Origin: Sinorhizobium meliloti
GTDB lineage: Bacteria; Pseudomonadota; Alphaproteobacteria; Rhizobiales; Rhizobiaceae
Assembly (NCBI RefSeq): GCF_017876815.1
Contig: NZ_JAGIOS010000002.1
Span: forward strand, 1,020,001-1,052,000
Direction of reading: 5' to 3'
DNA length: 32,000 bases
Shown: piece by piece, positions 1-32,000 of the stretch
How positions within the stretch are numbered: the first letter of the stretch is position 1
Layout of the letters: each line of letters begins with the position of its first letter
The notes under the pieces: generated by a model
What the model was told of the DNA's origin: nothing
The model's input: only the letters and a program-made list of their open reading frames with translations
Databases searched by the model: none
Made by a program: the position numbers and the translations under genes

Positions 1-268
1 CGATGACGACGGCATCCGCGCCGAAAAGCCTGTGCGCATGCTTGGAGACGAGTTCGTACGGGTCCGTGTAGAACACGAGGTCGCAGAAATCCGGCGCGGC
101 CAGATCGCGGTTGCTCGCATACCAGGGCACGTCCCGTTCCAGGAACGTCACCTTGTGCCCGGCAGCGTCGAGCGCGCGAAGCAAAGCACGATAGGTCGTC
201 GCATGACCGTTGCCCCACGAGGAGGACAGCGAGAGACCGAGAATGACGATGTCGAGCGGTCGCTTCAT
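1..268 (-). CDS. CgeB-like glycosyltransferase, paralogue 3; only the N-terminal 89 codons are present and the gene runs off the left window edge
   Basis: Absent from the ORF track because it is truncated. The reverse strand from ATG 268-266 reads MKRPLDIVILGLSLSSSWGNGHATTYRALLRALDAAGHKVTFLERDVPWY..., the same N-terminal pattern as the two upstream paralogues. GGAGG lies 7 nt upstream. There is an ATGA start/stop overlap with the 265..1350 gene. Confidence 0.6.
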   Translation of the reverse strand, partial: MKRPLDIVILGLSLSSSWGNGHATTYRALLRALDAAGHKVTFLERDVPWYASNRDLAAPDFCDLVFYTDPYELVSKHAHRLFGADAVVI

Positions 269-1350
269 TCGGCAGCCTCCATGCGGTGCGCCCGCCGCAA
301 GACGCGATCCACCTCCTCGGCACGATGCGCATAGGTATGCTCGGCGAGAACGCGGCGGAGCGCCCGCTCGCCGATCTCCCTGGCGCCGGCAGCCGTCAGC
401 TTCTGCATCAGTTCGGCGACGTCCCGGCCGTCTCTGGCGACCAGCACTTCTTCTCCGGGCTTCAGGAAGAGCTCGATGCCCTCCCAGTAGTCGGTGATCA
501 GGCAGGCGCCGGCGCCCGCGGCCTCGAAGACGCGGGTTGCCGGCGAGAAGCCGTTTTCGGCCATGCTGGCGCGTGAAATATTCAGGACGGCATTCGGCGT
601 CGTGTTGAAGGCATTGTGGTCGGCGGTCGGGACGTGTCCGATATAGGCGACATTCGGGGACAGAGACTTGTCGTGCCACCCGGATCCGCCGAGCAGGAAA
701 CGCCGCTGCCAGAGCTTTTGCGCCGGCTCGAGGAAGAAGGCCTCCACGCGCTCCTCCCGATCTGGCAGGCGGTTGCCGAGGAAGGCGAGATCGGCGACAA
801 AGCGCGGATCCGGCGGCACCGGATGGTGCGTCTCGGGATCGACGGCATTGTAGATCGGAACGCATTCGCGGGCACCGAGCACGCGATAGGCGTCGACCAC
901 GGGATCGCCGCCGCCATAGGTCAGCACAAGATCCAGGGAGGAAAGCGCGCGGCGAAGCGGGTGGTCGGGTGCGGCCTTGAGCTCGGCCAGAGTGGCTGGT
1001 GCATCGACATCCCAGAAGATTTTCAGCGCCGCCGAGTCTGCCGCGGCCATCACCTCGGCAAGCAGCAGCTCGTCCTCGAAGCCGACGCCGCTCGCCTTGA
1101 CGACGATCTCCGCCTTGGCTGCTTCCTGCGCCACTCGCTTCAACGCCTCGACGGTCCCGTCATAGACGACGACCCTGCACCAGGAGGGCGGGTCGATATC
1201 GCGGTGCTTCTGCCGATCGTAGACATCAGGCTCGTAGAAGGTGATCTGATAACCCCGTTCGGCAAGCGCACGGAGCAGGCCGCGATAATAGGTGGCCGCG
1301 CCGTTCCAGTAGGCCGAAACGAGACTCGATCCGTAAAATGCCAGTCTCAT
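265..1350 (-). CDS. CgeB-family (GT1-fold, DUF3880-like N-terminus) glycosyltransferase, paralogue 2, 361 aa
   Basis: The real start is the internal ATG at 1350 (MRLAFYGSSLVSAYWNGAATYYRGLLRALAERGY...). It is preceded by GGAGGAGG and overlaps the upstream stop as ATGA. The C-terminal half (FLLGGSGW...NISRASMAENGFSPATRVFEAAGAGACLITD) is typical of CgeB-like group-1 glycosyltransferases. The 70-codon upstream extension in the ORF track is Arg/Gly-rich junk. Confidence 0.8.
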   Translation of the reverse strand: MRLAFYGSSLVSAYWNGAATYYRGLLRALAERGYQITFYEPDVYDRQKHRDIDPPSWCRVVVYDGTVEALKRVAQEAAKAEIVVKASGVGFEDELLLAEVMAAADSAALKIFWDVDAPATLAELKAAPDHPLRRALSSLDLVLTYGGGDPVVDAYRVLGARECVPIYNAVDPETHHPVPPDPRFVADLAFLGNRLPDREERVEAFFLEPAQKLWQRRFLLGGSGWHDKSLSPNVAYIGHVPTADHNAFNTTPNAVLNISRASMAENGFSPATRVFEAAGAGACLITDYWEGIELFLKPGEEVLVARDGRDVAELMQKLTAAGAREIGERALRRVLAEHTYAHRAEEVDRVLRRAHRMEAAE

Positions 1351-2477
1351 ACCTCGACCTCCTCCGAAATGATCTGTCGCGCGCCGGAGCGCGGCCTGTA
1401 GGAGGCCACGATGGCGAGCAGCTCGTCGACGCGATGGCTGCATGTGTGGCGCGCCCGGACCGTCTCCAATCCGCAGGCGGTCATCTCCGCGGCGAAGTCC
1501 GGTTCGGCGAGCAGCTGGCGCAGAAGGCGCGTCATCTCCTTGCCGTCCTTGGCAAGGCAAAAATCCTTGCCCGGCCGGAAAAGCCCTTCAGCATCGGTCC
1601 ATGGCGCCGAAATCAGCGGAATGCCGCAGGCAAGCGCCTCGAAGACGCGGATTGTCGGTATTCCCGGCAGAGCCTCGACATAGGGCCGGCGCGGAATGTG
1701 CACGGTGACCCGATGCTCGGCGAAAGCCCGCGGAACGGCGGCATTGGCGAGCCAGCCGCCATAGTCGATTTTTGCGGAGCGCAAGGCCCTGAGCGCGGCC
1801 TTGGGATATCGCACGCCGCGGACGGTCGTCCTGAGCTTCAGCTTTTTCGCCGGTTCGACCAGAAAGGACATGATCTCGCTGCTGCGCTCGTCGTCGCCCC
1901 AATTGCCGATCCAGATGAGCTCGCCCCGCTTCTCCACTTCCGGCATCGGGTGGAACAGCGAGGTATCCGCAGCCTCGTGCCAGGTATGGACATGCCTTCC
2001 CCAGCCCGCCTGCAGATAGCGCTCCCGCAGCGCCTCACCGAAGGCCAGAACGAAGTCGTAACCGGAAAGGTCGAGCCGGGCGATGTCCCGCTCGGCGCTG
2101 ACGGCGCGGTGATGGGTATCGTGGAAAGCGAGCGTGAAGCGGCCGCCTTTCAGGCGAATGCGGCCGAGCTCGGCGACGAGGGCGGGATCGGTCCACTCAT
2201 GCACGATGACCATGTCGGCCTCGCAGGCCGCCGCTTCATGCTCGAAATCGGTTCCGTAGATCCCGACCCGCAAATCCGGGAAGGCCTTGCGGAAGGCCGC
2301 GATCGCTCCGTTACCCTGATCTACGATGAGATTGCGCCGGCTCCAGGAATCGCCGGGCTCGAGCGCTACGGCCTCGTGGCCGCGCCGGATGAGTTCGCGC
2401 ATGATGCCGCGCAGAAAATGCGCATTGCCGTGGTTCCAGTCGGACACCAATGAGTGGGTGTAGAAGAGAAATCGCAT
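1347..2477 (-). CDS. CgeB-family glycosyltransferase, paralogue 1, 376 aa
   Basis: ATG at 2477 (MRFLFYTHSLVSDWNHGNAHFLRGIMRELIRRGH...), with GGAG 9 nt upstream and a 4-nt gap after the upstream stop. It is colinear in sequence with the 265..1350 product (IWIGNWGDDERS / VHIPRRPYVEALPGIPTIRVFEALACGIPLISAPW). Confidence 0.8.
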   Translation of the reverse strand: MRFLFYTHSLVSDWNHGNAHFLRGIMRELIRRGHEAVALEPGDSWSRRNLIVDQGNGAIAAFRKAFPDLRVGIYGTDFEHEAAACEADMVIVHEWTDPALVAELGRIRLKGGRFTLAFHDTHHRAVSAERDIARLDLSGYDFVLAFGEALRERYLQAGWGRHVHTWHEAADTSLFHPMPEVEKRGELIWIGNWGDDERSSEIMSFLVEPAKKLKLRTTVRGVRYPKAALRALRSAKIDYGGWLANAAVPRAFAEHRVTVHIPRRPYVEALPGIPTIRVFEALACGIPLISAPWTDAEGLFRPGKDFCLAKDGKEMTRLLRQLLAEPDFAAEMTACGLETVRARHTCSHRVDELLAIVASYRPRSGARQIISEEVEV

Positions 2478-2481
2478 CCGC

Positions 2482-3633
2482 TCACTCCGCTGCCGTCAAT
2501 CGATCGGACCCGCTCATCACGCGCCGGTAGGCGGCGAGCACCGCGTCGCGCTGGGCCTCGACGGTGAAATCGGCCGAGCGCAGCCGCGCCCGCCGGCCAA
2601 GGTCGGCCCTGAGCTTTGCATCCTCCGTCAGCCGGTTGACGGCTTCGGCAAAGGCGGCGGGATCGCCGGGGTCGGCGAAAAGGGCGGCACCCTGCCAGAG
2701 CTCGCGATAAGTTTCGATGTCGGCGAGAACCAGTGCAGCGCCTGCGCGCGCCGCCTCCAGCGCCACCAGGCCGAAGGGTTCGTAGACCGATGGAGAGACG
2801 ACGATAGCGGCCCTCGACATCAGCGTCATCGTCCGGTCGTGGCTGAGCTCGCCTTCGTGATCGGCATGCATGATCGCCAGGTGCTGCCCGTTCGGCCCTT
2901 CGCAGGCACCGGCCATCACGACCGGCCAGTCTATGTCGGCGGCCGCCCTGTCGAGCACGGCGCCATTCTTGCCTTCGTCCCACCAGCGACCGGCCGCAAA
3001 AACGAAGTTTTCCCTGGCGCTGACGAAGCATGCATTCCGGCTCGCATTATAGACGACTGCGAGATCGTGGATTTCACCGTAAGTACGCGTCAGGGCCGCG
3101 GCATGGCTTCGGCTCGGCGCGAGCACCAGGTCGGCGCGGTCGAATCCCAGCCGGTTCAATCGCTTCTGCCAGCGCCAGGCTTCCGGCAGACCGGACCCGC
3201 GCACCGCAGCGAACCAGGTGGCGACGCAGGAATGCGAGACGGTGACGACGGGGACCTCCGCCGTTATTCGCGCGGCTTGGGACGGCAGGTTGAGATGGAG
3301 GAGATCGACGGAATGCCTGAGCGCAAGTTCGGACAGGAGCTGCGGCACGCGGTCGAGCTCGCTCTCGTCTTCGACCATCCAGTCGAGCGGTGTCGAGAGC
3401 CATTCGAGCCGGCCGATGCTCTTCGCCTCGCGCCGTTGCTCCGCGGAAGGTTGAGGGCCGAGGCCGACGATCAGCGTCTCCACGCCGGAACCCCGCATGG
3501 CGGCAGCGAGATCCATAGCATAGCGCCAGACGCCGCCCACGGCATCGACCGTCATCAATACCCGCCGCGGCAGTGGGCCGGAGACGTTGTGACGGTCGTC
3601 AAATCCAGCGGCGGAAAAGGGGGGAAGGCTCAC
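2482..3633 (-). CDS. GT4-family (GT-B, retaining-type) glycosyltransferase
   Basis: RVLMTVDAVGGVWRY forms the first beta strand and glycine loop. The E-x7-E motif EPFGLVALEA lies near the C-terminus. I take the GTG at 3633, which forms a GTGA overlap with the upstream stop; an alternative ATG at 3555 would clip the first strand. The 692-aa ORF in the track is an artefactual extension. Confidence 0.75.
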   Translation of the reverse strand: MSLPPFSAAGFDDRHNVSGPLPRRVLMTVDAVGGVWRYAMDLAAAMRGSGVETLIVGLGPQPSAEQRREAKSIGRLEWLSTPLDWMVEDESELDRVPQLLSELALRHSVDLLHLNLPSQAARITAEVPVVTVSHSCVATWFAAVRGSGLPEAWRWQKRLNRLGFDRADLVLAPSRSHAAALTRTYGEIHDLAVVYNASRNACFVSARENFVFAAGRWWDEGKNGAVLDRAAADIDWPVVMAGACEGPNGQHLAIMHADHEGELSHDRTMTLMSRAAIVVSPSVYEPFGLVALEAARAGAALVLADIETYRELWQGAALFADPGDPAAFAEAVNRLTEDAKLRADLGRRARLRSADFTVEAQRDAVLAAYRRVMSGSDRLTAAE

Positions 3634-4751
3634 GCGGTGACCCTCCGCGGTTGGCGCCGGATCCCGCTGACCGCGCCCCGATCGTCGTGAAGCCAGGCGT
3701 AGAGGTCGCGCAAGCCCTCGCGCCAGGGCATCCCGGCCTTCCAGCCGAGCGCATCGGCGATCGCGCGCGTATCGGCGACGAAGTACAATTGGTCGCCGGC
3801 GCGCCAATCGCTTTTTGCCGTCGCGAGCTTGCGGCCGGTCAAAAGCTCGATCTCGTTCAGCACGTCGACAATGCTGACGGCATTGCCGGGTCCGCCTCCA
3901 AGATTGAAAGCGCGCCCCTTCAGGCGGTCGATCGAGTTCAGGAGCGCCCTGTAGGCCGCGACCGCATCGGTGACATGAAGAATGTCGCGGACCTGCTTGC
4001 CGTCGCCATAGATCGAAATCGGCTCGCCGGCGAGCGCGCGAATGAGGAAATGGGCGACCCAGCCCTGGTCCTCGGTGCCGAACTGCCTCGGCCCATAGAC
4101 GCAGCTCATCCTGAGCACGGCGGTCGGCAAGCCAAAGGAGCGGGCATAATCTAGCACATACTGGTCGGCGACGCCCTTCGAGCAGCCGTAGGGTGTACAG
4201 AAATCGAGCGGTTGGGTCTCGCTGACGCCATGCTCGCGCGTCGCTTCGTCGGCCGGCATGTAGCGGCCCCGCATGTCCTGCATCTCGATGTGCCCGAGCG
4301 CGCCATAGACCTTGTTTGTGCTGGCGAAGATGACTGGCGCGCGGCGCCCGGCCAGGCGTGCGGCTTCGAGCACGTTGAGCGTGCCGCGGGCATTCGTCTC
4401 GAAATCGTCCGTCGGCCGCTCGAGGCTGGTGGTTACCGCCGTCTGGGCCGCAAAATGAAACACGGCCTTGGCGTCTCTGAAGGCAGCTTCGATCGCGCCG
4501 AGGTCGCGGATATCGGCGATCAAGGCCTCGACGGCGCGGCCGTGGCCGTCCACCAGCCATTCGAGGTTTCGCTCGACGCCGGGACGGCTGAGATTGTCGA
4601 GAACGATCACGTGCTCGCCGTCGCGCAGAAAGCTGTCGGCGAGATTGCAGCCGAGAAAGCCGCTGCCGCCTACAACCAGGATCGGCGCCGCCTTGCCGGA
4701 AAGAGCGGGCGCCGCCAGATGCCGGTCCGTGCCGACGGTCCGGCCGCTCAT
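3630..4751 (-). CDS. Extended-SDR NAD-dependent nucleotide-sugar epimerase (CDP-paratose/tyvelose 2-epimerase-like), 373 aa
   Basis: ATG at 4751 overlaps the upstream stop (ATGA). It has the Rossmann motif ILVVGGSGFLGCNL, the catalytic YGCSKG (YxxxK) and FGTEDQGWVAHF, which is characteristic of the paratose-epimerase-like clade. Confidence 0.8.
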   Translation of the reverse strand: MSGRTVGTDRHLAAPALSGKAAPILVVGGSGFLGCNLADSFLRDGEHVIVLDNLSRPGVERNLEWLVDGHGRAVEALIADIRDLGAIEAAFRDAKAVFHFAAQTAVTTSLERPTDDFETNARGTLNVLEAARLAGRRAPVIFASTNKVYGALGHIEMQDMRGRYMPADEATREHGVSETQPLDFCTPYGCSKGVADQYVLDYARSFGLPTAVLRMSCVYGPRQFGTEDQGWVAHFLIRALAGEPISIYGDGKQVRDILHVTDAVAAYRALLNSIDRLKGRAFNLGGGPGNAVSIVDVLNEIELLTGRKLATAKSDWRAGDQLYFVADTRAIADALGWKAGMPWREGLRDLYAWLHDDRGAVSGIRRQPRRVTA

Positions 4752-5854
4752 AGGACCAGCCCCCGTGCTTCCAGATGGCGTTTCATCTCGGCACCGCGGT
4801 CGATCGCGCCGGCGCTCCGGACCCATTGGGCGAAATCCGCAAGCGAATCCTCGAGCCGGTGGGCCGGTTCGAAGCCGAGAAGGTCGCGTGCCTTGGCGAT
4901 ATCGGCGAAGCAATTGCGGATGTCGCCGGAGCGGGCCTTGTTGATGATCTCCGGCTCGATATCGGGGACACCCATCGCTTCGGCAAGCAGCGAGGCGATG
5001 TCCGCAATGGCGTAGGCGTTGCCGCTGCCTATATTGATGACGTGGCCGGCGGCGTGCGGCTGTTCGAGCGCCAGCCGGAAGGCACGCGCCACGTCGCGGA
5101 CATGCACGAAGTCGCGTTTCTGGCGGCCGTCCTCGAAGACCATCGGCGATTGCCCGTTGGCAAGCCGGGAAGCGAAGTTGGCAAGCACGCCGGTATAGGG
5201 GTTGGAAAGTGCCTGGCCGGCGCCGTAGACGTTGAATAGCCGCAGCGCCACCGCGTCCGTGCCATAGGCTTCCCCGAATATAAGGACCTGACGCTCCTGC
5301 GCATATTTGGTGAGCGCGTAGATCGAAGCGAGATCGACGGGCTTATTCTCGTCGGTGGCGATCGGCCTCAGGCGTTCGCCGTCAGGACCGGACGGGTTCC
5401 AGGCGCCGGCTTTGATCTCGGCGGGGGATCGCCGGATATGCGCACGGCGCTCGCCTGCCGTAGTCTCGTACAAGCCCTCGCCGTAAACGCTCATGGAAGA
5501 GGCGACGACGATCCGCCGGATCGGCATGCCGATCATCGCCTCGAGAAGGACGGCGGTGCCCAGGTCGTTCACGCCGACATAGCGGGAAATCTCATACATC
5601 GACTGGCCGACGCCGACTTCCGCGGCGAGATGAATGACGTGATCGACGTCCTTCAGCGCGCTTTTCACCGCGTCTGCGTCGCATATGTCGGCGCGCCGCA
5701 TGTCTACTTCCGGTGGCAGCGTGACCTGCGCATCCGCATGGACCTGATCGTTCAACGCATCGAGGACGCGCAGGTCGTAGTTCCTTGAAAGAAGCTCTTC
5801 GACAACATGCCGCCCTATGAAGCCGCAGCCGCCGGTAACAAGTACTTTTGTCAT
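4748..5854 (-). CDS. Extended-SDR NAD-dependent epimerase/dehydratase (UDP-hexose 4-epimerase-like with a ~40-aa insertion), 368 aa
   Basis: ATG at 5854 (MTKVLVTGGCGFIGRHV...); the track start at 5875 is a TTG. It has the catalytic YALTKY and is the first gene of the six-gene minus-strand operon. Confidence 0.85.
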   Translation of the reverse strand: MTKVLVTGGCGFIGRHVVEELLSRNYDLRVLDALNDQVHADAQVTLPPEVDMRRADICDADAVKSALKDVDHVIHLAAEVGVGQSMYEISRYVGVNDLGTAVLLEAMIGMPIRRIVVASSMSVYGEGLYETTAGERRAHIRRSPAEIKAGAWNPSGPDGERLRPIATDENKPVDLASIYALTKYAQERQVLIFGEAYGTDAVALRLFNVYGAGQALSNPYTGVLANFASRLANGQSPMVFEDGRQKRDFVHVRDVARAFRLALEQPHAAGHVINIGSGNAYAIADIASLLAEAMGVPDIEPEIINKARSGDIRNCFADIAKARDLLGFEPAHRLEDSLADFAQWVRSAGAIDRGAEMKRHLEARGLVL

Positions 5855-5897
5855 AATGCACCTGATGATGACCAATCAGAGATAGAGACAAACCTCC

Positions 5898-5922
5898 AAC
5901 AAACCTGCGTCGCAAATGTTCC
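5898..5922 (-). promoter_or_regulatory. EcfG/RpoE2-type ECF sigma promoter candidate for the SDR-GT operon
   Basis: The minus strand reads GGAAC-ATTTGCGACGCAGGTTT-GTT and ends 43 nt before ATG 5854. The -35 element is embedded in the 14-mer AAAGAAGAAGGAAC, which is shared with the ino1 promoter. Confidence 0.45.
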
Positions 5923-5961
5923 TTCTTCTTTGACTTCTTCTTCTTTGATGTTCTTCTTTGA
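5923..5961. repeat. Three tandem direct copies of TTCTTCTTTGA (minus-strand TCAAAGAAGAA), spaced 15 and 13 bp apart
   Basis: Exact 11-mers lie at 5923-5933, 5938-5948 and 5951-5961 in the AT-rich divergent intergenic region. They sit immediately upstream of the minus-strand -35 element. Confidence 0.75.
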
Positions 5962-6038
5962 TCCCCCGCGGGGCGTCGCCCGTGCCAAGGTACAAACCTC
6001 TCTTTCGCGGGAGTGTTCCACGCGAACTGCGGGCATCA

Positions 6039-6063
6039 GGAACAAAAGCTGCAACATCAAGTT
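6039..6063 (+). promoter_or_regulatory. EcfG/RpoE2-type ECF sigma promoter candidate for the dehydrogenase/oxidoreductase operon
   Basis: GGAAC-AAAAGCTGCAACATCAA-GTT on the plus strand, 124 nt upstream of ATG 6188. Confidence 0.45.
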
Positions 6064-6187
6064 AAGGGCGGAAGGCTCTTGAACATTGCTCAGAGCTTTC
6101 TTTGGCCGGGGCAGGGGCGGGTCCGGCGGACCTCGCGACACCCTTTTCGGGCTGCCGGACAGGTCTCCACCGAGGGAAGGAGCTGAC

Positions 6188-7180
6188 ATGAACATCAGCA
6201 TATCTCAGCGGACGGACACGATGTCCGCCGCTATCGTCACCGGGCCGGGTACCGTGCGCATAGAGACGTTGCCGTTGCCGCAACCGGGTCGCGGCCAGGT
6301 GCGGATAAGGCTCGAAGGCTGCGGCGTATGCGCCTCCAATCTAGTTCCCTGGGCGGGTCCGGAATGGATGCAGTTTCCGACGGAACCCGGCGCGCTCGGA
6401 CACGAGGGCTGGGGAATTATCGACGCGGTCGGCGAGGACGTGCACGGTTTCGCGCCGGGCGATCGCGTGGCGGCGCTTTCCTACCATGCCTATGCCACGC
6501 ACGATATCGCCGATCAGAGCGCGATCGCGCCCTTGCCGGCGTCTCTTGCAGGTCAGCCCTTTCCCGGCGAACCGCTCGGCTGTGCCTTCAACATCTTCCG
6601 GCGCAGCGCGATCAGTCCGGGAGAGACCGTGGCGATCGTCGGCATCGGTTTTCTCGGGATTCTTCTGACCGAGCTCGCAAGCGCTGCCGGCGCGCGGGTG
6701 ATAGCGATATCGCGCAGGCCGTCTTCGCTCGCCGCGGCCAAGCAGGCCGGCGCGAGCCAAGTGATTCCCATGGACGATCACTGGCGGATCATCGAAGAGG
6801 TGAAGCAACTGACCGGCGGGCGCTTCTGCGATTGCGTCATCGAGGCGGTCGGCAAGCAATGGCCGCTCGATCTTGCCGGCGAACTGACGAAGGAGCGCGG
6901 CAGGCTCGTCGTCGCAGGATATCACCAGGATGGCCCGCGGCAGGTGAACATGCAGCTCTGGAACTGGCGCGGCCTCGACGTGATCAACGCGCATGAACGC
7001 GATCCTGCCGTCTACATGCGCGGCATGAACGAGGCGATCGAAGCGACCGCAGCGGGTCGGTTCTCTCCCTCGCGGCTCTACACCCATCGGTTCCCGCTCG
7101 AAGAACTCGGCGCCGCGCTCGACATTACGCGCGACCGGCCGGAAGGTTTCATCAAAGCGCTGGTGATCTGCCATGAGTGA
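6188..7180 (+). CDS. Zinc-type medium-chain (MDR) alcohol/polyol dehydrogenase, 330 aa
   Basis: ATG 6188 is preceded by GGAAGGAG. It has the motifs EGCGVCASN and GHEGWGIIDAVGEDV, plus the Rossmann motif VAIVGIGFLGILL. Confidence 0.85.
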   Translation: MNISISQRTDTMSAAIVTGPGTVRIETLPLPQPGRGQVRIRLEGCGVCASNLVPWAGPEWMQFPTEPGALGHEGWGIIDAVGEDVHGFAPGDRVAALSYHAYATHDIADQSAIAPLPASLAGQPFPGEPLGCAFNIFRRSAISPGETVAIVGIGFLGILLTELASAAGARVIAISRRPSSLAAAKQAGASQVIPMDDHWRIIEEVKQLTGGRFCDCVIEAVGKQWPLDLAGELTKERGRLVVAGYHQDGPRQVNMQLWNWRGLDVINAHERDPAVYMRGMNEAIEATAAGRFSPSRLYTHRFPLEELGAALDITRDRPEGFIKALVICHE

Positions 7181-8198
7181 CGCAATACAGCTTTCAACGA
7201 GCCCGAAGGCCATCATCCGCCCCCGCGTCGGCTTTCTCGGCGTTGGAAGAATCGGCTTCCACCGGATGAAGGCGGTGGTCGAAACCGGATCCGTCGAAAC
7301 CGTCGCGATCTTCGATCCTTCGCCGGAAATGGCGGCGGCGGCCCGCGAGTTGACCCCCGAGGCTTCCGTCGTGAACTCACTCGAGGCACTGCTCGACCAC
7401 GAGCTCGACGGCATCGTGATCGCCTCGCCGAGCGCGCTCCACGCCGCCCAATCGATCGTGGCTCTGGAGCAGGGCGTGGCGGTTTTTTGCCAAAAACCGC
7501 TCGGCCGCACGCGCGACGAGACCGCGGCGGTGGTCGAAACCGCCCGGCATGTCGACAGGCTTTTGAGCGTCGATCTCTCCTATCGCTACACCGACGGCAT
7601 GCGGCAGATCCGCGACCTGATCGCGTCGGGCGAACTCGGCACCGTGTTCGCGGTGGACCTCACCTTTCACAACGCCTACGGGCCGAGCAAGCCGTGGTTC
7701 TACGACAAGGCGCTTTCCGGCGGCGGCTGCGTCATAGATCTCGGCGTGCACCTGGTCGACCTCCTCCTATGGGTCCTCGGGTTCCCGGACGTCGCTCGGG
7801 TGGAAAGCAGGCTCTTCGCCAAAGGTCTGCCCATCCGCCGCGACGGCGACGAGGTCGAGGATTACGCGGTCGCTACAGTCGAACTGGCCAACGGCGTTCT
7901 CGCCCGGATCGCATGCTCATGGCATCTGCAGGCCGGATGCGATGCGGTGATCAGCGCCGACTTCTACGGCACCGAAGGCGGCGCCAGCCTTAGAAACGTC
8001 AACGGATCGTATCTGGACTTCACGGCCGAACGCTATCGCGGCACGCAAGGCGAGGTGCTTGCGGTTCCCCCCGACGCCTGGGGTGGACGCGCGGCGGCCG
8101 GCTGGGCCGAGAGGCTGGCCGCAGGCGAGCGCTTCGATCCCGACAACGAGTATCTGGTCACGGTGGCGGATGTGCTGGACAGGATTTATGGGCGGTAG
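7173..8198 (+). CDS. Gfo/Idh/MocA-family NAD(P)-dependent oxidoreductase, 341 aa
   Basis: It has VGFLGVGRIGFHRM (Rossmann) and FCQKPL (an EKP-motif variant). It overlaps the upstream gene by 8 nt (ATGAGTGA). Confidence 0.88.
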   Translation: MSDAIQLSTSPKAIIRPRVGFLGVGRIGFHRMKAVVETGSVETVAIFDPSPEMAAAARELTPEASVVNSLEALLDHELDGIVIASPSALHAAQSIVALEQGVAVFCQKPLGRTRDETAAVVETARHVDRLLSVDLSYRYTDGMRQIRDLIASGELGTVFAVDLTFHNAYGPSKPWFYDKALSGGGCVIDLGVHLVDLLLWVLGFPDVARVESRLFAKGLPIRRDGDEVEDYAVATVELANGVLARIACSWHLQAGCDAVISADFYGTEGGASLRNVNGSYLDFTAERYRGTQGEVLAVPPDAWGGRAAAGWAERLAAGERFDPDNEYLVTVADVLDRIYGR

Positions 8199-8227
8199 GG
8201 TGGCGTGCGGTCCGCTGCGACTCCATC

Positions 8228-9976
8228 CTAATCCCCGTCGATCCGGCGCCGAAGGAGCCTCGCATAGCGCGCGGCTGCGGCCTCCAGCCGGGGGACTTCC
8301 TCGGGGGCGGCCGCGGACTTTGCCGACATCCACAGTCCCAGCTGGAAAGCGAGATAGCAGATTTCCAAGAGCTCCATCAGCCCGGCATTTTGACCGCGCG
8401 ACCAGCCTTCGGAGACGGCCGCACGCAGCTCCGCCCGCTCCTCCCGCGTGAGGTCGAATTCTATGCTCGCTCCCGCAATGTCCCAGCCGATGTCCTGACA
8501 GCCGATGAGGTCATGGGCACTGCTGTGGTCGAGCGCGTCGGTCTTGAGAATGTGTCGCTCTCCTTCGACCAGCCATTCCCACCGGTGAAGCCGGTTGTCC
8601 GTATCGACCGGCAGGATCGTCGAATTGTATCGCTCCGCATCGCCGAACCTGGTCTTCAACCGCGACGCTGCCGCTCTGCCCAATGCCTCTTCGGTGTTGA
8701 TCATTGCCATCTCGCAAAGTTTGGCCATGGATGCCCCTTGCGCCGCTGGCGGCGGCAGGCTGCGCGCCCGGAAGGACAGATATCGGCCGAGATGCGCGAT
8801 GAAGGCCGGCCGGCGGAATTCCGGCGGCGCCATCAGCCTCGCGGAAACCCATTTCTGAACCAGAAAGCCATGGCACAATCCGGCGACCGGGGGCGTGAAG
8901 CCTGCATCGGCGAGGAGGCGGGCCTTGACGAGCTTTCGCTGCCCAGCGTCGCCGAGTCCCGCAAACTTGACGAGCCACGGACCGTCGGCGGTGTGCGCCA
9001 GGAATTTCCGGCGTTCGAACCTGCCGTCCACGGGAGGCCAGCGATCGCCGGGAAGCGTCTTGCGCCATAAGCCGGCTGAGACGTCTTCGAGCGGCTTCTC
9101 GAGCGGGCCGACGAGATGGGCGATCCAATCGGCGAGGTGGCGCGCAGAGTTGGACGGCCTGATCAGGAGATCGTCGACGTCGATGACATTGCGCGGCCTC
9201 GCCGCCCAGCGCTCGCGATGACGGCCGCAGGATTGCGGTCCAAGCCCGCCCTTGTGGCCGGGGAAGAAGTGAATGCGCCTGCCGCTGACGCCGTGATCCT
9301 CCAGCCAATCCGCGACGCATCCGAACGAGCTGCCGGAAAGGCCGGGTCCTTCGTCCACGATCGCGAAATTCGCCGCCCGGTCGCGCAGCAGCCGTTCCGC
9401 AAGTTGCGGCGCGACTGCAAGCCGCCGTTGGAACGGATCGCCGATCGGCCGCAGTGTGACCGGAGGCGCGGCACCGATGGAAGCCGCGACAATCGCCGAA
9501 AGCGTGGTCCCGATGCTGCGCAGGCCGATCACCACCGTGTCGGCAGGAAGCCCGGAGCCTGCCGCGGCCTCGAGATAGCTCTCCGGGTAAAGAGCATAGA
9601 AGGCGTAGCCTTCCGGCTCGCGAATGCTGAGGGAAAGCGGTGCCTGGCTGTTCGCCAGCGACCTTGCGACACGGGCCGGCACGACCACCGGGCCGGCGAA
9701 GCCCTGGCGCCAGGACCGGGCGACGAGTCCGGCAAGGTCGAGGAGGAGGCACTCGCCCGTCTGGCGCGATGCGGAGATTTCGTCGGCTCCCATCTGCGCC
9801 AATTCCAGGTCGGCAAGCCCCTGCACCAGTTCCCCGGCCCTGAGCAGGATGGCGACGAGCTCGGTGTGGCGCTCGATGCCCGCCGGCAGGTGTTGGGCCG
9901 CCTGCAGGCGCGAGGCGATCTCTGCGCATAGCATGTCGGCGCGCTCCAGGCGCTTTGCGTCACCGTATACGAGCAT
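8228..9976 (-). CDS. Hypothetical 582-aa multidomain protein: central PRTase-like segment plus C-terminal protein-kinase/APH-like segment
   Basis: This is a long ORF with an ATG start and GC3-rich coding character. VVIGLRSIGTTLSAIVAASIG ... FAIVDEGPGLSGSSFG resembles a phosphoribosyltransferase nucleotide loop. WLVKFAG ... LHRWEWLVEGERHILKTDALDH..HDLIGCQDIGWDIAG resembles the Lys strand and catalytic/activation loops of APH-type kinases, but without the canonical HxDxxxxN. The domain calls are tentative. Confidence 0.65.
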   Translation of the reverse strand: MLVYGDAKRLERADMLCAEIASRLQAAQHLPAGIERHTELVAILLRAGELVQGLADLELAQMGADEISASRQTGECLLLDLAGLVARSWRQGFAGPVVVPARVARSLANSQAPLSLSIREPEGYAFYALYPESYLEAAAGSGLPADTVVIGLRSIGTTLSAIVAASIGAAPPVTLRPIGDPFQRRLAVAPQLAERLLRDRAANFAIVDEGPGLSGSSFGCVADWLEDHGVSGRRIHFFPGHKGGLGPQSCGRHRERWAARPRNVIDVDDLLIRPSNSARHLADWIAHLVGPLEKPLEDVSAGLWRKTLPGDRWPPVDGRFERRKFLAHTADGPWLVKFAGLGDAGQRKLVKARLLADAGFTPPVAGLCHGFLVQKWVSARLMAPPEFRRPAFIAHLGRYLSFRARSLPPPAAQGASMAKLCEMAMINTEEALGRAAASRLKTRFGDAERYNSTILPVDTDNRLHRWEWLVEGERHILKTDALDHSSAHDLIGCQDIGWDIAGASIEFDLTREERAELRAAVSEGWSRGQNAGLMELLEICYLAFQLGLWMSAKSAAAPEEVPRLEAAAARYARLLRRRIDGD

Positions 9977-10063
9977 GAAGTTTCGCTCACTTTCCTGTCC
10001 GCCCCTTCAACGCGCTGCGGCTGAATTCGATCCGCGATGCGCGAGAAACGGGAGAAAGAAGAA

Positions 10064-10088
10064 GGAACCAATCGGTTGCGCGCGGGTT
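10064..10088 (+). promoter_or_regulatory. EcfG/RpoE2-type ECF sigma promoter candidate for the ino1 operon
   Basis: GGAAC-CAATCGGTTGCGCGCGG-GTT, ending 39 nt before ATG 10128. It is preceded by AAAGAAGAA, so the 14-mer AAAGAAGAAGGAAC at 10055-10068 is identical to the one at 5931-5918 on the minus strand. Confidence 0.45.
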
Positions 10089-10127
10089 TGGCAAGCATTG
10101 TAGATACTGTGCAGGAGTAGTGGTGAG

Positions 10128-11231
10128 ATGCGATCGAACTCCATTCGGGTCGGGCTGGTCGGTGTCGGCAATTGCGCGTCCTCCCTCGTCCAAGGGCTGA
10201 CATTCTATCGCGACGCGAAGGAGGACGAGCCGGTTCCGGGGCTGATGCATACCAATCTCGGCGGATATCACGTCGGCGATATCGAGGTCTCCGCGGCCTT
10301 CGACGTCGCCGCTTCGAAGGTCGGGCGCGATGTCGCCGAAGCCATCTACGCCGCTCCCAATAACACGTTCCGCTTTGCGGATGTTCCCGCCACCGGCGTA
10401 GTCGTCGAGCGCGGCAGGACGCTCGACGGCATCGGCCGCTATCTGCGCGAGGAGATCGAGGAGTCCGATGCGCCCGCCGCTGACGTTGCGGAGGTCCTGC
10501 GGCAGACCGGGACGGACGTGCTCGTCTCCTATCTTCCGGTCGGTTCCGAAGTCGCCACGCGCTGGTATGCGGAGCAGGCGCTTGCCGCCGGCTGCGGCTT
10601 CGTCAACTGCATTCCCGTTTTCATCGCCTCGGACAAGTCGTGGCAGCGCAAATTTGCCGAGCGCGGCCTGCCGCTCATCGGCGACGACATAAAGAGCCAG
10701 GTCGGCGCGACCATCGTGCACCGGTTGCTTGCCAATCTCTTTCGCGACCGGGGGGTGCGCATAGATCGGACCTATCAGCTCAATTTCGGCGGCAATACCG
10801 ACTTTCTCAACATGCTCGAGCGGGAACGGCTCGAATCGAAGAAGATTTCCAAGACCCAATCGGTCGTCAGCCAGATGGATATTCCGCTCGCGGCCGGCGA
10901 CATCCACGTCGGCCCGAGCGATCACGTCCCTTGGCTTGCCGACCGCAAGTTCGCCTATATTCGAGTCGAGGGCACGACATTCGGCAACGTTCCCCTCAAC
11001 GTCGAAGTGAAGCTCGAAGTCTGGGACTCGCCGAATTCCGCAGGAGTCGTCATCGATGCGGTTCGCTGCGCCAAACTCGCAATCGACCGCGGCATCGCCG
11101 GTCCGCTGATCGCCCCTTCGAGCTACTTCATGAAATCGCCGCCGCAGCAGTTCACCGATGCCGAAGCGCGTAGACGCCTGGAGGAATTCATCGCCGGCGA
11201 TACCGACGCACTTCTGGGGGCGGCCGAGTGA
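10128..11231 (+). CDS. ino1: myo-Inositol-1-phosphate synthase (bacterial/archaeal short type), 367 aa
   Basis: It has [43 protein letters not shown] and SKKISKTQS, the diagnostic MIPS blocks seen in actinobacterial and archaeal enzymes. AGGAG lies 10 nt upstream. Confidence 0.92.
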
Positions 11232-11827
11232 CGACCACTTTCCTTCTGGTGCGCCATGCCGCCCATGACAGGGTCGGCTGCTTTCTTGCCGGGCGGACCG
11301 GCGACGTACCGCTCGGCATCGCGGGCCGCGAGCAGGCTCAGCGGCTCGCGGCCCGTCTGGCCGGCGAAGGCATAGGCTCGATCTATGCGAGCCCGCGCAA
11401 GCGCACGCAGGAAACGGCCGCGGCGATCGCCGCGGCGTCGGATGTCGCGGAGGTCGTGACCACGGAAGCGCTCGACGAGGTGGATTTCGGCGACTGGTCG
11501 GGCAAGACCTTCGACGTCCTCGATACCGACCCGCTCTGGCGGCGATGGAACGCTATGCGAAGCCTCGTGCGTGCCCCCGGCGGCGAGACGATGCTGGACG
11601 TGCAATGCCGGGCGGTGGGACTTGTCGCGGCGCTGGCGCAGCGGCACGGCCAGGAGAAGGTCGCTCTGGTCAGCCACGCGGACGTCATCAAAACCCTGGT
11701 CTGTCACATCCTCGGCCTTTCCTCCGACGCCTGGCCGCGCTTCGATATCGCGCCTGCCTCCGTCTCGGTGCTGGTGATGGGCGATTGGGGAGCGAAAATC
11801 CAGACGCTGAACGAAAACGTGTCGTAG
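11228..11827 (+). CDS. Histidine-phosphatase superfamily (PGAM-like) phosphatase, 199 aa
   Basis: It has LLVRHAAH (the RH motif), [11 protein letters not shown] and the second His in VSHADVIK. Its GTG start overlaps the ino1 stop (GTGA), so it is translationally coupled to ino1. Confidence 0.85.
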
Positions 11828-11898
11828 CCGGCCGGCCCGTCCGCCGGTGCCGCAAGCGCGGGAAGCCGGCCGGCGTTTCCGGCAATTCGGAGGTACTC

Positions 11899-12861
11899 AT
11901 GATCGAAGCCGCCATGATCTGGAACGAGCCGAACAACAAGTCGCATTGGGATCCGGAGATCGATCCGGACTGGAGCCGCTTTGCCCATATGGCAAAGCTG
12001 GCCGCGGCTGCGATCCGGGAGGTCAATCCCGGGCTCACGCGCGTGCTCGGCGGAATTTCGCCGATTGATCCGAACTTCCTCGCTCTTATGAAATCGCAAG
12101 GCGTGCTCGACCACGTCGACGCCGTTGCGGCCCATGGTTTCCCACTCGACTGGAACCTCTGGCAGATCCATGAATGGCCGCAGAAGCTTGATGAACTGAA
12201 GAGCGTCACCGAACTGCCGGTCTGGGTAAGCGAGGTCGGCGTCTCCACCTTCGGCGCCGAGGAGGTGCAGCTTTGGGGACTGAAGCGAACCGCCGAACTC
12301 CTGAAGGGCCGGGCGGATCGGATCCAATGGTACAGCCTCTACGACCTGCCGCGGGCCTGGCCCGCGACGACGCGACACCGGGAGGCCGAGGGCTCGTCCT
12401 ATTACCGGCATTTCTACATGGGTCTTCTGCGCGAGGACGGCTCGCCGAAACTGGCGTTCGAGGAGTTTGCCCGCCACACGCCGGAGATCGGGCTCGTACA
12501 ATGGTTCCATTTCGAGGACCCGCGCCTCGATGATGCCGTCGCCTGGATGAAGCGCCTAGGCGTCACATATCTGCGCACCGGTCTCTCCTGGGCCGACCGC
12601 TTCCGGCCGAACGCGCTCGACTGGTTCGACCGCCAGATGGAGGCACTCGAAGATTTCGACGTCACCGTCACCTTCTGCTTCACGCCCGAGCACCGGGGGC
12701 TTGCCCCGCACCACACGAGCGCGCCCCTCGTTCCGGAGGAATTCGCCGAATTCTGTGCCGAAATGACGGCGCGTTATGCGCCCGCCCCGTCGTCCTTCGA
12801 GCCCTTGCGCCCGGGCCTCGCGATGGCGTCGACGAGCCTGCCGATCGAGCCGCGTGAATAG
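11899..12861 (+). CDS. Clan GH-A (GH39/GH5-like) TIM-barrel glycosidase-like protein, apparently circularly permuted, 320 aa
   Basis: ATG 11899 has GGAGG 5 nt upstream. The protein starts directly at the strand-4 acid/base motif (MIEAAMIWNEPNN) and has a nucleophile-type motif (LPVWVSEVG). Its C-terminus looks like strands 1-3 of the barrel (GVTYLRTGLSWADRF...DWFDRQMEAL...VTVTFCFTPEH...FAEFCAEMTARY). The 438-aa track ORF is an out-of-context extension. Confidence 0.65.
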   Translation: MIEAAMIWNEPNNKSHWDPEIDPDWSRFAHMAKLAAAAIREVNPGLTRVLGGISPIDPNFLALMKSQGVLDHVDAVAAHGFPLDWNLWQIHEWPQKLDELKSVTELPVWVSEVGVSTFGAEEVQLWGLKRTAELLKGRADRIQWYSLYDLPRAWPATTRHREAEGSSYYRHFYMGLLREDGSPKLAFEEFARHTPEIGLVQWFHFEDPRLDDAVAWMKRLGVTYLRTGLSWADRFRPNALDWFDRQMEALEDFDVTVTFCFTPEHRGLAPHHTSAPLVPEEFAEFCAEMTARYAPAPSSFEPLRPGLAMASTSLPIEPRE

Positions 12862-14198
12862 GTCACGCCCTGGTAGAGAGCGAGCATCGCCGAAGCCCAG
12901 CGGAGATAGGCGGCCGGCATGTTCAGGGCTCTGGCAAGCCAGAAGACACGGTGGCTGTTCGCGCTGATCGCGCTACGCAGCCAGTAAACCAGCATCCGCC
13001 GTGCGGGCAAGCCGCTCCACTTCGGCGCAACGCGTTTCCTCGGCTTGATGCCGGAACGCGGCCAGGCCAGCCGGAAGGCCAGCCCCTCTCGCCTTTGCCT
13101 GAAACCGGCAGCCTGTGTCTCCACGACGAAGGCACTGTCGACCGCACTCAGTTCGAGCCTTCCCTCCTCGATCGCATCGGCCACGAGCGCCTGCAGCAAG
13201 GGTGAGCGAACGACAACCACATTCGTTCCCCGGCCGTCGGACGAATAGGGCTCGACCCAGGCGTCGCCGAAGGAAATGTCGGCGGTTTCGGCCACGACGT
13301 CGTCGCAGAAATTGCAGGCGGAATTCTGGAAGAACCCGGCTCCCCAGTCGCCGTCGACCAGATGCCACCAATCCTTGCTTCTCGTGCTTCCGTCCTTGAG
13401 CCGCAGATGGGCCGTGTACCAGTTCGCCGGTCTTGCCGTATCCTTCAGGCGGTAATCGACGCCCGCCACGGCGTTCATTTCCGTGTCCATCTGCCACGCG
13501 AAACTTTCCACGAAGCGGGTGCTCTTCATGTGTCCGCAGAAGAGGCCGAGGGTGAAGGCAAGGCGCTCCTCAAGCACCGGGTCGTTGAGGCAGAGGAGAT
13601 GGATCGCTTTGATGAAGCAGGGAATCCCGACGACTGCGTAGCGGCCGGGTTGCCGCTTCATTTCGGCGATGACACGAGAGAGCTCCACCGGATAATAGCG
13701 CGACTTGGCGCCCTTGCGCAGGTCATCCGCGGTCCGCGAGACCTGATACTGGAAAAGACGTTCGCCGGCGCCTGAACAGGGAACTACATGCGCCACCGCG
13801 TCGACGAGGTTCCTCTTCAGAAGCTCCGCGGCCGTCCAACTGGCCATGCCGCCGGAACTGCCGTCCGCTCGAAAGCTGCCTTCGCTGACATGGCCGACAT
13901 AGGCTGCCTCGAAGCGGCCGATCCGCGGATCGTAAAATTGCGCCGATCCGAAGCGCGCCTCGGCGATCTGGTCTTCGCTTCGGGCGTGGGGCGAAAAGGG
14001 GCACAGCTCGGCGAACCCGTCGGGGCGATGTGCAGCGGCCGGTTTTAGCTGGCCGTAGCGATCGAGACTCATCGCAGCGCTGCCGCCCGATTGCGCCATG
14101 CACGTGCCGCAACCGATGCAAAGCCCGGATTTCGCCATCTGCCCCGGCGAGAGCAAGGCGCTGGCCGAGGCGGGTGCGGGGCGCTCAGGCGAGAACAT
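12774..14198 (-). CDS. Coenzyme F420 hydrogenase/dehydrogenase beta-subunit (FrhB/FdhB)-like Fe-S flavoprotein, 474 aa
   Basis: The N-terminus has a ferredoxin-type motif, CIGCGTC...ELCP. The FrhB-like core is YAVVGIPCFIKAI, LFCGHMKS and DISFGDAW. ATG 14198 overlaps the upstream gene by 14 nt; an alternative start exists at 14138 (MAKSGLCIGCGTC). Confidence 0.8.
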   Translation of the reverse strand: MFSPERPAPASASALLSPGQMAKSGLCIGCGTCMAQSGGSAAMSLDRYGQLKPAAAHRPDGFAELCPFSPHARSEDQIAEARFGSAQFYDPRIGRFEAAYVGHVSEGSFRADGSSGGMASWTAAELLKRNLVDAVAHVVPCSGAGERLFQYQVSRTADDLRKGAKSRYYPVELSRVIAEMKRQPGRYAVVGIPCFIKAIHLLCLNDPVLEERLAFTLGLFCGHMKSTRFVESFAWQMDTEMNAVAGVDYRLKDTARPANWYTAHLRLKDGSTRSKDWWHLVDGDWGAGFFQNSACNFCDDVVAETADISFGDAWVEPYSSDGRGTNVVVVRSPLLQALVADAIEEGRLELSAVDSAFVVETQAAGFRQRREGLAFRLAWPRSGIKPRKRVAPKWSGLPARRMLVYWLRSAISANSHRVFWLARALNMPAAYLRWASAMLALYQGVTYSRGSIGRLVDAIARPGRKGSKDDGAGA

Positions 14199-15249
14199 CT
14201 GTCAGATAGGTCCGTGATTGCCGGCGGAGCTCGGCGAGCCTTCGCGCGATGGCCGGGCTCGGGGCTTCTGCGAGAAGTGTCTCGTAGCCGGCTTGCGGCG
14301 TCGCCTGCGACACCACGTGCCGTTCCGCACCGGCGGTGTGTGCGAGATCGGCGATCTTGTTGGAACGATAGTCTGAAAGGACCGTGACGAATGGCTTGGC
14401 GTTGAGGAGAGAGAAAATGCAGCCGTGGAAGAAATTCGTCGCGACGGCCTCGGCACCCGCGATACAGGCGGCGAACTCGTAGGGACCGGCATCGAGCCAC
14501 TGCTCGTCCGCCCATTCGTTGCGATAGCCTATGCTGACGAGAGGCAGCGAGCGCGTCGTCGCCCAATGGCGAACCGCGTGCTGAAACCAGGACGGGAACG
14601 AATGTCCGTAGACCGCTATATAGGGGCGCGAAACCAGAGTATTCGGACCGAAGGAAATCGTCTCGGGGAACTGCAGGCAAGGGTCGAGGACGAGCGTCGC
14701 CTCGCGTCCGACATCCTTTTCGATGATCGCCCTCGAATTGTCGTCGCGGACGGAAATTCCATCGAATTTCCGCAGCCTTTCAGCCCAATATGGTTCGAGG
14801 CCATTGGCCGCGGGGTGGTTTCCGAACGTCGCCGCGTAGGAAACGGTTCTCTTGGCCGAGAGGCCCTCTCCGTAGAAAAGCGAGCAACCGCCGTACCAGG
14901 GATGCCGCAAGTTCCAAACCTCGTCGCTGCCCACGACGACGATATCGCATTCTTCGGCACCATCAGGGTCGTCCAGCGCGAAGGGGGCACTCATCGGCAC
15001 CGACGCCAGAGCGCTCTGAAATTTTCTGATCTTGGAAGCGTAGAGCGGAATGTCCCCGCGCGGGGTTCTCTCCGGCAGGAGCGGCTGCATAGCGCAGCGC
15101 CACTCGGCCCGGGTGACACGGGCGGAATGATGATCGAGGACAATGGGGTCGGTGCCGAGCGAACGAAGTCCGTGGACAAGAGATCGCGCCTGCCAGAACG
15201 ATCCATAATTGATGCAGCGGTGGAAGGTCAAAACGCCGAGCTTCGCCAA
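14185..15249 (-). CDS. Polysaccharide pyruvyl transferase family protein (WcaK/CsaB-like), 354 aa
   Basis: It has KLGVLTFHRCINYGSFWQ and VVVGSDEVWN, typical of PS_pyruv_trans proteins. The start is TTG at 15249, with AGGAG 10 nt upstream. Confidence 0.82.
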   Translation of the reverse strand: MAKLGVLTFHRCINYGSFWQARSLVHGLRSLGTDPIVLDHHSARVTRAEWRCAMQPLLPERTPRGDIPLYASKIRKFQSALASVPMSAPFALDDPDGAEECDIVVVGSDEVWNLRHPWYGGCSLFYGEGLSAKRTVSYAATFGNHPAANGLEPYWAERLRKFDGISVRDDNSRAIIEKDVGREATLVLDPCLQFPETISFGPNTLVSRPYIAVYGHSFPSWFQHAVRHWATTRSLPLVSIGYRNEWADEQWLDAGPYEFAACIAGAEAVATNFFHGCIFSLLNAKPFVTVLSDYRSNKIADLAHTAGAERHVVSQATPQAGYETLLAEAPSPAIARRLAELRRQSRTYLTDVLA

Positions 15250-15298
15250 CGGCCCCTATCTCCTGATCATGGAAGCAGATCGCCGGGTCCAACCGGAT

Positions 15299-15574
15299 TC
15301 AATCGAAGATGGTTCCTTTCGCGCCCTCATATTCGCGCGCAAGCTCCTCGATCGCCGCCGATGCCTCCTCGAACGTCCAACCGGCCGCCTCGGCCCGACG
15401 GGCGAGCGCCAGCAGATCGTCGGTCAGCTCCCCGCCCATGGCCGCCACGATGCTTTCCTGGGATGTCGCCGCCAGCTCCGAAACGGCCGGTCGCAGAGCG
15501 GCGATGCAGTCCATCTGGCGACCCGGATAGTCGGAAGCGCGTTGAGGACGGGAAATGGCTTGTGACTCCTCCAT
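15299..15574 (-). CDS. Small acidic hypothetical protein, 91 aa
   Basis: ATG 15574 has AAGGAG 6 nt upstream. The composition is coding-like with an acidic helical C-terminus (GWTFEEASAAIEELAREYEGAKG). I recognise no family. Confidence 0.5.
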   Translation of the reverse strand: MEESQAISRPQRASDYPGRQMDCIAALRPAVSELAATSQESIVAAMGGELTDDLLALARRAEAAGWTFEEASAAIEELAREYEGAKGTIFD

Positions 15575-15602
15575 CTCGGTCTCCTTTTGCTGTCAGTCGT
15601 CA

Positions 15603-15627
15603 AATGACGGGCCCGGCCGATTGTTCC
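15603..15627 (-). promoter_or_regulatory. ECF-type promoter candidate (weaker -10) for the small ORF / pyruvyl transferase / FrhB-like operon
   Basis: The minus strand reads GGAAC-AATCGGCCGGGCCCGTC-ATT and ends 28 nt before ATG 15574. AGGAACAATCGG resembles AGGAACCAATCGG in the ino1 promoter. Confidence 0.33.
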
Positions 15628-15647
15628 TGCGGCAAATCGGTGTGGTT

Positions 15648-16199
15648 CTAATCGCCCGATCGGACCTTCTGGTCCTCGAGCCGATTGAGGACCTCTTCGG
15701 GCGTGATCTCCTTGGTGAGTTCACGGATGTCCTCTTCACCGTCCACCTTCACGCCCAGCCGGGCGGCTATCTCACGAAGAAGCGTGAGCAGTTGCGTCGC
15801 CTCCTGCTCGGCAAGGAGCGAAATCTGCAGATTGAGGTCGGAGCGCTCGTCGTCCCTCTCGGCCATCCGGTTCTGGCTGATCAGAACGAAGGTGGAAATG
15901 AAGATCGCCTCCACCGAAGCAACCATGGCGAGGACGGCGAAGGTCGGGTCGAACACCGGTATGCCGGGAACCAGCTCGAGGTTTAGAGCGATCCAGGCGC
16001 CGAACGCCAGGACGTGCAAACCGACGAACGTCATGGAGCCTGCGAAGTTCGTGATTGCCTGGGCGACCCTGTCGTGCGCCCTCCGCCCGCGTTCGTCTTC
16101 CTCGCGCCGCTTCAGGATGGCGTTGATGTTGCGCTCGAGTCTCGGCATGGTTCGAGCGGCGGACGCTCTTTCCTCGGCGCTGTTCCTTCTCGATGCCAT
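15648..16199 (-). CDS. DUF1003 family integral membrane protein, 183 aa
   Basis: FAGSMTFVGLHVLAFGAWIALN...FDPTFAVLAMVASVEAIFISTFVLISQNR matches the DUF1003 signature (two TM helices followed by QNR). I take the start at ATG 16199; an alternative ATG exists at 16148. Confidence 0.78.
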   Translation of the reverse strand: MASRRNSAEERASAARTMPRLERNINAILKRREEDERGRRAHDRVAQAITNFAGSMTFVGLHVLAFGAWIALNLELVPGIPVFDPTFAVLAMVASVEAIFISTFVLISQNRMAERDDERSDLNLQISLLAEQEATQLLTLLREIAARLGVKVDGEEDIRELTKEITPEEVLNRLEDQKVRSGD

Positions 16200-16251
16200 T
16201 CGAACACTCGCGACACATTGTGGGCCGCCTTGTTGCCGGCGGCTACCGGCA

Positions 16252-16276
16252 AACACGTCAGGCTCCGCAAAGTTCC
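16252..16276 (-). promoter_or_regulatory. EcfG/RpoE2-type ECF sigma promoter candidate for the DUF1003 gene
   Basis: The minus strand reads GGAAC-TTTGCGGAGCCTGACGT-GTT and ends 52 nt before ATG 16199. Confidence 0.4.
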
Positions 16277-16330
16277 GCGCGAGAAGGACGAGGCGGAAGC
16301 TCCCAGGCCAGCGGCCGGGGCCAAGGCTCA

Positions 16331-16780
16331 TCACCCGGTACGGCCGTGCCATGGGTCGGGCCCCGGGTCGCGTCCTGCGGCGACTTCCGAAAGCCGATCG
16401 AGATAGTGGGCCCAACCTTCGGCATGGCCGGCACATTGCTCGGCATTGGGCAGGCCCGAGTGGGTCAGCCGAACCAGCGTTCCATCCGGCTGCTCGATCA
16501 GGTCGATCTCGACCAGGCTCGAGCCAGGCGGCACGACATCGCTGTCGTCCCACCCGAAGCTGTAAGCCAGGCGGTGCACCGGCACCACCTCGCGGAAGGA
16601 GCCGCGGGCGAAGCGGGCCCCGGTTACATTGACGAGATAAAGCCCCTCGGGCTTCGGCTCGACATCGGCCTCCGTTCCCATCCAGCGCAGGATCTTCTCC
16701 GGGTCGGTAAGCAGGGCGAACACTGCCGCGGGCGGTGCCGAGACATGCGTTTCGCGGCGGACGACGAGACCTTCTTGCAT
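16331..16780 (-). CDS. SRPBCC-superfamily (AHSA1/START-like) protein, 149 aa
   Basis: ATG 16780 has GGGGAG 5 nt upstream. VSAPPAAVFALLTDPEKILRWMG...LAYSFGW...LTHSGL is typical of the Aha1-like SRPBCC family. Confidence 0.82.
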   Translation of the reverse strand: MQEGLVVRRETHVSAPPAAVFALLTDPEKILRWMGTEADVEPKPEGLYLVNVTGARFARGSFREVVPVHRLAYSFGWDDSDVVPPGSSLVEIDLIEQPDGTLVRLTHSGLPNAEQCAGHAEGWAHYLDRLSEVAAGRDPGPDPWHGRTG

Positions 16781-16960
16781 CGGACTCCCCTTCGGTTGCC
16801 ATCGAGCGCCGGCGAGAAGGACGGCCGCGCCGGACCGGACGGAACGATCATATCCCGACGGGAGCGCCCGCGCCACTGCCCGCGGAGCCGGGGCGATTCG
16901 ATCAGTACCGCGAGCCGAGATCGGTTCACACATTTCCTGCAACTGCTCTATGATCAAGGC

Positions 16961-18019
16961 ATGGACCTGCCCGCACCCCTCGCATGGCTTCTGGACGAGG
17001 CCGGTACCTCGTCCGGCCCCGACCCGTTCCTGGCAGAGCTTGGAACCCGGCTCCTCGCCGACGGCCTTCCGCTGGCCGGCGGTGCCCTGACTCTGGCGGT
17101 GCCGCATCCGATCATCGCGCGTCGCACCTGGCTTTGGCGGGCGGAGGACGGTGCGGTCATCGAGGCGCTCGGCTTTGCCGAAGGGCCGGTCGACCACGCC
17201 GGGCGCGACTGGCTGGCAGGGTTCGGTTCGGTGCAGGAGGACGTGGTCGGCCAGACGGCAGAGAATGTGGTGCTGGGCTGGGCCGGGACGCGGCGGTTCG
17301 ATCCGGCCGAGGTCGCGCGGTTGCGGCAGACCGCCCGCTTCGCAGCGGCGCCCTTGGCCGTCCTGGCCGAGCGAGCGACTCGCGCGGCGCTGCTCGAAGC
17401 CTATCTCGGCCGCCGCAGTGCTGCCCGCGTGCAGGCCGGCGCGCTGAGTCGCGGCACCGGAGAGAGCATCCGGGCGGCGCTGCTCTATGCCGACTTGCGC
17501 AACTTCACCGGCCTTTCCGAGGAACATGAGCCGGCACGCGTGATCGCGGCGCTCAACGACTGGTTCGACCGGCTTGCAGGAGCGATACACGCCTTCGGCG
17601 GCGAGGTGCTCAAATTCATCGGCGATGGCGTGCTGGCGATTTTCCCGGTCAACGATTTGCCGGCGGAGGCCTGCGACCGGGCGCTGCGCGCGGTCGTTGC
17701 CGCCCGCGCGGGCATGGCGCATCTCGAGGGTCTGCGCCATGAACAGGAACTGCCGCCGTTGCGCTTCGGCGCGGCGCTGCATCTTGGGGAGATACTGTGG
17801 GGCAATGTCGGATCGATCGATCGGCTGGACTTCACCGCCATCGGTCCGGCCGTAAACCTGGTGAGCCGGCTGGAGGGACTGTGCCGGCCGCTCGGGCGAT
17901 CGGTGCTGATTTCGGGCGCGCTTGCCGCCGAGACCAGAACCCCACTGGTGCCGCTGGGCGAACACGCGCTGCGCGGCATTGCGGCGCCCTGCGCCGTCTT
18001 TACCCTGCCGGAAACCTGA
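16961..18019 (+). CDS. Class III adenylate/guanylate cyclase with an uncharacterised ~170-aa N-terminal domain, 352 aa
   Basis: It has the cyclase motifs LLYADLRNFTGLSE, LKFIGDGVLAIF and GNVGSIDRLDFTAIGPAVNLVSRLE. ATG 16961 is the first in-frame ATG after the divergent intergenic region. Confidence 0.82.
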   Translation: MDLPAPLAWLLDEAGTSSGPDPFLAELGTRLLADGLPLAGGALTLAVPHPIIARRTWLWRAEDGAVIEALGFAEGPVDHAGRDWLAGFGSVQEDVVGQTAENVVLGWAGTRRFDPAEVARLRQTARFAAAPLAVLAERATRAALLEAYLGRRSAARVQAGALSRGTGESIRAALLYADLRNFTGLSEEHEPARVIAALNDWFDRLAGAIHAFGGEVLKFIGDGVLAIFPVNDLPAEACDRALRAVVAARAGMAHLEGLRHEQELPPLRFGAALHLGEILWGNVGSIDRLDFTAIGPAVNLVSRLEGLCRPLGRSVLISGALAAETRTPLVPLGEHALRGIAAPCAVFTLPET

Positions 18020-18101
18020 AAGATTATCGGCAAAACGGCCTGAAATCCGCGAAACATGCGGAGGAGACCGTTGATCCCATCGTCGCGGAGAAGTATTTCT
18101 T

Positions 18102-18111
18102 TTGTCGACAA
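18102..18111. promoter_or_regulatory. GntR-type operator candidate, perfect palindrome TTGTCGACAA (autoregulatory site at hypR)
   Basis: The 10-bp palindrome abuts the hypR Shine-Dalgarno sequence and recurs identically at 18849-18858. It matches the TTGT-NN-ACAA style of FadR/GntR operators. Confidence 0.5.
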
Positions 18112-18123
18112 GAAGGAGACCGC

Positions 18124-18834
18124 ATGACCAACAAGGATACGGACACCAATTCAGCTCCCGAACGCAAGCGCGGTTCCGGCGTGAAGATGGTCTATGACCT
18201 CTTGCGGGACGAAATCCTCGATCTGGTTCTGCCGCCGGGCTGTCCGATCGACGAGGTGCAGCTCGCCGAACGGTTCAAGATGTCGCGCACGCCGATCCGT
18301 GAAGCGCTGGTTCGGTTGGCGGGAGAGGGGCTGATCGCTACGCTGCCCAACAGATCGACGATGGTGTCGAATATCGATTTCCTGAACCTGCACACCTTCT
18401 TCGACGCGCTGGTGCTGATGTATCGCGTCACGACGCGCCTGGCGGCCGAACACCACCGATCGGATGATCTCGAGGTGATCCGCGCCCGCCAGGCGGAATT
18501 CGCCGCAGCGGTCCAGGCGCAGGATGCGCTGGCGATGATCGCCACCAATGCCGCCTTCCATTCGGCCATCGCCGAGGCAGGCCGAAATCCCTATTTCATA
18601 GGCCTGTTCAACAGGCTTCTCGACGAGGGGCGACGGATCCTCAGGCTCTATTATCAGTCCTATAACGACCGGCTGCCGCAGCGCTTCGTCGACGAGCACG
18701 AGGATATGATCGCCGTCATCGCCGCGCGAGACGCCGAGGCAGCCGATCGGCTGGCGCGCGCTCATGCCGAACAAATCGTCGAGCAAATTCAAAAGCTTTT
18801 TGCCCGTAATGACCGGCTCGAAATTGCTCTGTGA
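18124..18834 (+). CDS. hypR: GntR-family (FadR subfamily) transcriptional regulator of hydroxyproline catabolism, 236 aa
   Basis: AAGGAG lies 7 nt upstream of ATG 18124. The wHTH is LAERFKMSRTPIREALVRLAGEGLI and the C-terminus is an all-helical FCD-type domain. Its position at the head of the hyp locus supports the call. Confidence 0.85.
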   Translation: MTNKDTDTNSAPERKRGSGVKMVYDLLRDEILDLVLPPGCPIDEVQLAERFKMSRTPIREALVRLAGEGLIATLPNRSTMVSNIDFLNLHTFFDALVLMYRVTTRLAAEHHRSDDLEVIRARQAEFAAAVQAQDALAMIATNAAFHSAIAEAGRNPYFIGLFNRLLDEGRRILRLYYQSYNDRLPQRFVDEHEDMIAVIAARDAEAADRLARAHAEQIVEQIQKLFARNDRLEIAL

Positions 18835-18848
18835 TCTTAGGATTATTT

Positions 18849-18858
18849 TTGTCGACAA
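18849..18858. promoter_or_regulatory. GntR-type operator candidate TTGTCGACAA upstream of hypD
   Basis: This is the second identical copy of the palindrome, in the AT-rich hypR-hypD spacer about 100 nt upstream of ATG 18955. Confidence 0.5.
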
Positions 18859-18860
18859 AT

Positions 18861-18879
18861 AAAATACAAATGGTATTTT
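18861..18879. promoter_or_regulatory. AT-rich inverted repeat AAAATAC-AAATG-GTATTTT (ATAC-N5-GTAT class)
   Basis: It is a perfect 7-bp inverted repeat. The ATAC-N5-GTAT core recurs at 21511-21523 and 23299-23311 in the other hyp promoter regions. Confidence 0.35.
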
Positions 18880-18954
18880 CATCCCGAAGCACAGACAGAG
18901 TTGCCGGCTATGGCGTCATGTCTCTGCCATCCGACAGGCCAAAAGGAGTTTGAA

Positions 18955-19917
18955 ATGAAGGCCAAGATTTTTTCGGGCGTGATCCCAGCCCTGATGACCC
19001 CTTGCAGAAAAGACCGCACGCCCGACTTCGATGCCCTCGTCCGCAAGGGCAAGGCGTTGATTGCCGATGGCATGTCGGCAGTCGTCTATTGCGGTTCGAT
19101 GGGCGACTGGCCGCTCCTGACCGACGCGCAGCGCATGGAAGGCGTGGAGCGTCTGGTAAAGGCGGGCGTCCCCGTCATCGTCGGCACCGGTGCCGTCAAC
19201 ACCGCCTTGGCCGCCGCGCATGCGGCGCATGCCCAGAAGGTCGGAGCACAGGGCCTGATGGTAATCCCGCGCGTCTTGTCGCGCGGTCCCTCGATCGTGG
19301 CGCAGAAGGCGCATTTCAAGGCAATACTGGCTGCCGCGCCGGATCTGCCCTCGGTGATCTACAACAGCCCCTATTACGGGTTCGCCACACGGGCCGACCT
19401 CTTCTTCGCGCTGCGTGCGGAGCATCCGAACCTCGTCGGCTTCAAAGAGTTCGGCGGCAATGCCGACATGCGCTACGCGGCCGAGCACATCACCAGCCGT
19501 GACGACGGCGTCTCGCTGATGATCGGCGTCGATACGGCCGTTTTCCACGGTTTCGTGAACTGCGGCGCGACCGGCGCCATCACGGGTATCGGCAACGTAC
19601 TGCCGAAGGAAGTGATTCACCTCTGCAACCTGTCCAGGGCCGCAGCCGCCGGCGATGTCGATGCACGCCAGCGTGCGCAGGAGCTCGAGCAGGCGCTTGC
19701 CGTGCTTTCCTCCTTCGATGAAGGGCCGGACCTCGTCCTCTATTTCAAGCACATGATGGTGCTGAAGGGAGACAAGGAATACACGCTCCACTTCAACGAG
19801 ACCGACGCGCTGACCGAAAGCCAGCGCGGCTATGTCGAGGCGCAGTTCAAGATCTTCAACACCTGGTATGCCGAGTGGAGCAAGCTCCCGGGCGCCGTCG
19901 AGAAGTACAAGGCCTGA
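18955..19917 (+). CDS. hypD: Delta1-pyrroline-4-hydroxy-2-carboxylate deaminase (DapA/DHDPS family), 320 aa
   Basis: AAAGGAG lies 7 nt upstream of ATG 18955. It has the DHDPS-family fold motifs (VIPALMTP, VIVGTG, and the Schiff-base Lys in GFKEFGG) in the hyp-locus context. Confidence 0.88.
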   Translation: MKAKIFSGVIPALMTPCRKDRTPDFDALVRKGKALIADGMSAVVYCGSMGDWPLLTDAQRMEGVERLVKAGVPVIVGTGAVNTALAAAHAAHAQKVGAQGLMVIPRVLSRGPSIVAQKAHFKAILAAAPDLPSVIYNSPYYGFATRADLFFALRAEHPNLVGFKEFGGNADMRYAAEHITSRDDGVSLMIGVDTAVFHGFVNCGATGAITGIGNVLPKEVIHLCNLSRAAAAGDVDARQRAQELEQALAVLSSFDEGPDLVLYFKHMMVLKGDKEYTLHFNETDALTESQRGYVEAQFKIFNTWYAEWSKLPGAVEKYKA

Positions 19918-19930
19918 TCGGGCCGGAGAC

Positions 19931-19966
19931 GGAGGAGGCTCTCCATCAGGAGGGCCTCTTCCGTTT
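19931..19966 (+). terminator. Intrinsic terminator candidate after hypD
   Basis: A 14-bp stem pairs 19931-19944 (GGAGGAGGCTCTCC) with 19949-19962 (GGAGGGCCTCTTCC), including two G-U pairs on the plus-strand RNA. The loop is the tetraloop ATCA, followed by GTTT. The wobble pairs become A-C mismatches on the other strand, so the hairpin is plus-strand specific. Confidence 0.5.
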
Positions 19967-20357
19967 ACCGCACGGCGGCAGCGGGGCCAAGCGCCACCCA
20001 CAAGAGCAGAGCTGCCAGCAGGACCCATATTGAAATGACCGCCACGAGCCCGGCCCGGCTCACCGGCCGCTCGGTGTGTTTCATTGCTGCGGCGCGCAGG
20101 TCCGCAAGGACGTCGACTGGGATGAGCTTCAGCACGACGATGATGCCGACGGGAACGATGATCAGGTCGTCGAGATAGCCGAGGACCGGGATGAAGTCGG
20201 GTATCAGGTCGATCGGCGACAATGCATAGGCCGCGACCGCGCCTGCCGCCAGCTTCGCATACCAGGGCACACGGCGGTCACGCGCCGCCAGCCACAGGAC
20301 GACGACGTCTCGCCTGATGCCCCTTGCCCATCGGCGTGCCCGGTCCAGCCACTTCAC
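19965..20357 (-). CDS. DUF1232 (YkvA-like) small membrane protein, 130 aa
   Basis: PWYAKLAAGAVAAYALSPIDLIPDFIPVLGYLDDLIIV is the DUF1232 signature. The start is GTG at 20357. Confidence 0.78.
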   Translation of the reverse strand: MKWLDRARRWARGIRRDVVVLWLAARDRRVPWYAKLAAGAVAAYALSPIDLIPDFIPVLGYLDDLIIVPVGIIVVLKLIPVDVLADLRAAAMKHTERPVSRAGLVAVISIWVLLAALLLWVALGPAAAVR

Positions 20358-20374
20358 GTCTGAATTCCCCGCAT

Positions 20375-20399
20375 CCCTCCTGTGCCTTTCACAGGAGGG
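20375..20399 (-). terminator. Perfect 10-bp stem-loop downstream of the Ldh_2 reductase gene
   Basis: CCCTCCTGTG-CCTTT-CACAGGAGGG lies 22 nt after the stop at 20421. No U-tract follows, so it may be a processing or stability element rather than a classical terminator. Confidence 0.4.
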
Positions 20400-20420
20400 C
20401 GAAAGAGTGCCCGCTGGGGA

Positions 20421-21458
20421 TCACGCCACGGCGTCGAGCCCGAGCGCAAGCAGCCGGTCGAGCTGCTCGATCTCGGCCGCGCTCAGCGTGATGCCCTCGG
20501 CCTCCGACTTCGCTCGGGCGGCAAAGCGGCGCTGCGAAGGCAGGCGGGCGCCCTGGCCGACGATCGCTTCGAACAGCAGCTCCGCCCGGTCGAAGGGGTC
20601 GCCTGGACGACCGGCGGCGAAAGCCTGCGGGGAGAAGGCGACGATGAGTTCGCCGTGGAAGGGGGCGAGCGTCGTGGTGCCTAGATAGTCGAGCACTTCG
20701 GGGCTGGTCAGGTCGCCGATCATGATGCCCGCCAGCAGCTCGATCATCGTGCCGATGGCCGAGCCCTTGTGTCCGCCGAAGGGCAGCATGGCGCCCGCGA
20801 GCGCCGCCTCCGGGTCGGTGGTCGGATTGCCTTGCGCATCGATGGCCCAGCCTTCGGGCAGCGGTTTGCCCGCCCGGCGGTGCAGCTCGATCTCGCCCCG
20901 TGCCGCCACCGATGTCGCGAAGTCGAAGACGTAGGGCGGCTTGCCCGCGCGCGGCCAGCCAAAGGCGAAGGGATTGGTGCCGAGCAACGGCTTGTTGCCG
21001 CCGGTCGGTGCGACCGTGGCATAGCTCGGGCACATGACGAGTCCGGCAAGCCCTTCTCCCGTGAGCGCCTCCGCTTCCGGCCAGAGCGCCGAAAAATGCG
21101 TGCAGTCGTTGATGGCGAGTGCGGCGATGCCGTGCTTGCGGGCACGCTCGGCAAGCACCGGCAGACCGAGTTCGAAGGCGGGATTGGCGAAACCGCCCCC
21201 GGCATTCACCTTGACGATCGCCGAGGCTTCCTGCGCGACGATTTCCGGCTCGGCGTCCGGCTTGACCTTGCCAGCCTTGACCGTGCGCAGCGCGCCCTCG
21301 ATCCGGTAGATGCCGTGCGACTTGCAGGCATCGCGTTCGCCGGCAACGATCACCCGGGCGAGAGCGCCCGCCTGGACCACGTTAAGGCCGCCCTTGCGGA
21401 AGATCGCCTCGACGCGCTCCTGAAGCGCGGTGGTCGTCAGGGTGGTTGTCTCGCTCAT
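20421..21458 (-). CDS. Ldh_2-family (malate/L-lactate dehydrogenase type 2) oxidoreductase; likely Delta1-pyrroline-2-carboxylate reductase, 345 aa
   Basis: It has the family motifs SHGIYRI, NDCTHFSALW, GTNPFAFGWP and FGGHKGSAIG. Members of this family reduce Pyr2C/Pip2C (DpkA/LhpD type). The gene is divergent from hypH inside the hyp locus. Confidence 0.8.
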   Translation of the reverse strand: MSETTTLTTTALQERVEAIFRKGGLNVVQAGALARVIVAGERDACKSHGIYRIEGALRTVKAGKVKPDAEPEIVAQEASAIVKVNAGGGFANPAFELGLPVLAERARKHGIAALAINDCTHFSALWPEAEALTGEGLAGLVMCPSYATVAPTGGNKPLLGTNPFAFGWPRAGKPPYVFDFATSVAARGEIELHRRAGKPLPEGWAIDAQGNPTTDPEAALAGAMLPFGGHKGSAIGTMIELLAGIMIGDLTSPEVLDYLGTTTLAPFHGELIVAFSPQAFAAGRPGDPFDRAELLFEAIVGQGARLPSQRRFAARAKSEAEGITLSAAEIEQLDRLLALGLDAVA

Positions 21459-21510
21459 GTCGTCTCTCTCATTCTAGGCCTGATTCAGGGGCACGCGGTT
21501 GATGTTCTGC

Positions 21511-21527
21511 ATACATAGAGTATACAA
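21511..21527. promoter_or_regulatory. Operator candidate ATAC-ATAGA-GTATACAA in the divergent reductase/hypH promoter region
   Basis: It contains both the ATAC-N5-GTAT inverted repeat and GAGTATACAA, a TTGT-NN-ACAA-like palindrome. A second GTATAC lies at 21563-21568. Confidence 0.4.
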
Positions 21528-21700
21528 ACCCCCGGTAAGTTCAATTCGTCTGTTCGCGCAAGGTATACGGTTCCGCAACGGGCGAGGAGAGTGTATGCGA
21601 ATTTCCGCCGGCAATCCCGCTTCGTTACGGGAATCGACGCGTTTTATGATCTTGTGCCGAATCGACCAGGATCATCGTGATCCAGAGAAAGGAAAGTCAG

Positions 21701-23218
21701 ATGATTTTCACCCCCAAAGGAAAACACCTCGTCGCGGGCGAATGGCTCGATGGGGCAGGCACCTTCGCTTCGGCGCCGGCGCATGGCCCGGCGCATGATT
21801 TTGCCGTAGGCACCGTAGAGCTGGTGAACCGGGCCTGCGAGGCGGCTGAGGAAGCCTTCTGGACCTATGGCTATTCCTCGCGCAAGGAGCGCGCCGCCTT
21901 CCTGCGCGCCATCGCCGACGAGATCGAGGCCCGGGCGGAGGCGATTACCGAGATCGGCAGCCAGGAAACCGGCCTGCCCGAGGCGCGGCTCAACGGCGAA
22001 CGGGGCCGCACGACCGGCCAGCTCAGGCTCTTTGCCGATCATATCGAAAAGGGTGATTATCTCGACCGGCGCGTCGATGCGGCGATGCCCGAGCGCCAGC
22101 CGGCGCCCCGTCAGGAGATACGGCTGGTCCAGCGCCCCGTCGGTCCGGTCGCCGTCTTCGGCGCCTCGAATTTCCCGCTGGCCTTTTCGACCGCCGGCGG
22201 CGATACGGCCGCGGCGCTCGCAGCCGGCTGCCCGGTCGTGGTAAAGGGTCATTCGGCGCATCCCGGCACCGGCGAGATCGTCGCCGAGGCCGTCGACGCA
22301 GCGATCCGCAAGACGGGTGTTCATCCCGGCGTATTCTCGCTGATCCAGGGCGGCAGCCGCGACGTCGGTCATGCGCTGGTGCAGCATCCCCATATCAAGG
22401 CCGTAGGCTTCACCGGTTCGCTCGCCGGCGGACGTGCCCTGTTCGATCTTTGCGCGGCGCGCCCCGAACCGATCCCGTTCTTCGGCGAACTCGGTTCGGT
22501 CAACCCGATGTTCCTGCTGCCGGAAGCGTTGAAGGCACGGGCGGAAACGCTGGGGCAGGGATGGGCCGGTTCGCTCACCATGGGCGCCGGGCAGTTCTGC
22601 ACCAATCCCGGAATCGCCGTCGTCATCGAAGGTGCGGACGCCGACCGCTTCACCACCGCCGCCGTCGAGGCGCTTGCCAAGGTGGCACCGCAAACCATGC
22701 TGACGGACGGTATCGCCAAGGCCTACCGCGACGGTCAGGCGCGCTTTGCGACGCGCAACGCCGTCAAACCGCTGCTTGCGACCGAGTCGTCCGGCCGTGA
22801 CGCATCGCCCAATCTCTTCGAGACGACGGGTGCCCAGTTCCTGGCCGACCATGCGCTCGGCGAAGAAGTGTTCGGCCCGCTTGGACTGGTGGTTCGGGTG
22901 GGATCGCCGGCCGAAATGGAAGAGCTCGCGCGCGGCTTCCAGGGCCAGCTGACCGCAACCATCCATATGGATGCGGGCGATCTGGAGACGGCGCGCCGTC
23001 TGCGTCCGGTGCTCGAGCGCAAGGCGGGCCGGGTGCTGGTCAACGGCTTCCCGACCGGGGTTGAAGTCGTGGATTCGATGGTGCATGGAGGCCCCTATCC
23101 AGCCTCGACCAACTTCGGCGCAACCAGCGTCGGCACCATGTCGATTCGACGTTTCCTGCGTCCCGTCGCTTACCAGAACATGCCGGAAGACCTGCTGCCC
23201 GAGGACTTCCTCGGCTGA
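21701..23218 (+). CDS. hypH: alpha-Ketoglutarate semialdehyde dehydrogenase (aldehyde dehydrogenase superfamily), 505 aa
   Basis: ATG 21701 has AAAGGAAAG upstream; the track start at 21677 is a GTG. It has FGELGSVNP and the catalytic-Cys block GAGQFCTNPG, typical of KGSADH. Confidence 0.88.
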   Translation: MIFTPKGKHLVAGEWLDGAGTFASAPAHGPAHDFAVGTVELVNRACEAAEEAFWTYGYSSRKERAAFLRAIADEIEARAEAITEIGSQETGLPEARLNGERGRTTGQLRLFADHIEKGDYLDRRVDAAMPERQPAPRQEIRLVQRPVGPVAVFGASNFPLAFSTAGGDTAAALAAGCPVVVKGHSAHPGTGEIVAEAVDAAIRKTGVHPGVFSLIQGGSRDVGHALVQHPHIKAVGFTGSLAGGRALFDLCAARPEPIPFFGELGSVNPMFLLPEALKARAETLGQGWAGSLTMGAGQFCTNPGIAVVIEGADADRFTTAAVEALAKVAPQTMLTDGIAKAYRDGQARFATRNAVKPLLATESSGRDASPNLFETTGAQFLADHALGEEVFGPLGLVVRVGSPAEMEELARGFQGQLTATIHMDAGDLETARRLRPVLERKAGRVLVNGFPTGVEVVDSMVHGGPYPASTNFGATSVGTMSIRRFLRPVAYQNMPEDLLPEDFLG

Positions 23219-23240
23219 TCCAGCCTCCCGGCCGCGCAAT

Positions 23241-23275
23241 AAAAGGGGCTTTTCCACAAGGGAAAGCCCCTTTCC
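23241..23275 (+). terminator. Rho-independent terminator after hypH
   Basis: AAAGGGGCTTT (23242-23252) pairs with AAAGCCCCTTT (23263-23273). The stem is flanked by an A-tract and a T-tract, starts 23 nt after the stop, and is followed by a very AT-rich promoter region. Confidence 0.65.
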
Positions 23276-23296
23276 ATTGCGAAAAGGCGCCCTGTT

Positions 23297-23315
23297 ATAT
23301 ACTTTTTGTATACTA
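23297..23315. promoter_or_regulatory. Operator candidate ATATAC-TTTTT-GTATACTA upstream of hypM
   Basis: ATAC-N5-GTAT lies at 23299-23311 and overlaps TTGTATACTA at 23306-23315. The site is about 90 nt upstream of ATG 23405 in the most AT-rich stretch of the window. Confidence 0.4.
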
Positions 23316-23404
23316 ATTGTATTTTTAAATTGATTTGTGCTCTCCGACGCGGAATAGTGCGCGCGCCGTCACACCGATCGGCCAACTCAAGGGAGAGAAC
23401 AATA

Positions 23405-24211
23405 ATGAAGACCTCGGTCCTCGCCTTCGGCCTCGTTGCCGCCACCGCTCTGACGAGCCCCGCCCATGCCGACAAGCTGGACGACATCATCGCTTCGGGA
23501 ACGCTGCGCTGCGCCGTGGTGCTCGACTTCCCGCCGATGGGTTCGCGCGACGAGAACAACGAACCGATCGGCTTCGACGTGGATTACTGCAACGATCTGG
23601 CCACGGCGCTCGGCGTCACCGCGGAGATCGTGGAGACGCCGTTTCCCGAGCGCATCCCGGCGCTGATGTCCGGCCGCGTCGATGTCGGTGTCGCCTCCAC
23701 CTCCGATACGCTCGAGCGTGCCAAGACCGTCGGCATGACGGTGCCTTACTTCGCCTTTGAAATGGCGGTAACCGCCAACGAGAAGTCCGGCATCAAGTCC
23801 TTCGAAGACATGAAGGGCAAGGTGGTCGGCGCCACCGCGGGCACCTATGAGGCGATCGCACTCGAAAACCAGGTCAAGGCCTGGGGCGAGGGCGAGTTCC
23901 GCCCCTATCAGACGCAGGCCGACGTTTTCCTGGCGCTGAGCCAGGGCCAGCTCGACGCCACCGTCTCTACCTCGACGGTCGCGCAGTCCAACGTCAAGGG
24001 CGGCAAGTTCCCCGGTATCTCCGTGGTCGACAAGGCGCCCTTCGACATCGACTACGTGGCCCTCTTCACTAACCGCGAGGAATACGGCTTCCTCAACTAC
24101 CTCAACCTGTTCGTCAATCAGCAGGTCCGCACCGGCCGCTATGCCGAACTCTACGAGAAGTGGGTCGGTGGCGAGGCTCCGTCCCTGGCGGTGAACGGCG
24201 TTTACCGTTGA
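23405..24211 (+). CDS. hypM: Polar amino acid (hydroxyproline) ABC transporter periplasmic substrate-binding protein, 268 aa
   Basis: It has a signal peptide, MKTSVLAFGLVAATALTSPAHA/DK, and family-3 SBP features (GFDVDYCNDLA). Confidence 0.88.
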   Translation: MKTSVLAFGLVAATALTSPAHADKLDDIIASGTLRCAVVLDFPPMGSRDENNEPIGFDVDYCNDLATALGVTAEIVETPFPERIPALMSGRVDVGVASTSDTLERAKTVGMTVPYFAFEMAVTANEKSGIKSFEDMKGKVVGATAGTYEAIALENQVKAWGEGEFRPYQTQADVFLALSQGQLDATVSTSTVAQSNVKGGKFPGISVVDKAPFDIDYVALFTNREEYGFLNYLNLFVNQQVRTGRYAELYEKWVGGEAPSLAVNGVYR

Positions 24212-24225
24212 TCCGAGGATCGTCT

Positions 24226-24251
24226 GACGGTGCGGGGCAACCCGCGCCGTC
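24226..24251 (+). other. Intercistronic stem-loop between the SBP and permease genes
   Basis: GACGGTGCGGG-GCAA-CCCGCGCCGTC forms an 11-bp stem (one G-U pair) with a GNRA-type tetraloop. It lies 15 nt after the hypM stop and 27 nt before the hypN ATG. Confidence 0.5.
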
Positions 24252-24277
24252 GCTGCATTCCGAGGGGTGAGACGGGA

Positions 24278-24943
24278 ATGTTCAACTACACCTTCCACTG
24301 GAACCAGGCGCTGAGGGCGCTGCCGCAGATGCTGGACGGCGCGGTGGTCACGCTGCAGGTCGCGGTGCTGTCGATGGTCATCGGCGTCGCCTGCGCGATC
24401 GCGCTCACCGTGTTCCGCCTGTCCGGCAGCCGTATCCTTGGCGGCATCGCCACGACCTGGGTCGAGGTCGCGCGAAACACGCCGGCGCTGTTCCAGATCT
24501 ACATGGCCCATTTCGGCCTCGGCAATTTCGGGATCCACCTGAGTCCCTATACGGCGCTTCTGGTCGGGATCGCCTTCAACAATGCGGGCTATCTTGCCGA
24601 GAATTTCCGCGGCGCGCTCAAGGCCATTCCGGATACGCAGGCCCGCGCTGGCCGGTCGCTCGGCATGACCTCGCTGCAGGCGTTCCGGCTGATCGTTCTG
24701 CCGCAGATGCTGCGCGTGGCCTTCCTGCCCGCGACGAACCAGATGGTCTGGGCGATCCTGATGACGTCGCTCGGCGTCACCGTCGGCATGAACACCGACC
24801 TTGCCGGCATCACGCAGGAACTGAATGCCCGCTCCTTCCGCACATTCGAATTCTTCGCGCTCGCTGCGGTGATCTACTACCTGATCGCCAAGGCGGTCAC
24901 GCTTGCAGCCCGGGCCTTCGCCTGGCGCATGTTCCGCTACTGA
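24278..24943 (+). CDS. hypN: Polar amino acid ABC transporter permease, 221 aa
   Basis: It is multi-TM and carries the EAA-loop region (ARAGRSLGMTSLQAFRLIVLPQ) of HisM/HisQ-type permeases. ATG 24278. Confidence 0.85.
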   Translation: MFNYTFHWNQALRALPQMLDGAVVTLQVAVLSMVIGVACAIALTVFRLSGSRILGGIATTWVEVARNTPALFQIYMAHFGLGNFGIHLSPYTALLVGIAFNNAGYLAENFRGALKAIPDTQARAGRSLGMTSLQAFRLIVLPQMLRVAFLPATNQMVWAILMTSLGVTVGMNTDLAGITQELNARSFRTFEFFALAAVIYYLIAKAVTLAARAFAWRMFRY

Positions 24944-24955
24944 GAGGGGTGAGAG

Positions 24956-25609
24956 ATGTTTGATACTGCCCTCACCTGGAACGATCTCGCCTTTCTTGCG
25001 CAAGGCGCCGGAATGACGCTGGCGGTAACCGCCGTCGCCGTCACCGCCGGCACCGTTCTCGGCATCCTCTTCGGAGTGATCCGGTTCCAGATCGGACCCT
25101 ATTGGTCGGCGCCGCTCACCTTGCTGCTCGACGTGTTTCGCTCGGTACCGCTCCTGATCCAGCTCGTGCTCGGCAATGCCTTCCAGTCGATCGCCAAGCT
25201 CGGCTGGGGCGCCTTCACGACCTCCGGCGTGGTGCTCTCGCTCTACACGGCGGCGTTCTGCGCGGAGATCGTGCGCGGCGGAATTTCATCGGTGCCGGTG
25301 ACGACCCGCCGTGCGGCGCGCTCCCTCGGCATGACCTGGTGGCAGGACATGCGCTACATCGTGGCGCCGCTTGCCACCCGGGTTTCGCTTCCGTCGTGGA
25401 TAGGCCTGACGCTCGGCGTGATGAAGGACTCCGCACTGGTGCTCTGGCTCGGCCTGGTCGAGCTCCTGCGTGCCTCGCAGATACTGGTCACGCGTCTGCA
25501 GGAGCCGCTCTTCATTCTGCTGATCTGCGGCGCCATCTACTTCCTCCTCAGCTTCCCCGTCGCCCGGCTTGGCGGGTATCTCGAAAAACGGTGGTCCCCC
25601 AATGATTGA
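24956..25609 (+). CDS. hypP: Polar amino acid ABC transporter permease, 217 aa
   Basis: It is multi-TM, with the EAA loop RRAARSLGMTWWQDMRYIVAPL. Confidence 0.85.
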   Translation: MFDTALTWNDLAFLAQGAGMTLAVTAVAVTAGTVLGILFGVIRFQIGPYWSAPLTLLLDVFRSVPLLIQLVLGNAFQSIAKLGWGAFTTSGVVLSLYTAAFCAEIVRGGISSVPVTTRRAARSLGMTWWQDMRYIVAPLATRVSLPSWIGLTLGVMKDSALVLWLGLVELLRASQILVTRLQEPLFILLICGAIYFLLSFPVARLGGYLEKRWSPND

Positions 25610-26324
25610 GATCGAAAACGTCCGCAAATCCTTCAGCTCTCTGGAGGTTCTCAAGGGTATCGACCTGACCGTCGAAAAGGGGGAGGTGGTCACCATCATC
25701 GGCGGCTCCGGCTCCGGCAAGTCGACGCTGCTCACCTGCATCAACGGGCTGGAGCCGATCGACTCCGGCCGGATCGTGATCGACGGGACCGATGTCCATG
25801 CCAAGGGCACCGATCTCAACAGGCTGCGCCGAAAGGTCGGGATCGTGTTCCAGCAATGGAACGCCTTCCCGCATCTGACCGTGCTCGAAAACGTCATGCT
25901 CGCCCCGCGCAAGGTGCTTGGCCTCCCGAAGGACAAGGCCGAGGAGATCGCGGTGAAGCAGTTGACCCATGTCGGTCTCGGCGAGAAGCTCAAGGTCTAT
26001 CCGAACCGCATGTCGGGCGGCCAGCAGCAGCGCATGGCGATCGCCCGGGCGCTTGCCATGTCGCCGGAATATATGCTGTTCGACGAGGTGACTTCGGCGC
26101 TCGATCCGATGCTGGTCGGCGAGGTGCTCGACACCCTCAAGATGCTGGCGGAAGAGGGAATGACGATGATCTGCGTTACCCACGAAATGACCTTTGCCCG
26201 CGACGTGTCGGATCGCGTGGCCTTCTTCCATCAGGGGATCATGGCCGAGATCGGTTCGCCCGATCAGATTTTCGCCTCGCCGCAGAACCCTGAAACGCAG
26301 AAGTTCCTGGCGAGCGTACGATAA
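25602..26324 (+). CDS. hypQ: ABC transporter ATP-binding protein, 240 aa
   Basis: ATG 25602 overlaps the permease stop (ATGATTGA). It has Walker A (GGSGSGKST), the signature MSGGQQQR and Walker B (MLFDEVTSALD). Confidence 0.9.
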   Translation: MIEIENVRKSFSSLEVLKGIDLTVEKGEVVTIIGGSGSGKSTLLTCINGLEPIDSGRIVIDGTDVHAKGTDLNRLRRKVGIVFQQWNAFPHLTVLENVMLAPRKVLGLPKDKAEEIAVKQLTHVGLGEKLKVYPNRMSGGQQQRMAIARALAMSPEYMLFDEVTSALDPMLVGEVLDTLKMLAEEGMTMICVTHEMTFARDVSDRVAFFHQGIMAEIGSPDQIFASPQNPETQKFLASVR

Positions 26325-27566
26325 ATGGCCGCACCGGACGTCATCGTGATCGGCGCGGGGGTCGTCGGCCTCACGGCTGCAATTGCCGCCGTGGCCAGCG
26401 GCCTGTCGGTCACCGTGCTCGACCGCGAGGGGCCGGCGGCCGGCGCCTCCGCCGGCAATGCCGGGGCATTCGCCTTCACAGATATCCTTCCGCTTGCCTC
26501 GCCCGGCATCCTCAAAAAGGCGCCGAAATGGCTCCTGGATCCGCTCGGGCCGCTGACCGTGCCGCCCGCCTATGCGCTGAAGATCGCGCCATGGATGTTC
26601 CGCTTCTGGCGGGCTTGTCAGCCGGGGCGCGTGGCGCATTCGACCGCGGCCCAGACCGCGCTGATGGACCTGTCGAAAGCGGAGCTCGAGCCGTTCCTCG
26701 GTGCGACCGGCACGGCGTCCATGCTGCGCAAGGAAGGCAACCTTCAGGTCTACGAGGGAGAGGCGGAATTCAAGGCATCGCTGGCCGGCTGGAAGGCGCG
26801 CGCGGATCACGGGATCGAGTTCCGCCATCTCGATGCCGCAGGCATTGCCGAGATCCAGCCGGGCCTGGCGGCGCGCTTCACCCACGCTACCTTCACGCCC
26901 GGCTGGTACTCGATCGCCGATCCGAAGCTCTACACGCTTGCGCTTGCCGATCATTTCCGCACGATCGGCGGGGTGATCGAGCGCGCGGAGGTCACGGCGC
27001 TGAAGCCCGTCGATGGCGGGGTCGAAGTCCTGAGCGCCGACGGCAGGAGGCGGCGGGCGGCGCAGGTGGTCCTCTCGGCGGGCGCTTTCTCGCACCGGGT
27101 TGCGCGCACGCTCGGCGAAAGCATTCCGCTCGAAACCGAGCGCGGATACAATACGACGCTTCCCGCCGACGCGTTCGACCTGCGGACGCAGATCACTTTC
27201 GGCGGCCATGGCTTCGTCGTGACACGGCTGTCGACCGGTATCCGGGTCGGCGGTGCGGTCGAACTCGGCGGGCTCGATCTGCCGCCGAACTTCCGCCGCT
27301 CGGAAGCGATGCTGAAGAAGGCGCAGGCCTTCCTGCCCGGTTTGAAACCGGAAGGCGGGGTGCAGTGGATGGGCTTCCGGCCGTCGCTGCCCGACAGCCT
27401 GCCGGCCATCGGCCGCGCCCGCGCGACGCCGCGGGTGATCTTCGCCTTCGGTCACGGCCATCTCGGGCTCACCCAATCGGCGGGCACCGCAAGGATCGTC
27501 GCCGATCTCTTGACCGGCCGGACTCCGGCCATCGACATTGCACCCTTTTCGCCGCAAAGATTCTGA
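26325..27566 (+). CDS. hypO: FAD-dependent (DAO-family) cis-4-hydroxy-D-proline dehydrogenase/oxidase, 413 aa
   Basis: It has DVIVIGAGVVGLTAAIA (GxGxxG) and the overall DadA/DAO-like layout. The ATG directly follows the hypQ TAA. Confidence 0.85.
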   Translation: MAAPDVIVIGAGVVGLTAAIAAVASGLSVTVLDREGPAAGASAGNAGAFAFTDILPLASPGILKKAPKWLLDPLGPLTVPPAYALKIAPWMFRFWRACQPGRVAHSTAAQTALMDLSKAELEPFLGATGTASMLRKEGNLQVYEGEAEFKASLAGWKARADHGIEFRHLDAAGIAEIQPGLAARFTHATFTPGWYSIADPKLYTLALADHFRTIGGVIERAEVTALKPVDGGVEVLSADGRRRRAAQVVLSAGAFSHRVARTLGESIPLETERGYNTTLPADAFDLRTQITFGGHGFVVTRLSTGIRVGGAVELGGLDLPPNFRRSEAMLKKAQAFLPGLKPEGGVQWMGFRPSLPDSLPAIGRARATPRVIFAFGHGHLGLTQSAGTARIVADLLTGRTPAIDIAPFSPQRF

Positions 27567-27580
27567 CAGAGGTTTCGACC

Positions 27581-28582
27581 ATGGCCACCCACACCTTCTC
27601 CTGCATCGACGGCCACACCTGCGGAAATCCCGTCCGCCTCGTTTCGGGCGGGGGCCCGCGTCTCGAAGGCGCGAACATGCTGGAAAAACGCGCGCATTTC
27701 CTGAAGGAATTCGACTGGATCCGCACCGGTCTCATGTTCGAGCCCCGCGGCCACGACATGATGTCGGGTTCGATCCTCTACCCGCCGACCCGGCCCGACT
27801 GCGACGTGGCGGTGCTCTTCATAGAGACCTCCGGCTGTCTGCCGATGTGCGGGCACGGCACCATCGGAACCATCACCATGGGCATCGAGAACGGCCTGAT
27901 CACCCCGCGCGAGCCCGGCAAGCTGTCGATCGATGCTCCCGCTGGCAAGGTGGACATCACCTACCGCCAGGAGGGCCGCTTCGTTGAGGAAGTGCGCCTT
28001 ACCAACGTGCCGAGCTTCCTTTATGCGGAAGGGCTGGCGGCGGAGGTCGAGGGGCTCGGCGAGATCGTGGTGGACGTCGCCTATGGCGGCAATTTCTACG
28101 CCATCGTCGAGCCGCAAAAGAACTTCCGCGACATGGCCGACCATACGGCGGGAGAACTGGTCGGCTGGAGCCCCAAGTTGAGGGCCGCGCTGAATGCCAA
28201 ATACGAGTTCGTCCATCCCGAGCACCCGGAGATCCGGGGCTTGAGCCACATCCAGTGGACGGGCAAGCCGACGCAGCCGGAGGCCCATGCCCGCAACGCG
28301 GTGTTCTACGGCGAGAAGGCCATCGACCGCTCGCCCTGCGGCACCGGCACGTCGGCCCGGATCGCACAGCTTGCCGCCAAGGGCAAGCTGAAGGTCGGCG
28401 ACGAATTCGTCCACGAGTCGATCATCGGATCGCTCTTCAAGGGGCGCGTCGAAGCGGCGGCGAAGGTCGCCGATCGCGACGCGATCATCCCGTCGATCGC
28501 CGGCTGGGCGCGGATGACCGGCATCAACACCATCTTCATCGATGACCGCGATCCCTTCGCCCACGGCTTCGTCGTAAGATGA
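27581..28582 (+). CDS. hypRE: 4-Hydroxyproline 2-epimerase (proline racemase superfamily, Cys/Cys catalytic pair), 333 aa
   Basis: Both catalytic cysteines are present: [10 protein letters not shown] and [11 protein letters not shown]. Confidence 0.9.
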
Positions 28583-30270
28583 GCGGCCTCGATCCTGCCC
28601 GCAGCATCCTTCAGGGGTCGGCCGAGGGCCCGGTCATAGCGACCGGGGAGGCGCTGAGTTTCTGGGGCGGGGTCGATCCCGCGACGGGCTGCGTGATCGA
28701 CGTGCACCACCCGCTGCATGGCGTCCCGCTCACCGGCTCCATCCTGATGATGCCGTCGAGCCGCGGCTCCTGTACGGGCTCGGGCGTGCTGCTCGATCTG
28801 GTGCTGACCGGCCGTGGCCCTGCCGCACTCGTATTTTCCGAACCGGAAGACGTGCTGACCCTCGGTGCGCTGATCGCCTCCGAGATGTTTGGCAAGCCGC
28901 TGCCGGTGCTGCGTCTTGCGCCGGAAGCCTTCGCGGCGCTCGCCCGTGCGAAGACGGCGCGGATCGGCGACAGGGCGATTGAAGCCGAGGGGCTGACGAT
29001 CCCCGTCGTTCCGCCGGCGACGGCCGCGCTCGACCTCACCGATGGCGACCGCGCCATGCTCGACGGAGCGGAAAGCGTCGCGGTTGCGCAGGCCATGCGC
29101 ATCATTTCGGCCATGGCGGCGCAGCAGGGGGCATTGGGTCTCGTGGATGTGACGCAGGCTCATATCGACGGCTGCATCTATGCCAGTCCCGCGAACCTCA
29201 CCTTTGCCGAGAAGATGGTGGAGATGGGCGCGAAGGTGCGGATCCCGGCGACGATGAACGCCATTTCCGTGGACCATGCCAATTGGCAGAGGCAAGGTGT
29301 GCCGCCGTCCTTCGGCGACCCTGCGGCGCGGCTCGCCGACGCCTATGTCCGCATGGGCTGCCGGCCGACCTTCACCTGTTCGCCCTATCTGCTCGACAGC
29401 GCGCCTGGAGCCGGCGAAGCCGTGGCCTGGGCGGAGTCCAATGCCGTGATCTTCGCCAACAGCGTGCTCGGTGCGCGGACGGCAAAGCACCCGGATTTCC
29501 TCGACCTTTGCATCGCGCTCACCGGACGCGCGCCGCTCTCCGGCGTCTATCTCGACGAACACCGCAAGGCACGGCGGATCATAGACGTCGAACTGCCCGC
29601 GGGCGCCGACGACGCTTTCTGGCCGTTGATCGGCTATCTCGCCGGGCGTGCGGCGCCAGATCGCATCCCGCTCATCCGCGGGCTCGCCCCGGCGGAGCCC
29701 TCGCGCGACGACTTGAAGGCGCTCTGCGCCGCCTTCGGCACCACTTCCGCCGCGCCGATGCTGCATGTGGAGGGCGTGACGCCGGAAGCCGGCGGTGCCG
29801 CGGCTGAGGACGCGGATCATGCGACCATTACCCGCGCCGAGCTGACGGCCGCTTGGTCCGCCCTGAACGAGGGTCCGGATGAAGTCGAACTCGTAGCGAT
29901 CGGCAGCCCGCACGCGTCCCTTGCCGAGTGTCGGGCGCTGGCCGAGGCGCTCGGCGGCCGCAAGCGGCATCCGGATGTGGCAGTGATCGTCACGGCCGGC
30001 CATGAGGTTATTGCGGAGGCGCGCGGCGAAGGCATTCTCGCCCGGCTTCAGGAGAGCGGCGTCCAGGTGCTGCCGGACCTCTGCTGGTGTTCGATCTCCG
30101 AGCCTGTGTTCCCGACCCGTACCCGGGCGGTCATGACCAATTCCGGCAAATATGCCCATTACGGTCCCGGTCTTTCAGGCCGCACAGTACGCTTCGGCAG
30201 CCTTGCCGATTGCGTCGCCGCGGCCTTGACGGGGCGCGTCCCGCCCCAGCTGCCGGACTGGCTTTCCTGA
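28579..30270 (+). CDS. Aconitase X (fused swivel DUF126-like N-domain plus DUF521-like catalytic domain); probable cis-3-hydroxy-L-proline dehydratase, 563 aa
   Basis: The first ~135 aa ([30 protein letters not shown]) match the AcnX small/swivel module. The remainder ([32 protein letters not shown]) matches the large catalytic module. There is an ATGA overlap with hypRE. Confidence 0.8.
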
Positions 30271-30321
30271 GGCGCGGCGGACGTTCGTAACCGCGCTGGC
30301 TTTTGAAACGAGGAGTTCGCG

Positions 30322-31350
30322 ATGCGCAGCACCAAGACCATTCATGTCATTTCAGCCCATGCCGAGGGTGAAGTGGGCGACGTGATCGTCGGCGGTGTCG
30401 CGCCTCCGCCGGGCGATACGATCTGGGAGCAGAGCCGCTGGATCGCCCGCGAACAGACCCTGCGCAACTTCGTCCTGAACGAGCCGCGCGGCGGCGTCTT
30501 CCGCCATGTCAATCTCCTGGTGCCGCCCAAGCATCCCGACGCGGATGCTGCCTTCATCATCATGGAGCCGGAAGATACGCCGCCCATGTCCGGCTCCAAC
30601 TCGATCTGCGTTTCAACCGTGCTGCTCGACAGCGGCATCCTGCCGATGAAGGAGCCGGTGACGGAGATCACGCTCGAAGCGCCCGGCGGTCTCGTTCGCG
30701 TGCGCGCGGAGTGCCGTGACGGCAAGGCCGAACGCATCTTCGTCGAGAACCTGCCGAGCTTTGCCGAGCGGCTGGACGCGAAGCTGGAGGTCGAGGGGCT
30801 CGGGACACTCACAGTCGACACCGCCTATGGCGGCGACAGTTTCGTGATCGTGGATGCTGCCGCAATGGGCTTCGCCCTGAAGCCGGACGAGGCGCACGAC
30901 ATCGCCCGGCTCGGCGTGAGGATCACCAATGCGGCAAATGCCAAGCTCGGTTTCCATCATCCGGAAAACCCCGACTGGCGGCATTTCTCCTTCTGCCTCT
31001 TTGCCGGTCCCGTGGAGCGCACGGCGGAAGGCCTGCGGGCGGGTGCTGCAGTCGCGATCCAGCCGGGCAAGGTCGACCGTTCGCCGACCGGGACGGCACT
31101 CTCGGCACGCATGGCCGTGCTGCATGCGCGCGGCCAGATGGGGCTCTCGGACCGGCTGACGGCGGTTTCGCTGATCGGCTCCACCTTCTCCGGCCGCATC
31201 CTGGGCACCACCGAAATCGGCGGCCGGCCGGCCGTGCTGCCGGAAATCTCCGGCCGCGCCTGGATTACCGGCACCCATCAGCACATGCTCGACCCGTCGG
31301 ACCCCTGGCCCGAGGGCTACCGGCTGACCGACACGTGGGGTGCGCGCTGA
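30322..31350 (+). CDS. Proline racemase superfamily paralogue with Ser/Thr at the two catalytic positions; probable 3-hydroxyproline dehydratase-type enzyme, 342 aa
   Basis: GAGGAG lies 6 nt upstream of ATG 30322. [10 protein letters not shown] aligns with [10 protein letters not shown] of HypRE (Cys to Ser), and [11 protein letters not shown] aligns with [11 protein letters not shown] (Cys to Thr). Confidence 0.8.
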
Positions 31351-31433
31351 GTGGATTGGCGGCGGGTGGAAATCGGGCGCGTTTTGCGTCATTCGAACTA
31401 TGATGAACGCATCACGACAGGAAGGAAAATCGG

Positions 31434-31865
31434 ATGAAGGCACGTATCAAATGGGTCGAAGGCAGGACCTTCGTCGGGGAATCCGGAAGCGGCCACAAGG
31501 TCGTGCTCGGCACGGCCACCGGCCCGGATAGCCCGACACCGGGACCGAGCCCCATGGAAATGGTGCTGATCGGCACCGGCGGCTGCTCGGCTTTCGACGT
31601 CGTCCACATCCTCGAGAAGGGCCGCGAGGCGGTCGAGGATTGCGTGGTCGAGATGGATGCCGATCGGGCGGATCAGGACCCACGCGTATTCACCCGTATC
31701 CACATGCATTTCATCGTCAAGGGCCGTGGTCTGGCCGCCAAGAAGGTCGAGCGCGCGGTTGCCCTCTCCATCGAGAAATATTGCTCCGCATCCGCGATGC
31801 TCGCAAAGACGGCGACCATCACGCATGATTTCGAGGTGGTCGACACGTCGGATACGGCGGCCTGA
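31434..31865 (+). CDS. OsmC/Ohr-family peroxiredoxin-like protein, 143 aa
   Basis: GGAAGGA lies upstream. It has the two conserved cysteine blocks, GGCSAFDVV and EKYCSAS. Confidence 0.85.
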   Translation: MKARIKWVEGRTFVGESGSGHKVVLGTATGPDSPTPGPSPMEMVLIGTGGCSAFDVVHILEKGREAVEDCVVEMDADRADQDPRVFTRIHMHFIVKGRGLAAKKVERAVALSIEKYCSASAMLAKTATITHDFEVVDTSDTAA

Positions 31866-31866
31866 C

Positions 31867-31882
31867 GGGGCGCCTCCGCCCC
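31867..31882 (+). terminator. Short GC hairpin immediately after the OsmC-family gene
   Basis: GGGGCG-CCTC-CGCCCC starts 2 nt after the stop. There is no clear U-tract. Confidence 0.3.
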
Positions 31883-31899
31883 TCATCCGCCTGCCGGCG

Positions 31900-31937
31900 C
31901 CTTCTCCCCGTTTCGACGCCGTTTCACGGGGAGAAGG
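31900..31937. repeat. Intergenic palindromic element (rhizobial REP/RIME-like): 11-bp perfect inverted repeat CCTTCTCCCCG ... CGGGGAGAAGG
   Basis: The perfect 11-bp arms are separated by 16 nt that contain a CCGTTTC direct duplication. The flanking GCCCCTCATCCGCCTGCCGGCGCC resembles sequence I recall as multi-copy in rhizobial intergenic regions. Only one copy lies in this window, so copy number is not verifiable here. Confidence 0.45.
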
Positions 31938-32000
31938 AACAAGCGGGTCGCTCCTCGCATCTCGTCGCGCAGAATAGGTCCGGAACCTTGCCGCTTGTCC

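Follow-up and report, generated by a model that had tools for sequence, protein, structure and literature searches.

Overexpression of RpoE2, through which general stress control is exerted in Sinorhizobium meliloti, has been reported to raise the expression of all 18 genes from SMb20238 to SMb20255 by 0.78-3.19 log2 (PMC6180224 Data Set S1), and RNA-seq has placed transcription starts with sigma-E2 motifs at SMb20245, SMb20249, SMb20254 and SMb20255 (PMC3616915). The product of the cluster formed by these 18 genes is not described in the literature that was searched. The window analyzed here, a stretch of 32,000 nucleotides (1-32,000), corresponds to S. meliloti pSymB at approximately 245111-277110, and 4.6 kb of it match the S. 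meliloti SM11 plasmid NC_017326.1 at 100% identity. Positions 1-16276 cover SMb20240 to SMb20255, the latter being the right end of the cluster, while the left end lies outside the window, where the rest of SMb20240 is followed by SMb20239, SMb20238 and then a binding-protein-dependent sugar importer. Genes were identified from Pfam and NCBIfam profiles together with gene calls, which bore out the gene content that a first-pass annotation had described for 1-15574. The same annotation had spoken of an “island”, but a foreign origin is not indicated, because the G+C content of the cluster resembles that of its flanks and the cluster is common to Sinorhizobium species. The grouping of these genes is far beyond chance and is seen again in each of 65 related loci, drawn from Rhizobiaceae, Mesorhizobium, Devosia, Microvirga, Bradyrhizobium, Rhodoplanes, Methylorubrum and Acetobacteraceae and covered for 10 kb on each side. 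The marker for the cluster, a glycosidase (GH)-like gene, is carried by at least 595 species, mostly alphaproteobacterial, and its protein retains ~80% identity across species carrying the cluster; it is accompanied in the 65 loci by MIPS (64), a histidine phosphatase (65), a methyltransferase (56), CgeB-like glycosyltransferases (GTs; 39-49) and a GT4 enzyme (40). The expectation that MIPS, phosphatase and GH-like gene are co-inherited was thus confirmed in 64-65 of 65 loci. In most genomes a nucleotidyltransferase accompanies the cluster, some versions include a B12-radical-SAM enzyme, and plasmids of Roseomonas, Paracoccus and Bradyrhizobium carry the same gene set.

What is new with respect to regulation is that an RpoE2 promoter motif stands at every operon of the cluster except that of SMb20248. 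The scan used a strict form of the EcfG-type RpoE2 motif and a GGAAC-N18-TT form; the strict motif occurs three times in 32 kb, all at cluster promoter regions, and the published sigma-E2 promoters coincide with motifs found by the scan. SMb20245 opens the long leftward operon from a promoter at 5995-6019 (minus strand) supported by both motif and RNA-seq, with its published start at window position 5985 mapped to this same sigma-E2 site (PMC3616915 Table S19). The MIPS operon has its promoter at 10064-10089 (plus strand) and its start at 10097 (PMC3616915 Table S19). SMb20254, a small 91-aa protein (15299-15574, minus strand, from gene call and annotation), possesses its own promoter at 15602-15627, for which both promoter and start site are published (PMC3616915), and is induced 2.93 log2 by RpoE2 (PMC6180224 Data Set S1). 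The co-induced block ends with SMb20255 (15648-16199, minus strand), which encodes a DUF1003 membrane protein (PF06210 and hydropathy) with its own promoter at 16251-16276, found as a motif and in PMC3616915, and an induction of 3.19 log2 (PMC6180224 Data Set S1); a DUF1003 gene also adjoins the cluster in Paracoccus yeei. Two further promoters are candidates. One, at 6039-6063 (plus strand), is a correctly oriented GGAAC-N18-TT match ahead of SMb20246 and SMb20247, each of which is induced by ~2.5 log2 (PMC6180224 Data Set S1). The other, a strict motif at 15291-15316 (minus strand) before SMb20253, has no entry among the published mapped start sites, and the intergenic probe SMb20253i20254 rises by 3.26 log2 upon RpoE2 overexpression (PMC6180224 Data Set S1). 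Across genomes, the motif lies 5' of MIPS in 60 of 75 loci, versus 4% expected, and 5' of internal genes in 0-1%. The earlier suggestion of a stress metabolite therefore gains direct support from the induction of all 18 genes and from the mapped sigma-E2 promoters.

The MIPS operon begins with SMb20249 (10128-11231, plus strand; PF01658), a myo-inositol-1-phosphate/inositol-3-phosphate synthase that matches TIGR03450 over its full length (555 bits) and Mycobacterium tuberculosis Ino1 (PDB 1GR0) at E=2.6e-148. As first noticed in the initial reading, its end overlaps the next gene in a GTGA at 11228-11231, such that SMb20250 (11228-11827, plus strand), a histidine-phosphatase superfamily enzyme (PF00300, His_Phos_1, E=6e-49) whose nearest solved structures are phosphoserine phosphatase and PhoE-type phosphatases, is translationally coupled to MIPS. 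The third gene, SMb20251 (11899-12861, plus strand), is annotated “beta-xylosidase” and is a circular permutant of a GH39-like (beta/alpha)8 barrel. That it is permuted, as had been proposed, is proven by a two-piece BLASTP match to a non-permuted relative, in which residues 1-187 align with 111-295 of the target (E=5e-41) and residues 197-294 with 10-109 (E=6e-17). Its AlphaFold2 model has eight strands (pTM 0.81), and the profile aligns to PslG 25-320 when re-ordered (E=1.6e-6) versus 133-330 only in native order (E=1.7e-4). The catalytic-type glutamates E10 (WNEPN) and E112 (VSEVG) are invariant in all aligned sequences, no signal peptide was found in SMb20251, and among its relatives are GH-like proteins fused to an SDR enzyme.

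The long leftward operon, on the minus strand within the window, contains SMb20245 (4748-5854), an SDR of the NDP-sugar 4-epimerase type (Pfam Epimerase, E=2.5e-55) with top PDB matches to proteins deposited as epimerase/dehydratase family members, to MoeE5 and to UDP-glucose 4-epimerases; SMb20244 (“tyv”, 3630-4751), an SDR closest to CDP-tyvelose 2-epimerase (PDB 9RL0, E=7e-82; 1ORR, E=3.6e-76); the GT4 enzyme SMb20243 (2482-3633; Glycos_transf_1 and Glyco_transf_4); and the three CgeB-like GTs SMb20242 (1347-2477; PF13524, E=2e-38), SMb20241 (265-1350, 361 aa; PF13524, E=7e-39), whose start overlaps the stop of the upstream gene by 4 nt, and SMb20240, of which the first ~89 codons occupy 1-268 and the remainder lies beyond the window edge. 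Left of the window are a UDP-xylose-synthase-like SDR, SMb20239 (gene calls and Pfam on pSymB), and SMb20238, a TIGR04290 methyltransferase (NCBIfam, 378 bits versus a cut-off of 300). Of the remaining genes, SMb20246, SMb20247, SMb20248 and SMb20252 are accessory. SMb20246 (6188-7180, plus strand; ADH_N and ADH_zinc_N), present in 23 of the 65 loci, is a Zn-dependent MDR dehydrogenase with scyllo-inosose 3-dehydrogenase IolM as its top NCBIfam match, far under the cut-off of that model, and SMb20247 (7173-8198, plus strand; Pfam) is a Gfo/Idh/MocA oxidoreductase for which inositol 2-dehydrogenase IolG is the top match (110 bits versus a cut-off of 355). SMb20248 (8228-9976, minus strand; 21 of 65 loci), a 582-aa two-domain protein, has no sequence match in Pfam, NCBIfam or PDB, and had been read as a PRTase-like/kinase-like fusion. 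Its AlphaFold2 model (pLDDT 89.6), which Foldseek matches to LicA, choline kinases and APH(9), supports a choline-kinase/aminoglycoside-phosphotransferase (APH)-like fold for the C-terminal half, whereas the PRTase-like assignment found no backing, as a profile search of PDB sequences gave no match for the N-terminal half, an alpha/beta domain whose VDEGPGxSGSSF loop is invariant in the alignment. SMb20253 (14185-15249, minus strand) belongs to the polysaccharide pyruvyl transferase family (PS_pyruv_trans, PF04230, E=7e-32), and SMb20252 (12774-14198, minus strand; PF04432 and PF04422), an FrhB/FdhB-like iron-sulfur flavoprotein, is of a type present in 13 of 65 loci, always adjoining a pyruvyl transferase.

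Taken together, SMb20238-SMb20255 are best explained as a biosynthetic cluster that belongs to the general stress response of Alphaproteobacteria, and we propose a model, each enzymatic step of which we infer from family membership. Upon heat, salt or starvation, RpoE2 would fire the operon promoters except that of SMb20248, four of them shown and two presumed. MIPS would convert glucose-6-phosphate to inositol phosphate, to judge from its similarity to 1GR0, and the coupled phosphatase may strip the phosphate before or after the first glycosylation. The soluble GT4 and the three CgeB-like GTs could then assemble a short sugar chain on inositol from nucleotide sugars reshaped by the 4-epimerase-like, CDP-tyvelose-2-epimerase-like and UDP-xylose-synthase-like SDRs, and the TIGR04290 enzyme would methylate the product. 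The pyruvyl transferase and its FrhB-like partner may decorate it further in some lineages, and in some the MDR dehydrogenase and Gfo oxidoreductase may either decorate it or alter the cyclitol. The permuted barrel, predicted to be cytoplasmic, could trim or transglycosylate the chain. The product would be a protectant that remains in the cytoplasm, the cluster being devoid of lipid-carrier priming, flippase, polymerase and exporter. We consider the chances about evenly balanced that the product is such an inositol oligoglycoside, made under stress, kept in the cytoplasm, methylated and in some cases pyruvylated. What counts against a cytoplasmic product is that pyruvyl transferases and PslG-like hydrolases typically go with polysaccharides that are exported.

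pSymB carries many polysaccharide export genes, and the cluster could instead build repeat units of a surface or capsular polysaccharide that is primed, flipped, polymerized and exported by genes elsewhere in the genome, as the frequent occurrence of pyruvyl transferases and PslG-like GH39 hydrolases in exopolysaccharide operons would suggest. However, neither the window nor the adjoining 10 kb on its left contains an exporter, a polymerase, a priming transferase or a CDP-alcohol transferase, so that the absence of such genes noted earlier holds for both, and the left flank, whose inspection had been advised, holds further biosynthetic genes and then an importer only. In 80 loci from many genera, the cluster contains no priming transferase, flippase, polymerase or protein with at least three predicted membrane segments, and exporter families are not among its recurrent neighbors. 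In our own reading of a Kyte-Doolittle scan, the S. meliloti cluster proteins are all soluble except for SMb20255, which alone in the block has a hydrophobic stretch resembling real membrane segments; all four transferases lack hydrophobic segments. With the missing signal peptide of the GH-like protein, these observations make export unlikely. Alternatively, the GTs may glycosylate a cytoplasmic protein or other macromolecule, comparable to CgeB-type enzymes on the Bacillus spore surface, with inositol as a side product or decoration. Three CgeB-like transferases (PF13524), stress induction and the lack of lipid-carrier machinery would all fit, but the cluster offers no conserved protein as a candidate acceptor, and it would be left unexplained why MIPS and phosphatase are so tightly linked (64-65 of 65), which renders this scenario quite improbable. 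We hold it to be just as improbable that the cluster yields a cyclitol natural product or signal for secretion, akin to the rhizopines or aminocyclitols, a reading suggested by MIPS with IolG-like and IolM-like oxidoreductases, by the B12-radical-SAM enzyme of some versions and by the resemblance of the SMb20248 kinase-like domain to APH(9), whose substrate is an aminocyclitol. The cluster has no aminotransferase, exporter or resistance gene, and its wide spread, marker identity and general-stress control fit a housekeeping-type protectant better than a specialized metabolite. It is very improbable that inositol feeds a plant-like myo-inositol oxidation to UDP-glucuronate and UDP-xylose, or inositol lipids, as the co-occurrence of MIPS, phosphatase, kinase-like protein, nucleotidyltransferase (in most genomes) and UDP-xylose-synthase-like enzyme might imply, since neither myo-inositol oxygenase nor CDP-alcohol phosphatidyltransferase nor acyltransferase was found in the cluster at any locus.

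The first-pass annotation had the cluster built around MIPS, which is too strong, as the corresponding sugar module of a distant metagenomic relative, comprising two SDRs, an MDR dehydrogenase, a GT4, three CgeB-like GTs, a methyltransferase and a GH-like gene, has neither MIPS nor phosphatase within 10 kb, so that inositol may have been added to the product in particular lineages instead of forming its core. The top PDB sequence matches of SMb20243 are the Tll1590 protein and alpha-maltose-1-phosphate synthase. SMb20243 scores 43.5 bits on the MshA model, whose cut-off is 462.5, and is not an MshA equivalog; the MshA-like first step once envisaged for the GT4, with the phosphatase acting after it, is accordingly unsupported. 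In most genomes, the GT that stands directly behind MIPS and phosphatase is CgeB-like and not the GT4.

The main new result of the analysis is that the cluster is regulated by RpoE2. The window corresponds to about 245111-277110 of the pSymB megaplasmid (AL591985) in the same orientation, and a 4.6-kb piece of it is 100% identical to plasmid NC_017326.1 of S. meliloti SM11. In published supplementary arrays of RpoE2 overexpression, every gene from SMb20238 to SMb20255 rose by 0.78-3.19 log2, including those for myo-inositol-1-phosphate synthase (MIPS; +2.24), the histidine phosphatase (+2.96) and the glycosidase (GH)-like protein (+1.84), as did the intergenic probe SMb20236/SMb20238 (+2.57), and SMb20256 was not among the induced genes listed (Lang et al., 2018, PMC6180224); this span fixes both the locus tags and the borders of the cluster. 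Within the 32 kb of the window there are three matches to the strict EcfG-type motif, GGAAC-N16-17-SGTT, against 0.74 expected, each preceding a cluster operon in the correct orientation, at 5995-6019(-), 10064-10088(+) and 15291-15316(-), of which the first two (the second as 10064-10089(+)) coincide with published start sites. The S. meliloti RpoE2 consensus, GGAAC-N18-19-TT (PMC3738161), is further matched at 6039-6063(+), 15602-15627(-) and 16251-16276(-), the latter two again at published start sites. These starts, mapped by RNA-seq with sigma-E2 motifs, belong to SMb20245, SMb20249, SMb20254 and SMb20255 (Schlueter et al., 2013, PMC3616915, Table S19), and their coordinates minus 245110 give the motif positions in the window. 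With promoters at mapped starts and published sigma-dependent transcript levels, the cluster belongs to the RpoE2/EcfG regulon. Across genomes, 60 of 75 loci have the consensus within 250 nt upstream of MIPS, where about 4% would be expected, and 43 of 75 have the strict motif; the consensus precedes the first SDR gene in 48% of loci, the pyruvyl transferase in 50%, and the internal phosphatase, GH-like and GT4 genes in 0-1%. Because the motif is kept upstream of MIPS across genomes, general-stress control is a conserved property of the cluster and not a peculiarity of S. meliloti.

A gene map drawn from Pfam, NCBIfam and public gene calls upholds the gene-level observations of the first-pass annotation in nearly every detail. 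The window edge leaves only the start portion of one CgeB-like glycosyltransferase gene (1-268(-)), which is followed by two more (265-1350(-) and 1347-2477(-)), a GT4 (2482-3633(-)) and two SDR epimerases (3630-4751(-) and 4748-5854(-)). Next come a zinc MDR dehydrogenase (6188-7180(+)), a Gfo/Idh/MocA oxidoreductase (7173-8198(+)), a 582-aa protein known from gene calls and matching no family (8228-9976(-)), MIPS (10128-11231(+)), the histidine phosphatase (11228-11827(+)) and the GH-like protein (11899-12861(+)), and then an FrhB-like protein (12774-14198(-)), a pyruvyl transferase (14185-15249(-)), a small protein from gene calls (15299-15574(-)) and a DUF1003 membrane protein (15648-16199(-)). 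Most adjacent genes of one operon overlap by 4-14 nt, and the GTGA by which ino1 had been described as coupled to the phosphatase gene is present at 11228-11231. The annotated 3' ends of the GH-like and convergent FrhB-like genes overlap by 88 nt (12774-12861), reflecting either a mis-set stop or start or overlapping convergent transcripts. G+C is uniform along the region, and recent horizontal acquisition was rejected on this normal composition.

To the left of the window lie the remainder of the third CgeB-like gene, a UDP-glucuronate-decarboxylase-like SDR and a TIGR04290 methyltransferase (14391-15185 in L003, the fetched locus that carries this flank; 378 bits against an NCBIfam cut-off of 300), and beyond them two small genes and then a binding-protein-dependent importer of sugars, accompanied by a GH172 gene. 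This ABC importer, the GH172 glycosidase gene and a LacI regulator adjoin the cluster (L003 15977-21131). The methyltransferase is nearest to CmoB (PF08003), an enzyme that transfers a carboxymethyl group from carboxy-S-adenosylmethionine, so that the decoration of the cluster's product might be carboxymethyl instead of methyl. On the right, beyond 16.2 kb, an SRPBCC-family gene (16328-16777(-)) and an adenylate/guanylate cyclase gene (16960-18018(+)) separate the cluster from an unrelated gene set typical of hydroxyproline catabolism (18123-32000), which comprises a GntR regulator, a DHDPS-like protein, an Ldh_2 reductase, an aldehyde dehydrogenase, an amino-acid ABC importer, an FAD oxidoreductase, 4-hydroxyproline epimerase, aconitase X and a proline-racemase-family dehydratase; SMb20264 is listed as hypN (PMC6180224).

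SMb20249 has full-length similarity to characterised MIPS, matching M. tuberculosis Ino1 (PDB 1GR0) throughout at E=2.6e-148 versus a much weaker match (1.6e-54) to the five-membered-cyclitol synthase 6K96; it carries PF01658 (E=1.6e-34) and aligns with positions 1-355 of 355 of TIGR03450 with a score of 555 bits, where the mycothiol-specific equivalog cut-off is 638. The histidine phosphatase is of branch 1, nearest to phosphoserine-phosphatase, PhoE-type enzymes and the actinobacterial MSMEG_4193 family. The GT4 had been likened to MshA, a reading that fails at 43.5 bits against a TIGR03449 cut-off of 462.5, with only the C-terminal 110 residues matched; judged by its sequence, it is a generic GT4. 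One SDR lies near CDP-tyvelose 2-epimerase (E=7e-82), and UDP-glucose 4-epimerases are among the best PDB matches of the other. The top NCBIfam matches of the Gfo and MDR enzymes, both far under cut-off, are inositol 2-dehydrogenase IolG and scyllo-inosose 3-dehydrogenase IolM, respectively, a weak hint that the pair may act on a cyclitol. An inositol-lipid or di-myo-inositol-phosphate pathway was rejected, as the window and the recurrent neighbours contain no CDP-alcohol phosphatidyltransferase-family enzyme.

The GH-like protein (SMb20251) has more than 8000 homologues, is about 80% identical across several alphaproteobacterial families and is predicted to form an eight-stranded barrel (AlphaFold2, pTM 0.81). 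In native order only residues 4-192 of its profile align with PslG (GH39; 133-330, E=1.7e-4); once the last 108 residues are moved to the front, the profile becomes colinear with PslG 25-320 (E=1.6e-6). An exhaustive search found non-permuted relatives, against one of which BLASTP pairs query 1-187 with target 111-295 (E=5e-41) and query 197-294 with target 10-109 (E=6e-17). This two-piece match in swapped order proves, at the level of sequence, that the protein is circularly permuted, and together with the re-ordered profile it bears out the earlier label of a permuted GH. Two glutamates, E10 (WNEPN) and E112 (VSEVG), are invariant in the alignment and line up with two stretches of PslG, WNEPN and STEWGWS, that contain its catalytic glutamates. 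The Pfam GH39 model scores 13.8 bits against a cut-off of 26, re-ordering the sequence improved the Pfam match only marginally, and the strand order is permuted; the protein is best described as a relative of GH39, not a demonstrated member, with predicted catalytic activity. It begins directly at the NEP strand, and no signal peptide or hydrophobic segment was found in it. Foldseek returned generic TIM-barrel matches only, as is to be expected when a sequential aligner compares a permuted barrel.

The 582-aa protein (SMb20248) had been read as a fusion of a PRTase-like and a kinase-like half, of which the second gains support. In a high-confidence AlphaFold2 model (pLDDT 89.6), the C-terminal half resembles choline kinase LicA, eukaryotic choline kinases and the spectinomycin phosphotransferase APH(9), with a Foldseek TM-score of about 0.6 on the target. 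No sequence model matched and the Brenner motif is atypical; the residues K337, D480, D495 and D499, all invariant, could take the customary roles in the kinase fold. The PRTase-like half is a guess, its sole PRT-like trait being an invariant AIVDEGPGLSGSSF loop that follows a strand and resembles a PRPP motif. Sequence searches and a profile search of PDB sequences found no family for this alpha/beta half, and the Foldseek list was filled by matches to the kinase half.

With one genome scanned per species, the GH-like marker turned up in at least 595 species. Eighty loci were fetched, and counts were made on the 65 with full 10-kb flanks. The histidine phosphatase accompanies the marker in 65 of 65 loci and MIPS in 64, so that the proposed co-inheritance of MIPS, phosphatase and permuted GH holds at 64-65 of 65 marker loci. 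The TIGR04290 methyltransferase follows (56/65), then the CgeB-like transferases (39-49), the GT4 (40), the two SDRs (31-34), the UXS-like SDR (23), the MDR/Gfo pair (23), the 582-aa protein (21) and the pyruvyl transferase/FrhB pair (13); the 10-kb flanks cap several of the smaller values. Most often, the core operon consists of MIPS, phosphatase, a CgeB-like transferase, a weak NTP-transferase, methyltransferase and the GH-like gene, of which that CgeB-like transferase and the NTP-transferase are missing from S. meliloti. Unbiased clustering of neighbouring ORFs added only soluble enzymes, namely a GT4-like protein, a second methyltransferase, a GNAT, a B12-radical-SAM protein and a phosphopentomutase-like protein. 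The weak NTP_transferase gene occurs in 39 other loci, across many non-Sinorhizobium versions (for example at 15942-20815 of the fetched locus L010), some of which also add the phosphopentomutase-like enzyme and the B12-radical-SAM protein (TIGR04295); together with the UDP-xylose-synthase-like enzyme and the "xylosidase"-like barrel, these genes hint at pentose chemistry. The same gene sets reside on annotated plasmids of Roseomonas, Paracoccus and Bradyrhizobium. A putative ECF-type sigma factor gene, judged by eye, lies a few kb from the cluster in 16 of 80 loci (representative, L023 14632-15303(-)).

The description of the cluster as built around MIPS proved overstated. Among the non-permuted relatives of the GH-like protein are some, with 35-38% identity to it, that carry a fused SDR domain, which in metagenomic relatives is CDP-tyvelose-epimerase-like (L094/L095 10001-11878; L093 1302-3377). 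On these metagenomic contigs (49-70 kb) the order runs SDR, GH-like::SDR fusion, MDR dehydrogenase, GT4, three CgeB-like transferases and methyltransferase, with a Gfo gene added on a second contig; identity with the S. meliloti counterparts is 47-58% for the SDR, dehydrogenase, CgeB-like and methyltransferase proteins and 35-36% for the GT4, GH-like part and fused SDR. The fusion links the function of the GH-like protein to the metabolism of nucleotide sugars. Neither a MIPS nor a phosphatase gene is present within 10 kb of it, which shows a sugar module older and more widespread than its link with MIPS; in Alphaproteobacteria that link is nearly absolute.

The best-supported reading of the cluster is a cytoplasmic, stress-induced pathway. 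Its gene identities, its co-inheritance, the lack of membrane or export components and the control by RpoE2 are demonstrated, whereas the chemical steps and the product we infer from the genes. MIPS and the coupled phosphatase would supply inositol or a glycosyl-inositol, which the soluble transferases would lengthen with sugars reshaped by the SDR enzymes and the methyltransferase would decorate; in some lineages the pyruvyl transferase/FrhB and MDR/Gfo pairs may add further decorations, and the permuted GH39-like barrel would trim or transglycosylate the glycoside. Less probably, inositol is a feedstock instead of the aglycone, the product is a secreted cyclitol metabolite, or the transferases glycosylate a protein in the cytoplasm. 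An exported polysaccharide whose export genes are unlinked to the cluster may also be considered; however, the parts of Wzx/Wzy-, ABC- or synthase-dependent export (priming transferase, flippase or ABC exporter, polymerase or co-polymerase, outer-membrane protein) are absent from the window and from the 10 kb leftward, where the suggested search for export genes met biosynthetic genes and then an importer. In none of 80 loci does the cluster itself include a protein for which at least three membrane segments are predicted. Neither flank holds an exporter, flippase, polymerase, priming transferase or CDP-alcohol transferase, and the membrane proteins near the cluster are unconserved among loci. 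A bolder extension of the cytoplasmic pathway, which we put forward tentatively and consider rather unlikely, is that the general stress response of Alphaproteobacteria directs the synthesis of a new class of oligosaccharides, which would be cytoplasmic, methylated and anchored on inositol and would correspond in bacteria to the galactinol/raffinose-type protectants of plants, with the permuted barrel as a transglycosylase and not a hydrolase, and that this compound accounts for part of the so far unexplained EcfG/RpoE2 protection against stress and desiccation.

The alphaproteobacterial general stress response guards against heat, salt and starvation, as well as drying. The majority of its targets, 150 of 202 induced genes, are without known function (PMC3616915). 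The cluster comprises 18 contiguous co-induced genes, and the block and its stress promoter are conserved in Sinorhizobium, Mesorhizobium, Devosia, Microvirga, Bradyrhizobium and Acetobacteraceae, which makes it a concrete, testable candidate for the synthesis of a protective compound and a widely conserved biosynthetic output by which the general stress response can be tested. A new protectant pathway would be of practical use, since rhizobial inoculants have difficulty surviving on seed and in dry soil. Three unusual builds are also brought forward: a permuted GH39-like barrel, soluble CgeB-type transferases and a kinase-like fusion protein without a family. A literature search, part of it loosely worded, found no description of the cluster, its function or its product, and its regulation is on record in supplementary tables only; a paper on inositol and RpoE2 in Ensifer aridi concerns inositol catabolism (iol genes), not this cluster.

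Among known systems, the other RpoE2 regulon members share GGAAC-N18-19-TT promoters, mapped starts and induction by RpoE2 overexpression, although here the 18-gene block forms a single biosynthetic pathway. Of the relatives with a solved structure, the one nearest to the GH-like protein is PslG, encoded in the Psl exopolysaccharide operon of Pseudomonas, with both catalytic Glu positions aligned, and both hydrolases (the GH-like one by homology) are encoded within a glycan biosynthesis operon; however, the S. meliloti protein is permuted, lacks a signal peptide or extra domain, and belongs to a cluster without export genes. As in the actinobacterial mycothiol core (Ino1, the GT4 MshA and the phosphatase MshA2), an actinobacterial-type MIPS, a GT4 and a phosphatase are encoded together, and glycosylation of inositol phosphate followed by dephosphorylation would fit the cluster. 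However, its GT4 reaches 43.5 bits where the MshA cut-off is 462.5, and three CgeB-like transferases, three SDR enzymes, a methyltransferase and the GH-like protein are added; with the MshA model failing and no MshB deacetylase, MshC ligase or MshD acetyltransferase among the window genes and recurrent neighbours, a mycothiol pathway was rejected. The mycobacterial polymethylated polysaccharides MGLP and MMP are cytoplasmic glycans made without an exporter; MGLP synthesis starts on a small acceptor that is not a sugar and is itself made by a glycosyl-phosphate route closed by the histidine-phosphatase-type GpgP, both clusters include methyltransferases, and that of MMP a hydrolase. The S. meliloti cluster likewise has a methyltransferase, a histidine phosphatase and no exporter, whereas its acceptor would be inositol (glycerate in MGLP), its transferases and hydrolase come from other families, its methyltransferase is CmoB-like (TIGR04290), and a lipid-binding role is not indicated. 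In the plant galactinol/raffinose/galactosyl-cyclitol pathway, MIPS and a phosphatase precede a glycosyl-inositol, GH-type transglycosidases extend the chain, methylated cyclitols are also used, and the whole is induced by stress and desiccation; the likeness is a functional analogy only, since the enzyme families (GT8, GH36) are unrelated and the hosts eukaryotic. Since its GT4 does not pass as MshA, genes for the later mycothiol steps are missing and the enzyme families differ from those of the other two systems, the cluster is a member of none of the mycothiol, MGLP/MMP or galactinol systems. By analogy, it would work most like mycothiol core synthesis and like the mycobacterial cytoplasmic polymethylated polysaccharides, and in its presumed stress role it resembles the galactinol-type protectants of plants.

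Follow-up and report, generated by a model that had tools for sequence, protein, structure and literature searches.

RpoE2-type promoters of the SMb20241-SMb20255 gene island of Sinorhizobium meliloti

Gene content of the island

The window, a 32,000-nt stretch of DNA analysed here as a whole, derives from pSymB of S. meliloti and spans SMb20241 to SMb20270 in strain 1021 numbering. It is 100% identical to pSymB of BL225C/SM11 and 99.9% identical to the 245-277 kb region of Rm1021 pSymB. RpoE2 was first defined in this species. Within the island (Table 1), SMb20241-20245 encode two PF13524 glycosyltransferases, one GT4 and two NAD-dependent epimerases/dehydratases (Pfam, NCBIfam, CP140883 annotation), and SMb20238-20240 extend this operon leftward beyond the window edge. 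SMb20246-20247 encode a zinc-dependent MDR dehydrogenase (distantly IolM-like) and a Gfo/Idh/MocA oxidoreductase (distantly IolG-like). SMb20249-20251 comprise inositol-3-phosphate synthase (ino1), a histidine-phosphatase-family protein and a glycoside-hydrolase-like protein annotated as beta-xylosidase. SMb20254 is a 91-aa protein, while Pfam assigns SMb20253 as a polysaccharide pyruvyl transferase and SMb20252 as FrhB/FdhB-like.

For SMb20248, Pfam and NCBIfam searches returned no family; the protein has more than 3500 homologues. Its AF2 model (pLDDT 87.7, pTM 0.89) was used in Foldseek, which retrieved LicA, choline kinases and APH(9) at E values of 1e-6 to 1e-5. As modelled, the C-terminal half is a choline-kinase/APH-like small-molecule kinase fold.

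Table 1. Transcription units and RpoE2-type promoters or promoter candidates of the island (window coordinates)
Feature	Position	Strand	Basis or sequence	PWM (bits)	TSS	Start codon (distance)
SMb20241-20245 operon	265..5854	-	Pfam, NCBIfam, CP140883 annotation
SMb20246-20247	6188..8198	+	Pfam; NCBIfam matches all below cut-off
SMb20248, 582 aa	8228..9976	-	family searches, AF2 model, Foldseek
SMb20249-20251	10128..12861	+	Pfam, NCBIfam, annotation
SMb20254-20253-20252	12774..15574	-	Pfam
SMb20255, DUF1003 protein, monocistronic	15648..16199	-	Pfam
Proximal candidate, SMb20245-20241 (site 1)	5897..5922	-	GGAACAT-N13-TTGTTG	17.6	~5889 (predicted)	5854(-) (42-43 nt)
Distal RpoE2 promoter, SMb20245-20241	5994..6019	-	GGAACAC-N13-AGGTTT (exact match)	15.2	5985
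RpoE2-type candidate, SMb20246-20247 (site 2)	6039..6064	+	GGAACAA-N13-AAGTTA	20.0	~6072 (predicted)	6188(+) (124 nt)
Variant candidate, SMb20248	10008..10033	-	GGATCGA-N13-GCGTTG	11.9		9976 (31 nt)
RpoE2 promoter, SMb20249-20251 (site 3)	10064..10089	+	GGAACCA-N13-GGGTTT	20.4	10097	10128(+) (39 nt)
Internal RpoE2-type candidate, SMb20253-20252	15290..15316	-	GGAACCA-N14-CGGTTG	15.3		15249 (40 nt)
RpoE2 promoter, SMb20254 and downstream operon (site 4)	15602..15627	-	GGAACAA-N13-TCATTT	18.0	~15594	15574(-) (28 nt)
RpoE2 promoter, SMb20255 (site 5)	16251..16276	-	GGAACTT-N13-GTGTTT	18.3	16243	16199(-) (52 nt)

RpoE2-type motifs in the window and in other species

An initial annotation of this DNA had reported five GGAAC sites (sites 1-5) directed at island genes. 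All five read as described, with correct coordinates and strands, and the distances to the start codons (43, 124, 39, 28 and 52 nt) were correct as well. The inventory was nevertheless incomplete, as a sixth exact site at 5995-6019 (-), GGAACACTCCCGCGAAAGAGAGGTT, had been overlooked; it shares the intergenic region with sites 1 and 2. On both strands of the window, GGAAC-N17-GTT occurs 5 times versus 0.57 ± 0.78 times in 100 dinucleotide shuffles (maximum 3), an enrichment of about 9-fold, and the relaxed GGAAC-N17-RTT 7 times versus 1.00 expected.

We then scanned the window with a position weight matrix (PWM) built from 54 published TSS-mapped RpoE2 promoters, from which those of the window were excluded; the lowest-scoring training promoter had 12.7 bits. 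At 15 bits or more, 7 sites were found against 0.50 ± 0.68 in 300 shuffles (maximum 4), a 14-fold enrichment. All 7 are located in or at the island's intergenic DNA; such DNA accounts for about 7% of the window. Each strong site faces its downstream gene. The idea of a purely intergenic motif holds for all strong PWM sites, but one RTT match (10823-10847, +) is coding; it lies inside ino1 and scores only 10.0 bits. Right of 16.3 kb the window contains no PWM match of at least 12.7 bits, and the SRPBCC, cyclase, hyp and OsmC regions are free of the motif, as had been stated. Sigma-70-like promoters were not found across the intergenic regions of the island.

Footprinting in 80 species recorded motifs of at least 12.7 bits upstream of island orthologues. 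Among operon-leading genes, the motif preceded 29 of 37 SMb20245, 44 of 51 ino1 and 8 of 11 SMb20254 orthologues; it was likewise present upstream of SMb20255 (3/3), SMb20253 (17/30) and SMb20246 (13/37). For the internal genes SMb20241-44 and SMb20247 it was seen in 0-1 of 32-37 species, for SMb20250 in 4 of 49 and for SMb20251 in 1 of 42. Motif density was 1.53 per kb-strand in leading upstream regions versus 0.05 elsewhere (31-fold, 80 species). The EcfG motif ahead of island operons is conserved across Hyphomicrobiales.

Published RpoE2 data and promoter assignment

In Table S18 of Schlueter et al. 2013 (PMC3616915), rpoE2 overexpression induced SMb20241 (log2 3.24), SMb20242 (3.89), SMb20243 (3.85), SMb20245 (2.23), SMb20246 (5.82, the strongest induction within the island), SMb20247 (2.61), SMb20249 (3.18), SMb20250 (3.32), SMb20251 (4.36), SMb20253 (2.63), SMb20254 (5.31) and SMb20255 (3.75). 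An independent transcriptome, Data Set S1 of Lang et al. 2018 (PMC6180224), lists SMb20241-SMb20255 as induced, including SMb20244 and SMb20252, with weak induction of SMb20248 (log2 0.81). These two rpoE2-overexpression transcriptomes bear out the earlier proposal that the island is a stress-sigma regulon. The RpoE2 dependence of the island genes rests on gain of function, that is, on rpoE2 overexpression. Loss-of-function arrays of the S. meliloti RpoE2 regulon were reportedly described by Sauviac et al. in 2007.

The entries of Table S19 (PMC3616915) place RpoE2-class TSSs 9-10 nt past the -10 element at SMb20245, SMb20249, SMb20254 and SMb20255; transferred from Rm1021 to the window, they correspond to the mapped positions in Table 1. 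Sites 3, 4 and 5 are identical to RpoE2-class promoters among these entries, namely SMb_TSS0418 (255207, window 10097), SMb_TSS0422 (260704, log2 5.31) and SMb_TSS0423 (261354, window 16243, log2 3.75). The expectation of transcription starts just after GTT/ATT was therefore correct for these three sites, at 9-10 nt, but among the same entries no start maps to site 1 or 2. The discriminator of site 4 has one T fewer in the window than in Rm1021, and S. medicae, E. aridi and Ensifer USDA6670 have kept the site 5 motif. Published experiments show rpoE2-dependent induction of all island units and RpoE2-class TSSs for four of them. RpoE2 control of the island is real, and the motif finding, though correct, is not new because this regulation had been mapped experimentally in 2013 and 2018.

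Site 2 would give SMb20246 a leader of about 116 nt; 0 RNA-seq TSSs are listed for this gene in the accessible data (PMC3616915). Its boxes are invariant and its spacers diverge among 13 Sinorhizobium/Ensifer species, and the motif also occurs in R. tropici. The internal SMb20253 candidate, absent from the initial annotation, lies ahead of the long-ORF start. In Rhizobium, Neorhizobium and Phyllobacterium genomes in which the SMb20254 homologue is missing, a motif is found 30-34 nt upstream of the pyruvyl-transferase gene.

The 582-aa gene SMb20248 had been described as the one without a motif. It indeed has no canonical site, but a conserved one-mismatch element, GGATC-N17-GTT, precedes it, back to back with the ino1 promoter. 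Although its score is under the training minimum, the element recurs in Sinorhizobium/Ensifer, Mesorhizobium, Pseudaminobacter and one Rhizobiaceae MAG at a distance of 24-35 nt from the ATG, between flanking sequences that cannot be aligned. A precedent for a GGATC -35 element is the TSS-mapped, RpoE2-class promoter of SMc01433 (GGATCCG-N14-GCGTTG). GGATC and the GCGTTG -10 element are common to both promoters, while induction differs (log2 2.51 for SMc01433, only 0.81 for SMb20248). The SMb20246, proximal SMb20245, SMb20253 internal and SMb20248 GGATC sites are absent among the published table entries listed, and no open-access main text mentions the locus tags SMb20245, 20246, 20248, 20249, 20254 or 20255. 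From their sequence and conservation we infer that these four promoters are functional.

Mechanism, alternatives and related systems

We consider it highly probable (about 0.93) that the motifs serve as promoters for RNA polymerase carrying RpoE2, the alphaproteobacterial general-stress ECF sigma factor of the EcfG family (group ECF15). The other ECF15 sigma factor, RpoE5, has one target only, and RpoE2 is therefore the relevant one. Heat, salt, oxidative stress and starvation act through phosphorylated PhyR-type RsiB1/2, which sequester RsiA1/2 and free RpoE2 (PMC3616915). In the proposed mechanism, stress would lead to RsiB1/2 phosphorylation, sequestration of the anti-sigma factors RsiA1/2 and release of RpoE2, whose holoenzyme would contact GGAAC at -35 and (G/C)GTT or ATT at -10, separated by 17 or rarely 18 nt, and start transcription 9-10 nt downstream. 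RpoE2 would thereby drive six units: SMb20245-41 from tandem promoters, SMb20246-47, SMb20249-51, SMb20254-52, for which a further internal promoter ahead of SMb20253 is probable, SMb20255, and, weakly and from the GGATC variant, SMb20248.

The tandem arrangement deserves particular scrutiny. Site 1 had been taken as the promoter of the SDR-GT operon and is strongly conserved, but the published TSS fits the overlooked distal site: SMb_TSS0411 (Rm1021 251095, class RpoE2, Table S19 of PMC3616915) equals window position 5985 and belongs to 5994..6019. The other mTSS of SMb20245 in these data, 251051, equals 5941, lies upstream of the site 1 -35 element and is without an assigned promoter. Nothing is reported about 9 nt past site 1 in the accessible RNA-seq TSS map (PMC3616915), which would suit a distal promoter used alone, with site 1 silent, a relic or active under unsampled conditions only. 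We regard this as a serious but rather doubtful alternative, given that site 1 outscores the distal site and that it, and not the distal site, is conserved outside the genus. Its distance from the ATG is 40-45 nt in every Sinorhizobium/Ensifer species examined and 33-44 nt in genomes of Rhizobium, Pseudaminobacter, Mesorhizobium and Microvirga. In 13 Sinorhizobium/Ensifer species the distal site has conserved boxes and variable spacers, and site 1 has invariant boxes with a varying spacer; this box invariance and the fixed distance to the ATG are not expected of a relic.

Island induction could also be indirect, through an RpoE2-switched regulator such as RpoH2, RpoE5 or the response regulators SMa0114/ExsF, the motifs then being incidental. 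Secondary effects do exist, as only 76 of the 202 genes induced by RpoE2 overexpression have a motif-preceded TSS, and overexpression alone does not separate direct from indirect targets. Yet four island TSSs are placed exactly at the RpoE2 distance from a motif, RpoH- or RpoD-type promoters were neither assigned nor found for the island, the single RpoE5 target is unrelated to it, and the motif is conserved across families, which together make an indirect route very improbable. The clustering might also be suspected to arise by chance or from an intergenic repeat, with GGAAC and GTT being short and the window only 32 kb long. None of the 100 shuffles reached the 5 exact sites, the PWM count exceeds its shuffles similarly, and the motif is enriched upstream of orthologous operons; shuffles and cross-species control together rule out chance clustering. 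The spacers share no sequence among themselves, so the sites are not repeat copies, and we give this explanation practically no weight. Direct recognition by RpoE2 is hence the reading we retain.

The island sites coincide with known RpoE2 regulon promoters of S. meliloti, being the same loci in the accessible data (PMC3616915, PMC3738161, PMC6180224), and the consensus GGAAC-N18-19-TT of Sallet et al. 2013 (PMC3738161) equals GGAAC-N17-GTT. In Rhizobium etli, promoters of EcfG1, which belongs to the same sigma family, have the same motif, given as GGAAC-N16-CGTT by Jans et al. 2013 (PMC3892343). The motif is also present at the ino1 and pyruvyl-transferase operons of Rhizobium orthologous to those of the island; the text of Jans et al. 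mentions no inositol, glycosyl or epimerase genes (PMC3892343), so island control in Rhizobium is only predicted. In the island versions of Azospirillum and Roseomonas the EcfG motif was looked for and not found. The Azospirillum lipoferum island shares the GT/SDR/ino1/phosphatase/GH-like genes and additionally carries TIGR04290 (meth_Rta_06860) and TIGR04295 (B12_rSAM_oligo), NCBIfam hypothetical equivalogs that mark a conserved gene neighbourhood and of which no mention was found in open-access papers. SMb20238, which lies a short way beyond the left edge of the window, matches TIGR04290 with 380 bits (cut-off 300). A TIGR04295 radical-SAM gene is missing from the S. meliloti island, which has the MDR/Gfo, SMb20248 and pyruvyl-transferase modules in addition. 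Trehalose synthesis by otsA/otsBA is also RpoE2-dependent (Flechard et al. 2010, as cited in PMC3616915 and PMC8877191); it shares the sigma factor with the island, and its enzymes are unrelated. By analogy, the island may have a role akin to that of trehalose, that is, carbohydrate-based stress protection.

RpoE2-type promoter motifs in the window

The initial annotation had claimed five GGAAC-N17-(G/A)TT promoter sites between 5898 and 16276. All five read as described, and their distances to the start codons were correct. The list missed one exact site, the distal SMb20245 site; the divergent intergenic region that holds it also contains the proximal SMb20245 site and the SMb20246 site. Promoter-type sites in the window comprise six exact GGAAC-N17-(G/A)TT matches and one with N18 spacing. 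GGAAC-N17-GTT occurred five times on both strands versus 0.57 expected, and none of 100 dinucleotide shuffles reached five; for GGAAC-N17-(G/A)TT the count was 7 versus 1.0.

Since we wanted to avoid judging by an after-the-fact pattern, we built an independent position weight matrix (PWM). It was trained on 54 RpoE2-class promoters from Table S19 of Schlueter et al. 2013, each with a mapped start site and rpoE2-dependent expression. The four promoters of this window were excluded, and the training set holds no GGATC -35 element. Eight window sites scored at least 12.7 bits, the lowest training score. At least 15 bits were reached by seven sites, versus 0.50 +/- 0.68 in 300 shuffles: the five sites of the initial annotation, the distal SMb20245 site and a candidate upstream of SMb20253. 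Their scores (15.2-20.4 bits) fall inside the range of the validated promoters (12.7-23.3). All seven are located in or at intergenic DNA, which makes up ~7% of the window, lie within 5.9-16.3 kb and point toward the downstream gene. The GGAAC -35, the (C/G)GTT or ATT -10 and the spacing are those of EcfG/RpoE2 (ECF15) promoters, in which 16-17 nt separate GGAAC from (C)GTT. Right of 16.3 kb no site reached 12.7 bits, and therefore the earlier statement that the SRPBCC, cyclase, hyp and OsmC regions carry no motif stands.

By megablast against plasmid records, the segment 5000-16500 is 100% identical to pSymB of Sinorhizobium meliloti BL225C and SM11 and 99.9% identical to Rm1021 pSymB 250110-261611. 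Rm1021 positions equal window positions plus 245110, with a one-base shift right of ~15.6 kb. The gene map was derived from GC3 and ORF analysis, Pfam and NCBIfam and matches the annotation of CP140883; locus tags were taken from published coordinates. Rfam revealed no known RNAs in the window. The convergent genes SMb20251 (stop 12861) and SMb20252 (stop 12774) share 88 nt at their 3' ends, and the final ~120 residues of SMb20252 carry no domain. The hyp cluster in the right half of the window encodes DHDPS-like, Ldh_2 and aldehyde dehydrogenase proteins, an amino-acid ABC transporter, a D-amino-acid oxidase, two proline-racemase-like proteins and AcnX; Lang et al. 2018 (PMC6180224) name hypN/P/Q here.

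Features of the island and of related loci. Promoter sequences listed with a published start are from Table S19 (PMC3616915).
Feature	Content or sequence	Window position	Strand	Published start, Rm1021 pSymB (window)
SMb20241-45 (SDR-GT operon)	three glycosyltransferases, two SDR epimerase/dehydratases	265-5854	minus	
SMb20246-47	MDR and Gfo/Idh/MocA dehydrogenases	6188-8198	plus	
SMb20248	582 aa, no assigned family	8228-9976	minus	
SMb20249-51	ino1, histidine phosphatase, GH-like protein	10128-12861	plus	
SMb20254-52	91-aa protein, pyruvyl transferase, FrhB-like protein	12774-15574	minus	
SMb20255	DUF1003	15648-16199	minus	
Right of island	SRPBCC, adenylate cyclase, GntR, hydroxyproline (hyp) catabolic cluster, OsmC			
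hyp cluster	catabolic and transport genes	18901-31350		
116-aa ORF	probable false gene call	5851-6201	minus	
Proximal SMb20245 site		5922-5898	minus	
Direct repeats		5923-5962		
Distal SMb20245 site	GGAACAC-N13-AGGTTT	5995-6019	minus	251095 (5985)
SMb20246 site		6039-6063	plus	
ino1 (SMb20249) site	GGAACCA-N13-GGGTTT	10064-10088	plus	255207 (10097)
Antisense site inside ino1	GGAACAT-N14-GTGTTA, 14.3 bits	10361-10387	minus	
SMb20253 candidate		15290-15316	minus	
SMb20254 site	GGAACAA-N13-TCATTT	15627-15603	minus	260704 (~15594)
SMb20255 site	GGAACTT-N13-GTGTTT	16276-16252	minus	261354 (16243)
Azospirillum lipoferum 4B plasmid AZO_p5 cluster	no EcfG-type motif	1-9930 of locus L083		
Roseomonas clusters	no EcfG-type motif	loci L048/L061/L067		

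Published RpoE2 control and start sites

Since the host is S. meliloti, the experiments proposed in the initial annotation have largely been published. Sauviac et al. reportedly described the original RpoE2 regulon with an in silico promoter list in 2007. Schlueter et al. 2013 (PMC3616915) overexpressed rpoE2, and their Table S18 gives log2 inductions for the SDR-GT genes SMb20241 (3.24), 20242 (3.89), 20243 (3.85) and 20245 (2.23), for SMb20246 (5.82, the island maximum) and 20247 (2.61), for SMb20249 (3.18), 20250 (3.32) and 20251 (4.36), and for SMb20253 (2.63), 20254 (5.31) and 20255 (3.75). Independently, in Lang et al. 2018 (PMC6180224, Data Set S1), all of SMb20241-20255 is RpoE2-induced, including SMb20244 and SMb20252, with weak induction of SMb20248 (0.81). 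The next entries in that list are SMb20272-74, which puts the right edge of the regulon island at SMb20255. Two published transcriptomes bear out the proposal that the island is a stress-sigma regulon, and on pSymB it belongs with the gene sets that respond more strongly to RpoE2. The motif itself equals the strictly conserved RpoE2 sequence GGAAC-N18-19-TT (Sallet et al. 2013, PMC3738161) and the R. etli EcfG1 sequence GGAAC-N16-CGTT (Jans et al. 2013, PMC3892343).

Table S19 of Schlueter et al. pairs RNA-seq start sites with RpoE2-class promoters. Mapped onto the window, four published dRNA-seq starts fall 9-10 nt past the last T of GTT/ATT. Starts had been predicted 6-10 nt past the -10 box, and this held for ino1, SMb20254 and SMb20255; in the SDR-GT operon, it is the distal site that has the mapped RpoE2 start, and none was reported ~9 nt past the proximal one. 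Since motifs, starts and transcriptomes agree, the interpretation is supported and already known: RpoE2 control of SMb20241-20255 and the four start sites have been in supplementary tables since 2013 and 2018. A real regulon can be recovered from raw sequence, as the initial annotation shows.

The best explanation would be direct transcription of the island units by RpoE2 holoenzyme, after stress acts through the well-established RsiB/RsiA partner switch (PMC3616915) to release the sigma factor. The shuffles and the cross-species control rule out a chance accumulation of motifs. Indirect control, with RpoE2 acting on the island through another regulator, is unlikely, because four starts lie at RpoE2 distance from a motif, no sigma-70-like site occurs in any island intergenic region and RpoE5 has a single, unrelated target. 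The only consensus-like TTGACA-N16-18-TATAAT site in 5700-16500 is at 13669, in coding sequence. Likewise, the accessible parts of Tables S19 and S20 (PMC3616915) assign no RpoD or RpoH promoter to the island starts. Our literature search found no in vitro transcription or ChIP for RNAP-RpoE2 on these promoters.

What we add to direct RpoE2 control is modest and comes from sequence comparison: putative tandem SMb20245 promoters with a conserved proximal candidate, candidates for SMb20246 and SMb20253, a GGATC variant at SMb20248 and order-wide conservation of the EcfG wiring. For four elements, namely the proximal SMb20245 and SMb20246 sites, the SMb20253 candidate and the SMb20248 variant, no sequence turned up in the accessible parts of the Schlueter and Lang supplements, and they may still be published. 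SMb20245, 20246, 20248, 20249, 20254 and 20255 are named in the main text of no open-access paper. Inositol is not mentioned in the R. etli EcfG paper (PMC3892343) or the B. diazoefficiens GSR paper, and the E. aridi inositol paper was rejected as a precedent for the island as it deals with catabolism (iol genes), not with ino1.

Individual promoters and their conservation

For SMb20245, the accessible Schlueter tables (PMC3616915) list two RNA-seq starts only, 251095 (window 5985) and 251051 (window 5941). They report none at ~5889, where the proximal site would start, or at ~6072 for the SMb20246 site. No promoter was assigned to the start at 5941, which is upstream of the proximal site. Both SMb20245 sites are conserved within the genus. 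Only the proximal site also occurs beyond it: genomes of Rhizobium, Pseudaminobacter, Mesorhizobium and Microvirga retain it at 33-45 nt from the ATG. The proximal site is probably the ancestral SMb20245 promoter and unlikely to be a relic.

Three direct repeats of TTCTTCTTTGA (minus strand TCAAAGAAGAA) occupy the whole stretch from the proximal -35 to the distal start. Their core GACTTCTTCT is invariant in 13 of 13 Sinorhizobium/Ensifer species, and the start at 5941 falls within them. These repeats might act as an UP-like element, bind a regulator or mark a site of RNA processing. A 116-aa ORF, called as a hypothetical protein in CP140883 (L082 8852-9196), covers the entire SMb20245/20246 intergenic region with its three promoter sites.

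Although SMb20246 shows the strongest induction of the island, the accessible data hold no RNA-seq start for it (PMC3616915), and its site therefore rests on sequence and induction data. The site (GGAACAA...AAGTTA) is invariant in 13/13 Sinorhizobium/Ensifer species, and the motif is also present in R. tropici. A riboswitch or attenuator in the 116-nt leader was rejected, as its predicted folding is not stronger than that of shuffled sequences (z = -0.26).

The SMb20253 candidate lies 40 nt before the long-ORF start of this pyruvyl-transferase gene and, in the cross-species scan, is the counterpart of the operon's promoter in genera that lack SMb20254. The long ORF starts at 15249, its pyruvyl-transferase domain begins at residue 14, and newer annotations use this form. 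The Rm1021 coordinates of Schlueter et al. 2013 place the start at 260200 (window 15090), which conceals a 49-nt gap with the internal promoter candidate. At 15594-15602, within the SMb20254 promoter, the sequence is TCATTT-GACGACTG in the window and TCATTT-TGACGACTG in Rm1021. Owing to this one-base difference, the distance from -10 to start is one nucleotide shorter in this strain.

SMb20248 had been described as lacking a motif. It has no GGAAC motif, but a conserved GGATC(G/A)A-N13/14-GCGTT(G/C) lies 24-35 nt from its ATG, so the description was only partly right. We found this element in Sinorhizobium/Ensifer, Mesorhizobium, Pseudaminobacter and one Rhizobiaceae MAG. The TSS-mapped, RpoE2-class SMc01433 promoter (GGATCCG-N14-GCGTTG) is a published precedent, and a GGATC -35 fits the weak induction of SMb20248. 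Separately, the antisense RpoE2-type site inside ino1, whose spacer holds the hairpin TCCGCAAAGCGGA, would drive antisense transcription across the 5' end of ino1 or give SMb20248 a long leader. Its conservation is inseparable from protein-coding constraint.

For the cross-species comparison, an alignment of 17 SMb20248 homologues served to retrieve 80 loci, each from a different species and with 10 kb of flanking DNA on either side. With tblastn we located orthologues of the full set of 15 island genes, and the same PWM was applied to the 300 nt upstream of each orthologue at a threshold of at least 12.7 bits. The GT/SDR, MDR/Gfo, ino1/phosphatase/GH-like and Frh/pyruvyl transferase modules recur beside SMb20248 in varying order and orientation. 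Sites were present upstream of the leading genes SMb20245 (29/37), ino1 (44/51), SMb20254 (8/11), SMb20255 (3/3), SMb20253 (17/30) and SMb20246 (13/37). Among the internal-gene controls, SMb20241, 20242, 20243 and 20247 each had 0 of 32-36, SMb20244 had 1/37, SMb20250 4/49 and SMb20251 1/42. The density of sites of at least 15 bits was 1.53 per kb-strand in leading upstream regions versus 0.05 elsewhere (1.6 Mb in total). In alignments of two divergent intergenic regions, from 13 Sinorhizobium/Ensifer species and from 10 of those 13 with Pseudaminobacter, Mesorhizobium and a Rhizobiaceae MAG, the -35 and -10 boxes were invariant and the spacers diverged. Island and EcfG promoters are conserved across Rhizobiaceae, Phyllobacteriaceae, Devosiaceae and Microvirga. 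The PWM scan found no EcfG-type motif in the homologous clusters of Azospirillum lipoferum and Roseomonas; thus, EcfG wiring is a feature of the Hyphomicrobiales versions.

The putative island product

The regulatory finding adds little; what merits further attention is the island's uncharacterised product. SMb20248 matches no Pfam or NCBIfam family and has more than 3500 homologues, some of them mislabelled 'cell division protein FtsK' in databases. In its confident AlphaFold (AF2) model (pLDDT 87.7, pTM 0.89), a fold search showed that the C-terminal half resembles choline/ethanolamine kinases and aminoglycoside phosphotransferases (APH). These matches suggest a small-molecule kinase. A profile search against PDB sequences gave no match. 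The protein also carries an invariant N-terminal VDEGPGxSGSSF motif, reminiscent of a PRPP-binding loop.

Pfam clearly identifies ino1 as an inositol-3-phosphate synthase, and inositol could be released by the histidine phosphatase encoded next to it. Inositol 2-dehydrogenase and scyllo-inosose 3-dehydrogenase are remote relatives of the Gfo and MDR enzymes, whose scores are well short of the cut-offs. No exporter, flippase or polymerase was evident among the island genes by Pfam. Judging from this gene content, one may reasonably guess that the product is a glycoside or glycoconjugate derived from inositol and induced by stress.

In the broader reading, a modular, Hyphomicrobiales-conserved pathway anchored by SMb20248 and ino1 would make an undescribed inositol-derived glycoside or glycoconjugate of the general stress response, possibly methylated and pyruvylated. 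In this order, each of its modules would be separately EcfG-wired, including a weak GGATC -35 and tandem promoters, and the Azospirillum (Rhodospirillales) and Roseomonas (Acetobacteraceae) clusters would be regulated differently. We hold this reading tentatively, at slightly below even odds (roughly 0.45). Knowing what the island makes could uncover a new stress protectant or surface glycan for rhizobial survival, with relevance for dry or saline soil and for inoculants.

Compared with known systems, a mycothiol cluster (INO1 plus MshA) is ruled out, as ino1 (555 bits against TIGR03450, cut-off 638) and the GT4 glycosyltransferase (43 bits against TIGR03449, cut-off 462) both fall below the equivalog cut-offs. 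Just beyond the left end of the window, SMb20238 scores above cut-off as a methyltransferase of TIGR04290, and no radical-SAM/TIGR04295 gene occurs among the S. meliloti island ORFs. In contrast, the Azospirillum cluster has both TIGR04290 and the B12-binding radical-SAM protein TIGR04295. Both families are hypothetical equivalogs, and we found no open-access paper that mentions them or Rta_06860. Outside Hyphomicrobiales, the Azospirillum and Roseomonas clusters share GT, SDR, ino1, phosphatase, methyltransferase and GH-like genes with the island.

Follow-up and report, generated by a model that had tools for sequence, protein, structure and literature searches.

A circularly permuted clan GH-A-type barrel protein encoded in an inositol-3-phosphate synthase cassette of Sinorhizobium meliloti

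A gene on the 32,000-nt stretch of the Sinorhizobium meliloti megaplasmid pSymB analysed here (the window) encodes a protein that aligns with its relatives in two swapped blocks, its chain starting at the strand that is fourth in the normal barrel order and finishing with strands one to three. We give a probability of about 0.85 to the reading that this protein is a permuted, single-domain, cytoplasmic barrel of clan GH-A type which has kept its catalytic pair of glutamates, that it belongs to an old and horizontally spread family, and that it would act on a glycoside handled by an inositol cassette. The features on which the analysis relies are collected in Table 1.

Table 1. Position of the permuted gene, its parts and its annotated neighbours in the window.
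Feature	Position	Strand	Basis
Coding sequence of the permuted barrel (clan GH-A-like; 320 aa and a stop codon)	11899..12861	+	ORF list; identical CDS in PGAP
Shine-Dalgarno-like motif GGAGG, separated from the ATG by 5 nt	11889..11893	+	Read from the sequence
Segment aa 1-193, canonical β4-α8	11899..12477	+	BLASTP against P0179; AlphaFold2
Glu10 codon, WNEPN motif, predicted general acid/base	11926..11928	+	Aligns with PslG Glu165
Glu112 codon, WVSEVG motif, predicted nucleophile	12232..12234	+	Aligns with PslG Glu276
Junction of old C-terminus (α8, ..KLAFEEFARH) with old N-terminus (TPEIGLVQWFHF, β1)	12454..12489	+	Alignment; model
Segment aa 194-296, canonical β1-α3	12478..12786	+	BLASTP against P0179; AlphaFold2
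Non-conserved C-terminal tail (aa 297-320) plus stop	12787..12861	+	pLDDT <50; variable in alignment
88-nt overlap with the 3' end of a convergent FrhB-like gene (12774-14198, minus strand)	12774..12861	.	ORF list; PGAP
Inositol-3-phosphate synthase (INO1)	10128..11231	+	PF01658; TIGR03450
Histidine phosphatase (His_Phos_1)	11228..11827	+	Pfam and NCBIfam matches

Block order and fold of the permuted protein

The elements described in the first-pass annotation were all found at their places: the ribosome-binding motif and its spacing to the ATG, the protein start (MIEAAMIWNEPNN) at a strand-4 WNEPN motif, a nucleophile-like LPVWVSEVG at aa 106-114 and, at aa 221-293, the segment that usually opens such barrels (GVTYLRTGLSWAD...FCFTPEH...EEFAEFCAEMTARY, where EEFAEFCAEMTARY closes the conserved part at aa 293). 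An addition to that account is the end of the gene, where the last 24 codons (12787-12858) encode a tail whose length and sequence vary in the homologue alignment and which runs into the convergent FrhB-like gene; the 88-nt 3' overlap was also found in two related loci (L001 and L002).

Relatives were sought among 1.84 billion cluster representatives, which gave 1580 of them, and in the best 150 of these 1580 every full-length protein was either permuted like the query or in the normal order, with nothing else present. The normal-order class (P0179, P0197, P0233, P0236, P0245, P0249, P0250, P0253, P0265 and P0269) stands at 30-40% identity. When the window protein was compared by BLASTP with P0179, residues 1-187 matched 111-295 (E=5e-41) and residues 197-294 matched 10-109 (E=6e-17), and P0197 gave the same two swapped significant blocks. 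The second of these matches, to a stretch that forms β1-α3 in the P0179 model, bears out the earlier proposal that the C-terminal segment corresponds to barrel strands 1-3. A phmmer search of PDB sequences likewise placed aa 3-184 on residues 132-319 and aa 201-293 on residues 26-128 of PslG, the match in native order being swapped and marginal (E=0.047). Thus PslG and the normal-order relatives both align with the protein in two swapped blocks, as expected of a circular permutant, and no collinear alignment was found with the Pfam glycoside hydrolase models, PslG or the normal-order relatives.

The old termini are joined to each other in the chain, and rejoining the present ones restores the normal order, as the first-pass annotation had predicted. 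Six permuted proteins were cut at the residue-194 column and aa 194-294 were moved ahead of aa 1-193; over their whole length the re-joined sequences were collinear with five normal-order relatives, leaving a gap of one residue at the re-joined junction (RYA|MIEAAMIWNEPNN versus RFGHLFDVVELWNEPNN). The joint re-joined profile matched PslG collinearly (positions 4-293 to chain residues 21-325, E=7.7e-14), and its next matches were GH53, GH1 and GH39 xylosidases.

The two swapped hits expected from HMM comparison were obtained with PslG and the relatives, while the Pfam models Glyco_hydro_cc, GH39 and GH53 matched aa 3-118 only, all below their cut-offs, and no NCBIfam model matched the window protein. 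Similarly, the suggested kinship to GH5 and GH39 holds in so far as a GH39 enzyme, PslG, is the nearest solved relative, and fails at the Pfam GH39 model PF01229, which reached 13.4 bits over aa 7-59 only versus a cut-off of 26.

AlphaFold2, with 32 rather similar sequences as input, modelled the window protein as one domain (pLDDT 79, pTM 0.81), the conserved active-site loops having low confidence. The model is a single eight-stranded (β/α)8 barrel like those of clan GH-A, with strands at aa 2-7, 47-50, 75-79, 108-113, 141-145, 197-200, 224-230 and 254-260, a helix (186-192) followed by a strand (197-200) at the junction and a terminal helix at 279-293. In place of the β1-to-β8 order normal for the clan, β4-β8 come first and β1-β3-α3 follow, which agrees with the topology foreseen in the first-pass annotation. 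The chain would accordingly be read as N-β4-α4...β8-α8-β1-α1-β2-α2-β3-α3-C with the barrel complete, and β3 and β4 would pair although they now lie at opposite ends of the chain.

The normal-order P0179 was modelled with a pLDDT of 95, and its best Foldseek match was PslG (E=1.4e-17, TM 0.75), followed by 477 further matches at E<=0.001, of which those listed were clan GH-A enzymes. The permuted model retrieved 17 PDB matches at E<=0.001, nearly all of them non-glycosidase TIM barrels with TM <0.5; this weak result arises because Foldseek aligns sequentially and cannot track a permuted chain, and the contrast with P0179 is what a permutation predicts. Family assignment from the matches of the permuted model was therefore dropped, and the model of the normal-order sister was used in its place.

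Predicted active site, gene cassette and function

In PslG of Pseudomonas aeruginosa the acid/base is Glu165 and the nucleophile is Glu276 (PMC11912335), which are residues 139 and 250 of the PDB chain, as its numbering is offset by 26. The corresponding residues of the window protein are Glu10 and Glu112; the former lies in N-E-P at canonical strand 4 and the latter on strand 7, as in clan GH-A. Residues W8-N9-E10-P11 and Glu112 were invariant both in 31 close homologues and in the joint alignment of permuted and normal-order proteins, and so were an Arg of strand 2 (LRTG) and a His of strand 6 (HGFP). The conservation of both glutamates implies that the protein has an intact catalytic centre of the retaining clan GH-A kind. 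On these motifs, the window protein is most likely a retaining glycosidase or transglycosidase, and the permuted barrel would be catalytically active by double displacement, with Glu10 as acid/base on the strand that opens the chain and Glu112 as nucleophile on canonical β7. Since a barrel strand stands at the very start of the chain, there is no N-terminal signal segment, and a cytoplasmic location is the most likely one. A glycosidase of the cytoplasm is an unusual member of a biosynthetic cluster, which counts against our main reading.

PslG (GH39, clan GH-A; PDB 5bx9, 4zn2 and 9g17) is the closest solved relative, at about 17% identity. Both proteins have the NEP acid/base and TE.G nucleophile motifs, and both genes lie in clusters for polysaccharide or glycoconjugate biosynthesis. 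PslG is periplasmic and held to the membrane by an N-terminal anchor; its strands follow the normal order, and a β-sandwich domain is added at its C-terminus (416-residue construct), whereas the window protein is a permuted bare barrel of ~296 aa with neither signal nor anchor.

The product name "beta-xylosidase", carried by the identical CDS in the PGAP annotation of S. meliloti pSymB, was not supported by close homology to a characterised xylosidase: the best match of the native protein to the characterised GH39 xylosidase 1px8 had E=0.11 over ~40 residues, and the re-joined profile matched GH39 xylosidases at E=1.6e-5 to 5e-4 with partial coverage of the barrel only.

The normal-order sister family (P0179, P0197, P0236 and P0269 among others) is uncharacterised, and its members are often named 'CDP-paratose 2-epimerase'. 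They are 31-40% identical over both segments and share with the permuted proteins the motifs QWFHF, LRTGxSWAD, TPP/TPE, WNEPNN, HGFP, WxTExG and WYSLxDL, and many of them carry a C-terminal NAD-dependent epimerase/dehydratase (SDR) domain that the window protein lacks. SDR epimerases are often fused or adjacent to the sister genes, one locus having glycosyltransferases as well. These fusions hint at substrates derived from nucleotide sugars rather than at simple hydrolysis. The SDR epimerase of the window was also compared with the SDR domain fused to the normal-order relatives, and the identity of 29% was generic and uninformative.

The permuted gene follows an INO1 gene (profile match E=5e-167; 555.5 bits, under the curated cut-off of 638) and a histidine-phosphatase gene whose start overlaps the INO1 stop. 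Further upstream the window has IolG-like and IolM-like dehydrogenases, an SDR epimerase and GT-B glycosyltransferases, and downstream, in convergent orientation, an FrhB-like protein and a polysaccharide pyruvyl transferase. INO1 and the histidine phosphatase each occurred in 68 of 80 related loci, against 61 for a Glyco_trans_1_2 transferase and 44 for an epimerase. A CmoB-like methyltransferase (TIGR04290), absent from this 32,000-nt window, was found in 65 of the 80, mostly immediately upstream on the same strand, and at the loci whose gene coordinates were checked (L004 and L030) its stop codon runs into the beginning of the permuted gene. In the five loci of normal-order relatives that were inspected, neither INO1 nor this methyltransferase was found next to the gene. 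A possible link to the uxs1/uxe arabinose-polysaccharide operon of S. meliloti, which we take to have a different gene order, was set aside. No description of the permuted family or of its cassette was found in the open-access literature. Taken with its neighbours, the protein probably serves in processing or remodelling a cytoplasmic glycoside; we infer a substrate that is inositol-linked or a polysaccharide precursor, made by the cassette itself, which the enzyme would trim or remodel.

A role in biosynthesis rather than hydrolysis has to be taken seriously as an alternative, even if we rate it as clearly the less probable one. Fold and permutation would then be as described, and the protein would be a synthase, a transglycosylase, a phosphorylase-like enzyme, an enzyme working on an intermediate derived from nucleotide sugars, or a non-catalytic sugar-binding subunit. 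The company of INO1, phosphatase, glycosyltransferases and epimerases, the missing signal peptide and the epimerase/dehydratase domains of the normal-order relatives all fit such a role, as do three invariant, family-specific loops (NNKSHWD, TTRHxEAEGSSYYRH and HHTS), which are rich in His, Arg and Tyr and absent from PslG. The invariance of the NEP motif and of both catalytic glutamates is nevertheless what a working retaining centre should display, and a transglycosidase would rely on that machinery too; this alternative thus overlaps in part with the retaining enzyme that we favour.

Conservation and origin of the permuted family

The permuted architecture is widespread. A word-indexed search gave at least 8000 homologous protein clusters with an architecture of ~310 aa, the best 120 of which are 296-329 aa long and 77-90% identical. 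In all 31 aligned homologues the protein starts with MI(E/D)A, the conserved part ends in ..RYAP and a variable tail follows. When one genome per species was scanned, at least 595 species genomes carried the permuted gene at 69-85% identity, covering Alpha-, Beta- and Gammaproteobacteria, Planctomycetota (Planctomycetales), Gemmatimonadota (Gemmatimonadales), Verrucomicrobiota (Chthoniobacterales/Verrucomicrobiales) and Rhodothermales; identities of this size across phyla suggest horizontal spread. Both barrel segments are under strong purifying selection: against eight orthologues (Nei-Gojobori method, one further pair being saturated) dN/dS ranged over 0.08-0.25 in aa 1-193 and over 0.02-0.13 in aa 194-296, the latter being the more constrained, whereas in the tail (aa 297-320) it was 0.4-2.7 or saturated.

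The two classes, 11 permuted sequences after re-joining and 24 in the normal order, were compared over 286 columns in a neighbor-joining tree, where they split in 100/100 bootstraps; this is a distance method with no outgroup, and the re-joining itself may contribute a small common signal. The split fits one permutation event and suggests a single origin. The chain passes directly from one old terminus to the other (..KLAFEEFARH-TPEIGLVQWFHF), over a few residues and with no foreign linker, as expected from an in-frame head-to-tail fusion of tandem copies followed by loss of both ends. The most likely course is thus a one-time origin from normal-order relatives, in which a tandem duplication would have been fused in frame and would then have lost its two ends.

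The GH70 glucansucrases, with the GtfB-type enzymes (clan GH-H), are the classic permuted glycosidase barrel. To our knowledge, natural circular permutation has been described for only a small number of catalytic TIM barrels, GH70 being the main example among glycosidases. Like the family studied here, GH70 has a permuted catalytic (β/α)8 barrel and non-permuted relatives (GH13 and GtfC-type GH70), and its cut lies one secondary-structure element from that of the present family, which falls between α3 and β4. It differs in clan, in having an Asp/Glu/Asp α-retaining triad, and in consisting of large, multidomain, secreted proteins; the two permutations are evolutionarily independent events. The GH70 order, α3-β4...α8-β1...β3, has been explained by permutation-by-duplication (PMC4919382).

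A different course, in which the gene split into β1-α3 and β4-α8 parts that were later fused again in the opposite order, appears improbable to us, although it has more in its favour than the two proposals discussed below. It would account for the lack of tandem-duplication intermediates (1-3/4-8/1-3 or 4-8/1-3/4-8) among the best 150 of the 1580 relatives, but split two-gene versions were not seen in these 150 either, and many of the short matches look like fragments at contig ends. The joining of the old termini by few residues fits an in-frame head-to-tail fusion instead, and the duplication that explains GH70 (PMC4919382) offers a precedent. Four proteins of 444-505 aa (P0122, P0133, P0135 and P0151) were considered as tandem intermediates and rejected, since they read as frameshifted read-throughs from the upstream methyltransferase.

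Trimmed tandem duplication is the usual route to circular permutation, and the first-pass annotation had left open whether the gene is a natural permutant or the remnant of such a duplication. The two are not alternatives, as duplication and truncation are likely to be the historical route of a permutant found throughout a family; what falls away is a recent, local origin. That the gene is a decaying remnant or pseudogene with no function of its own, as its route of origin and its unconstrained 3' tail overlapping a convergent gene might suggest, is hardly credible given the same architecture, start and end in all those clusters and species genomes, dN/dS values of 0.02-0.25 over both segments, and 99.5-100% identity of the gene across dozens of S. 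meliloti pSymB replicons (100% to NC_003078.1 257009-257971).

Equally remote is a misannotated or frameshifted start, with a longer true gene that would hold strands 1-3 upstream and whose C-terminal copy would be a partial duplicate: the frame is open up to an ATG at 11545 (a 438-aa ORF) and some database proteins of 444-505 aa are extended N-terminally, but the extension here overlaps His_Phos_1, which is read in a different frame, and does not resemble strands 1-3, and the four long proteins named above read as frameshifted methyltransferase fusions whose barrel part still begins MIEA... Using four normal-order relatives as tblastn queries, the whole window gave two blocks only, both in frame inside the permuted gene, and no strand 1-3-like sequence upstream of 11899, where the next gene is the histidine phosphatase that ends at 11827; this confirms what had been stated of the upstream region. 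The check on homologues pointed the same way, since 31 of 31 begin at the same Met, none reveals a longer frameshifted gene, and in other taxa the start often overlaps the stop codon of the upstream methyltransferase.

Significance of the permuted family

The open-access literature, as distinct from CAZy, InterPro and subscription journals, yielded no permutation in clan GH-A or GH39, and the cases that turned up were GH70 and the domain-level one of MalS only. We therefore put forward, as a tentative proposal that falls a little short of even odds, that this is the first recognised permutation in clan GH-A, that it arose independently of GH70 at a nearly identical cut site, and that it marks a horizontally spread inositol-glycoside or polysaccharide pathway in soil and plant-associated bacteria. 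If so, the permuted barrel would work in this pathway alongside inositol-3-phosphate synthase, a phosphatase, glycosyltransferases and a CmoB-like methyltransferase.

As a consequence of the permutation, Pfam and NCBIfam do not model the permuted proteins, and thousands of them bear the unsupported name "beta-xylosidase", an annotation that order-aware models would correct. The way in which glycosidases are understood to work is unchanged by the permuted family. Its normal-order sister can be detected by plain BLAST, which makes the pair a clean natural system for the tolerance of a barrel to new termini; both families model well, and together they also provide a natural system for how permutation-by-duplication proceeds. 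Finally, the tight linkage to the INO1 cassette, which holds for pSymB as well as for many soil bacteria, points to a glycoconjugate pathway that has gone unstudied and could be tested in S. meliloti, a genetically tractable organism.

Gene order around the permuted barrel gene

A methyltransferase of the TIGR04290 family (CmoB-like) was found in 65 of the 80 loci carrying related permuted genes, and in most taxa it lies immediately 5' of the permuted gene. tblastn detected no copy in the whole 32-kb window; here the barrel gene comes straight after the phosphatase gene. Four cluster representatives of 444-505 aa (P0122, P0133, P0135 and P0151), in which the upstream methyltransferase is joined to the barrel, could be taken for genuine fusions; they contain Arg/Pro-rich out-of-frame stretches, and we read them as frameshifted read-throughs.

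At its 3' end the barrel gene overlaps a convergent FrhB-like gene by 88 nt, and this overlap recurs in related Ensifer loci (L001 and L002). The dN/dS values of the barrel gene tail within this overlap, about 0.4-2.7, indicate that it is unconstrained.

Features of the window and of the related loci
Feature	Location	Strand	Remark
Barrel/FrhB-like overlap	12774-12861		3' ends, 88 nt
FrhB-like gene	12774-14198	-	convergent
582-aa ORF	8228-9976	-	divergent from inositol-3-phosphate synthase gene
GT-B glycosyltransferases (3)	within 265-8198		two Glyco_trans_1_2, one 692-aa GT4; upstream of cassette
SDR epimerase	within 265-8198		upstream of cassette
IolM-like zinc dehydrogenase	within 265-8198		upstream of cassette
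IolG-like oxidoreductase	within 265-8198		upstream of cassette
UDP-glucuronate decarboxylase-family gene	just past 265-8198		PGAP annotation
TIGR04290-family methyltransferase	L004, 7247-8008		stop overlaps permuted gene start
TIGR04290-family methyltransferase	L030, 7222-8004		stop overlaps permuted gene start
Barrel-epimerase fusion	L083, 10001-11641		adjoins second epimerase, B12/radical-SAM pair, glycosyltransferases

Upstream flank and the divergent ORF

Judging by its genes, the region 5' of the cassette resembles a glycoconjugate locus of pSymB, so far uncharacterised, in which inositol chemistry takes part. The 582-aa ORF had no match in Pfam or NCBIfam; homologues of 36-68% identity adjoin the cassette in 15 of the 80 related loci.

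Normal-order relatives and conservation across phyla

Barrel relatives of normal order (P0276-P0335, related to the unpermuted P0179) often carry an NAD-dependent epimerase/dehydratase domain fused at the C-terminus. The names given to them, 'CDP-paratose 2-epimerase' or 'GDP-mannose 4,6-dehydratase', disregard the N-terminal glycosidase-like barrel.

The permuted protein itself occurs in Proteobacteria, Planctomycetota, Gemmatimonadota, Verrucomicrobiota and Rhodothermales, with 69-85% identity across these distant phyla. Such unusually high identity suggests that the cassette has been transferred horizontally and is also strongly constrained.
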